Part shown: one piece after another, positions 1 to 64,000 of the stretch
Layout of the letters: each line of letters starts with the position of its first letter
Position numbering within the stretch: position 1 is the stretch's first letter
Origin: a virus
Lineage: Duplodnaviria > Caudoviricetes
Virus record (IMG/VR): IMGVR_UViG_3300037851_000284
Location: 64,001 to 128,000 of that record
Length of the DNA stretch: 64,000 nt
Reading direction: 5' to 3' (one strand)
The notes under the pieces: generated by a model
Database searches by the model: none
What the model saw: the letters and a program-made list of their open reading frames with translations, nothing else
Told to the model about the DNA's origin: nothing
Position numbers and translations under genes: made by a program

Positions 1-27
1 CTTATATGAACAAAGACAGGAGATATA

Positions 28-594
28 ATGGTTATAAAAGTAGTGGGTTGTGGAGGAATTGGGTCATACTTTGCACAACATATAGATAGATTAGTAGAAA
101 CCAAGCAGATAACTACAGCAGATTTTTTCTTTTATGATGACGATGTTGTAGAATTAAAGAATATTCTATATCAAAACTTTTCTACGAAAGATATAGATTC
201 AAACAAGGCAGATGCTCTATCTATGAGATACTTTAATATTACATTTAGGAATAAAAGATTATCAATAGATGACTTAAGTGGAGATTTATCTATATTATGT
301 GCAGACAATAATAAAATAAGAAAGGAAGCCTGGAAAAATTGGATAGATAACAAGATCCCGTTCATAGATGCTAGAGCAAACGGGAGAGCGGTAGGAATCT
401 TCTCCAATGAAACTCCAAATTATGAAGACACATTATCAAAAGATGATACTTCTTCTTCATGCCAAAATCCATTTCAGATAGCAAAGAAGGAAATAGAGTT
501 TGGGAACGTAGTAATCGCAGCTATTTTAGCACAAGTAACACTTAATTATCTTAGACTTAAAACCTTACCAGTAGATGTAACTATAAACATATGA
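28..594 (+). CDS. ThiF/MoeB/E1-like adenylating enzyme
   Basis: N-terminal VVGCGGIGS nucleotide-binding loop; D-x-D-x-V-E-x-K-N-x-x-x-Q (YDDDVVELKNILYQNF); NKADAL; CADN; FIDAR. No CxxC Zn pairs. Confidence 0.85.
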   Translation: MVIKVVGCGGIGSYFAQHIDRLVETKQITTADFFFYDDDVVELKNILYQNFSTKDIDSNKADALSMRYFNITFRNKRLSIDDLSGDLSILCADNNKIRKEAWKNWIDNKIPFIDARANGRAVGIFSNETPNYEDTLSKDDTSSSCQNPFQIAKKEIEFGNVVIAAILAQVTLNYLRLKTLPVDVTINI

Positions 595-851
595 ACAAAC
601 ACATGAGTGACATCAAAGACAGAGATAGAGTAGTCCTTATTGACGATTCCCATGATGAATATAGTAGTGAAAGGTTCTTGAAGAAGGATAACATTAGCTT
701 TGGTGAAATATATATAGTAAGCAGATCCACTAAATTATATCTAGCGTTAGAAGGGAAAAAGTTCTTCCATTCAAAACGCAGATTTGTAACTGCGGATAGC
801 CTACCAAAAAGCGATAGTATACCATCAAGAAGATTGAATTTAAGAGGATAA
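591..851 (+). CDS. hypothetical protein (86 aa)
   Basis: ORF overlaps upstream stop (ATGA) and abuts next gene; no motif recognised. Confidence 0.55.
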   Translation: MNKHMSDIKDRDRVVLIDDSHDEYSSERFLKKDNISFGEIYIVSRSTKLYLALEGKKFFHSKRRFVTADSLPKSDSIPSRRLNLRG

Positions 852-852
852 G

Positions 853-3120
853 ATGAAACAGAAGACAAAACGCGACGTATATCACGATTTTACAAGTCTA
901 ATAAATTCGATATTAGACCTGAAAACAGACTCGAAAATATACGCATTAAATGAAAAAGTAATAGAGAAATTAGGAACAGCTCTTGATAGGCTAGATAAAA
1001 AAGAATCCGGATATATATTATTTTCTTTAACGAGTAGTAAAGTAAGAAAATTATATCTGTTAACAAAATATCATGGGATATTTACTACATATTCGTGGTA
1101 CATAAACGAATCCTTGGAAAATACTATAGATGTAGAAATACACGAAGAAGGACTAGACGATGCTCCATGTGCTATTCTATCAAGAACAAACTCAACGCTG
1201 ATCGAAGAAGAATTAGCTTCAGCTATGGTTATAGAAAATTTTGATGGATTCAGCATAAGTATGCCAGAAACGGAAAAATACCTGGCCATTATAGGAGAAT
1301 GCGAGGGAGATAAAGAATTTTCATTTAATAAAAAAGCATCAGAATTAAAATCTGGTTCTAAACTACTAGATTTATCACGAGAGACGAGAAAGATTATCAG
1401 TAGGGTAAAGTCAAATGTGAAATCTATATTATATGATAAGATAGACAAAGATGATGATAAAATAACAAAGTCTATTAGATTTGACACTTTTACAAATAAT
1501 GCAAAGTTTGTTGGCGAAATTACAGACGTGAAGGAATATGGAGGAAGAAGATTTTTCAAAATAAAATGGATACAAAGAAACGAAGAAGGTAAATACGCAG
1601 AGGGAACAGTAACAAGAGGGTCCTCTCCCACCTCTACAACGACTGCTATTTATCATGATAACAAGGATATATTCAGGTTAAGGTTTATGGCTTGGATACC
1701 TCCATATAATTATGACCTAAGAAATCTAGAAAACATTCCATATAATCTAGTGGATAATGGAAGATTAATAATAGCAATACAAGCACAAACACAAGAATGG
1801 TTAGTATTTATAAGTCAAGATCCAAAAGTAGAACCAAAATTAGTAGAATCGTTTATGAGAGGGATAGAATCCTATTTAATGAATAGAATAGGAGAGGACT
1901 GTAACTTAAGTGTTGAAATAAAAGCAGGAGAAATAGCATCTTTAAGTCTAATCTCATATATAACAAAAGCATCTAGAAATTCAAATCTAGATGGGTTGAG
2001 ACTAAAACTTAAGGCATTAAAGAATATGATGGATGAGTATAATTATATAATAAAGAAGAACAAATCCGATGGATCAAACGTAATTATAACAGAGAACATA
2101 AAATACGATCATTCAAAAGGGAAGTTAACATATAACGACTTTAGTATAGCTGCAGATAGTGAATACGTAAAATCTCTAGTATATCCAAAACTAAATAATT
2201 TATTAATAAGTTATTATAGAAATACTATAAATGAAGAGACTGTATTAACTAGTTCTATAGATATAATGTTAAATTCTGTTATTAGGGAATTAGAGTTTTA
2301 TAATACAAAAATAGACTTAAAGTTGAATGATAAGATAGATATAAAATTAGAAAAGAGATCGTTATTAGTATACGTGAACAACAAAAGATTTAATAGGAAT
2401 GAAATAGGACCTCTACTAAGAGAGATGACTTGTTATAGAGACCAGAAAGAAGCTGATTCCTTTATTGAAAACATAGGGAGATTAGGATTATCAGTATATA
2501 TAGGAATAACTACTGGATACGAAATAGTTGATAACGGATCAATTATACTTAAATTCAAGAAATTAAAGGGAAGATCAAACTATAAATTAATCCTAGATGA
2601 TACCGATATAGATATAAAAAGCAAGAAAGTATTGAACTTTTTATATGATTGGAGTGTTGTTAAGAATTTTAATGTGAGAAATCCAAGAGAAAAACTAACT
2701 CAGTTAATACATAAATCGTGTACCTCTACCAGTCAGTACCTAAAATATAGAGCTCTGGTTGATTCTTCCTACAAATCATATAAGGATAAAGCGTTAGAGT
2801 ATTTAAAATTAAAAGCGACTGAGACTGGATGTACTTTCACGAAATATAATACTGATGATAAGATCTTAGACGCAATATATCTAGAAGGATCATCAGGACA
2901 TAAGTATATCATAGCGTATGATTCGAAAAACTCTTACGTATTTATGGACCCAACCATAAATAGTAATGAAGAATATACGCTAGGTAAATACATATGTATG
3001 GTAGATCAAAGTAATATAAAGTCAAATGTTGGATATGACACAATAGTAGCCAAGATACTAGCATTAAAAAATGACTCGGTAGTTGCCCATACAATTTACA
3101 ACCTACAGGAGGAGTTATGA
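853..3120 (+). CDS. large hypothetical protein (755 aa)
   Basis: Long ORF in an AT-rich genome, tightly coupled to neighbours; no family recognised. Confidence 0.85.
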   Translation: MKQKTKRDVYHDFTSLINSILDLKTDSKIYALNEKVIEKLGTALDRLDKKESGYILFSLTSSKVRKLYLLTKYHGIFTTYSWYINESLENTIDVEIHEEGLDDAPCAILSRTNSTLIEEELASAMVIENFDGFSISMPETEKYLAIIGECEGDKEFSFNKKASELKSGSKLLDLSRETRKIISRVKSNVKSILYDKIDKDDDKITKSIRFDTFTNNAKFVGEITDVKEYGGRRFFKIKWIQRNEEGKYAEGTVTRGSSPTSTTTAIYHDNKDIFRLRFMAWIPPYNYDLRNLENIPYNLVDNGRLIIAIQAQTQEWLVFISQDPKVEPKLVESFMRGIESYLMNRIGEDCNLSVEIKAGEIASLSLISYITKASRNSNLDGLRLKLKALKNMMDEYNYIIKKNKSDGSNVIITENIKYDHSKGKLTYNDFSIAADSEYVKSLVYPKLNNLLISYYRNTINEETVLTSSIDIMLNSVIRELEFYNTKIDLKLNDKIDIKLEKRSLLVYVNNKRFNRNEIGPLLREMTCYRDQKEADSFIENIGRLGLSVYIGITTGYEIVDNGSIILKFKKLKGRSNYKLILDDTDIDIKSKKVLNFLYDWSVVKNFNVRNPREKLTQLIHKSCTSTSQYLKYRALVDSSYKSYKDKALEYLKLKATETGCTFTKYNTDDKILDAIYLEGSSGHKYIIAYDSKNSYVFMDPTINSNEEYTLGKYICMVDQSNIKSNVGYDTIVAKILALKNDSVVAHTIYNLQEEL

Positions 3121-3338
3121 TTGTTGAAATAACAGGAGATATAGATGGATTCTCTTGGTATGGTGATAAGATAGGTAAACTGTACGAAGTAGAAGAATTT
3201 ATAGTTCCTTACCAAGGAATTCAAATAAAAGCTTTTAAAACAGAAAGCGGGGATTGGATATTACCATGTGATTGTGTTGTTATAGAAGATATTAAAAATG
3301 AAAACCAAAAAAGAACAATAAATTTAAGGAGAAGATAA
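3117..3338 (+). CDS. hypothetical protein (73 aa, possible SH3-like fold)
   Basis: AGGAG SD upstream; ATGA coupling; beta-rich pattern (WYxxxIGKxYEV...WILPCDC). Confidence 0.6.
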   Translation: MIVEITGDIDGFSWYGDKIGKLYEVEEFIVPYQGIQIKAFKTESGDWILPCDCVVIEDIKNENQKRTINLRRR

Positions 3339-3553
3339 TGGATTTAATACCAATACAGAGAGCAACAAATCTAGAGTACGAAAATAAAGAATATAAATTA
3401 AGTGACGCAATAGAAGTTTTAAATTCAGAATTAGATAACGGAAAAACAATTTGGATAGATGGACAAATGTTTAATGATTCTTGTATAACAGAGGATGTAT
3501 TATTAAAATGTAAGAAGAATGTTTGTGTAACAAACAAACTAATAGGTGGATAA
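3338..3553 (+). CDS. hypothetical protein (71 aa)
   Basis: TAATG coupling; AGGAG upstream. Confidence 0.6.
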   Translation: MDLIPIQRATNLEYENKEYKLSDAIEVLNSELDNGKTIWIDGQMFNDSCITEDVLLKCKKNVCVTNKLIGG

Positions 3554-4153
3554 TTGAATTTCGAAATGCAAATATCAAATAACATAAAAGCTAGGAATAT
3601 TTCAATAGATTCACTAGACTCTTCGGTATTATCACGGTTAACATGTAATCGCTATCTATCAATACAACCAATAATAAAATTGAAATTTAATAATATAATA
3701 TCTCCGTCATTAGACATAGATATAAATATCAATTCATTATGTAAGATAGCCATAGATAATAGATACAGGGCCATAGTAACAGAAGACGAATCAGTATTAC
3801 CAATACCATTTATATTTAAATATAAAGGAAAGGACATAAAGTCCCTATCTTCTTATAATCCAACACACATTAAGTCTTCTATAATAAAAACCATTTTGCT
3901 AGATGGATCTGATTGTATAGATGTTAGGGCTGATAGAGCAGTAGCTATATTATACATATACTGGTTCTGTAATACAGACAATGGAATAAAAGATATTACT
4001 CATAATGTATGCGTTGACATTGAAAGTATAATATCTACAATTATAGAAAAAGGGTTAACATTATACAAAGACTATACCATAACATCAGAGGTTATTGAAT
4101 GTCTAAGAGAGAAACTTAGAAGCGAAAAACTGCTAAACATGGGAGACTTATGA
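3554..4153 (+). CDS. hypothetical protein (199 aa)
   Basis: Fills the operon gap; TTG or nearby ATG start. Confidence 0.7.
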   Translation: MNFEMQISNNIKARNISIDSLDSSVLSRLTCNRYLSIQPIIKLKFNNIISPSLDIDININSLCKIAIDNRYRAIVTEDESVLPIPFIFKYKGKDIKSLSSYNPTHIKSSIIKTILLDGSDCIDVRADRAVAILYIYWFCNTDNGIKDITHNVCVDIESIISTIIEKGLTLYKDYTITSEVIECLREKLRSEKLLNMGDL

Positions 4154-4482
4154 TTGAACTGGTAGTAAGAGATACATATCTAGAATGTTCAACAAATGTG
4201 GACACTAAGATTGATTTTGACACATTCAAAGAACTAACAGGAATAAGTATAGACTTTAGTATAAGAACAGGAAAAAGAATAAAATTGTTTAGAGAGGCAG
4301 GACATTTATATATACAAGACAGAGAGTTTATAGCTAAAGGACGTTATAAAAATGTTGATTCTAGAGTAGTTTTTAAGTGTATAGGAGTAGACAAGTCTGG
4401 AGTAGCATTATTAAGTCCTGCAGGAAAAGCATTAAAAACATTTTCCACTAATATCATAGAATTATATACAGTAGTAACATGA
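4150..4482 (+). CDS. hypothetical protein (110 aa)
   Basis: ATGA-coupled on both sides; GGGAG SD. Confidence 0.65.
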   Translation: MIELVVRDTYLECSTNVDTKIDFDTFKELTGISIDFSIRTGKRIKLFREAGHLYIQDREFIAKGRYKNVDSRVVFKCIGVDKSGVALLSPAGKALKTFSTNIIELYTVVT

Positions 4483-6917
4483 AAATACCACTGTCAGCAT
4501 ATCCAATAGACGACGGAATATTAATATATAGAAACGGCAATGTAGATAAAATAGACTACCCGTTTAGACCATTTGTACTAGCAAGAAAAGATAAGGTATT
4601 AAATCTATTCGGAAAAGAAGAAACTTGGAGGAAGGTTCCAGAGGATGAAGATTTAAAGTATTTGAAATTGGACTTCAGTAACGTAAAAGAATTCAATGAA
4701 TTCCGGAAGAGACAATCAAAGAATTCTAGTAATATATTAATGAATTCCTTCATGGAACAAATATATATATGCTCCCCAGAATTCTTTTTTAAGTATCCTC
4801 ACACAAATAATTTAAGACTAATGTTCTTTGATATTGAGGTAGCATCTAAAGGAGACGGTCTATTTCCTAGACCCTCCAATAACGAAATACTTTGTATAGG
4901 ATATAGTATATGGGAGTATTTTGATAATGGAAGCAAAAGGAAGATATGGCAAGACATATGTAAAGGATTTGACGTAAAATCCATGTCGGATAAGCCAGTA
5001 ATAGATTCCTTTTTAGATGCTATAAAAAAGTATGACCCAGATATCATAGCCGGATACTTTAGTTCTGAATTTGACCTTCCCTATGTAATAGAGCGGGCCA
5101 AAATAGTAAAATCAGATATAACAAAGCTATGTAGAGGAGGAAGAGAGCCAGTATTAGGAGATAAGGAAAATAAAATACGATTACCAGGAAGAATTCACTT
5201 TGATATATTTGAGTCCAATATAGGAGTAAAAAAAGACCAAACTCTATTTGGGATAAAATCAAGAAAACTGAAGGAATTAGCAAGATGGTACAATGTAAAA
5301 AGAACAAAGCTAGTTAATAATGCTTGGGTAGAAGATAAGATGGAAGATATTGAGATTCCAGAACATATGGAAGATCTTCTAAAATTATTCCGAGAAAATC
5401 CGAGCAGGTTATACGCATACCAAGACGATGATATTTATAGAACTGAAGGAATAGGACACGTATATCTCAGAACGGCTATAATATTAGCTGAAATAATGGG
5501 AGTAACTCTAGAAAGTGTAATAGAAGGTTACTCAAGTTCTGTTCCAAAATTATGTATAGCTAGAGAAATGCACAATTTAAAGCTAATAAATACGGAAACT
5601 AATTTTCATAAATATAATATTCAGAATGGATCCATCGCAAAGATAAGTGGCAAGTTGAAATATGAAGGAGCAATAGGCGGACTGTATAAGAACGGATACA
5701 TACCATATACTCAGAAATTAGATTTTAAATCACAGTACCCATCAGCCATCCAAACTTGGAACCTAGGACCAGATACGACAAAGTTAATATCAATAGAGCC
5801 TTACACTGGAAAATATAATTGTACACAAGAAGGGACCTTCAATTGGTATAGAATACCAACCACCTTTGATGATGGAAAGTTCTCTTACGATTTTATAGTA
5901 AGAGTAAGAAACGATAAAGATGGATTCCTTAAGAAGTACATATCTGACCTAAAGCAAGAAAGAAAAAAAATTAATCAAGAGTTAAAGTCTGCTCAAGGAG
6001 ACGAGAAAATTGCTCTTAATTCACAACAGCACGCAATAAAAATTAAGCTTAACAGTACATATGGTTTTCTAGGGCTAAAATCAACCATATATGGAGATAT
6101 GATCAGCGCAGTAATGGTAACAGCAATGTGTAGATGGTGTACAATGAAGTTACTACAAAGAAATAAAGACGTTATATGTGAGGTAGACACTGATGGTATT
6201 ATAGTTGATAAACACTTGTCTGTAGAAGAAGAGAACACTTGGATTGATAAAGAAATAAAAGAAAAATTCAAGTTGAAAGAAAACTTTATGACTCTAGACC
6301 TTGAAGACGAAGGGAACCGAGCTTACTTTTATCTGAAAAAGAATTATGTTATAGAGAAGAACGGAGACTTTATAATACATGGCTCCTCACTTAAAGGATC
6401 TAAATCATCAAAGGTAGTAGACAGAGCTATAAATCTAGGAATACAATACATATTTAATAATAAACCAATTGAAGAAGTATTTAGAGAAGCATATGACTTC
6501 AACGGACTTAAACTAGAAGACTTTGCTGAAAGAATTAAGCTATCAAAAGATACAGTAGAATACGATGACCAATTTGATTTTAGAATCTTCTTGGTAAAAC
6601 AGGTTGAAGCAAAGACCGGACGAGTTATTACTAAGGGTACCCAAATGAATTATCTAGTAACTAAAGATAAACTCCCCTATGAAGAATTTAGACAGTATTA
6701 TAGGGGAGGGAAAAATTATACGTATACTGGATATGTTAGCAAAGTAGAAGAGTTAGATATTAATTATTATATTGAGCAAGTAGATAAGGCGTTAGCAAAA
6801 TTCGGAATATCCAAGACCGAATATATAAAGATAAACATGTTCGATACTGGAGTTCCAAACAAAAAACCAATAGATCAAGCAGAAGAACTAGACACTATAT
6901 ATATAGGAGAACTATAA
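4479..6917 (+). CDS. polB: DNA polymerase, family B, with 3'-5' exonuclease
   Basis: ExoI FFDIEV, ExoII YFSSEFDLPYV, ExoIII YQDDD; polymerase motif A DFKSQYPS, motif B KIKLNSTYGFLG, motif C EVDTDGI. Confidence 0.95.
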   Translation: MKIPLSAYPIDDGILIYRNGNVDKIDYPFRPFVLARKDKVLNLFGKEETWRKVPEDEDLKYLKLDFSNVKEFNEFRKRQSKNSSNILMNSFMEQIYICSPEFFFKYPHTNNLRLMFFDIEVASKGDGLFPRPSNNEILCIGYSIWEYFDNGSKRKIWQDICKGFDVKSMSDKPVIDSFLDAIKKYDPDIIAGYFSSEFDLPYVIERAKIVKSDITKLCRGGREPVLGDKENKIRLPGRIHFDIFESNIGVKKDQTLFGIKSRKLKELARWYNVKRTKLVNNAWVEDKMEDIEIPEHMEDLLKLFRENPSRLYAYQDDDIYRTEGIGHVYLRTAIILAEIMGVTLESVIEGYSSSVPKLCIAREMHNLKLINTETNFHKYNIQNGSIAKISGKLKYEGAIGGLYKNGYIPYTQKLDFKSQYPSAIQTWNLGPDTTKLISIEPYTGKYNCTQEGTFNWYRIPTTFDDGKFSYDFIVRVRNDKDGFLKKYISDLKQERKKINQELKSAQGDEKIALNSQQHAIKIKLNSTYGFLGLKSTIYGDMISAVMVTAMCRWCTMKLLQRNKDVICEVDTDGIIVDKHLSVEEENTWIDKEIKEKFKLKENFMTLDLEDEGNRAYFYLKKNYVIEKNGDFIIHGSSLKGSKSSKVVDRAINLGIQYIFNNKPIEEVFREAYDFNGLKLEDFAERIKLSKDTVEYDDQFDFRIFLVKQVEAKTGRVITKGTQMNYLVTKDKLPYEEFRQYYRGGKNYTYTGYVSKVEELDINYYIEQVDKALAKFGISKTEYIKINMFDTGVPNKKPIDQAEELDTIYIGEL

Positions 6918-6923
6918 TGAAAA

Positions 6924-7244
6924 ATGATAAAGAAATATACAATGCTTGGGAGATCCATGATGCTTAGTTACAAACAAAGGTTAGTTGAAAATACTAAAAT
7001 AAATGACGCAGTAATTGATACGGTTCTAATTACTGACTTGGATGGACCATATGAGACGGCGATAAAGCACCCCAAATATAATAATGGTAACTGGATAGTA
7101 GTTAAAACATACGAAGATAAAACTAAAGCCAAAGAAGGTCATAAAAGATGGGTAGAACTATTCAATAAGGGATTACCAGACGAGTTATCAGACAACAGCA
7201 CATTATTCATTAAAAAAACTAATAAGCTCAGGTCTAACATTTAA
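6924..7244 (+). CDS. hypothetical phage protein (106 aa)
   Basis: ORF in operon; DTV...GPYETAI..H..Y..G.WIVV..Y pattern typical of small phage proteins. Confidence 0.65.
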   Translation: MIKKYTMLGRSMMLSYKQRLVENTKINDAVIDTVLITDLDGPYETAIKHPKYNNGNWIVVKTYEDKTKAKEGHKRWVELFNKGLPDELSDNSTLFIKKTNKLRSNI

Positions 7245-7256
7245 GAAGGAAGAACA

Positions 7257-8069
7257 ATGGAACCTTATTTAAAGTGGGCAGGAAGAAAATATAAGTTGTT
7301 ACACCAAATACTCCCACTACTTTTTACAAATCAAACATTAGTTGAGCCGTTTGTTGGTAGTGGAGCTGTGTTCCTAAATTCAGGAAATAAAAATGTTATC
7401 ATAAATGATATAAATCGTGATATAATATTAACGTACCAGTACTTAAAAGACGATGATAGCTTTATAGAATATGTCTTGTCCTTCTTTGATGGAAATCTCT
7501 CCAAAGAAAGATATTATAATAACAGAGAATTATTCAATAAAACAGACGACAAGAGACTGAAAGCAGCATTGTTTATATGGCTAAACAGACATGGATTTAA
7601 TGGCTTATGTCGATATAACAAATCAGGTCAATTCAATGTTCCACAAGGAAGTTATATACAAGTAACATGCCCGCTTGATAGCTTAAACTTTGCTAGAACT
7701 ATATTAAAAGAAAAATCTATTACACTTTGTAATATGGACTTTAGATCGTTTATGAGTTTCCTACCTCGAGGGACAGGGCTATCAGTATATTGTGACCCTC
7801 CCTATATACCAGTATCTAGAACATCCAATTTTACTTCTTATAGTCCAAATGACTTTGGGTTAGAAGAACAAAGACAGTTAGCATCTTATGCTAAGAGACT
7901 TGCTAGTAGAGGAAATAGAGTAGTAATAAGTAATTCGTGTACAGAATTGAGTAAAGAAATTTTTAAGAACTGTAATTATAGTACAGATATAGAAGTTACA
8001 AGAAACATTAGTGGGAAAAGCGGAAGCCGTGGTAAAGTATTAGAAACCATATTCGTTTATCATGAATAA
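7257..8069 (+). CDS. dam: Dam-family DNA adenine N6-methyltransferase
   Basis: LKWAGRK, VEPFVGSGAVFLN (SAM binding), LNRHGFNGLCRYNKSGQFNVP, catalytic YCDPPY. Confidence 0.95.
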   Translation: MEPYLKWAGRKYKLLHQILPLLFTNQTLVEPFVGSGAVFLNSGNKNVIINDINRDIILTYQYLKDDDSFIEYVLSFFDGNLSKERYYNNRELFNKTDDKRLKAALFIWLNRHGFNGLCRYNKSGQFNVPQGSYIQVTCPLDSLNFARTILKEKSITLCNMDFRSFMSFLPRGTGLSVYCDPPYIPVSRTSNFTSYSPNDFGLEEQRQLASYAKRLASRGNRVVISNSCTELSKEIFKNCNYSTDIEVTRNISGKSGSRGKVLETIFVYHE

Positions 8070-8511
8070 AAAACAAATAATAAAACTGGTAAAGAGAGCA
8101 TACCCAAGCTTTAATTCTCTTATTAAATATGGTTCAGACCATACATGCGAAGGCTCTCCTGCCTTTGTAGATAAATATAGTAATATTTGGATAAACAAAG
8201 AGAACTTTTTTAAATTCAGTGATTTAGATCAGAAAATAATTATCCTTCATGAGATAGGACACATATTGGTAAAACCAAGAAAAATAAGGAACCTATCGGA
8301 TGAGGAATTATTTGCTAATAACGCAGCAACCAAGAGAGCAATGGATAAGAGATGGTTTTCAATAGCAAAAGGATTAAAAGAAATGATACGCTGCTGGCCA
8401 ACTACGTTTTCTTGGAATGAAGAAAAAGGATCTTATAGAAGATATATAATAGCAGGAAAAAAATATAACAGGAATAGACACAATGAAAAAAAGAATAGGG
8501 TTCGTAAGTAA
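8062..8511 (+). CDS. putative zincin-like (HExxH) metallopeptidase-fold protein
   Basis: IILHEIGHIL followed by EE.FAN, the HExxH...E pattern of ImmA/M78-like proteins. Confidence 0.55.
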   Translation: MNKKQIIKLVKRAYPSFNSLIKYGSDHTCEGSPAFVDKYSNIWINKENFFKFSDLDQKIIILHEIGHILVKPRKIRNLSDEELFANNAATKRAMDKRWFSIAKGLKEMIRCWPTTFSWNEEKGSYRRYIIAGKKYNRNRHNEKKNRVRK

Positions 8512-8827
8512 TAGTAGCTCACAGTGTTACATATTAGACATGAGAGTTCCAGAAGTTGTGATGTTCGTAAATGAATTATTAGAACTTGATCTACCAAAGG
8601 TAACAACAGATAATAGAGGAAATGGTCTTTCTATAGGAAAAGAAACGGAAGATTTTATAGAAGAACTAAAAGAGTGTTACAAAGATGGAAAAATAGATAA
8701 AGAATTAGAAGAACATATACATGAAATAGGAACTGATGATATCGCTTTACTGAGAGATTCAGATGAAAGTGACACAGAAATTCCGTATCCAGAAGGAATA
8801 GTGGCATACACCTTTGATTATCATTAA
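8483..8827 (+). CDS. GFVSNSS-motif family protein, copy 1
   Basis: Starts MKKRIGFVSNSSSQCYIL. Confidence 0.8.
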   Translation: MKKRIGFVSNSSSQCYILDMRVPEVVMFVNELLELDLPKVTTDNRGNGLSIGKETEDFIEELKECYKDGKIDKELEEHIHEIGTDDIALLRDSDESDTEIPYPEGIVAYTFDYH

Positions 8828-8839
8828 CAAGGAGAGACT

Positions 8840-9865
8840 ATGAACATCATAGAAAAAGGGAATCTAAAAATCTTAAGAAGTACGGATTATAATTATTTAT
8901 TTAATAAAAATAACGGCTACTTCCTAAGATGGGGAAAGGAAATAGACGACGACCCACAATATTCTCCATATGGACCAGAGATTCTAGATATAGAAGTAAC
9001 TACTAAATGTACCGGTCCCTCTAATAAAGTATGTTCTTTCTGTTACAAGAGTAATACCCCAAACGGATCTAATATGAGTTTGAATACATTCAAAACTATA
9101 TTAGATAAAATGCCTAAAACCTTGACACAAATAGCATTCGGTGCTGATGCTCATGCTACTTCAAACCCAGAATTATGGGAGATGATGAAATATGCAAGAT
9201 CAAAAGACGTCATTCCTAACATTACTGTGGCAGAAATTACAGATGATATCGCAGATTCTCTGGTACATTATTGTGGTGCTGTTGCTGTTAGTAGATATAG
9301 TGATAAAAACCTTTGTTATGACTCGGTCAAAAAACTAACAGACAGAGGATTAAAACAGGTAAATATCCACCAAATGATATGCCAAGAAACTTATGAACAG
9401 GCTATCGACACCATTAAGGACTGTAAGATAGACAAAAGACTGGCCAATTTAAATGCTATAGTCTTTCTATCACTAAAGAAGAAGGGAAGAGGAGAAAGAT
9501 ACACACCTTTAACACTAGAGCAATTTAAAAGTCTAGTAAACTTATCCTTCGAGCTTAAGAGTCCCTTTGGTTTTGATAGCTGTTCTTGTCATAAGTTTAT
9601 GGATGCTATCAAGGACAGGAAAGACTATTCACAACTAATGAAGAGTGCTGAACCATGTGAGAGCTCAGCATTTTCTAGTTATATTGACGTAGATTCCACG
9701 TTCTATCCATGTAGCTTCTCAGAAGAAGCACAAGGATGGGAAGAAGGATTAAAGATAACTGAAGAAACAGACTTTATGAAAGATATATGGAATAATCCTA
9801 GAACTATAGAGTTCAGGAATAATTTATTAAAATGTTCTCGTAAATGTCCACTATATAAGATTTAA
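8840..9865 (+). CDS. radical SAM enzyme with CX7CX2C motif and Cys-rich C-terminal (Twitch/SPASM-like) region
   Basis: LDIEVTTKCTGPSNKVCSFCY; QIAFG; C-terminal GFDSC, PCESSAFSSYIDVDSTFYPCSF, CSRKCPLY; AAGGAG SD. Confidence 0.85.
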   Translation: MNIIEKGNLKILRSTDYNYLFNKNNGYFLRWGKEIDDDPQYSPYGPEILDIEVTTKCTGPSNKVCSFCYKSNTPNGSNMSLNTFKTILDKMPKTLTQIAFGADAHATSNPELWEMMKYARSKDVIPNITVAEITDDIADSLVHYCGAVAVSRYSDKNLCYDSVKKLTDRGLKQVNIHQMICQETYEQAIDTIKDCKIDKRLANLNAIVFLSLKKKGRGERYTPLTLEQFKSLVNLSFELKSPFGFDSCSCHKFMDAIKDRKDYSQLMKSAEPCESSAFSSYIDVDSTFYPCSFSEEAQGWEEGLKITEETDFMKDIWNNPRTIEFRNNLLKCSRKCPLYKI

Positions 9866-9904
9866 TGTTAAAAATATTGTTGATTTCACTAGGAGTATTT
9901 TGAC

Positions 9905-10378
9905 ATGAAAAAAAGACAAGGATTTGTCAGTAATTCAAGCACTGCCTGCTTTATAGTACGTCATAAAGGTATAGATATTCTAGGAGCAAGAAAAAGCAAG
10001 AAGGGACTTCTAACAAAGAAGGAAATATCTATTCTTAAAAAAATAGGATTCGAAAGAACACATCACATTAATCCATTACACTACTCTAAAGAACCTCAAC
10101 CAGTAGAAACTGGTTTTTATAACTATGGATTTGATGTAACAGTAAACGAGTTTGAGATAATTGAACAGTTAATCAAAAATAATATTTCATTTACAGCAAG
10201 CTGTCATTATGACCAATATTTAGTATTCTATGACAAGACATCTAAAAAAGTATATGTTTTTAAAAATGCAGGACAGCACTACATGATGAACACATCAAAT
10301 ATTGAAGAATTATCATTACAGAAATGTTGTAAAACGATGTCAGTAAAGGAATTCTTAAAGGAAGGTTACTATATATGA
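9905..10378 (+). CDS. GFVSNSS-motif family protein, copy 2
   Basis: Starts MKKRQGFVSNSSTACFIV; AGGAG SD. Confidence 0.8.
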   Translation: MKKRQGFVSNSSTACFIVRHKGIDILGARKSKKGLLTKKEISILKKIGFERTHHINPLHYSKEPQPVETGFYNYGFDVTVNEFEIIEQLIKNNISFTASCHYDQYLVFYDKTSKKVYVFKNAGQHYMMNTSNIEELSLQKCCKTMSVKEFLKEGYYI

Positions 10379-10737
10379 AAACCAGATACGGGTTCGTTAG
10401 TAACTCGAGTTCGACTAGCTTTATTATAAAAGACAAGTCAGAAGAGAATGTAAGAAGATACATTACCTCTCTATTAGATGCGCGCAATCAAATAAATAAT
10501 GAGAATAGAAGAGTTGACGATATATGTACTATACATACAACTAATGACGTAAATATCTATATATTTAATTATTACGACTATTATCATTATGGTAACAAAA
10601 TTACATTTGATCAGTACAAGAAATTAGAAAATATAACGAAAGAAGAACAAGGAGTAATAGTAGAATCAACATCAGATAATAGTATTCCTTTGTTTATTAA
10701 AGAAGCACTAGAAGAAATAGGAAAAAAGATATCATAG
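10375..10737 (+). CDS. GFVSNSS-motif family protein, copy 3
   Basis: Starts MKTRYGFVSNSSSTSFII. Confidence 0.8.
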   Translation: MKTRYGFVSNSSSTSFIIKDKSEENVRRYITSLLDARNQINNENRRVDDICTIHTTNDVNIYIFNYYDYYHYGNKITFDQYKKLENITKEEQGVIVESTSDNSIPLFIKEALEEIGKKIS

Positions 10738-10742
10738 TTAAT

Positions 10743-11096
10743 ATGAAAATAAGAACAGGGTTTATAAGTAATTCGAGCTCATCTAGTTTTATCATAGCAT
10801 ATAAGAAAGAACGAAACGTTTGTTCTCGTTGCGGAAGGTCTGATCCTAACATTATTCAAATTCTTAGAGAAATGAACAGCAAATATGAAGATACAGAATT
10901 AAGAATAGAAGGAAAAAAAGAGGTAATCGAATACATTAAAGAAAACTGGAGCAATGAAACAGAAAAAGTTATTAAGAAAATAGAAAACACTAAAAATATG
11001 GAAATAGCTTTAATATATATTTCCTATCATGATACCGTCCTACGTAAACTTTTAAAGAGCTGTAAAGACATTAAAATCTTAACTAAGCATACATAA
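10743..11096 (+). CDS. GFVSNSS-motif family protein, copy 4 (contains CxxC)
   Basis: Starts MKIRTGFISNSSSSSFII; CSRC at about residues 27-30. Confidence 0.8.
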   Translation: MKIRTGFISNSSSSSFIIAYKKERNVCSRCGRSDPNIIQILREMNSKYEDTELRIEGKKEVIEYIKENWSNETEKVIKKIENTKNMEIALIYISYHDTVLRKLLKSCKDIKILTKHT

Positions 11097-11279
11097 TGAA
11101 AACAAGACAAGGCTTTGTAAGTAACAGTAGTTCCTCTAGTTTTATTATTATGTGACGGAGAAGTAGTTGAATTAAAAGAGTTTGATGATAAGAATATATT
11201 AACTGCATTAAAGAAGGTTGGTATTAAAGAAACCAAGTTAAAAACATATATTCAATATGCAAGCAATGATAACTATTAA
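11096..11279 (+). pseudogene. GFVSNSS-motif family, copy 5, frameshifted
   Basis: Not in the ORF track. ATG 11096 reads MKTRQGFVSNSSSSSFIIM* (TGA 11153-55). The shifted frame from 11151 reads CDGEVVELKEFDDKNILTALKKVGIKETKLKTYIQYASNDNY* (TAA 11277-79). Confidence 0.75.
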
Positions 11280-11287
11280 GAAATTTT

Positions 11288-11643
11288 ATGAAACTAAGAA
11301 CAGGATTTGTAAGCAACAGTATCACAAGTAGTCTTTTTAATATATGGAACAGAATTAGGTAAATACAAATTCGCTGAATTAGTAGCCAAAAAACACAAGA
11401 ATACAATAGAAAATAGCTATCAGAAATAAATACTCTTCTAGAAAACGTAAGAAAACTAAGATAACTATAGAAGAGTTATTAATAAAGGCGATAGAAGTAT
11501 ATACCTATATTTTATATAATTGATTATAACCCCAGTATAGTGTATCTGGGAAAAGTCTGTGTTTCATAAAAGATAATGAAACAATAGGACAATTTAAAAA
11601 TCAAATAAAAAAAATAAAAGAATTACTGGATAATGCTAAATAA
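11288..11643 (+). pseudogene. GFVSNSS-motif family, copy 6, multiply frameshifted
   Basis: ATG 11288 reads MKLRTGFVSNSITSSLFNIWNRIR*. Alternative frames give FLIYGTELGKYKFAELVAKKH... and ...KDNETIGQFKNQIKKIKELLDNAK* (TAA 11641-43). Confidence 0.7.
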
Positions 11644-11646
11644 TAC

Positions 11647-11680
11647 TTGACATTTATGGCGCTTTGTATTATATTATATA
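11647..11680 (+). promoter_or_regulatory. conserved phage promoter, copy A
   Basis: TTGACA-N14-TATTATATTATATA (TATATT lies 17 nt after the -35); followed by AAGGAG SD. Confidence 0.75.
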
Positions 11681-11771
11681 TAAAGGAGCGCCATGTTTAT
11701 ATCGAATGTGTATATTAAAGCATTATTTGCTGGATTTCTAAACGGTTTATATCTCGGTAGAAGGTTAAGAA

Positions 11772-12230
11772 ATGATTGTAGAAGGAAACATTTTCATAGA
11801 TTTCAGTATAATTCAGAAGAGCAATCCTTCGAAACTGAAAGACGAATTAGACCTACTAGTTTCACTAAAGAACAAAGTATATCTGTGGTCAAAAACGATT
11901 GATTTAGTAACAATGAGAAGATATTGTCTATCAATAAAATACAGCAATATAGAAGATAAAGAGTTACATAAAAAAGTAATAGAATTAAGAGCGAAAAAGA
12001 AACAATATAGCGAAATATCCAAGGAAACGAGCTTACCTATATGGAAAATAGGGTTCTATCTGACTACTGACCCAGAAAAAGAATGGACTCTAGATGACTG
12101 GATCAAAGATTATGTTAAAAAGGACTCCGCTATATATTCAAAGGTAGACTTCATTATAGACCCAGATAAGAAAATAGTAGATAGGTTTAAGTCTAGAGGT
12201 ATAGATGGTAATTGTATAGAAAAGATATAA
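11772..12230 (+). CDS. hypothetical protein (152 aa; possible HAD-like fold with inserted HTH)
   Basis: IFIDFS...VYLWS...DFIIDPD pattern; KKQYSEISKETSLPIWKIGFYL is HTH-like. Confidence 0.6.
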   Translation: MIVEGNIFIDFSIIQKSNPSKLKDELDLLVSLKNKVYLWSKTIDLVTMRRYCLSIKYSNIEDKELHKKVIELRAKKKQYSEISKETSLPIWKIGFYLTTDPEKEWTLDDWIKDYVKKDSAIYSKVDFIIDPDKKIVDRFKSRGIDGNCIEKI

Positions 12231-13051
12231 TATTGAACAACGGACATGATTGTAATAGCTTAAGAAAAAGCATAGGTAGTTACATATATAAATATCCTTC
12301 CTCAAATAAAGAACAGAACGACGAGTGGTTAAGAAAATTAATCTCCTTAAAACCCTTCATTAATTCTGACCCAAAAAAAAGAGAAGAATATTATAAACTC
12401 AGGGAAACCATAGCTCTATCTAATGGTGGGTTCGCCATGAAATATGCTATGCGTTACTCTGTTTTATTAAATGATGACGCTGCCATTAGCGAGCTCTTTC
12501 AAGAAGCCAACATTGGTTTACTAGAAACCATAGATGCTTTTGATTTATCGAAGGAAACATCATTTACAACGTATGCGTTTTTTCATATTAGAAAACGTAT
12601 AATAGATTTTATTAAATACAATAAACTAGTTAGAGCCACTCGCGACATTGCCCGCAATATTAAGAATGTAAACAGCGTCTTATCCTCCATTCAAGTCCGA
12701 GACGGTATAATACCAACAGCTAAAGAAGTTAAAAAAGAACTAATAGAAAAATTCGATATAAACTTAAAAGAATCAATAATAGATAAAATATTAATTCTAA
12801 TAGAATTAAATTCAGCAAGCACAGAGGATGCCTTCATAAGCGAATATAAAGATCAAATATCAGTAGAAGACGAGAAAGATATATTCAAAGATATGGAAAT
12901 GGATATATCAAAACTCATAAAAGTGTACGATACTAAGCTACAAGAAGCCATCAAACTTCGCTTCGGAATAGGTACTAATTCTCCTCATAGCCCAGCCGAG
13001 GTTAAATTAATGTTAGGATTAAACAGGAAGGATTTATGTGCACTTAAATAG
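12212..13051 (+). CDS. phage-encoded sigma-70 family RNA polymerase sigma factor
   Basis: Region 2 ELFQEANIGLLETIDAFDLSKETSFTTYAFFHIRKRI; region 3 PTAKEV; region 4 start EAIKLRFGI. Confidence 0.9.
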   Translation: MYRKDIILNNGHDCNSLRKSIGSYIYKYPSSNKEQNDEWLRKLISLKPFINSDPKKREEYYKLRETIALSNGGFAMKYAMRYSVLLNDDAAISELFQEANIGLLETIDAFDLSKETSFTTYAFFHIRKRIIDFIKYNKLVRATRDIARNIKNVNSVLSSIQVRDGIIPTAKEVKKELIEKFDINLKESIIDKILILIELNSASTEDAFISEYKDQISVEDEKDIFKDMEMDISKLIKVYDTKLQEAIKLRFGIGTNSPHSPAEVKLMLGLNRKDLCALK

Positions 13052-13615
13052 AATATCAAGAAACGATAATGAAGGTAAGAACAAGAAGGACGGAGACAAG
13101 TCAATAGAACTTTTCGCTAAGTTAGCTCAATCGTATGGATTTGCCCCAGTAGAAATAGTAGAAGATAACACAGAAGATAACAAAGTAAAAGGAATAGATA
13201 TATGGATTACTATTTCTGATAGAAGAGTTCCAGTGGATGTTAAATGCCAACGCAAATATAAGGACGTTATATGTCTAGAACACCAAAACATCTGGGGAAA
13301 AGTAGGTTCCTTATTCAAGGATTATACGGAATATATAGCCTTTGAATTTGATGATGGGTTTTATTTATACAAAACAAAAGATTTACGAAACTTATTTGTT
13401 AAACTGGTAGATATAAAGTCTAAATCAATAAGTACAAAGAATAAAAAGTTTGTTGGGATAAAGAAAATAAAAGATACAAACTATATGTGATGTTAAATAG
13501 AAGTGATTATCTAAGAGATTGGGATCACAAACCAAACGACGATAGATTTGCTTATATTCACCGAAGTGATTTAGAAAATCTATCGTCAATAGTATTATTT
13601 AAGAACAATCCCTGA
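13038..13615 (+). pseudogene. PD-(D/E)xK-like nuclease, apparently frameshifted near the 3' end
   Basis: D..KGIDIWI...VPVDVKCQ...ICLEHQN..GK.GSL pattern. ORF stops at 13490, but a shifted frame from about 13456 reads DKENKRYKLYVMLNRSDYLRDWDHKPNDDRFAYIHRSDLENL...* (TGA 13613-15). Confidence 0.55.
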
Positions 13616-14611
13616 GTCCTGCATACATTTAGTCTTATACATACAATACTGACATTTTTCATCACCGTAGACTTCACCCTTAGCTATTCTATTTAATTTA
13701 ATTTTAGATAGTCTACCAATTTTGTGTTCTCTATCGGCTTGAGTCTTTGTATATACTAAACTATAATCTCTATCAGGTAATTTTTTATTGGTTACATAGT
13801 CAAACGTGCTATCTAGGCTCTCAAAAATATCTTTTATATTTATTTTTAATTCAGCCAATCTAGCAGCATCAGAAGTTGATATACCAGTAGTGTTTTCAAG
13901 GTCTTGTAAAGAGTTGACGTCCTTTAATTTAACAGTATATAACTCTTTTCCTGCTTGGTCATAGGCTGTTAAAACAGGCCATCCTTCTTGGTCCAAATCT
14001 ACTTTATAATAGAACGTGCTACCCGTACTTCGGTTTATATAAACTAAGTACACATTACTGATATCAAGTGCTTTACCAGATTCAGTATTCTCAAGGTAAT
14101 ATTTATATAACATTACCTGCATAAGATTACTGGGTGATGGCAATGCTGATTCAGAATTCATTATCTTAGCTGCCTTAAATTCACCAACGGATTTAAGTTC
14201 AATGGTGTCTTTCATTCCATCGTGTTCGATAATACAATCCATTCGACCATGAATATGAACGTTGTTTCTGCTGTTTGGAATTAGAAAGTTAATCTTTTGT
14301 TGGGTCTCTTTAAGCATACCATATTTTTTTAATTTATTAATAAAGTATGCTTCATACATGTTACCAGCATCACATATAGACTTACCAACTACACTCATAG
14401 GTTCAGTTGGTTGTATACCAGTAATTTTGTAATACATAGACCTACGACACTCACCAACAGAATAATTACCAATCTTAGCAGAGGCTTCGGAAGGCCATGC
14501 TACATTACCATTACGAGGCTGTATTGAACCATCTGTGTTATATGTATCAGCTATATCTTTAGATAATATAGCAGTTATGAAATTAGTACTTTTACGTAAA
14601 TTTATTGCCAT
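13595..14611 (-). CDS. Cas4-like / RecB-like PD-(D/E)xK exonuclease with 4-Cys Fe-S motif
   Basis: PSEAS...ECRRSMYY; HGRMDCII...IELKS; QVMLY; C-terminal CQYCMYKTKC. Confidence 0.85.
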   Translation of the reverse strand: MAINLRKSTNFITAILSKDIADTYNTDGSIQPRNGNVAWPSEASAKIGNYSVGECRRSMYYKITGIQPTEPMSVVGKSICDAGNMYEAYFINKLKKYGMLKETQQKINFLIPNSRNNVHIHGRMDCIIEHDGMKDTIELKSVGEFKAAKIMNSESALPSPSNLMQVMLYKYYLENTESGKALDISNVYLVYINRSTGSTFYYKVDLDQEGWPVLTAYDQAGKELYTVKLKDVNSLQDLENTTGISTSDAARLAELKINIKDIFESLDSTFDYVTNKKLPDRDYSLVYTKTQADREHKIGRLSKIKLNRIAKGEVYGDEKCQYCMYKTKCMQDSGIVLK

Positions 14612-14629
14612 ATTAGGCTCCTTTGAATA

Positions 14630-14663
14630 TATATAATATAATACATTGTAAGGAGAAAGTCAA
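14630..14663 (-). promoter_or_regulatory. conserved phage promoter, copy B (drives the Cas4-like gene)
   Basis: Minus strand: TTGACT(14663-14658)-N14-TATTATATTATATA(14643-14630), then AAGGAG SD and ATG at 14611. Confidence 0.75.
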
Positions 14664-14812
14664 TGGAAAAATCAGATAATAATATAATACAAAGTTATAG
14701 ACATGATAGGTGCCCAGATTGCGGACTTAGAATACCAGAGAACACAGATGAAGGAAATGAATGCGAAGAATGCGGACATGTATTCTGGGAGGAACTAGAT
14801 AATGCAGATTAA
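14663..14812 (+). CDS. small zinc-ribbon protein (49 aa), not in ORF track
   Basis: AAGGAG SD; MEKSDNNIIQSYRHDRCPDCGLRIPENTDEGNECEECGHVFWEELDNAD*; two CxxC pairs. Confidence 0.7.
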   Translation: MEKSDNNIIQSYRHDRCPDCGLRIPENTDEGNECEECGHVFWEELDNAD

Positions 14813-15392
14813 ATTTGGAAATCATAAGTTGGGAGACGACACAGCAATATTTAATATGGGAACAGCTATAGATTGTCCATCTAGAAGGCTGGGATTATGT
14901 AAAACAATTAACATGGGAGTCCGGTGCTATGCAGAAAAAGCTGAGATACAGTACAAAGAACCAACAATCAATTATAGACGCACTCAAGAACATGATTGGA
15001 AGTCAGAATCTGCTGCTGTTATCCTTACAGAAATTATTAAAAGAATTGAAGCCAGAAGAAAAACAACGTTATATCTCAGATTTAATGAGTCTGGTGACTT
15101 CCACTCACAAGCTGATATTGGAAAACTCAGCTATATTGCTAGTGGGTTACGAGGTCTTGAGCAACCAGTCATCGCCTATGGCTACACAGCAAGATCTGAC
15201 CTTGATTTTAGCACATGCGAGTTCTTGTGTAAAGGGAGCGGATTTAATAAGCAGGGCCTTAACGGGTCTACAAGAGTAATACTAAAAGATGAACCTATAC
15301 CAAAGGGATATATATTATGCTCTGGAAGTTGCAAGAGATGCAATTTATGCAAGATAAATGTTCCTCATAACATAGCATTTCGAGTCCATTAA
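14802..15392 (+). CDS. gp88-like (GP88 family, Cys-rich radical-SAM-like) phage protein
   Basis: GNHKLG..TAIFNM...DCP...C......CYA; YLRFNESGDF; AYGYT; C-terminal CSGSCKRCNLC. Confidence 0.7.
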   Translation: MQIKFGNHKLGDDTAIFNMGTAIDCPSRRLGLCKTINMGVRCYAEKAEIQYKEPTINYRRTQEHDWKSESAAVILTEIIKRIEARRKTTLYLRFNESGDFHSQADIGKLSYIASGLRGLEQPVIAYGYTARSDLDFSTCEFLCKGSGFNKQGLNGSTRVILKDEPIPKGYILCSGSCKRCNLCKINVPHNIAFRVH

Positions 15393-15490
15393 ATATTTGT
15401 TTTACTAAATACGGTAAGTCATATTTTGTAGACAATCGTACTTATTATGTTATATCAATTTAAGAAATTAAAACAGTTTATATAAAACAC

Positions 15491-15524
15491 TTGACTTTTA
15501 ATTAGAAATATATTATATTATATA
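15491..15524 (+). promoter_or_regulatory. conserved phage promoter, copy C (upstream of the Sak-like gene)
   Basis: TTGACT-N14-TATTATATTATATA. Confidence 0.75.
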
Positions 15525-15556
15525 TGAATTTTAATTAATATAGAAAGAGACTCAAA

Positions 15557-16297
15557 ATGAACCTACAAAATTTAAAAAGAGAGATTCCTTATAAGTATAA
15601 ACCACAATCAGTTAAGTATGGTAAAGCTATTATGGTAAGTTATATTGACGCCAGAGACGCACAAGATCTCTTAGACGAAGTGGTCGGACCGGACAACTGG
15701 CAGTCTGACTATAAAGTAATCAACGAGAATCTATATGCTGGAATAGGTATAAGAATGATACGTACTGATGATACTAAATCAAATAACAACGTTATAACCC
15801 ACGAGAGAACAGAGTGGGTATGGAAATGGGATTGCGGAGTAGAAAGTAACCAAGAAGCTGAAAAAGGAGAGGCATCAGACGCCTTTAAAAGAGCAGCAGT
15901 ACAATGGGGAATAGGAAGATTTCTTTACCGTTTAGGAGTAATCGAATTACCTACTAAAGAATATAATGGAAAAGAAAGACCATGTACAAAAGACGGAAAA
16001 ATCTTATGGGGAAACGACGAAATATCTAATTACATAAGAAATGAAATATTAAATGAAAATAAACCAAACGTAGGTCAACCTTCTCCGCCCCCTCCGGCTA
16101 AGAAAGAACTAAGCGAAAAGACTCTCAAACGTATGGAGAGCATATCAAAAGAAGGCATAAAAGGAAAAGAGTGTATAAAGAAATTCCTTCCAGATTTTAA
16201 TAAGGCTAAGGGATTATCATATAAATTAGCGGATCTTACGGAAGATAGATTAAATGTTCTAATGGACTTTATAGATTCTATACCTCCAAAGGTATAA
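15557..16297 (+). CDS. sak: Rad52/Sak-family single-strand annealing protein
   Basis: YIDARDAQDLLDEVVGPDNWQSDY; WVWKWDCG.ES..EAEKGEASDAFKRAAVQWGIGRFLY. Confidence 0.88.
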   Translation: MNLQNLKREIPYKYKPQSVKYGKAIMVSYIDARDAQDLLDEVVGPDNWQSDYKVINENLYAGIGIRMIRTDDTKSNNNVITHERTEWVWKWDCGVESNQEAEKGEASDAFKRAAVQWGIGRFLYRLGVIELPTKEYNGKERPCTKDGKILWGNDEISNYIRNEILNENKPNVGQPSPPPPAKKELSEKTLKRMESISKEGIKGKECIKKFLPDFNKAKGLSYKLADLTEDRLNVLMDFIDSIPPKV

Positions 16298-16320
16298 GTA
16301 AAGTGCGACATTTAATGTGA

Positions 16321-16351
16321 AAGGCCAGCAATTCCAAAGCTGGCCTTTTTT
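16321..16351 (+). terminator. Rho-independent terminator
   Basis: AAGGCCAGC-9 nt loop-GCTGGCCTT followed by a T run, directly downstream of the Sak-like stop. Confidence 0.8.
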
Positions 16352-16378
16352 AATAATAAAGAAAGTTGAAAAGTTATA

Positions 16379-18805
16379 ATGGAAGACCTAAGCAAAGTAT
16401 TTGCAGAATTGGACAAGCATTTTCTAGAATATATAGCAGAACATGGTAAAATTCCTAATGATGCTGGCTTTATAAATTGTATAAATCCAAAGCATCCTGA
16501 TAGGCATCCAAGTATGCATATAATATCTGGTGGGGCCCATCATAATACAGCAGGATATTGTTTCTCGTGCTGTTCACATGTTGATATACTCCACGCAGCA
16601 CATTTTCTAGAAGGAAAGCCTCTTACAGGCATAGGCTTCTACGAAGATACTTTAAAATATCTGTGTGATAAATACAAAGTTCCATATGAACCAATACAAA
16701 TAGATAACAAGACTAGGGATATATATCAGAAACGTAATGGTGTAAAAGACGCCCTTAATATAGTACACGGAATGGTATTTAAGGGAACGAGTCTTAACAA
16801 AGATCACATTGGTATTAAACATCTTTTAGAGCGCGGTATAACCGAAGAAAGCATTAAAAAACATAAGATTGGAGTAGTTACTAGTTATAAAGATTATATG
16901 GATGCAATGACTAACCTTGGATATAATGATCCTGAATGGTTAGCAAGCGCTGACTTAGCAAGAAAAGATTTGTTTAATCCTAATGGTATTCTATTACCCA
17001 TATACGACGAAAAGAAAAGACCAGTTGGATTTGTTACTAGAAACACAGAACTTAAACCTAATGATAAAGGCGATCGTAAATATGTAAATTCAATAAATTC
17101 AGATATATATACTAAGAGTGAGATATTATATAATTTTAATAATTACGAACCAGATGAAGGACCACTTTGGATAGTAGAAGGATATCTAGATGCTGTATAC
17201 TTAGACCAAGCTGGAGTTAAAAATGTGGCTGCCCTTGGTAGTACTTCATTCACAGAACAACACGTAGATTTATTAAGTAGATGTAATGTTAAGAATATAA
17301 TATTAATGTTAGACGGAGACGAAGGAGGAAAACAAGGAACAAAACTAGCGTTAGAAAGAATAACTCCGTATCAGATATTTAAATCTATAAGAGTGGTAGA
17401 ACTACCAGATGGACATGATCCAGATAGCTTTGTAAGAGAAAAGGGTGTATCAGAATTAGAAAAGTTATCTCATCCTGACACAGCATTATCTCCTTTTGCT
17501 TGGACTATCAAATATACAACCTTCCAAGACGACCCAATAGCAATAGTAGAATCAGCAATTCCCTCAATAGCGGCAGAAGAAAGCACTATTAAGAGAATGA
17601 AGATGATTAAAGAGTTATCTAAGATTACTGGTATATCTAAAGATGATATCAAGAAAGACGTAGATTTAAAAGTTAATGCTGAGTCAGATAAGTTCTTGGA
17701 AGAACTAACGGAAGTAAATAAGTATGTACAGACAGCTTTAAATAAAAGGAAGATTAAAGATACTAAAGGTATTCTAGAAGAAGCAATAATAAAGGTTAAG
17801 AATATAGAATTAAAGTATAATGATATTCTAGATAACCATTCCAGTTATGAAAATAAGCGGGGTTCTCTGTGGACAAAAATAACCAACGGAGAATATAAGT
17901 ATGGATTAATGACTCCTAAATTTAAAAAGCTTGAAGAAATGTATGATGGGTTACCATATACTACGAATCTAACTTTGGTTGGAGGGAAGCCCTCGTGTGG
18001 CAAAACCACTTGGCTAAACGCATTAGCAGTAGATGTAGTTGAAGCTAACGACGATGCAGCAGTATTCTTTATGACTATAGATGATACTACAGAACTAATG
18101 ACCTTTAAGATGTTAGCTCAGAAAACAGGGTTTGCTACGTCTAAGATAAAACAATACGCAACCCTATTAGAAGAAGAACAAAAGATGATAGTAAATGGTT
18201 GGAGATGGTTAGAAAAACTATCTAGTAGATTCGTAATGGCTGATGCTAGCGAGGGAACAGCACCAGAAGCACTCGAAGCACACATAGAGTGGTTTATTAA
18301 AGAGTTCCCAACCAAGAAGAAGATATTCTTCTTAGATAACTTTCATAAACTAACGATGCCTAACCACAAGGAAAAGAAGGACTCCGTATCTTATCTATCA
18401 GACAGAGTGAAGAACGTGACGAGACTAAACGACTTACATCTTATAATGACAACAGAGTTAAGAAAGATGGATAATGATAGTAGGCCTACTCCGTCTGATT
18501 TAAAAGACACCGTACAACTAGAATATGATGCTGATAGTATATTAATGTTACATAATGATTTATTAGTTAAAGAGAACACTAATATATGTTGGGAAGGCCA
18601 ATATGGTACAGAAGGAACAAGAGCCATGCCTTATATAGAAGTATATTTATATAAGAATAAACACACAGGTAAAACTGGAGGACTAGCATATAGGTTAAAC
18701 ACTTATAACCTACAGGTTACGGAAGATAGCTATGCAACAATAAGAGCACTAAAAGCACAAAATGCCGGTCATCAAAAGATAACCGCAGGATATGAAAGAA
18801 GATAG
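16379..18805 (+). CDS. DnaG-type primase fused to DnaB-like helicase
   Basis: Zn-binding CINPKH.D.HPS...CFSC; KYVNS...KSEILY; TOPRIM IVEGYLD and LDGDEGG; Walker A GGKPSCGKT; FLDNFH; LKDTVQLEYDADSI. Confidence 0.93.
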   Translation: MEDLSKVFAELDKHFLEYIAEHGKIPNDAGFINCINPKHPDRHPSMHIISGGAHHNTAGYCFSCCSHVDILHAAHFLEGKPLTGIGFYEDTLKYLCDKYKVPYEPIQIDNKTRDIYQKRNGVKDALNIVHGMVFKGTSLNKDHIGIKHLLERGITEESIKKHKIGVVTSYKDYMDAMTNLGYNDPEWLASADLARKDLFNPNGILLPIYDEKKRPVGFVTRNTELKPNDKGDRKYVNSINSDIYTKSEILYNFNNYEPDEGPLWIVEGYLDAVYLDQAGVKNVAALGSTSFTEQHVDLLSRCNVKNIILMLDGDEGGKQGTKLALERITPYQIFKSIRVVELPDGHDPDSFVREKGVSELEKLSHPDTALSPFAWTIKYTTFQDDPIAIVESAIPSIAAEESTIKRMKMIKELSKITGISKDDIKKDVDLKVNAESDKFLEELTEVNKYVQTALNKRKIKDTKGILEEAIIKVKNIELKYNDILDNHSSYENKRGSLWTKITNGEYKYGLMTPKFKKLEEMYDGLPYTTNLTLVGGKPSCGKTTWLNALAVDVVEANDDAAVFFMTIDDTTELMTFKMLAQKTGFATSKIKQYATLLEEEQKMIVNGWRWLEKLSSRFVMADASEGTAPEALEAHIEWFIKEFPTKKKIFFLDNFHKLTMPNHKEKKDSVSYLSDRVKNVTRLNDLHLIMTTELRKMDNDSRPTPSDLKDTVQLEYDADSILMLHNDLLVKENTNICWEGQYGTEGTRAMPYIEVYLYKNKHTGKTGGLAYRLNTYNLQVTEDSYATIRALKAQNAGHQKITAGYERR

Positions 18806-19106
18806 CATGAACAAAGTCAATAAGAGAAAAGTAAGACCAGAGATATTATCAAAAACTAAGTTTGTATTAAGTACAAAGAGATATCTAAAATATATAAAAA
18901 GAATAAGAGATCCAAGATACTGGTCATTTATAAGAGATATTGATGAAAGATTAGAAACTGAAAAACACGATTTAGAAATGTTGAAAAAACAATTAACGTG
19001 TAAACATCCAAATACTGAAACTACTGTAACTATGAATTATCATAAAGGAAACGAAGAAACAGAAATAAAATGCAAAGATTGTGAGTTCGTACTACAATGG
19101 GAATAA
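18792..19106 (+). CDS. hypothetical protein (104 aa, C-terminal C.H...CxxC)
   Basis: Operon position; TCKH and CKDC Zn-finger-like motifs. Confidence 0.65.
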   Translation: MKEDSMNKVNKRKVRPEILSKTKFVLSTKRYLKYIKRIRDPRYWSFIRDIDERLETEKHDLEMLKKQLTCKHPNTETTVTMNYHKGNEETEIKCKDCEFVLQWE

Positions 19107-19276
19107 TATTAAGAGACCCTCCAGACCCAATAGAACCCGAAGAAGCATATAAAGAAGTAGAAAAGCAAATCGAATATGATAGAATAACTATATCTGGGGT
19201 ATTTAATCCCGAAGGAAACCTATTATCATGGCCAAAGGTCTACTATGTAAGGAAGGAAAGTCCAAGCCGTGTCTAG
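19097..19276 (+). CDS. hypothetical protein (59 aa), not in ORF track
   Basis: MGIILRDPPDPIEPEEAYKEVEKQIEYDRITISGVFNPEGNLLSWPKVYYVRKESPSRV* fills the gap and overlaps both neighbours. Confidence 0.55.
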   Translation: MGIILRDPPDPIEPEEAYKEVEKQIEYDRITISGVFNPEGNLLSWPKVYYVRKESPSRV

Positions 19277-19943
19277 TGTAATACTATCTAGAACCTTCTA
19301 TAATAGGATGCATAAGTGTTATTACTATGCTGAAAATAATACTTATATTAAATATATAGATATATTATTTAATAAAGTTTTATCTATCTATTCTAAAGAT
19401 GCTACAAAGTCCTTCTTTTCTATATTCTCGGATAGATTTTCCTCGTATTCATATACTGGAATAAAATTCGTCTATAAAAAAGATAAAGAAGAGTTTAAGA
19501 ATCTATGTACATCTTATGCTAATAAGATAAACTCTTTTATAGAAACATATAAACTCATAAATATAAACGATTCAGTTACTTATAAAGGAAAGATAAAATG
19601 TTCTATAGGAGGAACCATACAAGAAAAGAACAAGAATGTATTCTTTTCATTTAAAAATTATCAAGACACACAAAAAGAACTTGACTTTTATTTGCTAAAC
19701 AATTATATTTATAATAAGATTAAGAATTTAACAAACGATTGTTTAGTATACTGTGTCTCAATAGACGCTTATTTCCTTGTAAAATATGAAGATAACGACT
19801 ATACTAATATTACCAAGAGAGGATTAATAAAATCCATTAAAAACTGTAAGATAAAAAGTCAGGGAGAACACTGTGTATCATGTAGAAACAAGTGTAAACC
19901 TATGATCATTAATGGATTAAATAGATTAAATTCTATATTATAA
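19269..19943 (+). CDS. hypothetical protein; possible degenerate Cas4-like fold
   Basis: N-terminal HKCYYY, Q.ELDFY, C-terminal HCVSCRNKC; acidic catalytic residues not evident. Confidence 0.5.
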   Translation: MSSVILSRTFYNRMHKCYYYAENNTYIKYIDILFNKVLSIYSKDATKSFFSIFSDRFSSYSYTGIKFVYKKDKEEFKNLCTSYANKINSFIETYKLININDSVTYKGKIKCSIGGTIQEKNKNVFFSFKNYQDTQKELDFYLLNNYIYNKIKNLTNDCLVYCVSIDAYFLVKYEDNDYTNITKRGLIKSIKNCKIKSQGEHCVSCRNKCKPMIINGLNRLNSIL

Positions 19944-19952
19944 GGAGACAAA

Positions 19953-20147
19953 ATGTTAAATCTAATAACAAAATCAGGAAAAATCATTGGAAGAATATCA
20001 GATAGTCTAGATGAATCAGACATACTAGTAGTGGATGGAAAAGAAGTAAAGCTAGATGATGTTTATTCTGATGACGCCACCAAGAAAAGCTTTAATAATA
20101 ATGTTAAAGAATTCAAAGATGTCGTAAAAGAAGATGAGAAAAAATAA
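19953..20147 (+). CDS. hypothetical protein (64 aa)
   Basis: AAGGAG SD; operon position. Confidence 0.65.
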   Translation: MLNLITKSGKIIGRISDSLDESDILVVDGKEVKLDDVYSDDATKKSFNNNVKEFKDVVKEDEKK

Positions 20148-20370
20148 GCTACCAGAAGATATACAAGAATTAGTTTACAGTAAGTTTATAACATCACCGT
20201 TAAAACAAAAGATTGTTATATATGCAAAGCTATTACACGGTAACGCATTTAAACCTATTAATAATGATTTTCTAGGTTTAAACCGAAGACTTGTCAGTAA
20301 AATATTTAAAAATTTCACAGATAGCGTAAAGGAAGAGGTTAATGAGAGGTCTAAGAAAAGTAAAAAGTAG
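20134..20370 (+). CDS. hypothetical protein (78 aa)
   Basis: Overlapping operon ORF. Confidence 0.55.
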   Translation: MRKNKLPEDIQELVYSKFITSPLKQKIVIYAKLLHGNAFKPINNDFLGLNRRLVSKIFKNFTDSVKEEVNERSKKSKK

Positions 20371-20557
20371 AGCAGTTAATCCTAATCCAAGGACATGTGC
20401 TGTTCCTCCTGTAACAGAAGCTCCAGTAAAAGTTGAAGTAATAGTTCCCTATGAATTAGGAACATCAACTATTACAGTAAAACAAGATACAGCAATTCCA
20501 ATAAAAAAGAAAAATGAAGAGAAAAAGAACAAACCTCAAACCAAATATAACAATTAA
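20342..20557 (+). CDS. hypothetical protein (71 aa)
   Basis: GAGG SD; operon position. Confidence 0.5.
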   Translation: MRGLRKVKSRAVNPNPRTCAVPPVTEAPVKVEVIVPYELGTSTITVKQDTAIPIKKKNEEKKNKPQTKYNN

Positions 20558-20571
20558 TCTTAGGATTCTAA

Positions 20572-22056
20572 ATGTCAAAGAAAAGAGTTCTCTTTGTAAG
20601 CGATAGCATAAAGAGAAAGACCGGATATGCTATTGTTGCGAGAAATATAATAAAAAATTTAGTACTAACCAACAAATATGAAATAGGACACCTTGGTTTA
20701 GCAGATATACCCACCCCTGTAGAATTACCTATTCATTACTACACTCAGTTAAAGGACCACAACGGATGTTGTAAGCGTGGGGTATTAATTGAACATGTAA
20801 ATAATACCATATCCCCCGAGATTAAATTCTTAGTACCACAACAGAACACAGGTATAGTAAATGAGCACCCAACTAAGGGGATGTGTATCAGGGGACCAAA
20901 TATTAATCAAGATCACTATGGATATGATTCGGTATACTACGTGATACAACATTTTAAACCAGATATAGTTATACCAATCAATGACCTATGGGGATTGTAT
21001 AATATTAATCATTTAAAAAACAGAAAGTGTTACAAGTTTATACCATATCTAGCTATAGATAGTGATTGTTTATTCCCAATATTACAACCACCAGAAGGAA
21101 GACAGGGACTTCCTCCGATTGATACTATTAGAACTATAGGAACCACAAATAAGACAATAGTATTTACTCAATGGGCTAAAGATGTAATAAACAAAACATG
21201 TAGAGTAGTAACTAATGGTAGAGAATTAAATAACATAGAGATAATATCTCATGGAGTAGATACTCAAATTTGGAAACCACTTCCAGAAGAAGAGAAGAAA
21301 GCAAACAGAGAGAAATACTTTGGTATAAAAGACAATACTTTCTTAATTGGGGCCGTTGCTAGAAACCAACCAAGAAAGAGACTAGACGCTATATTCATGA
21401 CTATGCGTAGATTCATAGATAAAAACTATGAAAAATACGGTAGAAAGATAATGTGTTATTTTCATTGCTCTTTAGAGGATGCTATAGGATGGGATTTACA
21501 GTGGATGTCTTCTTATTATAACCTAGTTGATAGGGTGATATTTGATAAGAATCTTAAACCAGGACTTGGCCCATCGGATGAGCAACTAAATCAAATAATA
21601 AATTGTTTTGATGCTCACGTATTATTTTCTAACTCTGGAGGATTCGAGCTCCCAATGCTAGAAACCGCCGCCGCTGGGATACCCAACCTTGTATCAGACT
21701 ATTCTGCTCACGCAGACTGGGGACGAGGAACCTTAATGTATGCAAGAATTGGGGCATTTGAACACGAACCAAGAACGGGATTCGTAAAAGGAATAGTAGA
21801 TATAGATAGTGCCGCCCACCAATTAAAGCTATTATATGACAGTAAAAAACTATGTGAAGACTATAGTAAAAGAGGAATAGCTTTAGCAAAGAAACTAGAA
21901 TGGTCTAATCTGTGTAAACAATGGGAAGATAGTCTAGATAAAGTGGACATATCTGATTTAGAAGAAGGAAGATATGAAAAGTCGGACGTATTCCCTAATG
22001 GCGAACCACCAAAACAAGATTTCTCACAATTTAACCTTCAACACTTTCCAGAATAA
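20572..22056 (+). CDS. GT-B (GT4-like) glycosyltransferase
   Basis: RVLFVSDS....TGYAIVAR; ISHGVD; GAVARNQPRKRLD; SNSGGFELPMLETAAAGIPNLVSDYSAH. Confidence 0.9.
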   Translation: MSKKRVLFVSDSIKRKTGYAIVARNIIKNLVLTNKYEIGHLGLADIPTPVELPIHYYTQLKDHNGCCKRGVLIEHVNNTISPEIKFLVPQQNTGIVNEHPTKGMCIRGPNINQDHYGYDSVYYVIQHFKPDIVIPINDLWGLYNINHLKNRKCYKFIPYLAIDSDCLFPILQPPEGRQGLPPIDTIRTIGTTNKTIVFTQWAKDVINKTCRVVTNGRELNNIEIISHGVDTQIWKPLPEEEKKANREKYFGIKDNTFLIGAVARNQPRKRLDAIFMTMRRFIDKNYEKYGRKIMCYFHCSLEDAIGWDLQWMSSYYNLVDRVIFDKNLKPGLGPSDEQLNQIINCFDAHVLFSNSGGFELPMLETAAAGIPNLVSDYSAHADWGRGTLMYARIGAFEHEPRTGFVKGIVDIDSAAHQLKLLYDSKKLCEDYSKRGIALAKKLEWSNLCKQWEDSLDKVDISDLEEGRYEKSDVFPNGEPPKQDFSQFNLQHFPE

Positions 22057-22943
22057 TGTCTAGAATAATATTCGTATCTGATTTCTTTCTAAGTGAAATT
22101 AGACGCGGTGCTGAAACATGTAACGACGCGTTACTTTATCATCTAAAAGATTATGATATAACTACAGTAGAATCAAGTAGTTTAAACTATATAGACTCTA
22201 CGAAATTTTATATCGTAACAAACTTCTGGAACTTACCAGACCAAGCAAAGAGCTCGTTGATTAAGTACAAAAACTATTTAATATACGAACACGACCATAA
22301 ATATATCAGAACTAGAAACCCGTATAGATTACCTAATGGACAAGAAAACCCAACAGGTATAGTACCGAAACACGAACTTATTAACGTAGATTTCTATAAG
22401 AATGCTAAGGTAGTAATATGTCAAACTAGGTGGCATGAGGAACAGATATTGTCCAATATAGAATGTATAACTACTAATATTCATGGGTCCTTTTATACAG
22501 AAGAAGATCTAGATTTATTAGAAAAGTACTGCGCCTATCCAAAAACTATAGATAAATATGCGTTTTTTAATGACGCAGAATTTATATATACTTCTAATGG
22601 AAGAATAATGCAACAAGGGGATAATATCAAGAATAAAAAGGGAGCACTAAGATACTGCATAGACAATAAGTTATCCTATATGCCCATTCCAAGAATAAAC
22701 AATAAAGAAAAATTCTGGGAGACAATTACTAAGTTTAAAAACTTTATATTCTTACCAGACATACCAGAGACTTGTTCTAGATTATTAATAGAAACCAAGA
22801 TGCTTGGATTAAACGTAATTACTAACAGAAACAGTGGAGCCTATTGGGAACCTTGGTTTAAACTAAATGGTAAAGAATTAACAAATGAATTTAGAAATAA
22901 TATAATACCTAATGCTATAAACAAATTCAAGGGATACTTATAG
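22056..22943 (+). CDS. GT-B-like glycosyltransferase
   Basis: IIFVSDFF...GAE; C-terminal FIFLPDIPETCSRLLIETKMLGLNVITN (E-x7-E motif). Confidence 0.7.
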   Translation: MSRIIFVSDFFLSEIRRGAETCNDALLYHLKDYDITTVESSSLNYIDSTKFYIVTNFWNLPDQAKSSLIKYKNYLIYEHDHKYIRTRNPYRLPNGQENPTGIVPKHELINVDFYKNAKVVICQTRWHEEQILSNIECITTNIHGSFYTEEDLDLLEKYCAYPKTIDKYAFFNDAEFIYTSNGRIMQQGDNIKNKKGALRYCIDNKLSYMPIPRINNKEKFWETITKFKNFIFLPDIPETCSRLLIETKMLGLNVITNRNSGAYWEPWFKLNGKELTNEFRNNIIPNAINKFKGYL

Positions 22944-23167
22944 TGAAACCAATACTATTTGCCACTACCTATAAAGGAAATAAGATTTATATAAATGCTA
23001 ACTATGTGATAGGATTTCAAGATTGCGATACAAACACCGTAAATTTACACACAATCATAAAAACAGTTGAAGGAACTACCGACTATGCTACAGAAACACC
23101 AGAAGAAATATATAAAATTATAAACGATTGTCTACATCGGAGCGAAAATGATATACATATTAGTTGA
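22943..23167 (+). CDS. hypothetical protein (74 aa; FlbD-like pattern)
   Basis: GTG start overlapping previous stop; IYINANYV.....T......TETPEEI pattern. Confidence 0.55.
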   Translation: MKPILFATTYKGNKIYINANYVIGFQDCDTNTVNLHTIIKTVEGTTDYATETPEEIYKIINDCLHRSENDIHIS

Positions 23168-23384
23168 ACAAACATTAAATGGTACAGTAACAATGAATTC
23201 TCAAATTTCTGGAATAAAAGCTAAATCATTCAATGACGCAGTAAGAAAGCTACTATCCTTACAAACTATGAGCAAAGCTAAAGATATTAAAAAGAGTAGC
23301 AAAGAATTAACATTTGTTATTGAAGGAGAACTATTTAACACAGCGGGAACGATGAGTAACCAACCGTTAAATATTATAATATGA
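23148..23384 (+). CDS. hypothetical protein (78 aa)
   Basis: GGAG SD; ATGA coupling. Confidence 0.55.
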   Translation: MIYILVEQTLNGTVTMNSQISGIKAKSFNDAVRKLLSLQTMSKAKDIKKSSKELTFVIEGELFNTAGTMSNQPLNIII

Positions 23385-24154
23385 TAAAACTACCAAATCT
23401 GTCAGTGGAACAAACATTAGAAATAATTCCTAATAAAGTCATATTATTAGGTTTTGTTGGAAGCATCGCACACGGCACATATGTACCAAAGAACGACCCT
23501 AATTCTATAGACGATAAAGACATACTAGGTATTTGTGTAGCGGATAAGTCTGTATATCTAGGATTAAAAACCTTCGAACAAAAGGAATGTAAAAAAGGAG
23601 AATGGGATTCAGTAGTATATGAAATTAAAAAATTCTTTAGCCTATTATTAAAACAGAATCCTAATGTAATAGGACTGCTATGGCTGCAGGACAAAGATTA
23701 CATTCACATATCAAATAATGGAAGATTAATACTAGATAATAGGGACCTATTCGTATCGAAACTAGCATACCATTCATTTATTGGGTATGCTCATGGGCAA
23801 TTACATAGAATGACCAATGGAGCTTTTGAAGGGTACATGGGCGAAAAACGTAAAAAATTGGTAAAACAGTTTGGTTTTGACACGAAAAACGCCAGCCATC
23901 TAATTAGGTTACTACGAATGGGAATAGAGTTCCTAACAGATGGGAGACTGAATGTATTTAGGGAAGATGCTTCAGAACTAAAAGACATTAAACAAGGAAA
24001 ATGGTCTTTGGAAAAAGTAAAAAAAGAAGCAGAATCACTGTTTACACTAGCCAGAGAAGCATATGTAAGGTCTAATTTACCCGAAAGACCAAATTATAAA
24101 AAGGCCGAGGAGATATTAATTCATATATTAGAAAAAGAGATTGTTAATGCCTAA
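23381..24154 (+). CDS. Pol-beta-superfamily nucleotidyltransferase (RlaP/YcgL-like)
   Basis: VGSIAHGT...DDKDILG; YEIKKFFSLLLKQNPN; KNASHLIRLLRMGIEFL. Confidence 0.8.
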   Translation: MIKLPNLSVEQTLEIIPNKVILLGFVGSIAHGTYVPKNDPNSIDDKDILGICVADKSVYLGLKTFEQKECKKGEWDSVVYEIKKFFSLLLKQNPNVIGLLWLQDKDYIHISNNGRLILDNRDLFVSKLAYHSFIGYAHGQLHRMTNGAFEGYMGEKRKKLVKQFGFDTKNASHLIRLLRMGIEFLTDGRLNVFREDASELKDIKQGKWSLEKVKKEAESLFTLAREAYVRSNLPERPNYKKAEEILIHILEKEIVNA

Positions 24155-24887
24155 AGATTATAGTATTATAATAGGAGTATATGCCGGTATAAATTGGTTA
24201 TCTCAGATTATTGACTCTTGTTACCGTCAGTGTATATCTCCTAACAACATATACTTATGGATTAATAAAAATCCAGATCAACCTATTAGTATAGATACCT
24301 TGCAACAAAAATATTCTGATATAAGAATTATATTGAATAATAGGAATCTTGGAGTATATAGCCGTTTTAGCGCAGCTATGTTAGATAACTCAAGTAGATA
24401 TCTAATCTTAGACGATGATACAATTCCTGCATCTAATTGGATAGGTAATTGTTATGATACACTAGAAGTAGTAGGAGAGGATGCCATTCTAGGATATAGA
24501 GGCATCAGATTAAAACCTGACGCATTATATGATGTGGAAGCTTATGAAAAAGGAACTCCAGAAATAACAGAAGTAGACCTAGTTGGTCACGCGTGGTTTG
24601 TAAAAAAGAAACATATTCTAGCAATGTTTGAAGACCAGCCAGTTAATTATTTTAATGGAGAAGACACGCACTTAAGCGCAATTAACCAAATAAAATACGG
24701 AACAAAGACTTATGTTCCAGCACAACCATTATCAAAACCTAACTCGTGGGGATCAATTAAGCAGCATCTAGGAGCACAAGCTGGAAGATTATCAACAAGC
24801 TTGGGACCTTCTGAGCATTTTAAACAGAGACAAGAAGTTAATAGTTATTGGATAAGTAAAGGCTGGAGACCATTATATGTCAGATAG
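24141..24887 (+). CDS. GT-A (GT2-like) glycosyltransferase
   Basis: NLGVYSRF; LILDDDTIP (DxD); VDLVGHAWF; GEDTHLS. Confidence 0.8.
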   Translation: MLMPKDYSIIIGVYAGINWLSQIIDSCYRQCISPNNIYLWINKNPDQPISIDTLQQKYSDIRIILNNRNLGVYSRFSAAMLDNSSRYLILDDDTIPASNWIGNCYDTLEVVGEDAILGYRGIRLKPDALYDVEAYEKGTPEITEVDLVGHAWFVKKKHILAMFEDQPVNYFNGEDTHLSAINQIKYGTKTYVPAQPLSKPNSWGSIKQHLGAQAGRLSTSLGPSEHFKQRQEVNSYWISKGWRPLYVR

Positions 24888-26649
24888 TTTAAGAGTAGCA
24901 GATTATATAGTGCAACGATTAGTAGAACATGGTATAACACATGTTTTTACTATAACTGGTGGCGGAGCTATGTATTTAAACGACGCCTTTGGTAAGAATA
25001 AAAACATTATGTGTATATATAATCATCATGAACAAGCTTGTGCTATAGCAGCCGAAGGATATTTTAGATCTACAGGGAAGATTTGTGCTGTATGTATTAC
25101 TACCGGTCCAGCTGGATTAAATACTCTTACTGGAATAATGGGACAATGGACTGATTCCATTCCGGTAATATATATATCAGGACAGGTTAACACTAATTTA
25201 ATGATTTCTTCGTATAATAATAAACTGAGGCAATTAGGTGATCAAGAATGTAATATCACAGAAATAGTTAGGTCACTAACTAAGAGCGCAGTAATATTAA
25301 AGAATCCTACTTATTGTAAGTCGGTAATAGATAATGCTATAGCAACTGCTACGAGTCCGAGGATGGGTCCAGTTTGGATAGACATTCCTTTAGATATACA
25401 AAAACAAGTAATAGACTCTTCCGAGTTAACAGAGATAAAAGAAGTAGTAACTCCAGTGAATGTTGATTCTAAATCAATAAAATATGTGACATCAGCGATA
25501 TTAAAATCCAAGAAACCACTAATAATAGCTGGTCACGGAATTAGGTTATCAAACAGTCTAGAGTTATTCAATTCCTTTATATCAAATGCCAAGATACCAA
25601 TAGCTACAACCTTTAATGGGTTTGACCTAGTTCAAGAAGATAACCCATTATATATAGGGAGAATAGGAACTATAGGACAACGCGGAGCTAACTTTTCGTT
25701 ACAGAACGCAGACTTAGTATTATTTCTGGGGACTAGAAATAATCTGAGACAAATAGGATATAACTGGAATACTTTCGCTAAGAAAGCCACAAAGATAGTA
25801 GCAGATGTGGATGAGTACGAATTAAATAAACCAACAGTTAAGCCAGATATTGGTATTAGAATGGATATAAATCTATTCTTAAAAGAATTACTAAAGGAAC
25901 ATATTAAATTTGAGTCTAATGATTGGTTAAATTGGTGTAAAAAATTATATAATAAATATCCTGTAATGTTACCTGAGTACGATAAATGTTTTCCTCTGAA
26001 CCCATATAAGTTTTCTAGAATTCTATCAGAAGAAGCAAAAGATTCCATAATAATATGTGGTAATGGTTCTGCTTGTGTCTGTATGTTTCAAGCAGGAGTA
26101 GTTAAAAATAATAATAGATTTTTCTGGAACGCTGGTTGTGCATCAATGGGTTATGATCTTCCAGCAGCCATAGGAGCAAGTATAGCTAATCCAGATAAGC
26201 ATGTGATATGTATAACTGGAGATGGTAGTATAATGATGAATTTACAAGAATTACAAACTATAAAAAATTATAAACTACCAATAAAGATATTTATATTAGA
26301 TAATTCAGGATATCATTCTATCAGACAGACTCAGAAAGCATATTTTGGAGAAGAGATATTTGGATGTGATAAGTATTCAGGAGTAGAACTTCCAAACTTT
26401 AGAGATATAGCTACTGCTTTTAAAATTGATTCGTGGATAATAAATAGTCCAGAAAGGTTGAATTCATCGATTAACGATGTGCTGTCGTGTTCTGGACCAA
26501 TTATATGCAAAGTCACAATACCAAATGACTATTCGTTCTCTCCAAAATTGGCACCTAGAATAAAAGACGGAATAATGGTGCCTTCTTCTATAGAAGATAT
26601 GTGTCCGTTTTTAAGTGAAAAAGAAATGAAAGAGAATATATATGAATAA
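24877..26649 (+). CDS. thiamine-diphosphate-dependent enzyme (acetolactate-synthase-like, YerE-like)
   Basis: VFTITGGGAMYL; HHEQACAIAAEGY; TTGPAGLN; PVWIDIPLDIQ; SMGYDLPAAIGA; ThDP motif GDGSIMMNLQE...N. Confidence 0.92.
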   Translation: MSDSLRVADYIVQRLVEHGITHVFTITGGGAMYLNDAFGKNKNIMCIYNHHEQACAIAAEGYFRSTGKICAVCITTGPAGLNTLTGIMGQWTDSIPVIYISGQVNTNLMISSYNNKLRQLGDQECNITEIVRSLTKSAVILKNPTYCKSVIDNAIATATSPRMGPVWIDIPLDIQKQVIDSSELTEIKEVVTPVNVDSKSIKYVTSAILKSKKPLIIAGHGIRLSNSLELFNSFISNAKIPIATTFNGFDLVQEDNPLYIGRIGTIGQRGANFSLQNADLVLFLGTRNNLRQIGYNWNTFAKKATKIVADVDEYELNKPTVKPDIGIRMDINLFLKELLKEHIKFESNDWLNWCKKLYNKYPVMLPEYDKCFPLNPYKFSRILSEEAKDSIIICGNGSACVCMFQAGVVKNNNRFFWNAGCASMGYDLPAAIGASIANPDKHVICITGDGSIMMNLQELQTIKNYKLPIKIFILDNSGYHSIRQTQKAYFGEEIFGCDKYSGVELPNFRDIATAFKIDSWIINSPERLNSSINDVLSCSGPIICKVTIPNDYSFSPKLAPRIKDGIMVPSSIEDMCPFLSEKEMKENIYE

Positions 26650-27457
26650 CTTAGAACAAAGAATGGTGTCCCTCTTAAATAACCTAAAAAATAATCATGG
26701 GGTAATAGGAGTTAAAGCAGAATTTGAAGCTGAGGGTACTAGATTAGAGGAAGCTTTAAGATTAAAAGAAGTTGTAACACAAGCCAACCTAGATTTAACT
26801 ATTAAAGTTGGAGGCTGTGAGGCCTTAAAAGATATGTTTGATGCTAAATCTATAGGTGTTACTCAAATAGTTGGCCCAATGATAGAGTCAGCATATGCTT
26901 TGAAAAAATTTATAAAGGCTTGCAAAATATGTTATGTTGGAGAAGAACAATATCATGTAAACTTTTTAATAAATATAGAAACAAAGCTCGGAATAAATAA
27001 TATAGAGAGTATTTTATATTCTCCGGAAGTAGAAGATTTAGACGGAGTAACTTTAGGAAGAGTTGATTTAATTGGTTCTTTGGGTAGGGAAAGAACTTAT
27101 GTAAATAGTGACGAAATAATGTCTTATGCAAAAAAAGCATTTTCGTTATGTAAAAGAAAAGGTATTCTATGTACAATTGGAGGAGGAATAGACAAGGACT
27201 CTATTCCGTTTATTAGAGAATTATTTGTTGAAGGATTATTACATAGATATGAGACAAGAAAAGTAATATTTGATTGCGATGTTGCCTTAAGAAATAAACC
27301 AGAAGAAGGTCTATTAAAAGCAGTGAGTTTCGAACTTATGTGGTTGAAAAACAAATGTAATTTCTATAAGTCTATTCTGGATGAAGATTCTACAAGACTA
27401 CAAATGCTGGAAAAAAGATATAATTGCCTATTAGAAAAGATAGGATACCTAGCATAA
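26642..27457 (+). CDS. HpcH/HpaI aldolase / citrate-lyase-like protein
   Basis: KAEFEAEG; IKVGGCEA; VGPMIES; INIET; GVTLGRVDL. Confidence 0.75.
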   Translation: MNNLEQRMVSLLNNLKNNHGVIGVKAEFEAEGTRLEEALRLKEVVTQANLDLTIKVGGCEALKDMFDAKSIGVTQIVGPMIESAYALKKFIKACKICYVGEEQYHVNFLINIETKLGINNIESILYSPEVEDLDGVTLGRVDLIGSLGRERTYVNSDEIMSYAKKAFSLCKRKGILCTIGGGIDKDSIPFIRELFVEGLLHRYETRKVIFDCDVALRNKPEEGLLKAVSFELMWLKNKCNFYKSILDEDSTRLQMLEKRYNCLLEKIGYLA

Positions 27458-28422
27458 TGAATACTATAGTTATTACTGGATACAGAAGACCAGAGCTATT
27501 TAAGATACAATGTAATCAATTACTTAAAGAAAAAGAGGAATTTGATAAGTATAAATTACATTTGTTTCTAGACTATGGTTTTCATCCGGATTATTATAAA
27601 GTTATATCTTGGTTAAAGACTCTACATAGAAATATAAAACTAACTATTAGGACAGAGGAAGAATCAAAGAAGTCTCCTCTACCGGCTTTTTACAACATAA
27701 TGGATTCCTATCGTGCAGCAGTAGAGGAATCTGACGAATTTGTTATAGTAATGGAAGAAGACATGATAGTAACTCAAGACTATCTAAGATTTAACCGAGT
27801 GTGCTATGAGTTATTCTTGAGCAAATATTCTAGAATATTCTGTGTATGCCATAAAAGGCGCCCAGAAATCGAACTAAAAGGTAATATAAATATACTAATA
27901 GGAGATTATCAGCTGACGTCTCCTTCGTGTGTATCAGTAAAAGTTATCAAAGAATTAATGATACCTACAATGAGCAATCCTTTGTTCTTTGCTAATCCTA
28001 TATACTACAATCAGATGTTCTTCACTACGTCAAAAAACAAACCAGATGTACATATACATCATGATGGTCAGATAGAACGAATAGCCGAGATAAATAATAT
28101 GTTTAGCATTAAACCTGACCAAACTAGAAGTATGCACGTTGGTGTTGGTGGTCAGCATAGCGGAAGTAAATACACCATAGATGGTTCTTTAAACGATAAG
28201 GTGGCAAAATATTATGAACTAATGAGTCTAGGAACAGAAGAACTACGAAAATATGCAGAGAACTTTAAAGAGGATATAGTTGTAACAAACTTAGACAATG
28301 AGACTTGGGATAATTTAATACTTGACCCAACTAGAACATTATCCAAAGCCAGTTCATGGCACTATGATGAGGATAATGAATTTGAAAGATATATAGATGA
28401 AAAAAATAACAAACGATTATAA
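27424..28422 (+). CDS. GT-A fold glycosyltransferase-like protein
   Basis: VITGYRRPE; FLDYG; IVMEEDMIVTQDYLRF; RSMHVGVGG; true start may be ATG near 27456. Confidence 0.65.
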   Translation: MPIRKDRIPSIMNTIVITGYRRPELFKIQCNQLLKEKEEFDKYKLHLFLDYGFHPDYYKVISWLKTLHRNIKLTIRTEEESKKSPLPAFYNIMDSYRAAVEESDEFVIVMEEDMIVTQDYLRFNRVCYELFLSKYSRIFCVCHKRRPEIELKGNINILIGDYQLTSPSCVSVKVIKELMIPTMSNPLFFANPIYYNQMFFTTSKNKPDVHIHHDGQIERIAEINNMFSIKPDQTRSMHVGVGGQHSGSKYTIDGSLNDKVAKYYELMSLGTEELRKYAENFKEDIVVTNLDNETWDNLILDPTRTLSKASSWHYDEDNEFERYIDEKNNKRL

Positions 28423-28621
28423 ATATATAATTGAAGATCTAAAACAATCAGTGCGACGACTTATAGTAAATTATTCAGATGGATTTAGTAAGAATTATAT
28501 AGAGAACTTAATATTTAGATCACATAGTTGTGTGGATTATATAAAAATAAACAAGAACAAAACAAAGTTTAAAGTCAAGGGACTACAGGGATATATCAAT
28601 ATAACACATGAAAACATTTAG
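28397..28621 (+). CDS. hypothetical protein (74 aa)
   Basis: Operon-filling ORF. Confidence 0.45.
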   Translation: MKKITNDYKYIIEDLKQSVRRLIVNYSDGFSKNYIENLIFRSHSCVDYIKINKNKTKFKVKGLQGYINITHENI

Positions 28622-29384
28622 AGGAGACCTAATAAAATTATACAACCATCTTAAAAAAGACGAACCTTTTGCCTTTAACAGATTCTCAGATGGTGAAGAA
28701 TTTATATTACAGAACAAATATCTAGAAATAAATGATTCTCAAGTTATAGCTGGAGAGACCGTATTTAATAAAGGGTTCTCAAAAGAAGACCATAAAGTAT
28801 TCGATCCTGAGAAACATCAATGGTTTAGAGAAAGACTTTTACAGGCCTTCTATTGGGAACAAGATAGATATTATAAAGGTATACCCTGTAGATGTTGTGT
28901 TGGAGAAGAAAGATTTAAGTACCTATATAATCTAGGTAATAGTGATAAAAATCAATACATTACATGGGCTAATTTATTAGTAAATGGTAACTATTCTTTT
29001 TTTATAGATACTTTTATACCTGAGTTTGCTAAAAAAGATGTTGTAATTATATGTAATCATAAAGCAAATATACAAAAACTTCCATTTAAAGTAGTAAAAG
29101 ACTTCAGAGTTGGTGATAATTGTATGATTAATGATTATAATATAATAGAAAAAATTAAAGAATTTACTGGACAAACCGATGGTAATTTATTATATTTATT
29201 CTCAGCATCAGCCCTAAGCAAAGTAGCAATACATCAATTATTCAAATTTAATAACAAAGGTTTTTACATGGATATAGGAACAACCCTAAATTACTATCTA
29301 GATATGTCATTGGACAGAGACTATCTTAAGAATAAATGGCTTGGAACTAACTACGATATGGGAAATAGAATGTGTATATGGTAA
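28608..29384 (+). CDS. GT-D-like (DUF1792-like) glycosyltransferase-fold protein
   Basis: FAFNRFSDGE motif; FSASALSK; YMDIGT. Confidence 0.6.
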   Translation: MKTFRGDLIKLYNHLKKDEPFAFNRFSDGEEFILQNKYLEINDSQVIAGETVFNKGFSKEDHKVFDPEKHQWFRERLLQAFYWEQDRYYKGIPCRCCVGEERFKYLYNLGNSDKNQYITWANLLVNGNYSFFIDTFIPEFAKKDVVIICNHKANIQKLPFKVVKDFRVGDNCMINDYNIIEKIKEFTGQTDGNLLYLFSASALSKVAIHQLFKFNNKGFYMDIGTTLNYYLDMSLDRDYLKNKWLGTNYDMGNRMCIW

Positions 29385-29767
29385 ACAAACTAAGAATGTT
29401 GCATGTTAGACAGAATTATGACCGAGGGGAATTCATAAGAAAACTTCGAACGAATCCAAAACTAAGAAAGTGCTGGATAGAAAAAGCTAACATAACCCCA
29501 GAACAACAAATAGAATATATGAAGAAACACGGAAACGATTATTATGTCTGTATAGATAATGATGATAATATGTTAGGATTCGTTGGAGTAGTAGATAAGG
29601 ACTTAAGAATAGCTACCTTACCAAAGTATCAGGGATCAGGAGTAGGTAAGTTCATGATGGCGTTTATAATACAGCACTACGAATTTAAAATAAAGGTCAG
29701 AAAAAGAAACGTGGTTGGACAAAGATTCTTTTATGACTGTGGCTTACCTTTTGATATAGTGGAGTAA
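29372..29767 (+). CDS. GNAT-family acetyltransferase
   Basis: LGFVGV...IATLPKYQGSGVGK (acetyl-CoA binding Q/RGxGxG). Confidence 0.8.
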   Translation: MYMVNKLRMLHVRQNYDRGEFIRKLRTNPKLRKCWIEKANITPEQQIEYMKKHGNDYYVCIDNDDNMLGFVGVVDKDLRIATLPKYQGSGVGKFMMAFIIQHYEFKIKVRKRNVVGQRFFYDCGLPFDIVE

Positions 29768-29769
29768 TT

Positions 29770-30417
29770 ATGACAGTAAAAAGTTTACTTTATAACCCAT
29801 TTTTAGTAGTAAAAAGATTCGAAGAAGAACTATCTAGATATACAAATTCTCCTTTTGTGGTAGCGGTAAATTGTTGTACTAATGCGCTATTTCTATGCTT
29901 TGAATATGCCAAGAGAAATATAGTAGATAAGTCACCCCTAGATTTACCTATTATAACTGTACCAAAAAGAACGTATTTATCAGTACCACAATCCATTATG
30001 CATGCTGGATTCAGAGTTAAGTTTGAAGATATAAAATGGTCTGGAGCATATCAATTAAAGCCTCTACCAATATACGATTCAGCAAAAAGACTAACATCAG
30101 ATATGTATATAAATAATAGCCTTATGTGTCTTTCTTTTCATATAAAGAAGCCATTACCGATAGGAAAAGGAGGAGCCATTTTAACGGATAACTACGAAGC
30201 ATACGAGTGGTTTAAAATGGCTAGATACGAGGGTAGGCACGAGATGAATTATAAAGAAGACGATATAACTTTTAATGGTTGGAATATGTATATGGGACCA
30301 GAGGACGCATCTAGAGGGTTAAATCTATTAATGAATTATCCAAAAGATGTACCCGACCAAGAAGAGCTTGGAGGCTACAGAGACTTAACAGAATTCACCT
30401 TATTCAAAGGAATGTAA
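29770..30417 (+). CDS. short DegT/DnrJ/EryC1/StrS-family PLP aminotransferase (215 aa)
   Basis: AVNCCTNALFL; RTYLSVP; IYDSA; CLSFHIKKPLPIGKGGAILTD. Confidence 0.85.
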   Translation: MTVKSLLYNPFLVVKRFEEELSRYTNSPFVVAVNCCTNALFLCFEYAKRNIVDKSPLDLPIITVPKRTYLSVPQSIMHAGFRVKFEDIKWSGAYQLKPLPIYDSAKRLTSDMYINNSLMCLSFHIKKPLPIGKGGAILTDNYEAYEWFKMARYEGRHEMNYKEDDITFNGWNMYMGPEDASRGLNLLMNYPKDVPDQEELGGYRDLTEFTLFKGM

Positions 30418-30620
30418 TGAAAACCAGAGCAAAGTATAAAGAAATAGAAGTAGATATTCCAGATGAGCTATTCTTAAAGATAGCAAAAAGGGCTCACGAA
30501 AGGAATATAACATTTAATAAGATGGCAAATATACTAATTAAGGAACACATAGATGAACTCAGAAGAAATAAAAAAGATAGTAAACCAAAACATACAAAGA
30601 AAAACTTGGATAAAAGGTAA
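30417..30620 (+). CDS. small protein, possible ribbon-helix-helix DNA-binding fold
   Basis: EIEVDIPDELFLKIAKRAHERNITFNKMANILI. Confidence 0.5.
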   Translation: MKTRAKYKEIEVDIPDELFLKIAKRAHERNITFNKMANILIKEHIDELRRNKKDSKPKHTKKNLDKR

Positions 30621-31845
30621 AGACTGGGTGCAGTATGCGGGACCTTATTTTACATCTGAGGAATATGTAGAAGCAATAAGAACTCTACTAGATGGTTGGC
30701 TTGTATTAGGACCTAAAGCCATAGAGTTCGAAAGAAAGTTTCCAAAAAAGCTAGGTAAAGATAAAGGAATATTAACTAATAGTGGCTCTAGTGCTAATCT
30801 AATAGCCTTGAGAGTACTTATAGAAAAGTATAATTTAAAATCAAACTCTAAAGTAATAACTCCTGTTGCTGGATTCCCTACTACAGTTAATCCGATAATA
30901 CAGTGCGGATTAACTCCGTTATTTGTAGATATAGAATTACCATCATTGAATATAGATATTTTTAAATTAAGTAAAATAAAAGATGGTAGAGTGTTAATGC
31001 TGGCGCACGCCCTAGGTAATCCAGTAGACCTAGAATTCCTATCAAACAATTATTATACAGACGATTTATTATTAATAGAAGATTGTTGTGATGCGCTAGG
31101 AGCAACATATTATAACAATTCCGTAGGAACATTAGCAGATATAGCTACCTGTTCATTCTACCCTGCCCACCATATTACTATGGGGGAAGGGGGGTTTGTG
31201 GCTACGAACGACAGCGAATTAGAACGAATAGCTAGAAGCTTTAGAGATTGGGGAAGAGGATGCTATTGTTGCGGAAAGGAACCATCATTATCAAAGACTG
31301 GAAAGTGTAGTAAAAGATTTTCTAACTGGTTGGAATCAATTCCTAATGAAGAGTTTGATCATAAGTATATATACGACAGAATCGGATATAACTTAAAACC
31401 TATAGAACTTCAAGCAGCAATAGGCCTAGTTCAATTAAAAAAGCTACCAGAAATAGTAAAAATAAGAAACAATAATTTTAAATTATTATATAATATATTT
31501 AAAAAATATGAATCATTCTTCTACCTTCCAGTAGCAACCAAGGACACCAAACCAAGTTGGTTTGCGTTCCCATTAACACTAAAAGAAAATATACCATTTA
31601 ATCGTAACAAGATATGTAAGTATCTTGAAGATAATAAAATACAAACTCGTCCCTATTTCGCAGGAAATATACTATTACACCCAGCTTATAAAAACCTACC
31701 TCAAGCCGTTAACGCAGCAAAGAAGTTTCCAGTAGCCACGTATGTTACACTAAATACTTTTTTCTTAGGAGTTTCTCCAGTTATAACACAGGATATGATA
31801 GATTATATAGAAGAAGTAGTAGAAAGATTTTTTAAATCATTATGA
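30553..31845 (+). CDS. rfbH: RfbH/AscC-like NDP-4-keto-6-deoxyhexose 3-dehydratase (E1)
   Basis: NSGSSANL; GFPTTVNP; AHALGNP; EDCCDALG; SFYPAHHITMGEGG (His at the usual PLP-Lys position); RDWGRGCYC; YDHKY-like FDHKYIY..IGYNLK. Confidence 0.9.
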   Translation: MNSEEIKKIVNQNIQRKTWIKGKDWVQYAGPYFTSEEYVEAIRTLLDGWLVLGPKAIEFERKFPKKLGKDKGILTNSGSSANLIALRVLIEKYNLKSNSKVITPVAGFPTTVNPIIQCGLTPLFVDIELPSLNIDIFKLSKIKDGRVLMLAHALGNPVDLEFLSNNYYTDDLLLIEDCCDALGATYYNNSVGTLADIATCSFYPAHHITMGEGGFVATNDSELERIARSFRDWGRGCYCCGKEPSLSKTGKCSKRFSNWLESIPNEEFDHKYIYDRIGYNLKPIELQAAIGLVQLKKLPEIVKIRNNNFKLLYNIFKKYESFFYLPVATKDTKPSWFAFPLTLKENIPFNRNKICKYLEDNKIQTRPYFAGNILLHPAYKNLPQAVNAAKKFPVATYVTLNTFFLGVSPVITQDMIDYIEEVVERFFKSL

Positions 31846-33899
31846 TAGTATATATAACTGGATGCTTAGGATTCATAGGATACTACGTAGCTAGTAAGTG
31901 CCTTGCTAAAGGTTGGCACGTCAGGGGAATAGATAAAATAACCTACGCAGCAAATCCAGAACTACTGAAACAACTTAATATATTTGATAAATTTAAATTT
32001 GAACAAAAAGATATAAATGATTTAAAATATTTATACGATTGTGACTATATAATAAACTGTGCTGCTGAGACTCATGTTGATAATTCAATAGTCAAAAACG
32101 ACGAGTTTTTACACTCAAATATTAATGGAGCACACAACATTCTAGAATTAATCAGAAGTAAAAGCCACTTCAAGATGCCTACTTTAATACACTTTAGTTG
32201 TTATGATGAAAAGACAAAAGTATTAACACGTCAGGGATTAAGAGAATACTACCAAGTAAAAGTAGGAGATGAAGTATTAAGCATAAACACAGTTACAAAA
32301 AACACGGAATTCAAAAAGATTTTGAAAGTAATAATTCAAGATTATGATGGCGAAATGGTACATTTCAAACATAAATCCGATGATTTAATGGTGACTCCTA
32401 ATCATAGGATGTATTTTTTGAAGAATAAAAAAATCCAAATAGGAGAGGCTAAAAGTATATGTGATAAACACGGACAAACATATTTGAGAGGAAACAAAAG
32501 TGGAAAAGAGTCAGACATTAATATAGAAGGATTAGGATTATTACCATCAAAAGAAGTATTTTATCTATCTGGAATATTTATTGGAGATGGTTTTCTTGCT
32601 AATCAAGTAAAATTAACAAGAAACAAAAGTGGATTGAAAAGAGAAGATTACCTATCTAAATGTAGAAGTAATTTAGGACAATTCAAGAAACTGTCGCATA
32701 TTGGAGATAATGAATATAGCAAGTCTGAGTGCTACAGGATATATTTTGATGTACCAGAAAAAGATAAAGCAAGAAAAAAATTGGAAAAAACATTAAATGT
32801 ATTAAAAATAAACTGGTATCCTGAAAAAAATAGCTCAGAAGAACATATTTATTTTTCATCTAAAGAATGGAGCAATTATTTTTCGCAGTTTGGACAATAT
32901 GCAGAAAATAAAACAATTCCTGATTGGATGTTCGATTATGACCATTCAATTTTAAGGGAGCTTTATAATGGTATTATAGATAGTGATGGATATAGAAATA
33001 ATTCTGGTACAGGAATTTTAACAACAACATCTTACAGTTTAGTCCAAAAATGCTGTATTCTTGGTTACTCTCTTAATTTTTATATGAAGTTTTCATCTTA
33101 CAAACAACCGAATAATCTACCACAATTTAAAGATGGAAGAGAAATAAAATCTAGAAAAAAGTCGTATCAAGTATTTTTTAACACGCAAAATATAGGATGT
33201 GGAAATGAAAAATATCATATAGATAACTACAAGGGAAAAATTTGGTGTTTAACCGTTGAGGATAATAAAAATCTAATAGTAGAGAGAAACGGATTATTGA
33301 AAATTTCAGGAAACACAGATGAAGTATACGGAGATTCTTCTGGAACACATACTGAGAAAAGTGTTCTCAATCCGAGCAACCCATATTCTTCTACTAAAGC
33401 TGCAGCAGATATGCTAATATTAGCATGGGCTCGAACCTATAAAATTCCTTACGTGATAGTAAGACCTTCTAATAACTATGGCATCGGTCAGTATGTAGAG
33501 AAACTAATACCCAAGGCATGTAAGTTCTTATCATTAGGAAGAAAGATTCCTCTACATGATGGAGGAACGCCTATGAGAACTTGGTTACATGCTAGCGATA
33601 CAGCAGAAGCAATACTAACCATCATAGAAAAAGGACGCGCAAACGAAATATTTAATATAGCAGGAGACTACGAGGATTCTAATTTAAATATAATAACCAA
33701 AATACTAAGAGTATATTATGATAGTAAGAACATAAACATATTAAATTACATAGACTTAAACTACAGAAGATTAGGTCATGATATAAGATACCAAATAGAC
33801 GACAGTAAATTAAGAAAATTAGGTTGGAAACCAAAAACAGATTTTGATAAAGTACTTCCAAATATAATTAGTTACTATAAGGAGAACTTCATATGGTAA
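31842..33899 (+). CDS. rfbB: dTDP-glucose 4,6-dehydratase-like SDR, intein-interrupted (313 aa after splicing)
   Basis: GCLGFIG; DKITYA; AAETHVDNSI; spliced HFS|TDEVYG; NPYSSTKAAAD; RPSNNYG; REWL-like RTWLHASD; RLGHDIRY. Confidence 0.88.
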   Translation: MIVYITGCLGFIGYYVASKCLAKGWHVRGIDKITYAANPELLKQLNIFDKFKFEQKDINDLKYLYDCDYIINCAAETHVDNSIVKNDEFLHSNINGAHNILELIRSKSHFKMPTLIHFSCYDEKTKVLTRQGLREYYQVKVGDEVLSINTVTKNTEFKKILKVIIQDYDGEMVHFKHKSDDLMVTPNHRMYFLKNKKIQIGEAKSICDKHGQTYLRGNKSGKESDINIEGLGLLPSKEVFYLSGIFIGDGFLANQVKLTRNKSGLKREDYLSKCRSNLGQFKKLSHIGDNEYSKSECYRIYFDVPEKDKARKKLEKTLNVLKINWYPEKNSSEEHIYFSSKEWSNYFSQFGQYAENKTIPDWMFDYDHSILRELYNGIIDSDGYRNNSGTGILTTTSYSLVQKCCILGYSLNFYMKFSSYKQPNNLPQFKDGREIKSRKKSYQVFFNTQNIGCGNEKYHIDNYKGKIWCLTVEDNKNLIVERNGLLKISGNTDEVYGDSSGTHTEKSVLNPSNPYSSTKAAADMLILAWARTYKIPYVIVRPSNNYGIGQYVEKLIPKACKFLSLGRKIPLHDGGTPMRTWLHASDTAEAILTIIEKGRANEIFNIAGDYEDSNLNIITKILRVYYDSKNINILNYIDLNYRRLGHDIRYQIDDSKLRKLGWKPKTDFDKVLPNIISYYKENFIW
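32199..33314 (+). mobile_element. intein (372 aa) with LAGLIDADG homing endonuclease
   Basis: Starts CYDEKTKVLT; block B VTPNHRM; LSGIFIGDG and YNGIIDSDG; ends ERNGLLKISGN followed by +1 Thr; removal restores STDEVYG. Confidence 0.93.
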
Positions 33900-35005
33900 A
33901 AAGATGTCATCTATGTGGAGAAAAGCTATTAAAAAACCCGATAATAACTCTAGAAGGTATACCTCAAGCAGCACAGTTTTTCTTGAATAATACAAACGAT
34001 AGAGACAAACCGATCAATCTAGTAATAAAACAATGTTCTTCTTGTGGGTTAGTACAGCATACTAATAAACCAGTAAAGTATTACAAAGAAGTTATTACTG
34101 CTTCTAACGTATCAGATACAACAAGAGAAATAAGACAAAAAACACTTAGTAAGATAATAGATACCTATTGCTTAAAAGGAAAGAAAGTATTCGAAATAGG
34201 ATGTGGAAAGGGGAATAACCTTGATATATTAAATGATTTATATATGCGTCCTTATGGTATAGAATTTTCGAACCAAAACAAATATAACATTTTTAAAAAT
34301 TATATATTAGATAAAACAATAAAAGGACCGAAAGATTTCATAGTATCATTTAATTATCTAGAGCATTTACCAAATATAGATAAAGTAATTAAAAAGATTT
34401 ACGATATACTTTCTAACGACGGATTAATTTATGCCACAGTACCAAATTTAGGATACCTTTTAGATACGAAATCCTACTACGAATTCGTTCCTGATCATAT
34501 TTCTTATTTTACTAAAGATACTTTAAGCTTTGCCTTTCATAAGAACGGATTTGATGTCTTAATTAATAACATAATAAACGATAAAAACGATATAGAGATA
34601 TTAGCTAGAAAAAGAAGTAAAATAATAATAGATAATGAAGAGACCAAATCTATTATACGTGAACTAAAATCAATAACAAGTAAATATAATAGAGTTGCTA
34701 TATTCGGAGCTGGTCATAGAACACTTACCCTACTATCACTATTAAAAGATACTAATAATATAAAATATATAGTTGATTCTTGTCAGTTCAAGCAATTCAA
34801 GTATTCATCTATAACGCACTTAAGAATACTACCAGAGGAAAGCTTAATAAGAAATCCAGTAGATTTACTATTAATTATGGTTCCAGGAATATTTCCAAAG
34901 GATGTAGTAGAGAAGATTAAAAAACTAAGATTATCCTGCGATATAGGCACTTTAAAGGATAATAAAATACTTATAGAAAAGATAAATAATGACACTAACA
35001 GATAG
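33893..35005 (+). CDS. Zn-binding SAM-dependent (NDP-hexose C-methyltransferase-like) protein
   Basis: RCHLCG...CSSCGLVQ; FEIGCGKG; YLEHLP; DHISYFT; IFGAGH. Confidence 0.8.
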   Translation: MVKRCHLCGEKLLKNPIITLEGIPQAAQFFLNNTNDRDKPINLVIKQCSSCGLVQHTNKPVKYYKEVITASNVSDTTREIRQKTLSKIIDTYCLKGKKVFEIGCGKGNNLDILNDLYMRPYGIEFSNQNKYNIFKNYILDKTIKGPKDFIVSFNYLEHLPNIDKVIKKIYDILSNDGLIYATVPNLGYLLDTKSYYEFVPDHISYFTKDTLSFAFHKNGFDVLINNIINDKNDIEILARKRSKIIIDNEETKSIIRELKSITSKYNRVAIFGAGHRTLTLLSLLKDTNNIKYIVDSCQFKQFKYSSITHLRILPEESLIRNPVDLLLIMVPGIFPKDVVEKIKKLRLSCDIGTLKDNKILIEKINNDTNR

Positions 35006-36032
35006 AGAAGCAAGAATAAGAACCAGTCTTCAGGAGCGTAAACCAAGAGCGTTTGAAAAGATACAGAACTTTCCTGAAAAGATAAAAAACCATGAGTCTA
35101 TAGCATTGTTACAATTACAATACAAATATGCTTGTAATTTTAAATGTAAACACTGTGCTATAGAAAAGTTCAAACAAGCAGGAGGTAAGACGCTTACTCT
35201 AGATGAAGTCAAAAGCATAGCGGACCAGTCTGATAAAATTGGATTGGCAAGTATCTGTATATCCGGAGGAGAACCTTTAATATTTAAAGACTTAAAAGAA
35301 GTAGTGGATAATATAGGGCCTAGCAGGTTTAATATCAGTCTAGATACTAATGGGTGGTTTCTATCAAAAGAAAAGATAAAATGGTTAGTCGATATAGGAG
35401 TAGATAGAATACACCTAAGTATAGACGGTTTGGAACAGAACCACTCTATGTTCAGAGGAGAGAAAGATTCTTGGAAAAAATGTATACAAGCATTAGACTG
35501 GTGTAAGTTATACGGTTTAGGAGTTATTATAAATATAGTTATAACTAAAGACTTAATAAAATCTGGAGAACTAATAAACCAACTTGAATATATAAAACAA
35601 TTTAATCAGCACGCAAGCATGATATACGCCAAGCCTACTGGCTCATTTGAAGAACATAAAGACCAAGTTCTAGATACTAAAGATATAGAATACGTGCAGT
35701 CTTTAACATCTAAATACAATTGTTCTACCCATTTATCTCCTAATTGCGGTCATGAGTTTGGGTGCCTTTGTTTTAAAAGACACTTCTCTATAACAGCCTA
35801 TGGAGATGTTCTAGCATGTCCTTGGATTCCAATTTCGTTCGGTAATATTAGAGAAGAATCCTTACAAGATATTATAAATAGAGGACTTAAAATGAAATGG
35901 TTCTCTTATGATAACAAATACAGCTGTCAAAGTGGTAATACTGATACGTTTTTCTACCAGAAAATTCTTTCACAAGTTAATGATAATAAACAATATCCAG
36001 TTAGTTGGAAAGATATAAATTGGTATGATTGA
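34989..36032 (+). CDS. radical SAM enzyme with C-terminal Twitch/SPASM-like region
   Basis: CNFKCKHC; ISGGEPL; DTNG; HLSIDG; GCLCFKRHFSITAYGDVLACPW..ISFGNI. Confidence 0.9.
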   Translation: MTLTDREARIRTSLQERKPRAFEKIQNFPEKIKNHESIALLQLQYKYACNFKCKHCAIEKFKQAGGKTLTLDEVKSIADQSDKIGLASICISGGEPLIFKDLKEVVDNIGPSRFNISLDTNGWFLSKEKIKWLVDIGVDRIHLSIDGLEQNHSMFRGEKDSWKKCIQALDWCKLYGLGVIINIVITKDLIKSGELINQLEYIKQFNQHASMIYAKPTGSFEEHKDQVLDTKDIEYVQSLTSKYNCSTHLSPNCGHEFGCLCFKRHFSITAYGDVLACPWIPISFGNIREESLQDIINRGLKMKWFSYDNKYSCQSGNTDTFFYQKILSQVNDNKQYPVSWKDINWYD

Positions 36033-37023
36033 TAATGACTTATTTTTTATAAGTAATAGCTTTAATAAAGAACTACTAAGAAACAAAACTTTTCTTATAA
36101 CTGGCGGATACGGAACTTTATTAACGTATCTAGTTTGGGAATTATTATTTCTTAATAAGATGTACAAACTTAATATTAAGATAATATTACTATGTAATAA
36201 TGTACATAAAGCAGAAACTAGATATTGGCAATACAGGGGAGACGAATCATTAATATATATACTTGATAATTTAATGACTCCTATTAATATAACAGACAAT
36301 ATAGACTATATAATCCATGGAGCAGGTTATGCTAGTTCTAAGGCATTTATAAATAATCCTATAGAAACCATAACTCCCAACACCATTGGAACTTATAACC
36401 TACTTGAACTTGCAAGAAAGAAACAAGTTAAAACTTTCATGTATGTTAGTAGCGCTGCTGTATATGGACGCCCAGATAAAGAAATAGTAGACGAGAATTA
36501 CATGGGAAGAAACGATTTCACGGTAGTAGAAAACTGTTATCCTACGTCAAAACAAATGGGTGAAAATTTATGTCTAAGTTTTAACAGGACATATAATATT
36601 CCTATTAAAATAATAAGACCTTCTCACAATTATGGGATAACTTTAGACCTTAAGACTGATGATAGGTTGATGGCTAGATTTTTTGATTCTATAATACACA
36701 ATAAAGTATTTGAAATATCAGGAAGAGGAAGAGCAAAAAGGTCTATTATATACATAGCTGATACTATGGCCGCCATATTTCTAATATTAATTAAAGGCCA
36801 AGATAATATATATAATATATCAGATACTACTAATTATATTAATATAAATCAACTAATAAAAAGATCAAAACAGAAAATTACAACCAAATTTGTTAATGAT
36901 AAAGAGAAGCATAATAACTTCTTAGCATATCCAAGAAACTTATTTAAATTAGGTTGGTCTTGTAAATATAATCTAACTCATACTATAGACTTTGTTCGTA
37001 GAGAATTATCATGCTTCACTTAA
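36025..37023 (+). CDS. NAD-dependent epimerase/dehydratase (UDP-glucuronate decarboxylase-like)
   Basis: ITGGYGTL; HGAGYAS; VSSAAVYG; CYPTSKQMGE (YxxxK); RPSHNYG. Confidence 0.88.
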   Translation: MIDNDLFFISNSFNKELLRNKTFLITGGYGTLLTYLVWELLFLNKMYKLNIKIILLCNNVHKAETRYWQYRGDESLIYILDNLMTPINITDNIDYIIHGAGYASSKAFINNPIETITPNTIGTYNLLELARKKQVKTFMYVSSAAVYGRPDKEIVDENYMGRNDFTVVENCYPTSKQMGENLCLSFNRTYNIPIKIIRPSHNYGITLDLKTDDRLMARFFDSIIHNKVFEISGRGRAKRSIIYIADTMAAIFLILIKGQDNIYNISDTTNYININQLIKRSKQKITTKFVNDKEKHNNFLAYPRNLFKLGWSCKYNLTHTIDFVRRELSCFT

Positions 37024-37688
37024 TGACATATTTTAATAAAGAATTCTTAGGTATAGCACAAGAGTTTTTACTACCGAGCATACCTAAAGAATTCAATACA
37101 ATAGATATAACCTATACGACTCTAGAGGATGTATCCAATCTAAACAAAAAGGGAATGATAACGCGCCTAGAGGCTGGTAGAGATAAGATATTAGCTTATC
37201 GAAACAAATATCTAATGTTTGTTGATGCGGACGTAATTTTCTATAAGAATTTCAGCTCTGAAAAGGCAATAAGCTTATTGAAAAATCACGACTTATTATT
37301 TCAGTTAAATGGCGAATGGCCTTATAATACGGGAATCTGGTTAGCAAGGTGTACAGAAGATGTTTATTGGTTTTTTAATAGATGGATAGACGAAATTAGA
37401 AAACAAGATACTGTAAACATCTTTAATTCAGACCAAGCGTTCTTAAATAAAATGTTAAAAGAGCAAAAAGCGATCAGACACACACATCTTCCAGTACAAT
37501 ATAGCGCAAGTCATATGGATAACATATACTTAAGCTATCAAACTATAGGACAGCCTAGGCCTAGTACTAAAGAATTTGGGATGTATAAGTACATACCACA
37601 AGATACTATTCTATTTCATGCTACAGGAGCATACAGCATAGAAGAGAAAAAACACGTTTTAACTTGGGCAAGGGAGCAATTAAAATGA
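37011..37688 (+). CDS. nucleotide-diphospho-sugar transferase (GT-A)
   Basis: FVDADVIF; NTGIWL; DQAFLN; FHATG. Confidence 0.8.
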   Translation: MLHLMTYFNKEFLGIAQEFLLPSIPKEFNTIDITYTTLEDVSNLNKKGMITRLEAGRDKILAYRNKYLMFVDADVIFYKNFSSEKAISLLKNHDLLFQLNGEWPYNTGIWLARCTEDVYWFFNRWIDEIRKQDTVNIFNSDQAFLNKMLKEQKAIRHTHLPVQYSASHMDNIYLSYQTIGQPRPSTKEFGMYKYIPQDTILFHATGAYSIEEKKHVLTWAREQLK

Positions 37689-38536
37689 TATATTTAATGA
37701 CTAGTTCGTTTAAGCAGCCAGTTTGGGTAGATACCCAGATGAGATATCTACAAAAATATACAAAACCGGAAGACTATACAGTAGTTCTAGGAACTTATAT
37801 GTGGGACGAAAACATAAAAAGAGAGTTCCCTAGTAACTATAAGATAATTAATATGAATAATGTCCCTAATGAACACTATCTGCAGATGATGTATTTATAT
37901 GATAAAGTAACTAAAGACATAGCTCAACCCAATGATATAGTAGCATTTCTGGATGGTGATGCTTTTCCAATATGTGCTGGGTGGGTGGATAAGCTTAAAA
38001 AATATATGTCAGAATACAATATGGCTTGTATATATAGATACGAAGATAGAGGATATCAAGATGTAGATGGATATTGGCCAGCTCCTCATTTAAGTTTCTC
38101 GGCATTTAATAAAAGAATTAAAGACATTTATGACTTAAGATGGGAACTTACAGGAGACCACTTTGCTCATACTATCGTAGATAAAATAAGGAACAACGGA
38201 CTAAAAGTTAAAGAGCTAAAAAGAACCAATGTTTATAATGCTCATAATGTAATGTTTGGAGTATATGACGACATGATTTATCATAACGGTAGTGGAACTA
38301 GAGGTCTATTAGGACGACCTATAGCAGCCTATCACGGAGCACCACTTAATTTAACAAGACAGGCATATGAAGGTTCTGACCTAACCCACAGAATGAGACT
38401 ATGGCAAGGAAGAGAATGGGAAGAAGCTTGTGTTGATATAATAAAAATAAACGTAGGAATATTCGATGTCATAACTAATGCTATCAAAGAAGACAAAGAT
38501 TGTAATATTATAAGCAGATATTTTCTTGGAAAATAA
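37664..38536 (+). CDS. GT-A-like hypothetical protein
   Basis: VAFLDGDAFP (DxD); IYHNGSG; position in the glycosylation cluster. Confidence 0.55.
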   Translation: MGKGAIKMIYLMTSSFKQPVWVDTQMRYLQKYTKPEDYTVVLGTYMWDENIKREFPSNYKIINMNNVPNEHYLQMMYLYDKVTKDIAQPNDIVAFLDGDAFPICAGWVDKLKKYMSEYNMACIYRYEDRGYQDVDGYWPAPHLSFSAFNKRIKDIYDLRWELTGDHFAHTIVDKIRNNGLKVKELKRTNVYNAHNVMFGVYDDMIYHNGSGTRGLLGRPIAAYHGAPLNLTRQAYEGSDLTHRMRLWQGREWEEACVDIIKINVGIFDVITNAIKEDKDCNIISRYFLGK

Positions 38537-40697
38537 TATGTTTGATGTTGTTTTCGTAAGACCTCCAAACCCATTAGAATTAAACCCATCTAAAAGACAG
38601 GGCATCACAAGGTGCCCTCTTAACCTCGCTTTACTTTCCTCTTATATAAGAACTAATAGCAAACTAACATGTACTATAGTTGATTTCGAAATAACTGACG
38701 CTATAAATGCCAGATATATGGCAGAAACTATATTGTCTAATAACCCAAAATATGTATGTTTTACCACCCTTACTCCAAGATTTCCTACAGTAGTTCGTAC
38801 AATTGAATGGATTTATAATCTAAAGCCTAAAGTTATAAATATAATAGGAGGCCCCCATGTAACGGGATCGCCCTATAACTCTATAAATTATAAAGGAATA
38901 TCTTATGCCATAACTGGAGAAGGAGAAGAAGCATTATTAGAATTATTATTAGCACTTGAGGAAAACAAAGACGTTTCTAATATAAAAAACTTGTTATATA
39001 AAAAAGATAATATGATAAAGACTAATGAACAAAGACCATTTATAAAAAATTTAGATAGTCTACCATTACCCGCATGGGACCTAATGGACATTAGTAAGTA
39101 TCTAGACCCTCAGTGTTTTAATGGTCCACATATGGCAGTATTTACCTCAAGAGGATGCCCTTATTCGTGTCTTCGAGGAGATACAATTATACATACTATA
39201 GATGGTGATTTTCCTATAAAAGAACTTATAGGAAAAGATATAAAAGTATTAACAAGAGACCCAATAACACAAGAACCAATTTATGCTCAATCTTCAAATA
39301 TAGGAATTTATGGAAAAAATAAAAAACTATTGAGAATTCATTTTAATGATGGGACTCATATAGATTGTACACCAGACCATAAATTTATGGTATTTAAAGC
39401 AAAAAATCAATACACAAAAGAAAGAGAATGGGAAGTAGAAGCAAAAGATTTAAAACCTAAACAAAGTGTTAGAGCTGTTCGTTTTGAAACTACGGCACAA
39501 GGATATATTAACTTATCAACCAGAAGAAATATAAATAGAAAACGTTCTCATATTGTAATAGAATCAGTTGAAAATTGTAAAATATTAAATGATGAACAAG
39601 TGCATCATATTGATAGAAATAAAAGTAATGATACACCATCTAATCTATTAAGAGTAAAAAGAGAAAAACATATATCTATATATCATCCAGAAGTGTCAAA
39701 ACGAATGAAAATAAACAATCCTATTTGGAATAAAACCCACGAACAAAGAGTTAAACATTCAAAATTAATTACAACAGGTAAAAAAAGAAGTCCGGAATCA
39801 AAAGAACGTTACAGACTATCAAAATTAGGACAAAAAAACCCAAATTTTGGAAAACACTCTTGGAATTATAAAGGATTAAAAAACCAAGGAAACGAAGTAA
39901 ATCATAAAATAGATTTTATAGAATATTTAAAAGAAAAAGAAGATGTTTATTGCATGAGTGTTCCTGGATATGATTGGTTTTATGCAAATAAAGTATTAGT
40001 ACATAATTGTAAGTTTTGTGCTTCTGCTGTAACCTGGAACCATAAGGTAAGATTTAGATCTCCAGATAGTGTATTAAAAGAATTATCCTATATAGTTAAT
40101 AACTTAGGCATAAATAATATAATGTTCCATGACGACAGCTTCGCTGCCAATAGAAAAAGAGCTATAGAAATATGCTCAAAAATTATAGATGCTAAGTTAA
40201 ATATAAATTATACGGTACAGATAAGAGCTGATAACATAAATAACGAGTTACTAGACGTATTAAAACGCTCAGGTTGTAAGTTTATAGCTATTGGAGTAGA
40301 GAGCGGAAATGAAAAAATTCTTAAATCTTTAGGTAAAAAAGAAACTAAAGAACAAATTATCAATGCTATCAAACTAATAAAAAAGTATAATATTAAAAGT
40401 GTAGCAAGTTATGTAATAGGATTCCCCGAAGATACCCATGAAACAATAAAAGAAACAATAGACTTTGCTGAACAATTAAAAGCCGACCAGTCTAAATTTA
40501 TGATACTATCAGCTTATCCAGGAACATATTATTATACACATGCAAAAATATTAGGCCTCATAAACGAATACAGTTTTGATCAGATGGAAGAAACCACATT
40601 TTATGACCACGTATCTATAAACTTATCACAAGTATCGAGTAAAGACTTGTTAAAATATCAAGATGAAGCATACATGCGTCTAGAAGGTAGTAATTAA
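38526..40697 (+). CDS. cobalamin-binding radical SAM enzyme (class B methylase-like), intein-interrupted (443 aa after splicing)
   Basis: PLNLALL; IGGPHVT; GEGEE; spliced TSRGCPYS|CKFC; FHDDSF; GVESGN; YVIGFP.DT; AYPGT. Confidence 0.92.
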   Translation: MENNMFDVVFVRPPNPLELNPSKRQGITRCPLNLALLSSYIRTNSKLTCTIVDFEITDAINARYMAETILSNNPKYVCFTTLTPRFPTVVRTIEWIYNLKPKVINIIGGPHVTGSPYNSINYKGISYAITGEGEEALLELLLALEENKDVSNIKNLLYKKDNMIKTNEQRPFIKNLDSLPLPAWDLMDISKYLDPQCFNGPHMAVFTSRGCPYSCLRGDTIIHTIDGDFPIKELIGKDIKVLTRDPITQEPIYAQSSNIGIYGKNKKLLRIHFNDGTHIDCTPDHKFMVFKAKNQYTKEREWEVEAKDLKPKQSVRAVRFETTAQGYINLSTRRNINRKRSHIVIESVENCKILNDEQVHHIDRNKSNDTPSNLLRVKREKHISIYHPEVSKRMKINNPIWNKTHEQRVKHSKLITTGKKRSPESKERYRLSKLGQKNPNFGKHSWNYKGLKNQGNEVNHKIDFIEYLKEKEDVYCMSVPGYDWFYANKVLVHNCKFCASAVTWNHKVRFRSPDSVLKELSYIVNNLGINNIMFHDDSFAANRKRAIEICSKIIDAKLNINYTVQIRADNINNELLDVLKRSGCKFIAIGVESGNEKILKSLGKKETKEQIINAIKLIKKYNIKSVASYVIGFPEDTHETIKETIDFAEQLKADQSKFMILSAYPGTYYYTHAKILGLINEYSFDQMEETTFYDHVSINLSQVSSKDLLKYQDEAYMRLEGSN
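39168..40007 (+). mobile_element. intein (280 aa) carrying an HNH endonuclease and NUMOD3-like motif
   Basis: Starts CLRGDTIIHT; block B CTPDHKF; HHIDRNKSND..SNL (HNH); KRSPESKERYRLSKLGQKNPNFGK; ends DVYCMSV...NKVLVHN followed by +1 Cys. Confidence 0.93.
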
Positions 40698-41452
40698 TGG
40701 AAGATTTAGCAATAGTAGTTAATACTAATTCTAACTATGAAGATTTATGGTTAATGTTTTATAATGAGTTATATGAACATTTTCCTAATCATCCTAAAGT
40801 ATATACTTTTGTTGATAAGCCGGACGATATTAAATTTTCTGGATATATCAGTGTGTTTTCTGGACACACTATATATTATGATAAAAATCAATGTTTTAGA
40901 GACCAGTATTTATCTTGTATTAAACAAGTTCCAGAGAAATATTGTATAACTATGAACGAAGATTATATCTTATATAAAGATGTTGACTTTGACCGCGTAA
41001 AGTATTATATTAATATATTAGAGAGCACAGAATACAGCTTTATAAGATTCACTTCAACCGACGAAAACCATCAATTCGAATACAGTTCAGGACTTTATCA
41101 TATACCTTTTTATAGTAACAACTTATATTCGCAAACAGCATCAATATGGAAAACAAGAGTATTAGAACGTATACACGAAAAGGGTCCTCAGCTACATATA
41201 GCATCTAGAGGTGAAAAAGAGGGACACTTTGAAGAAGCAGCCAATCAAATATGTATGTATTTGGGTATAGAAGGACTATGTCATTGGTGTAAAGAGCCTA
41301 AGAGAGGACAAGCACATTATGACAATAATGTAGTGCCCTATGTGGCATCTGCTTTGGTCAAAGGCAAATGGAACTTATTAGAATACAAAAAAGAATTAGA
41401 ACCACTACTAGAAAAATATATCATTAACCCTTATCTAAGGGGAATTTTTTGA
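40697..41452 (+). CDS. GT-A-like hypothetical protein
   Basis: NTNSNYEDLW; TMNEDYIL; QTASIWK; ALVKGKW. Confidence 0.5.
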   Translation: MEDLAIVVNTNSNYEDLWLMFYNELYEHFPNHPKVYTFVDKPDDIKFSGYISVFSGHTIYYDKNQCFRDQYLSCIKQVPEKYCITMNEDYILYKDVDFDRVKYYINILESTEYSFIRFTSTDENHQFEYSSGLYHIPFYSNNLYSQTASIWKTRVLERIHEKGPQLHIASRGEKEGHFEEAANQICMYLGIEGLCHWCKEPKRGQAHYDNNVVPYVASALVKGKWNLLEYKKELEPLLEKYIINPYLRGIF

Positions 41453-42387
41453 GAGTTTATAGCAATTTAAGTGGAGATACTGGTGATGGTATTTCTTATC
41501 AGCTAAAGTTAGAAAAGTTTGACGATAAGATAGATGATGGTACCTTATTCTATGGTATTGATACCACCTTTGATAGAATTGCTCATGAGAAATATAAAGA
41601 CTATAACCGTAAGATTTTATTAAACTTATGGAGTCCTTGCGAATTTACCGTACCGCCTAATCCAGCCGGAACAGCCTTTCAACAAGTTGATTATTTTAAT
41701 GAGATATATACAGTTTGTCCGTTTACTGCGAGATGGTTACGAGAAGAACTAGACAACGGAGATAATAGACACAAATTTATATGGCACCCTTTCGATTCTA
41801 GTTATATACCAAATGATAAAATAAAACCTTATGACGTTTGTTACTTCGGAGGTCTTCATGGACCAGTACACTATGATTGTATTAAGCAAATAAGAAGATT
41901 TAATTACAGATTTCTTTCCCAACAATCATATCCAGAAGTAACAAATTTTAATGTTGATTACCGTTCCAAAATGGATATAATAGCTAAAACTAAAATATCT
42001 GTATGTTATCATCAAATTCCTCTAAGGGAAGATCATAAACAGTGTATAAAGTCTTATCCGTCATGGCAAAAAAATAAAGCATTTTCTCACATAGATATAT
42101 TAAATACTCTACCTCAATTTAAAGCTAGAATGCATGAAGCGGCCTTGTGTAAAACGTTAAATCTTGTCCAAAGAGACCCTTGGAATGTTGTAGAATATTT
42201 TTATGAACCAAATGTAGATTTTATTTATTTTAATAACAACGAAGAACTTCCATACTTAATAAATAATATACTAAAAACTTGGGAATATTATCAACCAATG
42301 ATTGAATCAGCATTTAACAAATGTTTAAATTACAACGCGTTAGCAACTTATACTTTTATAAAAGATAAGAAAGAAGTATGCATATAA
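41449..42387 (+). CDS. GT-B C-terminal (CgeB/Glyco_trans_1_2-like) protein
   Basis: YDVCYFGG; KARMHEAALCK..LV......FYEPNVDFIYF; TTG start. Confidence 0.6.
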   Translation: MRVYSNLSGDTGDGISYQLKLEKFDDKIDDGTLFYGIDTTFDRIAHEKYKDYNRKILLNLWSPCEFTVPPNPAGTAFQQVDYFNEIYTVCPFTARWLREELDNGDNRHKFIWHPFDSSYIPNDKIKPYDVCYFGGLHGPVHYDCIKQIRRFNYRFLSQQSYPEVTNFNVDYRSKMDIIAKTKISVCYHQIPLREDHKQCIKSYPSWQKNKAFSHIDILNTLPQFKARMHEAALCKTLNLVQRDPWNVVEYFYEPNVDFIYFNNNEELPYLINNILKTWEYYQPMIESAFNKCLNYNALATYTFIKDKKEVCI

Positions 42388-43121
42388 ATATACCAGATTA
42401 TATTAAACAGATTCGTATAGATGTCGGTTTAGCTGGAGAGGCACCAAACTCGGCACTATGGTTAAGCGAAACAACAGATAGGTTTGTAATAGGAATAGAA
42501 CCATTAGAAAGACACTGGAAAGATTTACATAGTTATACTCAAACAGATAGACCATATCCAAATTTTAAGATGTTACAATTAGATAGGGATGCTGTAACGT
42601 TAAATAATGAAGTAGTTTGTAAAATAGATGGAAGATTTCTAGAACTACACGCTGCTATAGATAATATACCAGAACCTCAATTAAGGTCATTCTATGAAAT
42701 AGAACAAAAAGGAGGATCTTCCGGTAGTTCCAGTCTATTAAGACCAACACCTGAACATCCATATAAGGTAGAAAAGATAATATCAGTAGAAACATTCAGT
42801 CTAGAGGATTTATTGAATAAAATAGACTGGAATAGGTTTAAATATATAGAACATATTAAAACAGATTGTGAAGGAAAAGACTTTGATGCTGTAGTAAGCA
42901 TAGGAAAGTATCTAGATAATATAGTCTTTATAAGTAGTGAGGCCACATCTAATGGTCAATATTGGTATGGTTCACAAAGCAATTTAGCATTTGAAAATTA
43001 TATGATTAATAGAGGGTTTCAAATAATAGGCCGAGGAAACGGAAACCTAGATTTTGTTAATCCAAAATTTAATGATATTATAATAAGAGATAAGCTAACT
43101 AATCATACTTTCGGAGCATAA
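42378..43121 (+). CDS. FkbM-like methyltransferase
   Basis: IDVGLA; IGIEP; GSSSLL; VETFSLED; HIKTDCEGKDF. Confidence 0.75.
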   Translation: MHINIPDYIKQIRIDVGLAGEAPNSALWLSETTDRFVIGIEPLERHWKDLHSYTQTDRPYPNFKMLQLDRDAVTLNNEVVCKIDGRFLELHAAIDNIPEPQLRSFYEIEQKGGSSGSSSLLRPTPEHPYKVEKIISVETFSLEDLLNKIDWNRFKYIEHIKTDCEGKDFDAVVSIGKYLDNIVFISSEATSNGQYWYGSQSNLAFENYMINRGFQIIGRGNGNLDFVNPKFNDIIIRDKLTNHTFGA

Positions 43122-43122
43122 A

Positions 43123-43770
43123 ATGGATTTTATAAAGGTAGTAGTTGAAAGGGAACATCCACTAGAGTCTCCTGATTTTATAGACCCAGATGGATGTATC
43201 AATGATAATAATAACAATAATGGGTTTCTAGAACAGTTAAACTTATTAATGTTAAATCAACCTTATTCTCTATTAGATTTGGGTTGCGCTGGAGGAAAAC
43301 TAGTAGTAGATGCTTATAACCAAGGAAAAACAGCAGTTGGTCTAGAAGGAGGAAACGAAGAAGCAATCTTAACAAGAGGAGCAGGAAGACAAAATTGGAT
43401 TAACTACAAGAATAAATGTTTATTCTTTGCTGATATATCAAAAAACGTAGATATTTCAGATATAAATAATAATATATACAAATTTGATATTATAACAGCT
43501 TGGGATTTTTTAGAACACCCCGCTCCAGAAGAAATACCCTTTGTTATAGATAATATAAAGAAACATCTAAAAGATACTGGTATGTTTATTGGAACCATTA
43601 ATCCGAGCGAAGGATACAAACACCGCTGTGCGCGAGACAAAAAATGGTGGAATGAAACATTTAAATCTAAAGGGTTTAAGGTTTGTAGTTATCCTTTAAC
43701 AGTAACACCAAGGCCGTATGTAGGGTTTAACGGAATTGATTATGCTGCGTGTTTTAGATTGGAGAACTAA
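43123..43770 (+). CDS. class I SAM-dependent methyltransferase
   Basis: LLDLGCAGG; GLEG; FDIITAWDFLEH; W..WW. Confidence 0.85.
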   Translation: MDFIKVVVEREHPLESPDFIDPDGCINDNNNNNGFLEQLNLLMLNQPYSLLDLGCAGGKLVVDAYNQGKTAVGLEGGNEEAILTRGAGRQNWINYKNKCLFFADISKNVDISDINNNIYKFDIITAWDFLEHPAPEEIPFVIDNIKKHLKDTGMFIGTINPSEGYKHRCARDKKWWNETFKSKGFKVCSYPLTVTPRPYVGFNGIDYAACFRLEN

Positions 43771-45005
43771 TGAAATTAACAAGCGACCCTAGGTGGAGTC
43801 CTAGCTGTAGAAATTGCAACAATCATCCATTAGTTCCTATTTTAGATTTAGGTATGCAAGGATGGTGTAATGATTTTATTACAAATGAACAAATTGGAAA
43901 AGAACCTACCTATAGCTTAAAATTAAACTACTGTAAGGAATGCGATATGTTACAATTGACAACTACAGTTCCAAAAGAAAGGATGTTTAAGCATCACGAT
44001 TATCTATCTGGAACAACAAAAACTCTAAGAGAGCATTTTTATAATATAGCCAAGGAGAATATAGACCAATTTAAATTATCAGGTAAGGACATAGTTCTGG
44101 ATATAGGTGGTAATGATGGAACTCAGTTGGCCCAATATAAAATACTCGGATTGAGTAATTTAATAAACGTAGAATCAGCAGATAACATAGCAAAACTTTC
44201 CAGTGCCGCAGGAATATATACTATAAATGATTTTTTTAATGATAAGTTAGCATACAATAACTTTAATCCAGGAGAAATACAGTTAATAAATGCAGCAGGA
44301 GTATTCTTCCATCTCGAAGAACTACACAGTGTTATAAGAGCTATAAAATATTTACTGGCTAGGAATGGGATATTCGTAGTACAATTTATGTATGCTGGTA
44401 TGATGATTGAAAAAGGCACTTACGACATGATTTATCACGAACATTTATTATATTATACACTACACAGTCTAGAAAATCTATTAAACCCATACGGTTTAAA
44501 GGTTTTCGACGCTTATGAATCAGATATACATAGTGGTAGTGTAATAGCAAAACTTTGTCACTCTAGCGCAAATATGGAACCAACAAAAAGATATTTAAAT
44601 TTAAAAGAAAAGGATAAAGAATATACTTTTGAAAAGTTCAAGAAGTTTGGACAAAAGATTGTTTCTGATAGATATAGATTAAGAAAATTTATAAAGGATT
44701 TAAAGGGAGAATCTAAAAAGATTTATGGGTATGGTGCTCCAGCTAAAGGAAATACTTTACTAACATATGAAAAAATTGATAATAAGCTATTAGATAAGTT
44801 AGTAGAGATAAATCCGCTGAAAATAGGAAAATATACTCCGGTAACACATATCCCAATAGTTCAGGAATCTAAAGAGGATTTACCAGATTATTATCTATTA
44901 TTAGCACATAATTTCGATAAAGAGATATTAGAAAAGAATAAAGAAATAACAGATAAAGGAGTAAAATTCATAGTTCCCTTCCCAACTCCAAGGATAATAC
45001 CATGA
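43770..45005 (+). CDS. NDP-hexose 3-C-methyltransferase-like protein
   Basis: CRNC...LDLG.Q; C..C.MLQL; LDIGGNDG; YDMIYHEHLLYY; YGYGAPAKGNTLL; LLAHNF..EI; FIVPFP. Confidence 0.9.
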   Translation: MKLTSDPRWSPSCRNCNNHPLVPILDLGMQGWCNDFITNEQIGKEPTYSLKLNYCKECDMLQLTTTVPKERMFKHHDYLSGTTKTLREHFYNIAKENIDQFKLSGKDIVLDIGGNDGTQLAQYKILGLSNLINVESADNIAKLSSAAGIYTINDFFNDKLAYNNFNPGEIQLINAAGVFFHLEELHSVIRAIKYLLARNGIFVVQFMYAGMMIEKGTYDMIYHEHLLYYTLHSLENLLNPYGLKVFDAYESDIHSGSVIAKLCHSSANMEPTKRYLNLKEKDKEYTFEKFKKFGQKIVSDRYRLRKFIKDLKGESKKIYGYGAPAKGNTLLTYEKIDNKLLDKLVEINPLKIGKYTPVTHIPIVQESKEDLPDYYLLLAHNFDKEILEKNKEITDKGVKFIVPFPTPRIIP

Positions 45006-45943
45006 GAAAAATATTAATAACAGGAGCCCTAGGTTTTATAGGATCAGTATTGGTAAAAAAGTTATTATTAGACGGTTACAATTCTATTACTGTTCTAGAT
45101 AATATTAAATATAGGCAGATCGGACCCATATATGATTACGACGACCCAGATATTACTTTTGTATACGGAGATGTAAGAGACACTAAACTATTAAAAACTC
45201 TTGTTACACATAATGATGTAATAATACCATTAGCAGCAATAGTAGGAGCTCCTGCTTGCGATATGTTTCCCGATGAGGCCACGGATGTTAACCATATACA
45301 AATAAAAAATATAGCAGAGTGGTTATCTAGAGAACAAATGTTAATTTATCCTAATAGTAATAGCGCTTATGGTACATCAAAGATTACAGTAACAGAAGAC
45401 AGTCCAAGAAGACCACTTAGTCATTATGCTAAAACTAAGTGTTTTGCTGAAGATGAAGTATTACATGGAGGAAATGGTGTAGTTTTAAGATTAGCTACAG
45501 TATTTGGACTTTCTCCTAGAATGCGCATGGATTTGTTAGTTAACGATTTCACCTATAAGGCTTATACTGATGGGTATTTAGTTTTGTTTGAATCAAGCTT
45601 CAAAAGAAATTATATACATATACAAGATGTGGCTAACACATTTATATTTATGATGGATAATTATAAGAAATGTAATAATAAAGCATTCAATGTTGGTTTA
45701 TCTAATGCTAATTTATCCAAACTTGAGTTAGCACAGGTTATTAAGAAATATCTACCAGAATTGGTAATAAAAGATGAAGAGTTTAAGAAAGACGTAGATA
45801 AGAGAAATTATATAGTATCTAATGAGCGTCTGGAATCCATGGGTTGGAAACCAACCAAGACTGTAGACGATGGTATTCAAGAACTACTTAAAGTTTGTCC
45901 AATTATAAAGGCCCATAACGATAGAAACTTTACCAATTTATAA
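45002..45943 (+). CDS. NAD-dependent epimerase/dehydratase
   Basis: ITGALGFIG; LAAIVGAPAC; YAKTK; LRLATVFG..PRMR.DLLVN. Confidence 0.9.
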   Translation: MRKILITGALGFIGSVLVKKLLLDGYNSITVLDNIKYRQIGPIYDYDDPDITFVYGDVRDTKLLKTLVTHNDVIIPLAAIVGAPACDMFPDEATDVNHIQIKNIAEWLSREQMLIYPNSNSAYGTSKITVTEDSPRRPLSHYAKTKCFAEDEVLHGGNGVVLRLATVFGLSPRMRMDLLVNDFTYKAYTDGYLVLFESSFKRNYIHIQDVANTFIFMMDNYKKCNNKAFNVGLSNANLSKLELAQVIKKYLPELVIKDEEFKKDVDKRNYIVSNERLESMGWKPTKTVDDGIQELLKVCPIIKAHNDRNFTNL

Positions 45944-46076
45944 GGAAACTAAATAAATTCTAATATAAAACATCCAATATGTTTTGGTGAACTTAAATAT
46001 ATAAAAAATAATACTTATATGCGCACAGTATATAATTTATTGAATAATCAGGAATTAAAAATGTAAGGATAGAAGA

Positions 46077-46991
46077 ATGAACGCTATAATTACAGGGTTT
46101 ACAGGATATCTAGGAAAACATTTAACAAAATTCTTAAAGAACTTAGGATGGAATCTTACTGGAATATGTTCTCAGTATCCAAGCTTGTTTTGTCCTGCTA
46201 GTGAGATAAACGATTGTATTAAAGAAGATACTCCTGATGGGTCTGTTGATTATATATTTCACCTTGCAGCGGTAGCTAAAGCTGGAAATTGGCATGAGTA
46301 TCATAAAGGAGACGTTTGGACACAAAACCAAAAGATTAATACCAATATTCTAGATTACTGGCTTAAATATCAACCTCAAGCCAAACTAATAGCTATGGGT
46401 ACTTCGTGTAGTTACGACTCTTCTTTGTCACTAACAGAAGATAACTATCTTAATGGAAAACCAGAAGACAGTTTAGCTTCCTATGCTTATACAAAACGCA
46501 TGCTTCTAGTTGGATTACAATCAATTTCTTCCCAATATGGATTAAAATATAATTATCTAATACCTTCAACTATTTATGGACCTAACTTTGTTAAAAACGA
46601 CAGTCATTTTATATTTGATTTAATTAAAAAGATATATGCTGGGTCTAAAGGAGATACAGTAGAGCTATGGGGAAACGGGGAACAAAAAAGAGAGCTAATT
46701 TATATAGATGATGTTGTTAAAACTATATATAATACTTTAAATCTAGACAATGAAATACTAAATATAGGTTATGGTAAAGAATATAGTATAAAATCTTATG
46801 CTAAATTTATATGTAATTATTTAAAATATGATTTTAATAATATTCACTTTAATGAAAAGAAGTTTGTTGGTGTGAAATCAAAATTATTAGATATTACACG
46901 CATACAATACTTTGTTCCAGATTACATATCGTCGCTAATTGGACTATCTGACGGATTACAAAAAACTATAGACTATTATAGGAGTACATAA
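46077..46991 (+). CDS. GDP-L-fucose synthase-like epimerase/reductase
   Basis: ITGFTGYLG; HLAA; GTSCSY; YAYTKR; PSTIYGP; WGNG...RELIYIDD. Confidence 0.85.
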   Translation: MNAIITGFTGYLGKHLTKFLKNLGWNLTGICSQYPSLFCPASEINDCIKEDTPDGSVDYIFHLAAVAKAGNWHEYHKGDVWTQNQKINTNILDYWLKYQPQAKLIAMGTSCSYDSSLSLTEDNYLNGKPEDSLASYAYTKRMLLVGLQSISSQYGLKYNYLIPSTIYGPNFVKNDSHFIFDLIKKIYAGSKGDTVELWGNGEQKRELIYIDDVVKTIYNTLNLDNEILNIGYGKEYSIKSYAKFICNYLKYDFNNIHFNEKKFVGVKSKLLDITRIQYFVPDYISSLIGLSDGLQKTIDYYRST

Positions 46992-47515
46992 TGAAAACAG
47001 AAGTGGTTGGAAAAATTAATTTTGAAAGAACGGATAACACTAGGGATTTAACTGAACTAGCTGAACTAATAGAAAAAGAGGTTGGAGAAAGAAAAGCAAC
47101 AATATCACCAGAGCGCAGATATCTACCAACATTAGCAGAACTTATAGATAGATTAAGCATATTACAACTAAAAGAAGTATTCATACCAGAACATAAAGAA
47201 GAATATGCTAAAGAAATTAAAGATATTATGCACGATATAGACATAATATTAAATGAAGGACAGATAATTTTAGATGCTAAAACGATCAGAGCAATTATAG
47301 TATTAAGCCAGATGAATTTACATATTTGGTTTAATGAAAGTGAAGCCAGAAAAGGAAATAAAGAAGGAAATAAACTAGAACTAACCCACGGTTTGAACGG
47401 GATTAGAAACACATCTAAAAATATAATACAAGATATTTTAACTGGAGAAAATAGAAAAGATTATAAAATAGATTGTCTAGCTGCCGAATTTAAAACATGG
47501 GAGATTAGTTGGTAA
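46991..47515 (+). CDS. helical hypothetical protein (DUF4254/DUF6165-like motif)
   Basis: TLAELIDRLSILQLK motif; N..IW..E; AGGAG SD. Confidence 0.55.
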   Translation: MKTEVVGKINFERTDNTRDLTELAELIEKEVGERKATISPERRYLPTLAELIDRLSILQLKEVFIPEHKEEYAKEIKDIMHDIDIILNEGQIILDAKTIRAIIVLSQMNLHIWFNESEARKGNKEGNKLELTHGLNGIRNTSKNIIQDILTGENRKDYKIDCLAAEFKTWEISW

Positions 47516-48084
47516 TGCGAAAAAATTATGCTGGACAAATAATAAATGGAGTAGAACCATTAGAATTCATAGAAATAAGTAACCACTCCAGTAAATGGAA
47601 ATGTAAATGTGTATGTGGAAATATTTTTAATGCTTGGATAAATGGACTTCAAAAAGGAATTAAATGTGGATGTAAAAGTGGATGTAAAAAACGCTTAACT
47701 GGAAAGAAATCTCCTTCTTGGAAAGGAATAGGAGATTTACCAGCAAGTTTTATAGCAAATATAAAATCACAAGCGAAATTTAGAAATATAGAATGGAATT
47801 TGGATATAGAATATTTATGGAAATTATTTTTAGAACAGAATAAAAAATGTAAATATTCTGGATTAGAATTAAATTTCACAGAAAAATATTCAGAAGCGAT
47901 CCATAATAAAGGAACAGCCTCATTAGATAGAATAGATTCCGATAAAGGATACATTATTGGAAATGTTCAATGGATTCATAAAGATATAAACTTTATGAAA
48001 CAAGAATATAGTCACAAAAGATTTATAAATTATTGCGATTTAATATCAAATTATAGCGGCTCTAATAGGAAAGATGATGTGTAG
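47509..48084 (+). mobile_element. free-standing HNH-type homing endonuclease gene
   Basis: WKCKCVCGN...CGC N-terminal domain; KCKYSG; SLDRIDSDKGY..GNVQWIHKDINFMK. Confidence 0.85.
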
Positions 48085-48101
48085 GAAACTATTCTAATTA
48101 T

Positions 48102-49097
48102 ATGTTACTAATAGCTCTAGGAACACGCCCTGAGTGGATTAAGATACAACCACTAATTCCCCTTCTAAAAAAAGAAGGAATACCATATAAATTGCTACAT
48201 ATTGAACAACATCAAGATCTTGTGAATATTTCGGAAGAACATGATACTCTGCCATTATATGACATATCGTCTGACCGTCTTACTAACATTCATTTAAACG
48301 TGCTAGAACAGGCTGAGAACTGGCTTAAAGGAGTAAAGGCAGTCTTGGTACAGGGAGATACTAGCAGCGCTTATAGCATGGCATTGGCCGCCTTTATAAG
48401 AAAGGTACCAATAGTACATCTAGAAGCTGGTTTAAGGACATATAACATGGAAAATCCTTATCCGGAAGAATATAATAGAAGAGCTATCAGTTTAATGGCT
48501 AAGGTACACTTATGTCCAACTAACCAAAATGCTCAAAATCTTGTAAAAGAGGGAGTAAGGGCATCAAAATATGTAGTAGGAAATACAGTTCTAGACACTA
48601 TAGATTCTACTCCTTTAAATGAATCAAATTTAGTTCTGGTAACTATGCATCGTAGAGAAAATTGGCCAATTATTAATGATTGGTTTACGGCCATTAAAAA
48701 ATTAGCTAAACAGACTAGTTCATTAACCTATTTAATAGTAATGCATCCGGCAATAAAATATCCATCTGATTTTAGTAGTTCTAATATATCACTCATAACT
48801 CCACTTAGCAGAGAAGATACTATTAATTATATAAAAAAGAGCAAAATGATTATTACAGATAGCGGAGGTATACAAGAGGAGGCTTGTTATCTACATAAAA
48901 AGGTTATTATTTGTAGAAAAGTAACCGAAAGACCAGAGAGTATATGGCTTAATGCTACATTATGTAAAACTCCAGATTATTTATGTAGAGCCTTTTGGAA
49001 AATGTTAAATAAAAGACTAACTGATTACCAGTGTCCTTATGGTGATGGGCACGCAAGAGAAAAAATAATAGAAATACTTAAAAAGGAGATAGTATGA
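48102..49097 (+). CDS. wecB: UDP-N-acetylglucosamine 2-epimerase (non-hydrolysing)
   Basis: GTRPEWIK; VQGDTSS; HLEAGLRT; PEEYNR; GNTVLD; TMHRREN; TDSGGIQEEA; ERPE; PYGDG. Confidence 0.93.
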   Translation: MLLIALGTRPEWIKIQPLIPLLKKEGIPYKLLHIEQHQDLVNISEEHDTLPLYDISSDRLTNIHLNVLEQAENWLKGVKAVLVQGDTSSAYSMALAAFIRKVPIVHLEAGLRTYNMENPYPEEYNRRAISLMAKVHLCPTNQNAQNLVKEGVRASKYVVGNTVLDTIDSTPLNESNLVLVTMHRRENWPIINDWFTAIKKLAKQTSSLTYLIVMHPAIKYPSDFSSSNISLITPLSREDTINYIKKSKMIITDSGGIQEEACYLHKKVIICRKVTERPESIWLNATLCKTPDYLCRAFWKMLNKRLTDYQCPYGDGHAREKIIEILKKEIV

Positions 49098-49366
49098 ATT
49101 TTAAATTAAGACACGATAGACTATTACTTACACCCATAGAAAAGACCAAAACTGAAGGAGGAATATTACTTCCTGATAATAACAATGACCCATGGATGTA
49201 TGGACTAGTTGAAGCGGTTGGGCCTAAAATAGAAGACATTAATATAGGAGATGTAGTATGCTTCTATAAGTGTGATGCTAATCGTATAGAAGTAGAAGGA
49301 AGAAGTTATATTCATTTGAGAGATGGACACATAGTTGGAATACAACTATCACCAAAGGAAGAATAA
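49094..49366 (+). CDS. groES: GroES/Cpn10 co-chaperonin
   Basis: L.HDRLLL...KTEGGILLPD; G.VEAVGP; GDVV; I.GI. Confidence 0.9.
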   Translation: MNFKLRHDRLLLTPIEKTKTEGGILLPDNNNDPWMYGLVEAVGPKIEDINIGDVVCFYKCDANRIEVEGRSYIHLRDGHIVGIQLSPKEE

Positions 49367-50523
49367 TGATTAATATATATTCACCAATTAATATATTGGG
49401 TTACGGGATTCATTCCTGTAATATGATTAAAGCTCTTATTGAAAATGGACAGGAAATTAACCTAACTCCAATAGGAGATATACAACTAGACCATTTCTTT
49501 GAAATGTATATAAAGGATGCAGAAAAGAATAAAGATAGATATTCTGCTAAAGAACCATCATTATTTTTATTTCATGATGAATTTAGCAATCAAGCTGCTG
49601 GAAATCCGTTATTTACGTTCTCTATATTTGAAACTTCTCAAATAAAAACCCGTTCGTTTAATATGTTAGAAAACGGACCAACGGATGTTATATTAACGAC
49701 TACGTCAGGACATCTAGAATATCTGGTTAATCAAAAAATAACAAAACCCATTGAAGTAGTAAATGAAGGAGTAGACGAAACTCTTTATAATACGATACCA
49801 ATAGATAAATATCTAGACACTAAAAAGTTTACCTATATCACTATGGGTAAAAAAGAGGAAAGAAAGAACACAGACCTATTATTAAGATTATTCATTTTTA
49901 ATATGAAGGAAAAAGATGTAGCATTAATATGTCATACGTTTAATCCGTTCATAAATAAAACTAAAGACCACCCATTTAAAAACCTAGCTTGTTGGTCGGG
50001 AGTTAATCCGCTTAAACACGGGTTTGAATATAAAGGATTTAATGGTAAGGCGCATTTATTTATATATAAAAATTGTGAAATTTATTTTACAGTACCTACT
50101 ATTCATATATCAAACATGCCTTCTTTATTACATTCAGCCAATGTAGGTATACAAGTATCTAGAGGTGAAGGATGGGACCTTCCAGCAACAGAACTGATGG
50201 CCTGCGGTATTCCAATAATAGCAACAAACTGTCTAGGTCATAAAGAGTATATAAATGACAACTGTCCGGATATTCAGAAGGAATTAATAATTAAGAAAGA
50301 AACCTCTACTATAGCTCATGATGGTATGTGGTTTAATGGCGACCAAGGAATTTGGGATAATCTTAATACATTAAAATTAGAAGAATTACTAACATATACC
50401 TTTGATAATCAATCAAAATATGCTAACAAAAGCGATGAATTGGCTGATTATATGTCAAAAAAGTATTCTTGGAATAACGCCGCTCAAAAATTAATAGAAG
50501 TAATAAAGAAATATAGAGGCTAA
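49366..50523 (+). CDS. GT-B (GT4-like) glycosyltransferase
   Basis: PINILGYGIH; NEGVD; GKKEERKNTD; SRGEGWDLPATELMACGIPIIATN. Confidence 0.85.
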   Translation: MINIYSPINILGYGIHSCNMIKALIENGQEINLTPIGDIQLDHFFEMYIKDAEKNKDRYSAKEPSLFLFHDEFSNQAAGNPLFTFSIFETSQIKTRSFNMLENGPTDVILTTTSGHLEYLVNQKITKPIEVVNEGVDETLYNTIPIDKYLDTKKFTYITMGKKEERKNTDLLLRLFIFNMKEKDVALICHTFNPFINKTKDHPFKNLACWSGVNPLKHGFEYKGFNGKAHLFIYKNCEIYFTVPTIHISNMPSLLHSANVGIQVSRGEGWDLPATELMACGIPIIATNCLGHKEYINDNCPDIQKELIIKKETSTIAHDGMWFNGDQGIWDNLNTLKLEELLTYTFDNQSKYANKSDELADYMSKKYSWNNAAQKLIEVIKKYRG

Positions 50524-50524
50524 T

Positions 50525-50827
50525 ATGCTAGATAAAAAAGTTATAGATTCTATTTATAATAAAAGAATAGAAATCCATTATAATGAATGGGTATTTAAGG
50601 CCAACGGAGAGACAATAAAAATAGATTTAAAAGGAAAGATTAAATGTCCAGTATTTAACTCAGGTATTTCTTCGTTAACCTGCTCTAAATTAATGGATAG
50701 AGAAGATTGGCCAAGAGGAATTGATCCTTTAATATGCAAGAAATGTGATTGTTTTATAGCTCTGTCTATTAAAAAATACCAAGAGATAAAAAAAGAAAAG
50801 AAAGTAGAGCCTACAGATGGAACTTAA
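50525..50827 (+). CDS. hypothetical protein (100 aa, Cys-containing)
   Basis: Operon ORF; CP...C...CKKC. Confidence 0.6.
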   Translation: MLDKKVIDSIYNKRIEIHYNEWVFKANGETIKIDLKGKIKCPVFNSGISSLTCSKLMDREDWPRGIDPLICKKCDCFIALSIKKYQEIKKEKKVEPTDGT

Positions 50828-51401
50828 CGAAGACGAAAATTCAGGACTTATAACGGTAGTTAATAGTCATCCCTATAAGAAAATATTGTATATTATAGGG
50901 GAAGTTAATGAGTCTGTTGCGAGCAATATTATTAAAGAACTATTGGAAGTAGACTGGGATGCGGGACAGACTAAAGAAATACATTTATACATAACCTCAC
51001 AAGGAGGATATCTAGCAGACTGTTTTGCTATTACAGACCTGTTACTACATATAAAAGAAAAAAATAATATTAGAATTTATACTTATGGTTTGGGAGAAAT
51101 TGCTAGTGCTGGGTTCTTTATATTTATAGCAGGTGATGAAAGAATGTTATTTCCTAGTTGTCGGGTATTCGTTCATACACATATTACAACAGGTGACGAT
51201 CGAACCTATGAGGAAAGAGTAAAAGCAGATAAAACGGAAGAAAAAGAAGTATATAATAATTATGTAAGATACACAGCTAGCCAATTAGGATTATCTATCG
51301 CGGTGGCAAAAAAGTTATTAAAGAAAAGTAAGTGGTTATCAACAAAAGAAATAAGAAGGTATAACATTATAAAAGGAAATAGTAATGAAACAAGCGGATA
51401 G
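50817..51401 (+). CDS. ClpP-like (S14) serine protease
   Basis: LYIIGEV; LYITSQGG; GEIASAG (catalytic Ser); FVHT; WLSTKE. Confidence 0.85.
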   Translation: MELNEDENSGLITVVNSHPYKKILYIIGEVNESVASNIIKELLEVDWDAGQTKEIHLYITSQGGYLADCFAITDLLLHIKEKNNIRIYTYGLGEIASAGFFIFIAGDERMLFPSCRVFVHTHITTGDDRTYEERVKADKTEEKEVYNNYVRYTASQLGLSIAVAKKLLKKSKWLSTKEIRRYNIIKGNSNETSG

Positions 51402-51621
51402 TATATTAGATAATCTTATTTCTACAGAAGAAGATAATGAACTAATTTTTAGTGATAAAATAGTTCTACCTAGACGTTGTGTGATGTGTAAACAATCTGT
51501 TATTTGTTCTGTAGTTCCAACATTTATAAATTTATCTAAAATAAAAATATATGTGTCTATAGAACAGTGTCCTTTTCATACCCCTATACCAACAAATGAT
51601 GTCGGAAAAGCTAAAAAATAA
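51385..51621 (+). CDS. hypothetical protein (78 aa, Cys-containing)
   Basis: CVMC...C...CP; operon overlap. Confidence 0.55.
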   Translation: MKQADSILDNLISTEEDNELIFSDKIVLPRRCVMCKQSVICSVVPTFINLSKIKIYVSIEQCPFHTPIPTNDVGKAKK

Positions 51622-51853
51622 ATTATTATTATTAACCGAGGAAAAAAGTAAGAAATTTAAAGCTCCAGCAGAGTTCTTTATAAGTCTAAAGAATTCGTCT
51701 TTTACTAGGCTGGAATTAATGATAATAGATTCAGCATTGAAGAAAATGCCGCTTGATAACCTACATAAAACTCTTCTTTTACCTGAACAAAGGTTCTATG
51801 TTTTAATTGAAGATATAATTAAAAAGTTAGAAACTAACTATTTTGACGCATAA
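51596..51853 (+). CDS. hypothetical protein (85 aa), last gene of the plus-strand run
   Basis: Operon ORF; 3' end overlaps the convergent gene. Confidence 0.55.
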   Translation: MMSEKLKNKLLLLTEEKSKKFKAPAEFFISLKNSSFTRLELMIIDSALKKMPLDNLHKTLLLPEQRFYVLIEDIIKKLETNYFDA

Positions 51854-52206
51854 GCCACTAGGCTTTTATATAGCTTATCAAATTTTGACATCATTGCTTT
51901 TAATGAGTTAAAATTAGATTGGAAATCAGATACCTCAGAGCCTTCTAGATAGAATCTGGTTTCTTCAGGAAGTATAACCTTAGCAAGTTTCTGTTCCATT
52001 TCTGATATAGTAATAGAATTAGTACGAATTAATTCTTTTAATTCATCATAAGACCTTGTAAGGTCTGCTGTAGTAATTTTACTACCCAAGTCAGTATTTA
52101 ATCTTTCTAGTTGAGTAGTCAATCCTTCAATTTTAACATCAATATTATTCAGTCTTGCTTCTATTTGTGTGGTTGTTAACATTTTAACTCCGTTATAATG
52201 TACCAT
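51838..52206 (-). CDS. coiled-coil hypothetical protein (probable virion-associated)
   Basis: Heptad-like IEARLNNIDVKIEGLTTQLERL; last gene of the minus-strand operon. Confidence 0.6.
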   Translation of the reverse strand: MVHYNGVKMLTTTQIEARLNNIDVKIEGLTTQLERLNTDLGSKITTADLTRSYDELKELIRTNSITISEMEQKLAKVILPEETRFYLEGSEVSDFQSNFNSLKAMMSKFDKLYKSLVAYASK

Positions 52207-53365
52207 ACGTGAAATTCAATTTAGCACCTCTAAATACAGGTGTTGTTTTACATACTTCGTTCATTGCTACTTTTAAATATAGACACCTTTTTCCATCTTC
52301 AGAACCCATATTAATAGTAGTCGAAGGAATAGTTTGTCTACCTTTTTTTCGTGCTAGACCTATTTTTTCAGTACTGCTTACTGTTGGAACCAAGGATATT
52401 TCTGATATAAATTGGTCATAATTATTATCTAATACGCCATCTACATAAAAATCTAAATCAATCATTACTGGAGTAATAGAGGTAATTGCGTTTCCGGCAA
52501 CATCGTAATTAGGTAAATTTTCAAACTTGAAGTATATTATATTAGTATTATTAATATAATCTATATTGCATATATCTACAGAACTAAACCCCATTGAATT
52601 TATGCCTTCCATTACATAATAAGTAATCTTAATTGAATTATTAAAATCTTTAGGAGCAAGGTGAAAAACTAATGGCCCAGTTGAATTATAAAAGGAATTT
52701 TCACTTACTGGATAAATAACCTTAAGCTTATTTTGTAAATCATAATACTCAATCTTAATAATTTCTATACCAAATATAGGAAAAGGAACGATTTCTATAT
52801 AGTTGAACCCCTTATTTATAGATGGAGGTAATAGTAATTCTAACGTATGTTGACCAGCAGTAGCACTTTCCACCCAAAAAGTAGTATTATCGCCATCAAT
52901 TATATTATATACAGCGTCGCTAGATGGTCTGAGTATTCCGTCAACTGATATTTGTATATTTGGAGAAACAACGCCGTTATAGATAGCTATTTTAGATAAT
53001 TTTTTATTATCATTCCAGTCTAACGTGGCGATTCCGGCCATTTTATTTTGTTTTTTTCCAACCATTCCCCCAAAAGCAGAAGCAAAAGCAACACCGACAT
53101 AAGAAGTAGTACTGTATATATCAGATGTGGTAGGATAATAATTATACATTTGACTAGACCTACTCATAGAGACATAAGATGATGTTAATGCTAGATTAAA
53201 TCTATCAAATGTTTCTTTGAGTTGTGTTCCTCTAATCAAAGACCTTAGAACAGATTCTTCTATAGAACGAATCATCTCATTAAGTTCCTTTGAACTAATA
53301 TTACTCCTATACTCTAATTCTTTTGTTATAGGATAAGCAAGTAATTGATCTGAATTTGTGCTCAT
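52193..53365 (-). CDS. probable virion structural protein (390 aa)
   Basis: Beta-rich; IIDGDNTTFW resembles a discoidin/F5-8-type motif; function inferred from context only. Confidence 0.5.
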   Translation of the reverse strand: MSTNSDQLLAYPITKELEYRSNISSKELNEMIRSIEESVLRSLIRGTQLKETFDRFNLALTSSYVSMSRSSQMYNYYPTTSDIYSTTSYVGVAFASAFGGMVGKKQNKMAGIATLDWNDNKKLSKIAIYNGVVSPNIQISVDGILRPSSDAVYNIIDGDNTTFWVESATAGQHTLELLLPPSINKGFNYIEIVPFPIFGIEIIKIEYYDLQNKLKVIYPVSENSFYNSTGPLVFHLAPKDFNNSIKITYYVMEGINSMGFSSVDICNIDYINNTNIIYFKFENLPNYDVAGNAITSITPVMIDLDFYVDGVLDNNYDQFISEISLVPTVSSTEKIGLARKKGRQTIPSTTINMGSEDGKRCLYLKVAMNEVCKTTPVFRGAKLNFTYGTL

Positions 53366-53367
53366 AT

Positions 53368-53625
53368 TTAATTCCTAATTTGACCAAAATGTTTTCGATA
53401 ATAGTAATCAAACTTTAGTGTATCTATTATTCTAGGAGAATCTCCAACTAATATACCACTAGTTGTGGTCGCTAAATATTCTCCTGAAGTTTGTAATCTA
53501 TCATAAAGTCCAGAACAATATGGTTTATCTGGAAGGCTTTGTCCTAATAAATACACTAGATTCTCGTAAGATAGTAATAGTTTATTATTTATTTGTTCTG
53601 AAGATAGTGGAAAATTGCTTCTCAT
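53368..53625 (-). CDS. hypothetical protein (85 aa)
   Basis: Operon ORF; N-terminal SSEQINNKL motif shared with neighbours. Confidence 0.55.
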   Translation of the reverse strand: MRSNFPLSSEQINNKLLLSYENLVYLLGQSLPDKPYCSGLYDRLQTSGEYLATTTSGILVGDSPRIIDTLKFDYYYRKHFGQIRN

Positions 53626-56600
53626 TTATTCCTCGTTTATTGTAAATCGTATAGAACGTATTTTTGGTACAAGGCTACCGGTATCATCACTTAACAATAC
53701 TATTTTGTATAAGAATCTATTATTAGTATCGTCTGAATGAATAGATGTTCTATAAGATATTGAATAATAAGAAGAAAGATTTTCTCCCGTATTAAAGAAT
53801 AAAAATCCTCTATTTATATCGTCTATTTCTACAGAATTAGACACTAAATAAATTCGTCTATCTGTTCCGTGTCCAGTTGCTAAGAGCCAAGATAACCAAT
53901 TAGAAGACCCAACCGTTCCGCTGGCTGTCGGAGCCCTAGGATCAATATCATTTGGATACAATGTTATCTTCTGTGTATTAACACTATCTACATTTATAGG
54001 ATAACCATAAGTACTATGATGCGGATAATAAGTTATTCCTGTATAATTTGGAAACTCATTTAACGTGGCTCCGCCATTCCAAGTAGTATCTCTAGTTACA
54101 TTGTCTTTTATATACAATATATTACCAGAGGAGCCAGTAGTATAATAGAATTGGTCAACAAATCTTTTATCATAATTGTGTTGTCTAACCCAATGACCTT
54201 TATTATCTAACTGTTTAGTGGAATCAGAGTAATATTTTTTATTAATTGAATCAAAATAGTATCCAGGAACAGTATCTTTTGAAGGAAACTTAACTACTAT
54301 AAATTTTTCTCCATTTTCCTCATATATAGCTGCTCTCTGATCTCCAGTAAAAGAATTATATAATAAAGTATCTAATCCGACTAGTTTAATAGGGTCTATC
54401 TTATAAACTAATTTAACATTAGGAGATATAGTAATAGAACTGCTCTGTTTATTTTTATAAGGACTCCAATTATCGGCACAATATCCATTATCGTCATTAC
54501 TAGCACAGAATAAAGTTATTTTAAAATGACTTTCCGTATTGGTGGATCCGAAGAATATCTTAAACATACCGCCATTATCTTCTAGGTAATCTGTTATTTG
54601 TCCCGTATCCAGATTTTCAATTGCGATTTTATTAATAAGATTTATATTTTTATCTACTACTTTAACATTAGGAATTATGATATAAGGATTATAAGCATTA
54701 GCAGCAATAATAGCATATCCTGTCCAAGTAGATAAATATTCGTTTTTAGTTCTATATAAATATGTGTAATCAAATGTTATACCAGAAGGTTTTAACAAGT
54801 ATTTAGTATCGCTTAAAGGTCCAAAATATATACCTGTTATTGTTACTCCGCTATATAATACTTGATATTCCTTGGAATCTAAAACCTCAGCAGTATTATG
54901 GATTTTAACCTCTGTAATAGAATCAATAATAAATTCTTCATTAGTATTAATAATACTAGAAGCTATTGGTATACAGTATTCTATCCAAGATGCGGGATTG
55001 GCAGGGTCAGAATCCTTTTCTTTAAAACCGACTTTATTAATAAATTTAGATTTGTATTTCCATTTAAAATGACAAGGATATAAATCTCCGTCATTTTCGA
55101 ACGGTCGCTCCTGATATGTATATAGTTTAACGGTAGAGTCTAGAAGCGTCTCTCTACGACCAAATTTATATATTTTATAGAAAGGAGTATTATTAAAATA
55201 GAAATCTGGAACAAAGTTATGATAACTATCTTTTAAAAATCCACTTTCAGAAAATAACCCATTAATACCTGTTGGAGTAACAGTTTCGCTAAATGGTCTC
55301 CACCAACCATTTACGTGTGCTGTGTAGTCATTAAATACTAATAATGAACCACTAAGAGTATAATTAAATGGATATCCTATTCCGCTACCAAATCCTAACC
55401 ATTGACCGGAATATCTATTATCTGCTGCGATTGAAGGATGAAGATTTCCGCTAGAGTCTTCTATATTAGCCCATGCTATACTTAAATCTGTTGCGATATC
55501 TATTCCTGATACCAGAATTCCGGCAGTAACCAGCGGACTCATAGTAGCCCACGCTGTATTAGAAGTGTTAACCCAACCACTTAATTGTAATATTCCAGTA
55601 TAACCAACATCTCCATACATTAAAGGATTAGTTACAATAAACAAAGAATTATCGAGTTTTTTATTTCTTATTGTATTATCAAAATCTATTTGTTTTGGAA
55701 CTTGTTCGAAATTTGTATTAATAAATTGTATGTTTTTCCAATTAAAATCTAATCCTTTATAATTTAGTACTCCAGTTATTGTATCAGTTGAATTAATTAT
55801 ATCTGATAAATAAACATATCCATTATAAGTACTATCAAATTTATAAGCTTCTGAAGAATCGTAATTAACAGGTAGGTTTCCAGAGTTAAGGAAAGCTCCG
55901 CTAATCTTTATATCCTGAGCAACATATACGTTTACGTCACAATTCGGAGGAACGTCAATATCACCAGAAACAGTTAAGTTATTTATAATAGAAGTTTCTG
56001 AAGAATAACTATTTACAGAAATAGGTTTAGAATATAATGTAGCAGACCTTCTAGATGTGCTTTGTGAAATAGCTATATTATTAATGACATAATAATAGGT
56101 ATTAGTATCGAATGAATCTGGACTTTCTTTAATAAATTCTATTTTAATATAAGCGGTTTTTGTATTTGGAAAGTTAAATATTACTTTATCGCTTTTGATT
56201 TCTTGTATACTTTGGGTATTAACGTCTTTCCATTCAAACTGATTTTTATAATATAATCTAATATACCCTTTAGCTATATCCGAATCCATATCTATAACTA
56301 CAGAATTTATTTCTACTTCTGATGCATCGGGAGCTAATTGAAGAGTAATTGATGCTTTTAATGGAGTAGGAGTAGAAGTAATTATCCTATATACTAATTG
56401 TCTTGGGTCATCTTGGTCTAACATAGCTGCTGGATCAGAAGACCCAACATAACCATATTCGTTTATTTGAGCAAAATTCTCTACAATGTTAAACTCTATT
56501 TTAGAACCACGATAATGTTCTAGAGACAATATATTTGAAATATCTTTATTTATAGTAAATAATCCAGCGTCATAATTTACTGGGTCACTTCTTTGAACAT

Positions 56601-57015
56601 TGATATTGGTAGAAGTATCAAAAGATTCTGTAAAATTATATTTTAAAAAATCGTCTCCTATATTTCCGTTAGCTATATCTGTAGCATTAGATTTTATTCT
56701 TCTCATTTCTCTTTTAACGCCGTTGTGTTCTTTAAGAGAATTGGTTAGTTGATCAAGAATTTCCTGAGATTCTTTTTCTATAGAATTAAACAAGACATCA
56801 ATATCATCTATAATGTTAGAAAATTTTTTCCTGATTTCAACTATATCTATATCAGTCATGTGAGTATTAGTTGTAATTGGAATATTTTCTTCAGACGTTA
56901 ATTCGTTTATTTTAGATAACACATCATTTTTACTTGGAATACGCGGAGTTCCATATTCTCCTCTAATAAACGAAGAATAAACTTTGTCATATAGACTATT
57001 GATTTTATAATTCAT
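53626..57015 (-). CDS. large probable virion structural protein (1129 aa; tail/baseplate region)
   Basis: N-terminal helical segment then long S/T/N/G/Y-rich beta region; structural role inferred. Confidence 0.55.
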   Translation of the reverse strand: MNYKINSLYDKVYSSFIRGEYGTPRIPSKNDVLSKINELTSEENIPITTNTHMTDIDIVEIRKKFSNIIDDIDVLFNSIEKESQEILDQLTNSLKEHNGVKREMRRIKSNATDIANGNIGDDFLKYNFTESFDTSTNINVQRSDPVNYDAGLFTINKDISNILSLEHYRGSKIEFNIVENFAQINEYGYVGSSDPAAMLDQDDPRQLVYRIITSTPTPLKASITLQLAPDASEVEINSVVIDMDSDIAKGYIRLYYKNQFEWKDVNTQSIQEIKSDKVIFNFPNTKTAYIKIEFIKESPDSFDTNTYYYVINNIAISQSTSRRSATLYSKPISVNSYSSETSIINNLTVSGDIDVPPNCDVNVYVAQDIKISGAFLNSGNLPVNYDSSEAYKFDSTYNGYVYLSDIINSTDTITGVLNYKGLDFNWKNIQFINTNFEQVPKQIDFDNTIRNKKLDNSLFIVTNPLMYGDVGYTGILQLSGWVNTSNTAWATMSPLVTAGILVSGIDIATDLSIAWANIEDSSGNLHPSIAADNRYSGQWLGFGSGIGYPFNYTLSGSLLVFNDYTAHVNGWWRPFSETVTPTGINGLFSESGFLKDSYHNFVPDFYFNNTPFYKIYKFGRRETLLDSTVKLYTYQERPFENDGDLYPCHFKWKYKSKFINKVGFKEKDSDPANPASWIEYCIPIASSIINTNEEFIIDSITEVKIHNTAEVLDSKEYQVLYSGVTITGIYFGPLSDTKYLLKPSGITFDYTYLYRTKNEYLSTWTGYAIIAANAYNPYIIIPNVKVVDKNINLINKIAIENLDTGQITDYLEDNGGMFKIFFGSTNTESHFKITLFCASNDDNGYCADNWSPYKNKQSSSITISPNVKLVYKIDPIKLVGLDTLLYNSFTGDQRAAIYEENGEKFIVVKFPSKDTVPGYYFDSINKKYYSDSTKQLDNKGHWVRQHNYDKRFVDQFYYTTGSSGNILYIKDNVTRDTTWNGGATLNEFPNYTGITYYPHHSTYGYPINVDSVNTQKITLYPNDIDPRAPTASGTVGSSNWLSWLLATGHGTDRRIYLVSNSVEIDDINRGFLFFNTGENLSSYYSISYRTSIHSDDTNNRFLYKIVLLSDDTGSLVPKIRSIRFTINEE

Positions 57016-58372
57016 TCAATTGATCCTTATCAAAGATAATACATTTGTAATTATAAATCTCAGGAGGGATAAATCTATCCTCTTTTATTTTAGAAAGATC
57101 AAATACTATCTTAACTCTAAATATCTTAACGTTGTTTATTTCTATATATTTTATATATGAAACATCGTTTTGTAGCTTATCAAATATTAAGATTTTTGGT
57201 ACAATATTTCCATCAGACTTTTCGTCTATTCTATTAATTGGCGAAATTCTTTCCCACTTAGAATTAATTTCTATGAAATATTTAACTACATCATATCTAT
57301 TTATATCTACGTATTCTGGTATAAATTCCTCGGATTTAATAGAAATAGAATATAGATTAAAATCGACTGGATAGTAGTTTGATACATATACTCCCTGTTT
57401 AACATAAATATTATCTCTTATTGCTATATCATTTATTCCTATGCTTAATCTTTTCCTATTGATAATGTTAGGCTCAATTTCGACTTCTCCAACTTTCTTC
57501 AATTTATTAACATCCGGAGAACTAAATACCTGGTTGTCTAGATTTCTAAAGTAGTTGTCGGAATCTATAAATTTTTGATGATCCAAGCGTATAATACGGT
57601 CATTGGATCCTGGTTTATTAGAACTAGCACTAACGTTGGATATATATAAATCGTAAATTGCGGGAGTATTATATTGGGTTCGAGTATCATAATAATTTAC
57701 ATTAAAGGTTATACCAGAACTCATAGTTCCAGAACCATAGTAAATCCAATCAGATAGGGACGGTATCAATACTCCGCTATCATGAGCATAATTAATTTTA
57801 AATCTATATGGTCCATCGTTAGGATATACTCCATAAGCAGCATCTCCTTCATTATAAAGAGTATCCCATTTTACATTATATCTCATTGAATTATTACTAG
57901 ATAGATACCCGCTTATTATTACTTCTTTATTCTGTATATTATGTGGAAAAGTATAGACTCCACTATAACTACCATATATTTCTTCAGTATCTCTTTGTAA
58001 TATCCAATGAACATTAAATATTTTATTTTCCCAATAATAATCGTTTATTTTAACATCATTAAATTTTAAGTTAACATCAGAATCAGTATCATTCTCCCCG
58101 CCTAATACAGAAAAAATACCATAAGATATGTCATGATAAAATTTATCTCCGCGTAATCTAGTAAGTAGAGCACTAACAGAGTAAGCCTCTACTGGGTCTG
58201 GTAAGACAGTAATTCCGCTTGGTACTATTATAGCTTTAACTTTCGAGTTTGGAGTCAGAGTATATTCCCCAGACACTCTTAAATATAGATTGGCGTCCCC
58301 TTTATTAACAGCAACCATCTTAAGAGATGGTAAAGAAGAAGCACCAAGATTAACATAAACATAGTTTGCCAT
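57005..58372 (-). CDS. probable virion structural protein (455 aa)
   Basis: Beta-rich; shares C-terminal motif with neighbours. Confidence 0.5.
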   Translation of the reverse strand: MANYVYVNLGASSLPSLKMVAVNKGDANLYLRVSGEYTLTPNSKVKAIIVPSGITVLPDPVEAYSVSALLTRLRGDKFYHDISYGIFSVLGGENDTDSDVNLKFNDVKINDYYWENKIFNVHWILQRDTEEIYGSYSGVYTFPHNIQNKEVIISGYLSSNNSMRYNVKWDTLYNEGDAAYGVYPNDGPYRFKINYAHDSGVLIPSLSDWIYYGSGTMSSGITFNVNYYDTRTQYNTPAIYDLYISNVSASSNKPGSNDRIIRLDHQKFIDSDNYFRNLDNQVFSSPDVNKLKKVGEVEIEPNIINRKRLSIGINDIAIRDNIYVKQGVYVSNYYPVDFNLYSISIKSEEFIPEYVDINRYDVVKYFIEINSKWERISPINRIDEKSDGNIVPKILIFDKLQNDVSYIKYIEINNVKIFRVKIVFDLSKIKEDRFIPPEIYNYKCIIFDKDQLNEL

Positions 58373-58380
58373 TGTTGTCC

Positions 58381-59988
58381 TTAGAATGGAATATTAAAGT
58401 TATTAGCTTTATTAGTTACGCACCATACTGATGCTTGATTAAATTGGTCTTCAATTCCGATATAAAATTTATACCTACCAGATTTTGATATAGTTATCTC
58501 TATTGATTGATCAGATAAAGAAGTATAAGTATTAGGAGTCAAAGTCGTTGAATTATAATACAATCCAGCGATTCCTAACGTAAATAATTGTTCCATTGTT
58601 GGTCCGGAAAGTTCAACATTAGGATAGGTCTCTACACTATCATACGGAGTGTATATACTTTTAAAAACAGCTAGATACTTTTCAAGCTCCGTTGTTTGCA
58701 GTGCTGCAGCATAAACCTTTGTGATATATGGATATATCTGAGAATCAGGCAACTTATCTCTAGAGGTACCTTTACTCCAATCTTCATGATTTGCATCAAA
58801 GGTTATTTTTGCGTAACACACCGTACCTGTAGGATTAATAAATATGTAAGGATTTAAATTATTAATATTATCTATTACGTTAGACTCATAAGAACCAGAG
58901 ACCATAAATTGTATTTTAACATCGTCTATTGAAAATCTATGACCTTTACAGAAACTGACCATATCAGAATAGGCTATTCCTCCAGAAATAGCTGGTTTAA
59001 TTCCTGCTAGTTTTGGTTCATATGAAACATAACAATAATCCCCTCTCTTCATCGTTGAACTAGGAATCATAATAGTTGAAGGAGGTAAAAAGTTACTGGT
59101 GTAATTTACAGGAGACCCTTCTTTTATCTTATTCTCAGCTCTACTATATACACATTTTTTTACATTCTGTAATTCCGTATATGTTACACTATTTTTATTA
59201 CTATCCATAGTAATAGAAAAATATACTTCTGCATCAGTTTTATTAATGGCAGGACTAACAGATATACTTCCAGTAGCATTAGGAGGGTCTAGAGATACTC
59301 CAGTATACTCTTTTGATGCTATTATTACTCCGTATTTATTTAGAACTTTTACGTTAATAATACAGTTACTTAGAACGAAATTAGGGTCGGTGAATAAATA
59401 AGAACTTGGAGCATTGCTTAAATCCAGTTTTGCTGTTATACCAAGATTAAAACTACCAGTAGAGTTATCATAATGCCAGAACAATCCCTTTATTCTTTGC
59501 TCCGTTCCACCGTATAATAGATTAACTGAACTACAAGTAAAAGTAATTATAACGTCTTCGCCTATAGCCCAATAACCAGTTCTAGAACCAGTTTTATTGG
59601 CGTTCCATGTAGCGTAATCTCCCCCAATAGTAAATCCCATATCGGGTCTATAGTTATCATTAATTTCTATTCCGCCTTTGTCTGTGTTCCAACCCGTAGC
59701 TATTGGTAACTTTGAATAAATTCCACTACAACTATTGATATTAATTACTATAGGTATTCCGTTTTCTGAAATTATTTTAGATTTATCGTCGGTGTAATTT
59801 TGGGATCCCAAGGTAGGGTCCGCCCAATAACCAATGGTTGCTGTGCTTCCCAAAGTAAGAGTTTGAGGAGAATAATTTTTGTTTATTATAGATAAGTTGT
59901 TGGCAGAAGAACTATATAAAATAACCTGATTATCATTAGTACTAAAACCAACATCATCTTGAGAATATAATATATTTTTTGTTTCCAT
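58381..59988 (-). CDS. probable virion structural protein (535 aa)
   Basis: S/T/G/N-rich beta composition; possible C-terminal Ig-like strands (GRYKFYIGIED). Confidence 0.5.
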   Translation of the reverse strand: METKNILYSQDDVGFSTNDNQVILYSSSANNLSIINKNYSPQTLTLGSTATIGYWADPTLGSQNYTDDKSKIISENGIPIVININSCSGIYSKLPIATGWNTDKGGIEINDNYRPDMGFTIGGDYATWNANKTGSRTGYWAIGEDVIITFTCSSVNLLYGGTEQRIKGLFWHYDNSTGSFNLGITAKLDLSNAPSSYLFTDPNFVLSNCIINVKVLNKYGVIIASKEYTGVSLDPPNATGSISVSPAINKTDAEVYFSITMDSNKNSVTYTELQNVKKCVYSRAENKIKEGSPVNYTSNFLPPSTIMIPSSTMKRGDYCYVSYEPKLAGIKPAISGGIAYSDMVSFCKGHRFSIDDVKIQFMVSGSYESNVIDNINNLNPYIFINPTGTVCYAKITFDANHEDWSKGTSRDKLPDSQIYPYITKVYAAALQTTELEKYLAVFKSIYTPYDSVETYPNVELSGPTMEQLFTLGIAGLYYNSTTLTPNTYTSLSDQSIEITISKSGRYKFYIGIEDQFNQASVWCVTNKANNFNIPF

Positions 59989-59989
59989 T

Positions 59990-61531
59990 TTATACCGAGA
60001 AAAATTCTAAGCTATTGATTTGTCCGTCTTTAGATAAAGTAATTTTATCTATTACTAAGGTTGTTGACCCTATAAATTTTAAATTGCTTGTAACACTAGA
60101 ACAGTTACTTGTTATATTTTCAACTATCGATTTATCTTGATTACAATTATTATTTATTATTATATTACTTTCATTTATTTGTGTTGCTCCTGCTGTTCTT
60201 AATTTAGCTGGTAATCCATTATAAAGAATACCGGTTCCTAAAGAAGCAGCGAAACTAGAACTGATTGTAGGAAATTTAAATATATATCTTTTTGAATCAG
60301 AATGAAATAATATATATAAATTACTACTCTTTTCGATTAAATCTACATCAGTTCCATTAAAAATTCTACGGCTTGCTATATTAAGTAATGAGTCATAAAT
60401 TATCATATCTGAAGTTAAATCCGAGTTATTTATCAAATACACATAATATCCATTTGCTGTATACATTGATATTCTTAGTACTGTAGTTTCAGTATATACA
60501 GTAGAGTCGTAGTCAGTTACAGCAGTAAACCCAGAAGATAAAGTAAACTTACTAATTGTATGAATATATCTATAACCGTTTCTGTCTACAAAGTAGTTCT
60601 TAATAGAGTTCGCAACAACTACGACGCCAGTAGAAGATAGATAATCGATATCTACTAGGCAACCTAGACTCATTGGTTGAAACCTAAAATTAATATATCG
60701 ACTATCTGAAATATAACGACCTGGAATAAGATTATAATTCCATAGCTTAGAGGTATAGGCTCCAGTAATAGAAGTATTTATTTTAGCAATATCCATAGAA
60801 GCAGTTGATTCTCCAAACCAAGCAGTATCAACTGGATACCCCCATGCGGTGGGAGTTATACTTAGATTTTTTCCAGCTACAGTTAAATCGCTTCTATTGA
60901 CTCGTATTCTTACTACTACAGGAATGGTCCAAAACCAATGAAACGGTTTAGTAAAAGAAATACTAATATCAGAATATGAACCAAACATATCTACTCTACT
61001 AGATACCGCTATATATAAATCATCATATGTAGTATTAGATTCTACCACCATCGATGCTTGTAGGTCATAGGCTTCTATCTTATTAACTGTAACATCAACG
61101 TATTTACTATTTCCTAAGTTTTGCATTTCCCATTGCTGAGAAGACACAAAATATTTAAGACAACTTCTAGGAACATTTAGTTCTATAAATTTAGTAGCAG
61201 AATCAAATTCTGCAGGCATTGAAAGAGAAGAAGTAATTCCTGGATTGAACGCCGCTATGTCTGTAGCACTATCAATCAAAGAAGATTTGATTTTATTAAA
61301 AAACGTAGCATCGTTAATCATTAATCTGTAAGGTAATACAGGTATTATATGTTTTGATAAAACTAAATCTTTATCAGAACCTTGAGCTGTACGTATTATA
61401 AGTTGTTTTCCGCTATCACAGTTAATAGTAGATAAAGTATAATTAATAGCCAAAGAATTATACTTCGAGGCAGTAAATCCTTTTTTATTATTAACATACC
61501 CAATAGTGTCTGGATAGTTATAAGTAGACAT
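59990..61531 (-). CDS. probable virion structural protein (513 aa)
   Basis: S/T-rich beta composition in the same operon. Confidence 0.5.
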   Translation of the reverse strand: MSTYNYPDTIGYVNNKKGFTASKYNSLAINYTLSTINCDSGKQLIIRTAQGSDKDLVLSKHIIPVLPYRLMINDATFFNKIKSSLIDSATDIAAFNPGITSSLSMPAEFDSATKFIELNVPRSCLKYFVSSQQWEMQNLGNSKYVDVTVNKIEAYDLQASMVVESNTTYDDLYIAVSSRVDMFGSYSDISISFTKPFHWFWTIPVVVRIRVNRSDLTVAGKNLSITPTAWGYPVDTAWFGESTASMDIAKINTSITGAYTSKLWNYNLIPGRYISDSRYINFRFQPMSLGCLVDIDYLSSTGVVVVANSIKNYFVDRNGYRYIHTISKFTLSSGFTAVTDYDSTVYTETTVLRISMYTANGYYVYLINNSDLTSDMIIYDSLLNIASRRIFNGTDVDLIEKSSNLYILFHSDSKRYIFKFPTISSSFAASLGTGILYNGLPAKLRTAGATQINESNIIINNNCNQDKSIVENITSNCSSVTSNLKFIGSTTLVIDKITLSKDGQINSLEFFSV

Positions 61532-63009
61532 TATTTTCTCCTTGATAATAATACGTTTATAGCTCTTATTTTTTCATTTGCTTCGTCTGCTTCAGAATCA
61601 ACAAAAATATCATAGGTTTTGTTTAATATTAATAAAATATCTTCCTGATTTGTATCCGTAAGATAATAATTTTGTTGGGAACTATAACTATAATGACTCA
61701 TCGTAAATCCAATAGGAACCCAATGTAGAAAATCAGACCCGTATTCTAATATAAGCTCGATTCTAGATGGTTTTACAAATCCTCCTTTTATAACACACTT
61801 ATACTCTCCGTTATGAGTTATATCATTTGAATACGACGGTTCTGATAAATAATAATATGTATCAGTTCCATTTTTATTCGTAAAAACCTTTGATTCAGAC
61901 CAGATAATTTTAGGATAATAACCTAAATCATCTGGTTCTATATCTATAATAATTTCGTTAGTTATTGGAGCATCCGGAGTAAATGGTATAACGAGTTTGT
62001 ATTGAGGAGTAGTACCATTTGACACAGAAATATTTGACGAAACATATCTTCCTTGTAATGAATTGGGTATATCTAAAAGTATTGATTCTGCGTCCCTATT
62101 AAAAATCTTTCCGATATAATTTTTTAGAGCATATTCGTCTGGAATATATATATCTTTAGAATATATAGCCCCAATAGTCCCAGCAGCAAGGTCGTTCAGT
62201 CTATACGAGGTAGTTATTCTAATTTGTCTATTAAAAACGTCTACTTCTGTTTTAACTCCTTCAAATTCGCACCATCCAATTCCAGTATTGTCGTTAGAAT
62301 CTATCATCATTCTTCTATAGGATTCTATATCGGAAGGATTTGTACTTATAAAATGAACATCGGACCGTTTTGGTATTTTCCAATGAGACCCTATTCCTAA
62401 GGTTTTATTATTAGGATAAGTAGTCGCGTCAGGAATAGAAGTGGTAAAAAATATTCTAACGTTATTTATGTCAATCGGTTTTGATAAGGACCTAGACGCA
62501 TCTAAAGATAAAACGCCTCTGTGTTCATCTATACTTACTCCTTCGGATTCGAAACTCATATTGTCGGAACTTAAGAATGGGTTACTTGACGGAATCGTTA
62601 ATTCCCTTCCAATATACTTTTTATTCTTAATATACAAAGAATATACTTCTTGTTGAGTAGAAGTAAGATTTTCAAACGTTTTTAATCTTTGATACGAATT
62701 AAAATTAATTAAATTATTTACGTCGTTTTCTATTAGTTTTTGAGACGTAAAAATTTTCTGCATATCTATATTTATATTATTAATTAGTTTATTAAATTTT
62801 TGAGAATCAGGATAATCTTTTTCTTTTGGAATATCGTCTTTAGAAGAAATCTTACCACCAATTAATTTAAATAAATCATTTAGTCCTCGTAATATAGATT
62901 TCAAAAAAAGAGAATCTGTATGTATATTATAATTTTTATATACAATTTTAACTCTATTAAAGAAAGTTTCAACGTATTTTTGATTTATTTTGTGAAAATA
63001 TGATTTCAT
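61531..63009 (-). CDS. probable virion structural protein (492 aa)
   Basis: N-terminal helical region resembles that of 53626..57015. Confidence 0.5.
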   Translation of the reverse strand: MKSYFHKINQKYVETFFNRVKIVYKNYNIHTDSLFLKSILRGLNDLFKLIGGKISSKDDIPKEKDYPDSQKFNKLINNINIDMQKIFTSQKLIENDVNNLINFNSYQRLKTFENLTSTQQEVYSLYIKNKKYIGRELTIPSSNPFLSSDNMSFESEGVSIDEHRGVLSLDASRSLSKPIDINNVRIFFTTSIPDATTYPNNKTLGIGSHWKIPKRSDVHFISTNPSDIESYRRMMIDSNDNTGIGWCEFEGVKTEVDVFNRQIRITTSYRLNDLAAGTIGAIYSKDIYIPDEYALKNYIGKIFNRDAESILLDIPNSLQGRYVSSNISVSNGTTPQYKLVIPFTPDAPITNEIIIDIEPDDLGYYPKIIWSESKVFTNKNGTDTYYYLSEPSYSNDITHNGEYKCVIKGGFVKPSRIELILEYGSDFLHWVPIGFTMSHYSYSSQQNYYLTDTNQEDILLILNKTYDIFVDSEADEANEKIRAINVLLSRRK

Positions 63010-63010
63010 T

Positions 63011-63772
63011 TTATCCCTTTAAATACTGACCATGTAGTTTAGCTATATAATAATCTACCGTAGGGGTAGAATAACTTTTCAACCCAGAATTTCCAGACAT
63101 TAAACACTTGATTTTAATAGAGTTATATGTTATAAAACAATGAAGTTTAATTTGAGATTGGTCAAACCCAGCAAGATTCTGGTTAGTATATAATTTATTA
63201 ATAATATTATCATAATAAAATTCTTTATTTGAATTCGCTTTAATATCAATTAGAGTTATATCAGTATTAAAAGTATCATAGTCAGTAACGTCTTTAACAA
63301 CGCTCCCGAATAATTCTAAAAATATTGGTCTTCCTGAATAAACTTTTATATCGTCTGTTGTTGCAATATCATCAATAGCAGTAACTTTAGAATAAAATCC
63401 TAGGTTTTTACCAAACTGATTGTATAGTAAGACATCAGGATTAAATGTTAATTTTTTATTATAATATTTTCCAACTTTATATAAAGAAGTTAAAGTCCAG
63501 TCAACTCCATTAGAATGTCTGGATATCCGAAGAGGTAACCCTTCAGAATCATACCAAAACCAATCTTTTGTTTCTGTATCATATTTTGAAATATCTATAA
63601 ATGGATTAATTGGGTTCTCTCCATCACATAGAGTAATAACAGATTTAAGACCATTTAGACCAGTTTCAATTTTTAAATTATCATTAGCATTTAATATTCT
63701 TTTTTTAGGAATAATATAAAAAGGAATATAGATATTATTTAATAGTATTGATTCAGGAGTATATTCTATCAT
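63011..63772 (-). CDS. probable virion structural protein (253 aa)
   Basis: Shares C-terminal motif with neighbours; TAATG coupling to upstream ORF. Confidence 0.5.
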   Translation of the reverse strand: MIEYTPESILLNNIYIPFYIIPKKRILNANDNLKIETGLNGLKSVITLCDGENPINPFIDISKYDTETKDWFWYDSEGLPLRISRHSNGVDWTLTSLYKVGKYYNKKLTFNPDVLLYNQFGKNLGFYSKVTAIDDIATTDDIKVYSGRPIFLELFGSVVKDVTDYDTFNTDITLIDIKANSNKEFYYDNIINKLYTNQNLAGFDQSQIKLHCFITYNSIKIKCLMSGNSGLKSYSTPTVDYYIAKLHGQYLKG

Positions 63773-63999
63773 TATAATTCCCTCGTATCCGGTATGGGAG
63801 ACAAATTATAATAGACACTCAACACATCTAGATTTGCGTTACCAGAAAAATTACCAGTGTAGTGAGTAGTAGCATTAGCATATGTGCTATCTAATTTTGA
63901 TTCTCCAGTTTTAATATTAACAGAAAATCTATCGTAGGCAGCAGTAGTAGTATCTATAAGAGAAAGAAGAGATTTTGATATAAATATGCAATTATCAAA
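63772..63999 (-). CDS. 3' end of an ORF truncated by the window edge
   Basis: Open frame FDNCIFISKSLLSLIDTTTAAYDRFSVNIKTG...DTREL* whose TAA overlaps the ATG at 63772. Confidence 0.65.
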   Translation of the reverse strand, partial: FDNCIFISKSLLSLIDTTTAAYDRFSVNIKTGESKLDSTYANATTHYTGNFSGNANLDVLSVYYNLSPIPDTREL

Positions 64000-64000
64000 A

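Follow-up and report, generated by a model that had tools for sequence, protein, structure and literature searches.

A serotype-like, variable glycan locus in a freshwater jumbo phage, with virion proteins as candidate acceptors

In a published scheme, an aldolase, a YerE-like enzyme and a reductase together produce acyl-branched 3,6-dideoxy sugars (PMC9306805). In three bacterial loci, genes of this kind are found in the order E3-E1-NTP_transferase-dehydratase-(SDR)-ThDP-271-aa aldolase, and each locus also has a Wzx- or Wzz-type gene. We found no report in the literature of a pathway for C4-acyl-branched 3,6-dideoxyhexoses in any virus. Here we describe a ~30-kb island (20572-50523 of the window, the 64,000-nucleotide stretch of DNA that we analyzed) with homologs of these enzymes. 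The window is from an uncultured freshwater jumbo phage. Its IMG/VR record (219 kb, 95% complete by CheckV) carries a myovirus structural module, which bears out an earlier sequence-only reading of the window as phage DNA.

The island contains 33 open reading frames of at least 60 amino acids, all on the + strand, with overlaps at 27 of the 32 junctions, much as that reading had described (over 30 co-oriented, coupled genes). Just two gaps exceed 20 nt (30417-30553 and 45943-46077), and the first of these itself contains a 67-aa ORF. The island has the same orientation as the replication genes and is convergent with the structural operon. Family assignments rest on Pfam, NCBIfam or PHROGs, and they reproduce the enzyme list of the sequence-only reading: four SDRs, two DegT-fold proteins, a ThDP enzyme, an aldolase and a GNAT, as well as four methyltransferases, two radical SAM proteins and WecB (from family searches or homologs). 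Two inteins and three other genes had been missed. These genes encode an RlaP-type pol-beta-fold nucleotidyltransferase (23381..24154; PF10127, E 4.4e-14), which probably has no part in making the glycan; a free-standing HNH homing endonuclease, a mobile passenger (47509..48084; phrog_3322, E 1.3e-24); and a Cpn10/GroES-like co-chaperonin, which is not a sugar enzyme (49094..49366; PF00166, E 6e-14).

The YerE-like ThDP carboligase (24877..26649) has three ThDP domains. Its top PDB match is JanthE, a YerE-like enzyme (8rph, 9e-102), as compared to 1e-69 for the best acetolactate synthase. It is 57–59% identical to bacterial proteins adjoining ddh-type genes, which are the ThDP proteins of the three loci described above. 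The next gene encodes an HpcH/HpaI-type pyruvate aldolase (26642..27457; PF03328, E 1e-12) that is 58% identical, over 268 amino acids, to the 271-aa aldolase adjoining the bacterial ThDP homolog, and the gene order is the same. From these similarities, we predict that the aldolase supplies a hydroxy-keto-acid donor to the ThDP enzyme, which is predicted to attach an acyl branch to C4 of a 4-keto sugar.

The sequence-only reading listed two PLP-dependent enzymes of the DegT family. Both do have the DegT fold, but 30553..31845 is an E1-type (RfbH/DdhC/AscC) PMP-dependent NDP-4-keto-6-deoxyhexose 3-dehydrase, not an aminotransferase. It scores 458.6 bits against the NCBIfam RfbH equivalog (cut-off 423), matches PDB 3bcx at 5e-99, and has the hallmarks of E1: Lys is replaced by His within the conserved PAHHITMGEGG, and the cluster cysteines are retained. 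It is 44% identical to the E1 of one bacterial locus (L038), to whose aldolase the phage aldolase is 58% identical. It is followed by an RmlB-like NDP-glucose 4,6-dehydratase (31842..33899), which is split by an intein and, over two stretches, reaches 264.7 bits with TIGR01181, versus 50.7 for the CDP type. A candidate side-chain or 4-keto reductase with a YerF-like role (36025..37023; SDR, PF01370, E 1.8e-33) shares 31% identity with the L038 SDR whose gene is flanked by those for the dehydratase and the ThDP enzyme. By homology, the ThDP-aldolase pair, E1 and the RmlB-like dehydratase correspond to the enzymes with which bacteria make C4-acyl-branched 3,6-dideoxyhexoses (yersiniose, erwiniose, caryophyllose). 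We looked for an E3 reductase as well, and the phage encodes none. Characterized E1 enzymes act on CDP sugars while this dehydratase is RmlB-like, so the nucleotide carrier and the exact product are uncertain.

The dehydratase's intein (372 aa, LAGLIDADG, nt 32199-33314) is inserted after the S of the catalytic S-TDE-VYG motif, directly before TDEVYG. It has Cys as its first residue and Asn as its last, followed by Thr at +1. The other intein (280 aa, HNH/NUMOD3, nt 39168-40007) interrupts the CxxxCxxC motif (CPYS-intein-CKFC) of a B12-binding, class B methyltransferase-like radical SAM protein (38526..40697; PF02310, PF04055, HNH_3 and Intein_splicing, E 4e-17), whose top NCBIfam matches are HpnJ, PhpK and BchE. 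That both inteins sit exactly within catalytic motifs, with their splice residues intact, argues that these genes are functional.

Other enzymes could tailor the sugars. A GNAT acetyltransferase (29372..29767; PF13508, PF00583) precedes a short DegT-fold protein of 215 amino acids (29770..30417; PF01041, E 2.8e-14), which retains the Schiff-base lysine motif and aligns with the catalytic-lysine region of PseC. The pair recurs in a relative (L039). We considered that the short protein might be a truncation, but similar proteins of 198–212 amino acids are found in L039 and in the marine contig L040, so it represents its own family. The C-methyltransferase-like enzyme 33893..35005 (Methyltransf_23, _14 and _13 domains) is a distant paralog of 43770..45005, an NDP-sugar C-methyltransferase with TylC3-type architecture (Methyltransf_14, E 3.9e-38; Methyltransf_13 zinc domain, E 4.8e-18). 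There is also a class I SAM methyltransferase (43123..43770; PF13489, E 7e-9) and an FkbM-type methyltransferase (42378..43121) that has no direct Pfam match; its 40–55% identical homologs have PF05050. The remaining enzymes are a radical SAM/SPASM protein (34989..36032; PF04055, E 1e-22; PF13186, E 1e-8), an SDR epimerase/reductase (45002..45943; PF01370, E 4e-28), a GDP-L-fucose-synthase-like SDR of the 3,5-epimerase/4-reductase type (46077..46991; PF01370, E 5.9e-40; top NCBIfam match GDP-fucose synthase, E 3e-29, under the cut-off), and WecB, a non-hydrolyzing UDP-GlcNAc 2-epimerase (48102..49097; TIGR00236, 236 bits vs. a cut-off of 210; 51% identity in the relative G002).

About 10 glycosyltransferases had been proposed. 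Several GT-A and GT-B enzymes are indeed present, but we count six to nine: six are well supported and three are probable, with 28608 placed in neither class. Three of the well-supported proteins form a conserved core, as shown by their identity to proteins in two complete relatives, G001 and G002. The first (20572..22056; GT-B fold, 494 aa; 63–64% identity) matches phrog_2170, “glycosyltransferase” (E 3e-30), and its sole PDB sequence match is chlorovirus B736L (3oy2, E 2.4e-8). The second (22056..22943; 295 aa; 48–71% identity) had no match in Pfam or PHROG searches, but its AF2 model (pLDDT 94) matches the GT-B enzymes Gtf3/GtfC, PimB' and SenB with Foldseek probability 1.0; it has ~60 homologs, many of them on 100–230-kb contigs. 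The third is a GT4 protein (49366..50523; GT-B; PF00534, PF13692, PF20706; 54–62% identity). In L040, a GT4-conflict glycosyltransferase directly adjoins GT1-family and 22056-like genes. Also well supported are a GT2 protein (24141..24887; GT-A; PF00535, E 1e-5) and a GT-A protein of the Nucleotid_trans family (37011..37688; PF03407, E 2.4e-8), both over the cut-off, and a 251-aa GT-A fold protein (40697..41452; pLDDT 92) with a GT2-like N-terminus and an invariant acidic motif, which Foldseek matches to SpsA, B4GALNT1, TarS, POMGNT1 and Mimivirus R699 (probability 1.0). As leads, 27424..28422 is a probable GT-A (Atlas feature matches of 0.96–0.98 to viral clusters with GNT-I, MGAT2 or GT2 domains; 49% identity to one G001 protein), 37664..38536 is weakly suggested to be GT2-like (Atlas matches of 0.95–0.96, some to GT2-bearing viral clusters), and 41449..42387 may be a GT-B C-terminal-domain protein (PF13524 below threshold, E 1.2e-4, 22.5 bits vs. 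a cut-off of 25). Among Atlas matches, the transferase families are 82–100% viral.

The locus is present in every relative that we examined. G001 and G002 retain the flanking transferases, and the middle is replaced by other sugar cassettes: DegT, CTP_transf_3, HAD, RraA, GT8, GT9 and an MptE-like protein in G001, and GDP-Man-dehydratase-like SDRs, three radical SAMs and a CmcI-like methyltransferase in G002. Each related phage probably makes its own type of glycan. There is natural variation as well. A natural deletion variant is missing 6.2 kb of the island. In run X2, the deoxygenation arm is entirely absent from the majority strain, so this arm is dispensable. Also, a contig from run X2 skips 47492-48067, so the HNH gene 47509 is absent in one natural strain, and substitutions are clustered in the ~85 nt after the skipped segment.

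The absence of exporters, initiating transferases and sugar-activating enzymes from the island extends to the phage genome. In a genome-wide hydropathy scan, none of the proteins of at least 200 amino acids was a multi-pass membrane protein, and the island had just three single hydrophobic stretches, each in a Rossmann or ThDP fold. Sugar-1-P nucleotidyltransferases (PF00483 and PF12804) are absent from the 95%-complete genome. Neither the phage nor either of the complete relatives has Bac_transf, Wzx-type or WecA-type families, and the two relatives also lack multi-pass membrane proteins, phosphoglycosyl transferases and flippases.

We propose the following scheme, in which the product chemistry, the acceptor and the supply of precursors by the host are all inferred. 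The island would work wholly in the cytoplasm and would draw on the host's pools of NDP-glucose and UDP-GlcNAc, because the phage has no sugar-1-P nucleotidyltransferase. The intein-bearing dehydratase would form NDP-4-keto-6-deoxyhexose, and E1, a PMP/Fe-S enzyme, would remove O3 with electrons from a host reductase. The aldolase would convert pyruvate to a hydroxy-2-keto acid, which the ThDP enzyme would decarboxylate, transferring the acyl group to C4. SDRs would then reduce the branched product, followed by tailoring by the C-, O- and B12-radical-SAM methyltransferases. WecB would provide UDP-ManNAc, and the short DegT protein and the GNAT would yield an N-acetylated amino sugar. Six to nine soluble GT-A/GT-B transferases would assemble the glycan: 20572, 22056 and 49366, which are conserved in the lineage, probably place the core on the acceptor, and the variable middle would set the outer sugars. 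This gene content agrees with the complex, methylated and branched glycan that had been predicted.

Virion proteins, above all those encoded beside the island, are the likeliest acceptor. The adjacent genes on the - strand (52193..63772) extend a block with TerL, portal, MCP, sheath and a gp6-like wedge protein, so the neighboring operon does encode virion proteins, as had been suggested. These are candidate acceptors from the distal end of the structural operon (baseplate-distal or fiber-like). Pfam and PHROG searches with them gave no match, and they are 30–55% identical in the relatives. Ser-Gly is enriched 2.3–2.4 times in the distal tail proteins (149 observed vs. 62 expected here, and 150/67 and 175/72.5 in the relatives) but not in plus-strand proteins (75/75) or in the baseplate and fiber proteins of T4, a single control phage (53/50). 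SG is also the most positionally conserved of the common dipeptides (52% vs. 30% overall). Its context, hydrophobic at -3/-4 and +3, resembles that of a strand-turn-strand motif, so protein structure may account for the enrichment. Furthermore, distant homologs of 20572 lie in or adjoining the packaging/head genes of siphophages S-CBS4 and TJE1, and the nearest structural matches of the island's transferases include chlorovirus B736L and Mimivirus R699. The glycan might be attached at Ser-Gly sites. If tail proteins do carry it, then the particle's surface would be masked or tuned.

We also considered that soluble phage transferases might work on the inner side of the host membrane, on the host's undecaprenyl-linked or lipid A-core intermediates, and that the host's Wzx/Wzy or ABC exporters might then present an O-antigen or capsule variant specified by the phage. 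This would block superinfection or keep progeny off debris, as proposed for cyanophage “LPS” clusters. It is a serious rival, although we consider it less likely. The sequence-only reading had deduced a cytoplasmic acceptor from the lack of membrane proteins, which is weaker than stated: in O-antigen pathways, too, the transferases of the cytoplasm are as a rule soluble or peripheral, and they could work with host lipid carriers and exporters. The nearest homologs of the ThDP enzyme, aldolase and E1 are from bacterial loci that also carry Wzx, Wzz, Wzy and Bac_transf genes, the island lies outside the late structural operon and is co-oriented with replication genes, and polymorphic sugar clusters of jumbo cyanophages have been interpreted as diversifying surface polysaccharides (PMC7824862). 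However, none of the three genomes (two of them complete) encodes an initiating phosphoglycosyl transferase, flippase, polymerase or ligase, and host exporters would have to accept a foreign unit; Wzx flippases are reported to favor the cognate O unit (PMC6436433). Also, the conserved transferases are from mostly viral families, and remodeling of the envelope would not explain the enrichment and conservation of Ser-Gly in tail proteins.

DNA, the other acceptor that had been proposed, is very unlikely. Several soluble GT-B/GT-A transferases without an exporter could decorate a hydroxymethylated base and so evade restriction, as in T-even phages. But we found no TET/JBP or ThyA-type dCMP/dUMP hydroxymethylase in the phage genome (95% complete), the only DNA methyltransferase we identified is Dam, which is not a C5 enzyme, and to our knowledge, thirty genes for branched, methylated deoxy sugars is far beyond any DNA sugar modification. 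A soluble or lipid-linked glycoside made in the infected cell (a secondary metabolite, signaling glycolipid or toxin) is improbable, if less so than modified DNA. Natural-product sugar pathways typically feature C-methyltransferases, a B12 radical SAM, a 3-dehydrase and branched deoxy sugars, and a secondary metabolite was suggested for a second cyanophage cluster (PMC7824862). Yet the island lacks any gene for forming an aglycone (PKS, NRPS, terpene or aminocyclitol synthase), a set of six to nine transferases points to an oligo- or polysaccharide, not to a mono- or diglycoside, and constant core transferases around a variable middle resemble a serotype locus. Finally, the lost 6.2 kb and the mobile passengers (the HNH gene and two inteins) might indicate a decaying bacterial block with no role in infection. 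We consider this the least likely of all: the 33 frames are all open and tightly coupled, the GC content of 30–34% fits the phage and not the nearest bacterial locus (51%), catalytic and splice residues are intact, and the relatives have kept the locus.

Overall, we give a probability of about 50% to a phage-owned, serotype-like, variable locus for glycan synthesis in the cytoplasm, with virion proteins as the most likely acceptor; between the two acceptors first proposed, virion proteins are the best guess, which the Ser-Gly counts and the context of the homologs support indirectly. The island resembles a serotype locus in having constant flanks and an exchangeable middle. Its position counts against this reading: in contrast to the cassettes of mycobacteriophages, which lie within the structural operon, this island lies outside the structural operon and is convergent to it.

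Between positions 20572 and 50523 of the window, all 33 open reading frames (ORFs) of at least 60 amino acids are on the plus strand, 27 of the 32 junctions between them overlap, and only two gaps are longer than 20 nt. (We name ORFs by their start coordinates in the window.) The sequence-only reading had described this island as a block of co-oriented, translationally coupled genes, and this description holds; profile searches also bore out every enzyme class that it had listed. The GC content of the island equals that of the remainder of the phage. We consider six of the island's glycosyltransferases well supported and another three probable, and these 6–9 transferases belong to at least four families. 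ORF 22056 encodes a transferase with a compact GT-B fold (AF2 pLDDT 94; Foldseek probability of 1.0 to GT-B enzymes), and 40697 is a GT-A transferase (AF2 pLDDT 92; its neighbors are SpsA, B4GALNT1, TarS, and Mimivirus R699). KdsB and IspD are also among the fold matches of 40697, so we considered that it might be the missing nucleotidyltransferase. However, we rejected this idea, given its GT2-like N-terminus, the absence of a glycine-rich loop, and transferases as its top matches. For 27424 and 37664, GT-A leads came from Atlas feature searches. The island also encodes four SDRs and an FkbM-type methyltransferase (42378, identified via PF05050 in homologues at 40–55% identity). PDB sequence searches with the aldolase and with the GT4 transferase 49366 gave no matches, and the island's ORFs without an assignment show no paralogy to one another. 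The ORFs left unassigned are 28608–29384, 46991–47515, and the small ones at 22943–23384 and 28397–28621.

The record is a single contig of 219,054 bp with 33% GC content and is 95% complete (CheckV). Genes for a family B DNA polymerase, a Dam methyltransferase, and a primase-helicase lie 5' of the island. A minus-strand block at about 116–210 kb of the genome encodes TerL, the portal, a protease-like protein, the major head protein, the tail sheath, and a gp6-like baseplate wedge; this gene set identifies the phage as a myovirus. The minus-strand genes at 52193–63772 of the window are the final genes of this structural block, downstream of the baseplate, and they matched no family in Pfam or PHROGs. 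The phage was found in three metagenome runs, all of freshwater and each from a different study, one of them probably the source; the island sequence was found in no RNA run. Twenty tRNA genes are clustered at 14170–36343 of the genome (in its first 36 kb), with none in the window (ARAGORN). A search for promoters by enrichment of intergenic k-mers yielded no motif of use; the k-mer that ranked first corresponded to a tRNA T-loop.

By DNA polymerase, the nearest cultured phages are only about 23% identical. When 19 kb of the island was compared by megablast with 50,697 phage records, nothing matched. We also considered Sphingomonas phage PAU as a relative, but its gene order and content differ. 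Scanning IMG/VR with the ThDP protein found nothing, and scanning with the primase found relatives at 23–24% identity only. Scans with the terminase and sheath identified two complete genomes with terminal repeats, G001 (230,193 bp) and G002 (213,094 bp), whose terminases are 68–72% identical and whose sheaths are up to 70% identical to those of the present phage.

Several genes of the island are not for sugars: an RlaP-type nucleotidyltransferase (23381–24154), a free-standing HNH endonuclease (47509), Cpn10 (49094), and a 67-amino-acid ORF (30417–30620). The RlaP-type protein is a pol-beta nucleotidyltransferase of an RNA-repair-associated type; we also noticed that in G001, an RtcB ligase directly follows the primase-helicase (positions 2954–4192 of L028, a stretch of G001). 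The 67-amino-acid ORF has a ribbon-helix-helix-like N-terminus, overlaps the start of the gene for the 3-dehydrase E1, and occupies the sole sizeable "gap" of the island's first half; it may encode a small regulator. A short DegT-fold protein (198–215 amino acids) with the catalytic lysine motif recurs, at 29770–30417 of the window and in two relatives' contigs with glycan islands (L039:16154–16792 and L040:20055–20651). In two phage glycan islands it adjoins a small GNAT, and it seems to be a mini-aminotransferase family in its own right, not the remnant of a longer gene.

The sequence-only reading had also claimed that the island has neither export machinery nor a sugar-1-phosphate nucleotidyltransferase. 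Our searches agree. A hydropathy scan of 262 called ORFs found no multi-pass protein of at least 200 amino acids, and the island's only hydrophobic stretches are isolated segments located within ThDP or Rossmann folds. By hydropathy, the relatives' islands also lack any multi-pass protein of this size. In all three genomes, the initiating transferase family PF02397 (Bac_transf) is absent, the Wzx-type flippase family PF01943 has no match, and the only match to PF00953 (WecA/MraY type) scores 15.5 bits and has stop codons within it. As for activation, the nucleotidyltransferase profiles PF00483 and PF12804 are unmatched in the genome of the present phage. (G001 has a CTP_transf_3 enzyme, for its own differing cassette.)

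The ThDP enzyme (24877) has all three Pfam ThDP domains. Its best match in PDB is JanthE (8rph; E = 9e-102), a YerE-like enzyme (PMC12188165); the best acetolactate synthase has E = 9.8e-70. YerE itself transfers an acetyl carbanion, derived from pyruvate, onto C4 of CDP-4-keto-3,6-dideoxyglucose. Steitz et al. 2022 (PMC9306805) showed that related enzymes take hydroxy-keto acids produced by aldolases and that erwiniose, caryophyllose, and gastriose get their long branches in this way; a reductase acts next. We predict that 24877 is a YerE-like sugar carboligase that acylates the C4 ketone of an NDP-sugar. The gene that follows, for an HpcH/HpaI-type aldolase, begins before the ThDP gene ends, and the island also encodes a PMP-dependent 3-dehydrase (E1) and a 4,6-dehydratase, as well as several SDRs. 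E1 matches NF011936 (the RfbH equivalog) with 458.6 bits, versus a cutoff of 423, and its match to PDB 3bcx has E = 5e-99. Its PAHHITMGEGG stretch is identical to that of E1 enzymes, with histidine in place of the Schiff-base lysine of aminotransferases. Furthermore, the cysteines for the [2Fe-2S] cluster are kept (DCCDALG and C-x-C...C), with a longer spacer before the final cysteine.

The closest homologues of the ThDP enzyme (57–59% identity) are in three bacterial loci, with the gene order E3-like reductase (the reductase of E1), E1, NTP_transferase, 4,6-dehydratase, (SDR), ThDP enzyme, and 271-amino-acid HpcH-type aldolase. All three loci have a Wzx- or Wzz-type gene. A fourth homologue (52% identity) is in a different polysaccharide locus. 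DNA was available for one of the loci (51% GC); against its proteins, those of the phage are 59% (ThDP enzyme), 58% (aldolase), and 44% (E1) identical. Thus, the phage has the tailoring core of a bacterial pathway for acyl-branched 3,6-dideoxyhexoses, fully adapted to its own base composition. The phage version has dropped the parts for activation, electron transfer, and export. In particular, we found no NAD_binding_1 or Fer2 domain in the phage genome, and hence no E3 (DdhD/AscD), so a host reductase must be assumed. Full-text literature searches found no report of an acyl-branched-sugar module in a phage.

The dehydratase is RmlB-like: it scores 264.7 bits for TIGR01181 and 50.7 bits for the CDP type, which leaves the nucleotide carrier uncertain. 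From the other enzymes we predict additional C- and O-methylation, as well as ManNAc and an N-acetylated amino sugar; the exact product is conjectural. These predictions rest on two proteins similar to TylC3-type C-methyltransferases, the B12 and SPASM radical SAM enzymes, and FkbM-type and class I methyltransferases, as well as on WecB, the short DegT that keeps its lysine, the GNAT, and a fucose-synthase-like SDR.

In both G001 and G002, a co-oriented block occupies the same position, with the primase-helicase on one side and the convergent genes for the distal tail on the other. The anchors at its ends are conserved: three small genes and 19269 are kept, as are the transferases 20572 (63–64% identical) and 22056 (48–71%); 27424 is 49% identical in G001; and at the other end, the GT4 transferase 49366 is 54–62% identical, 50525 is kept, a ClpP-like gene is kept in both relatives, and WecB and Cpn10 are kept in G002. 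(The Cpn10/GroES-like gene, at 49094–49366, and the ClpP-like protease gene, at 50817–51401, flank the conserved GT4.) The 15–17 kb between the anchors have nearly no homology to the present phage. In G001, the middle encodes a DegT, the CTP_transf_3 cytidylyltransferase, a HAD phosphatase, an RraA-type aldolase, two radical SAM enzymes, a GNAT, GT8 and GT9 transferases, and a protein with a weak MptE/Maf-like match. The middle of G002 encodes two GDP-mannose-dehydratase-like SDRs, three radical SAM enzymes, methyltransferases (one of them CmcI-like), and a GT2 transferase. Beyond these genomes, homologues of 22056 are on about 60 metagenomic contigs, many of them 100–230 kb long. On a marine contig of 191 kb (L040), genes for a GT4-conflict transferase, a GT1-family transferase, and a 22056-like protein are adjacent and are followed by another sugar cassette. 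A conserved transferase core with variable sugars is the layout of a serotype locus. One homologue of 22056 (P0140, from phage-like contigs of up to 229 kb, on the contig behind L039) is filed in GenBank under a "Candidatus Omnitrophica bacterium" MAG, which could point to the host or could stem from an error of binning.

The island also varies within the population. Contigs from X2, an independent freshwater metagenome run, cover the island with at least 99% identity and reveal a strain with a 6,163-bp deletion (30952–37114 of the window); one contig joins 30951 to 37115, out of frame. Depth in X2 is near zero over 31.3–36.7 kb, and this segment is covered in X3, another run. The deletion takes most of E1 (its C-terminal part), the dehydratase, one C-methyltransferase, the SPASM enzyme, one SDR, and the start of transferase 37011, so the X2 strain has lost the whole deoxygenation arm. 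The X2 strain also lacks the free-standing HNH gene: 47492–48067 is skipped, with 19 nt instead. The first ~85 nt of its wecB (the region to 48184) has a burst of substitutions and small insertions, as expected for a co-conversion tract beside a homing site. Both joints are from single low-depth contigs; the gap in depth agrees with the 30951–37115 joint.

Two of the sugar enzymes are interrupted. The dehydratase contains a LAGLIDADG-type insertion of 372 amino acids (nt 32199–33314), between the serine and the TDEVYG of its catalytic motif. The insertion begins with cysteine and ends with asparagine (C...GN, followed by threonine at +1), and it has two LAGLIDADG-like motifs. The B12 radical SAM enzyme contains an insertion of 280 amino acids (nt 39168–40007) with HNH_3 and NUMOD3 domains, located within the CxxxCxxC motif; it begins with cysteine and ends with His-Asn, and cysteine follows (C...HN, then C). 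Both insertions match class 1 inteins with a homing endonuclease, and we predict that they splice. Reports of inteins usually concern genes for replication, recombination, and packaging. We also noticed that the G002 homologue of 20572 (1253 amino acids; L030:8286–12047, where L030 is a stretch of G002) has matches to Intein_splicing, LAGLIDADG_3, and Hom_end_hint, which is an intein in a glycosyltransferase. The primase-helicase of G002 (L030:835–5442) has 1535 amino acids, versus 808 in the present phage, and the two match in three blocks; the G002 protein probably holds two insertions, probably inteins.

What does the glycan decorate? In the distal tail proteins (116–147 kb of the genome), Ser-Gly occurs 149 times versus 62 expected (2.4x), and the reverse dipeptide, Gly-Ser, occurs 75 times. 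There is no excess of Ser-Gly in the plus-strand proteins (75 observed, 75 expected). The excess is also found in G001 (150 versus 67) and G002 (175 versus 72.5), for an overall range of 2.3–2.4x; it is absent from the baseplate and fiber proteins of T4 (53 versus 50), our sole control phage. In alignments of orthologs, Ser-Gly is the most conserved common dipeptide (52%, versus 30% overall and 25% for other Ser-x pairs). The flanks of Ser-Gly are hydrophobic at -3/-4 and +3, consistent with a strand-turn-strand motif, so this signal may be structural and not a sequon.

At roughly even odds, the acceptor is the virion proteins. This reading is favored indirectly, because the membrane steps are wholly lacking across the lineage, because the transferase families are viral in character, and because two of the transferases have fold-level neighbors in chloroviruses and Mimivirus. 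Also, distant homologues of 20572 are encoded near head or packaging genes: in Synechococcus phage S-CBS4, the homologue lies between the portal and head protease genes, and in Tetrasphaera phage TJE1, it is found shortly before the terminase genes. The enrichment and conservation of Ser-Gly in the tail proteins are likewise indirect evidence. Against virion proteins, the island is outside of the structural operon, on the opposite strand and convergent with it, and its sugar genes come from bacterial loci for surface polysaccharides. The soluble transferases could equally work on lipid-linked intermediates of the host, with host exporters completing the modification of the host's envelope. This is the published reading for the cyanophage clusters (PMC7824862), and we regard it as the main alternative for this phage, less likely than virion proteins.

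Other targets are less plausible. A small-molecule glycoside seems quite unlikely. DNA, which the sequence-only reading had offered as an acceptor, is very improbable: the genome has no TET/JBP protein (PF12851) and no ThyA-type hydroxymethylase (PF00303), and its methyltransferase is Dam. Or the island might be inert cargo, to which we give almost no credence. Inteins settle at conserved sites of important proteins, so the inteins in the dehydratase and the radical SAM enzyme argue that these genes are in use.

Starting from virion proteins as the acceptor, we tentatively propose that this lineage coats its baseplate and fiber proteins with a phage-specified O-glycan. Three conserved transferases would build the core, possibly at Ser-Gly, and strain-specific outer sugars would be added. 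In the present phage, these would include a C4-acyl-branched, methylated 3,6-dideoxyhexose of a kind hitherto known only from bacterial LPS and lipo-oligosaccharides. The result would be a "virion serotype" system with swapped cassettes. We put the probability of this proposal, taken as a whole, at about 0.25.

The general kind of locus is already known, as polymorphic sugar clusters of phages (Iyer et al. 2021) and glycosylation of mycobacteriophage virions have been described. What is new here is the size, the acyl-branched-sugar module, the inteins in sugar enzymes, the conserved core and swapped middle with a deletion strain, and a candidate signal for the acceptor. The sugar clusters of big phages are known but lack an assigned function, and this lineage is a clean test case: there are three complete or near-complete genomes with shared flanking transferases and differing cassettes, a natural deletion strain, and a candidate set of acceptors (the Ser-Gly-rich tail proteins). 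If the glycan is on virions, then phage surfaces would vary in a serotype-like way, comparable to bacterial O-antigens, with implications for host recognition, for grazing and immune clearance, and for phage engineering. Whatever the target, a rare pathway for acyl-branched sugars is extended to viruses, and inteins are seen to colonize enzymes of sugar metabolism. The predicted YerE-like carboligase, its partner aldolase, the C-methyltransferases, and the B12 radical SAM enzyme are compact soluble enzymes that might be useful for glycoengineering or biocatalysis.

The bacterial pathways for acyl-branched sugars (YerE/YerF for yersiniose; ErwE/ErwF/ErwI for erwiniose; and those for caryophyllose and gastriose; PMC9306805) share many types of enzymes with the island: a YerE-like carboligase beside a pyruvate aldolase, E1, 4,6-dehydratase, SDR reductases, and methyltransferases. 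The ThDP–aldolase pair of the phage is 58–59% identical to a bacterial pair and in the same order. However, the phage locus is viral; it lacks E3, the glucose-1-phosphate nucleotidyltransferase, and the accompanying Wzx/Wzz/Wzy genes; its dehydratase is RmlB-like instead of the CDP type; and its aldolase is of the HpcH/HpaI type, whereas ErwI is BphI-type.

Among phages, the "LPS / capsular polysaccharide" clusters of jumbo cyanomyoviruses (such as P-SSM2; Iyer et al. 2021, PMC7824862) are also large, have several SDR paralogues and several families of transferases, and are polymorphic among related phages; in both cases the role is predicted. One to four SDR paralogues are typical of those clusters, and the island has four. 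The marine contig L040, with its adjacent GT4-conflict, GT1-family, and 22056-like genes, links the island to this kind of cluster. At 30 kb and 33 genes, the island is about twice the size of the 15-gene cluster of P-SSM2. It is from a different lineage and adds the acyl-branch module, two radical SAM enzymes, and two inteins, but nucleotidyltransferases of the PF00483 and PF12804 types are absent, and no sugar kinase is among its assigned genes. The complete cyanophage complement includes a PfkB sugar kinase and a HIGH-type nucleotidyltransferase. The cassettes of the mycobacteriophages Che8, Corndog, and Myrna (Freeman et al. 2023, as described in PMC12619734) encode soluble transferases and methyltransferases, like the island, and according to that description they decorate capsid and tail proteins. 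As described there, those cassettes have few genes, lie inside the structural operon, and have no exotic sugar donors; the island has 33 genes and is adjacent but convergent to the structural operon, and glycosylation of its virions is only predicted.

Giant viruses, with the capsid glycans of chloroviruses and the fibril glycans of Mimivirus, resemble the island in having their own nucleotide-sugar tailoring and cytoplasmic transferases, with no membrane export. By structure or sequence, two of the phage transferases have chlorovirus B736L and Mimivirus R699 as neighbors. But giant viruses infect eukaryotes, and this likeness is at the level of the fold only (~10% identity or E = 1e-8) and does not imply shared ancestry of the clusters. 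Although the island lacks the Wzx, Wzy, Wzz, ABC transporter, and initiating transferase of O-antigen and capsule serotype loci (by PF01943, PF02397, PF00953, and hydropathy), and although it is carried by a lytic-type myovirus, it shares their organization: conserved anchors at both ends, and a swappable center for different sugars in close relatives.
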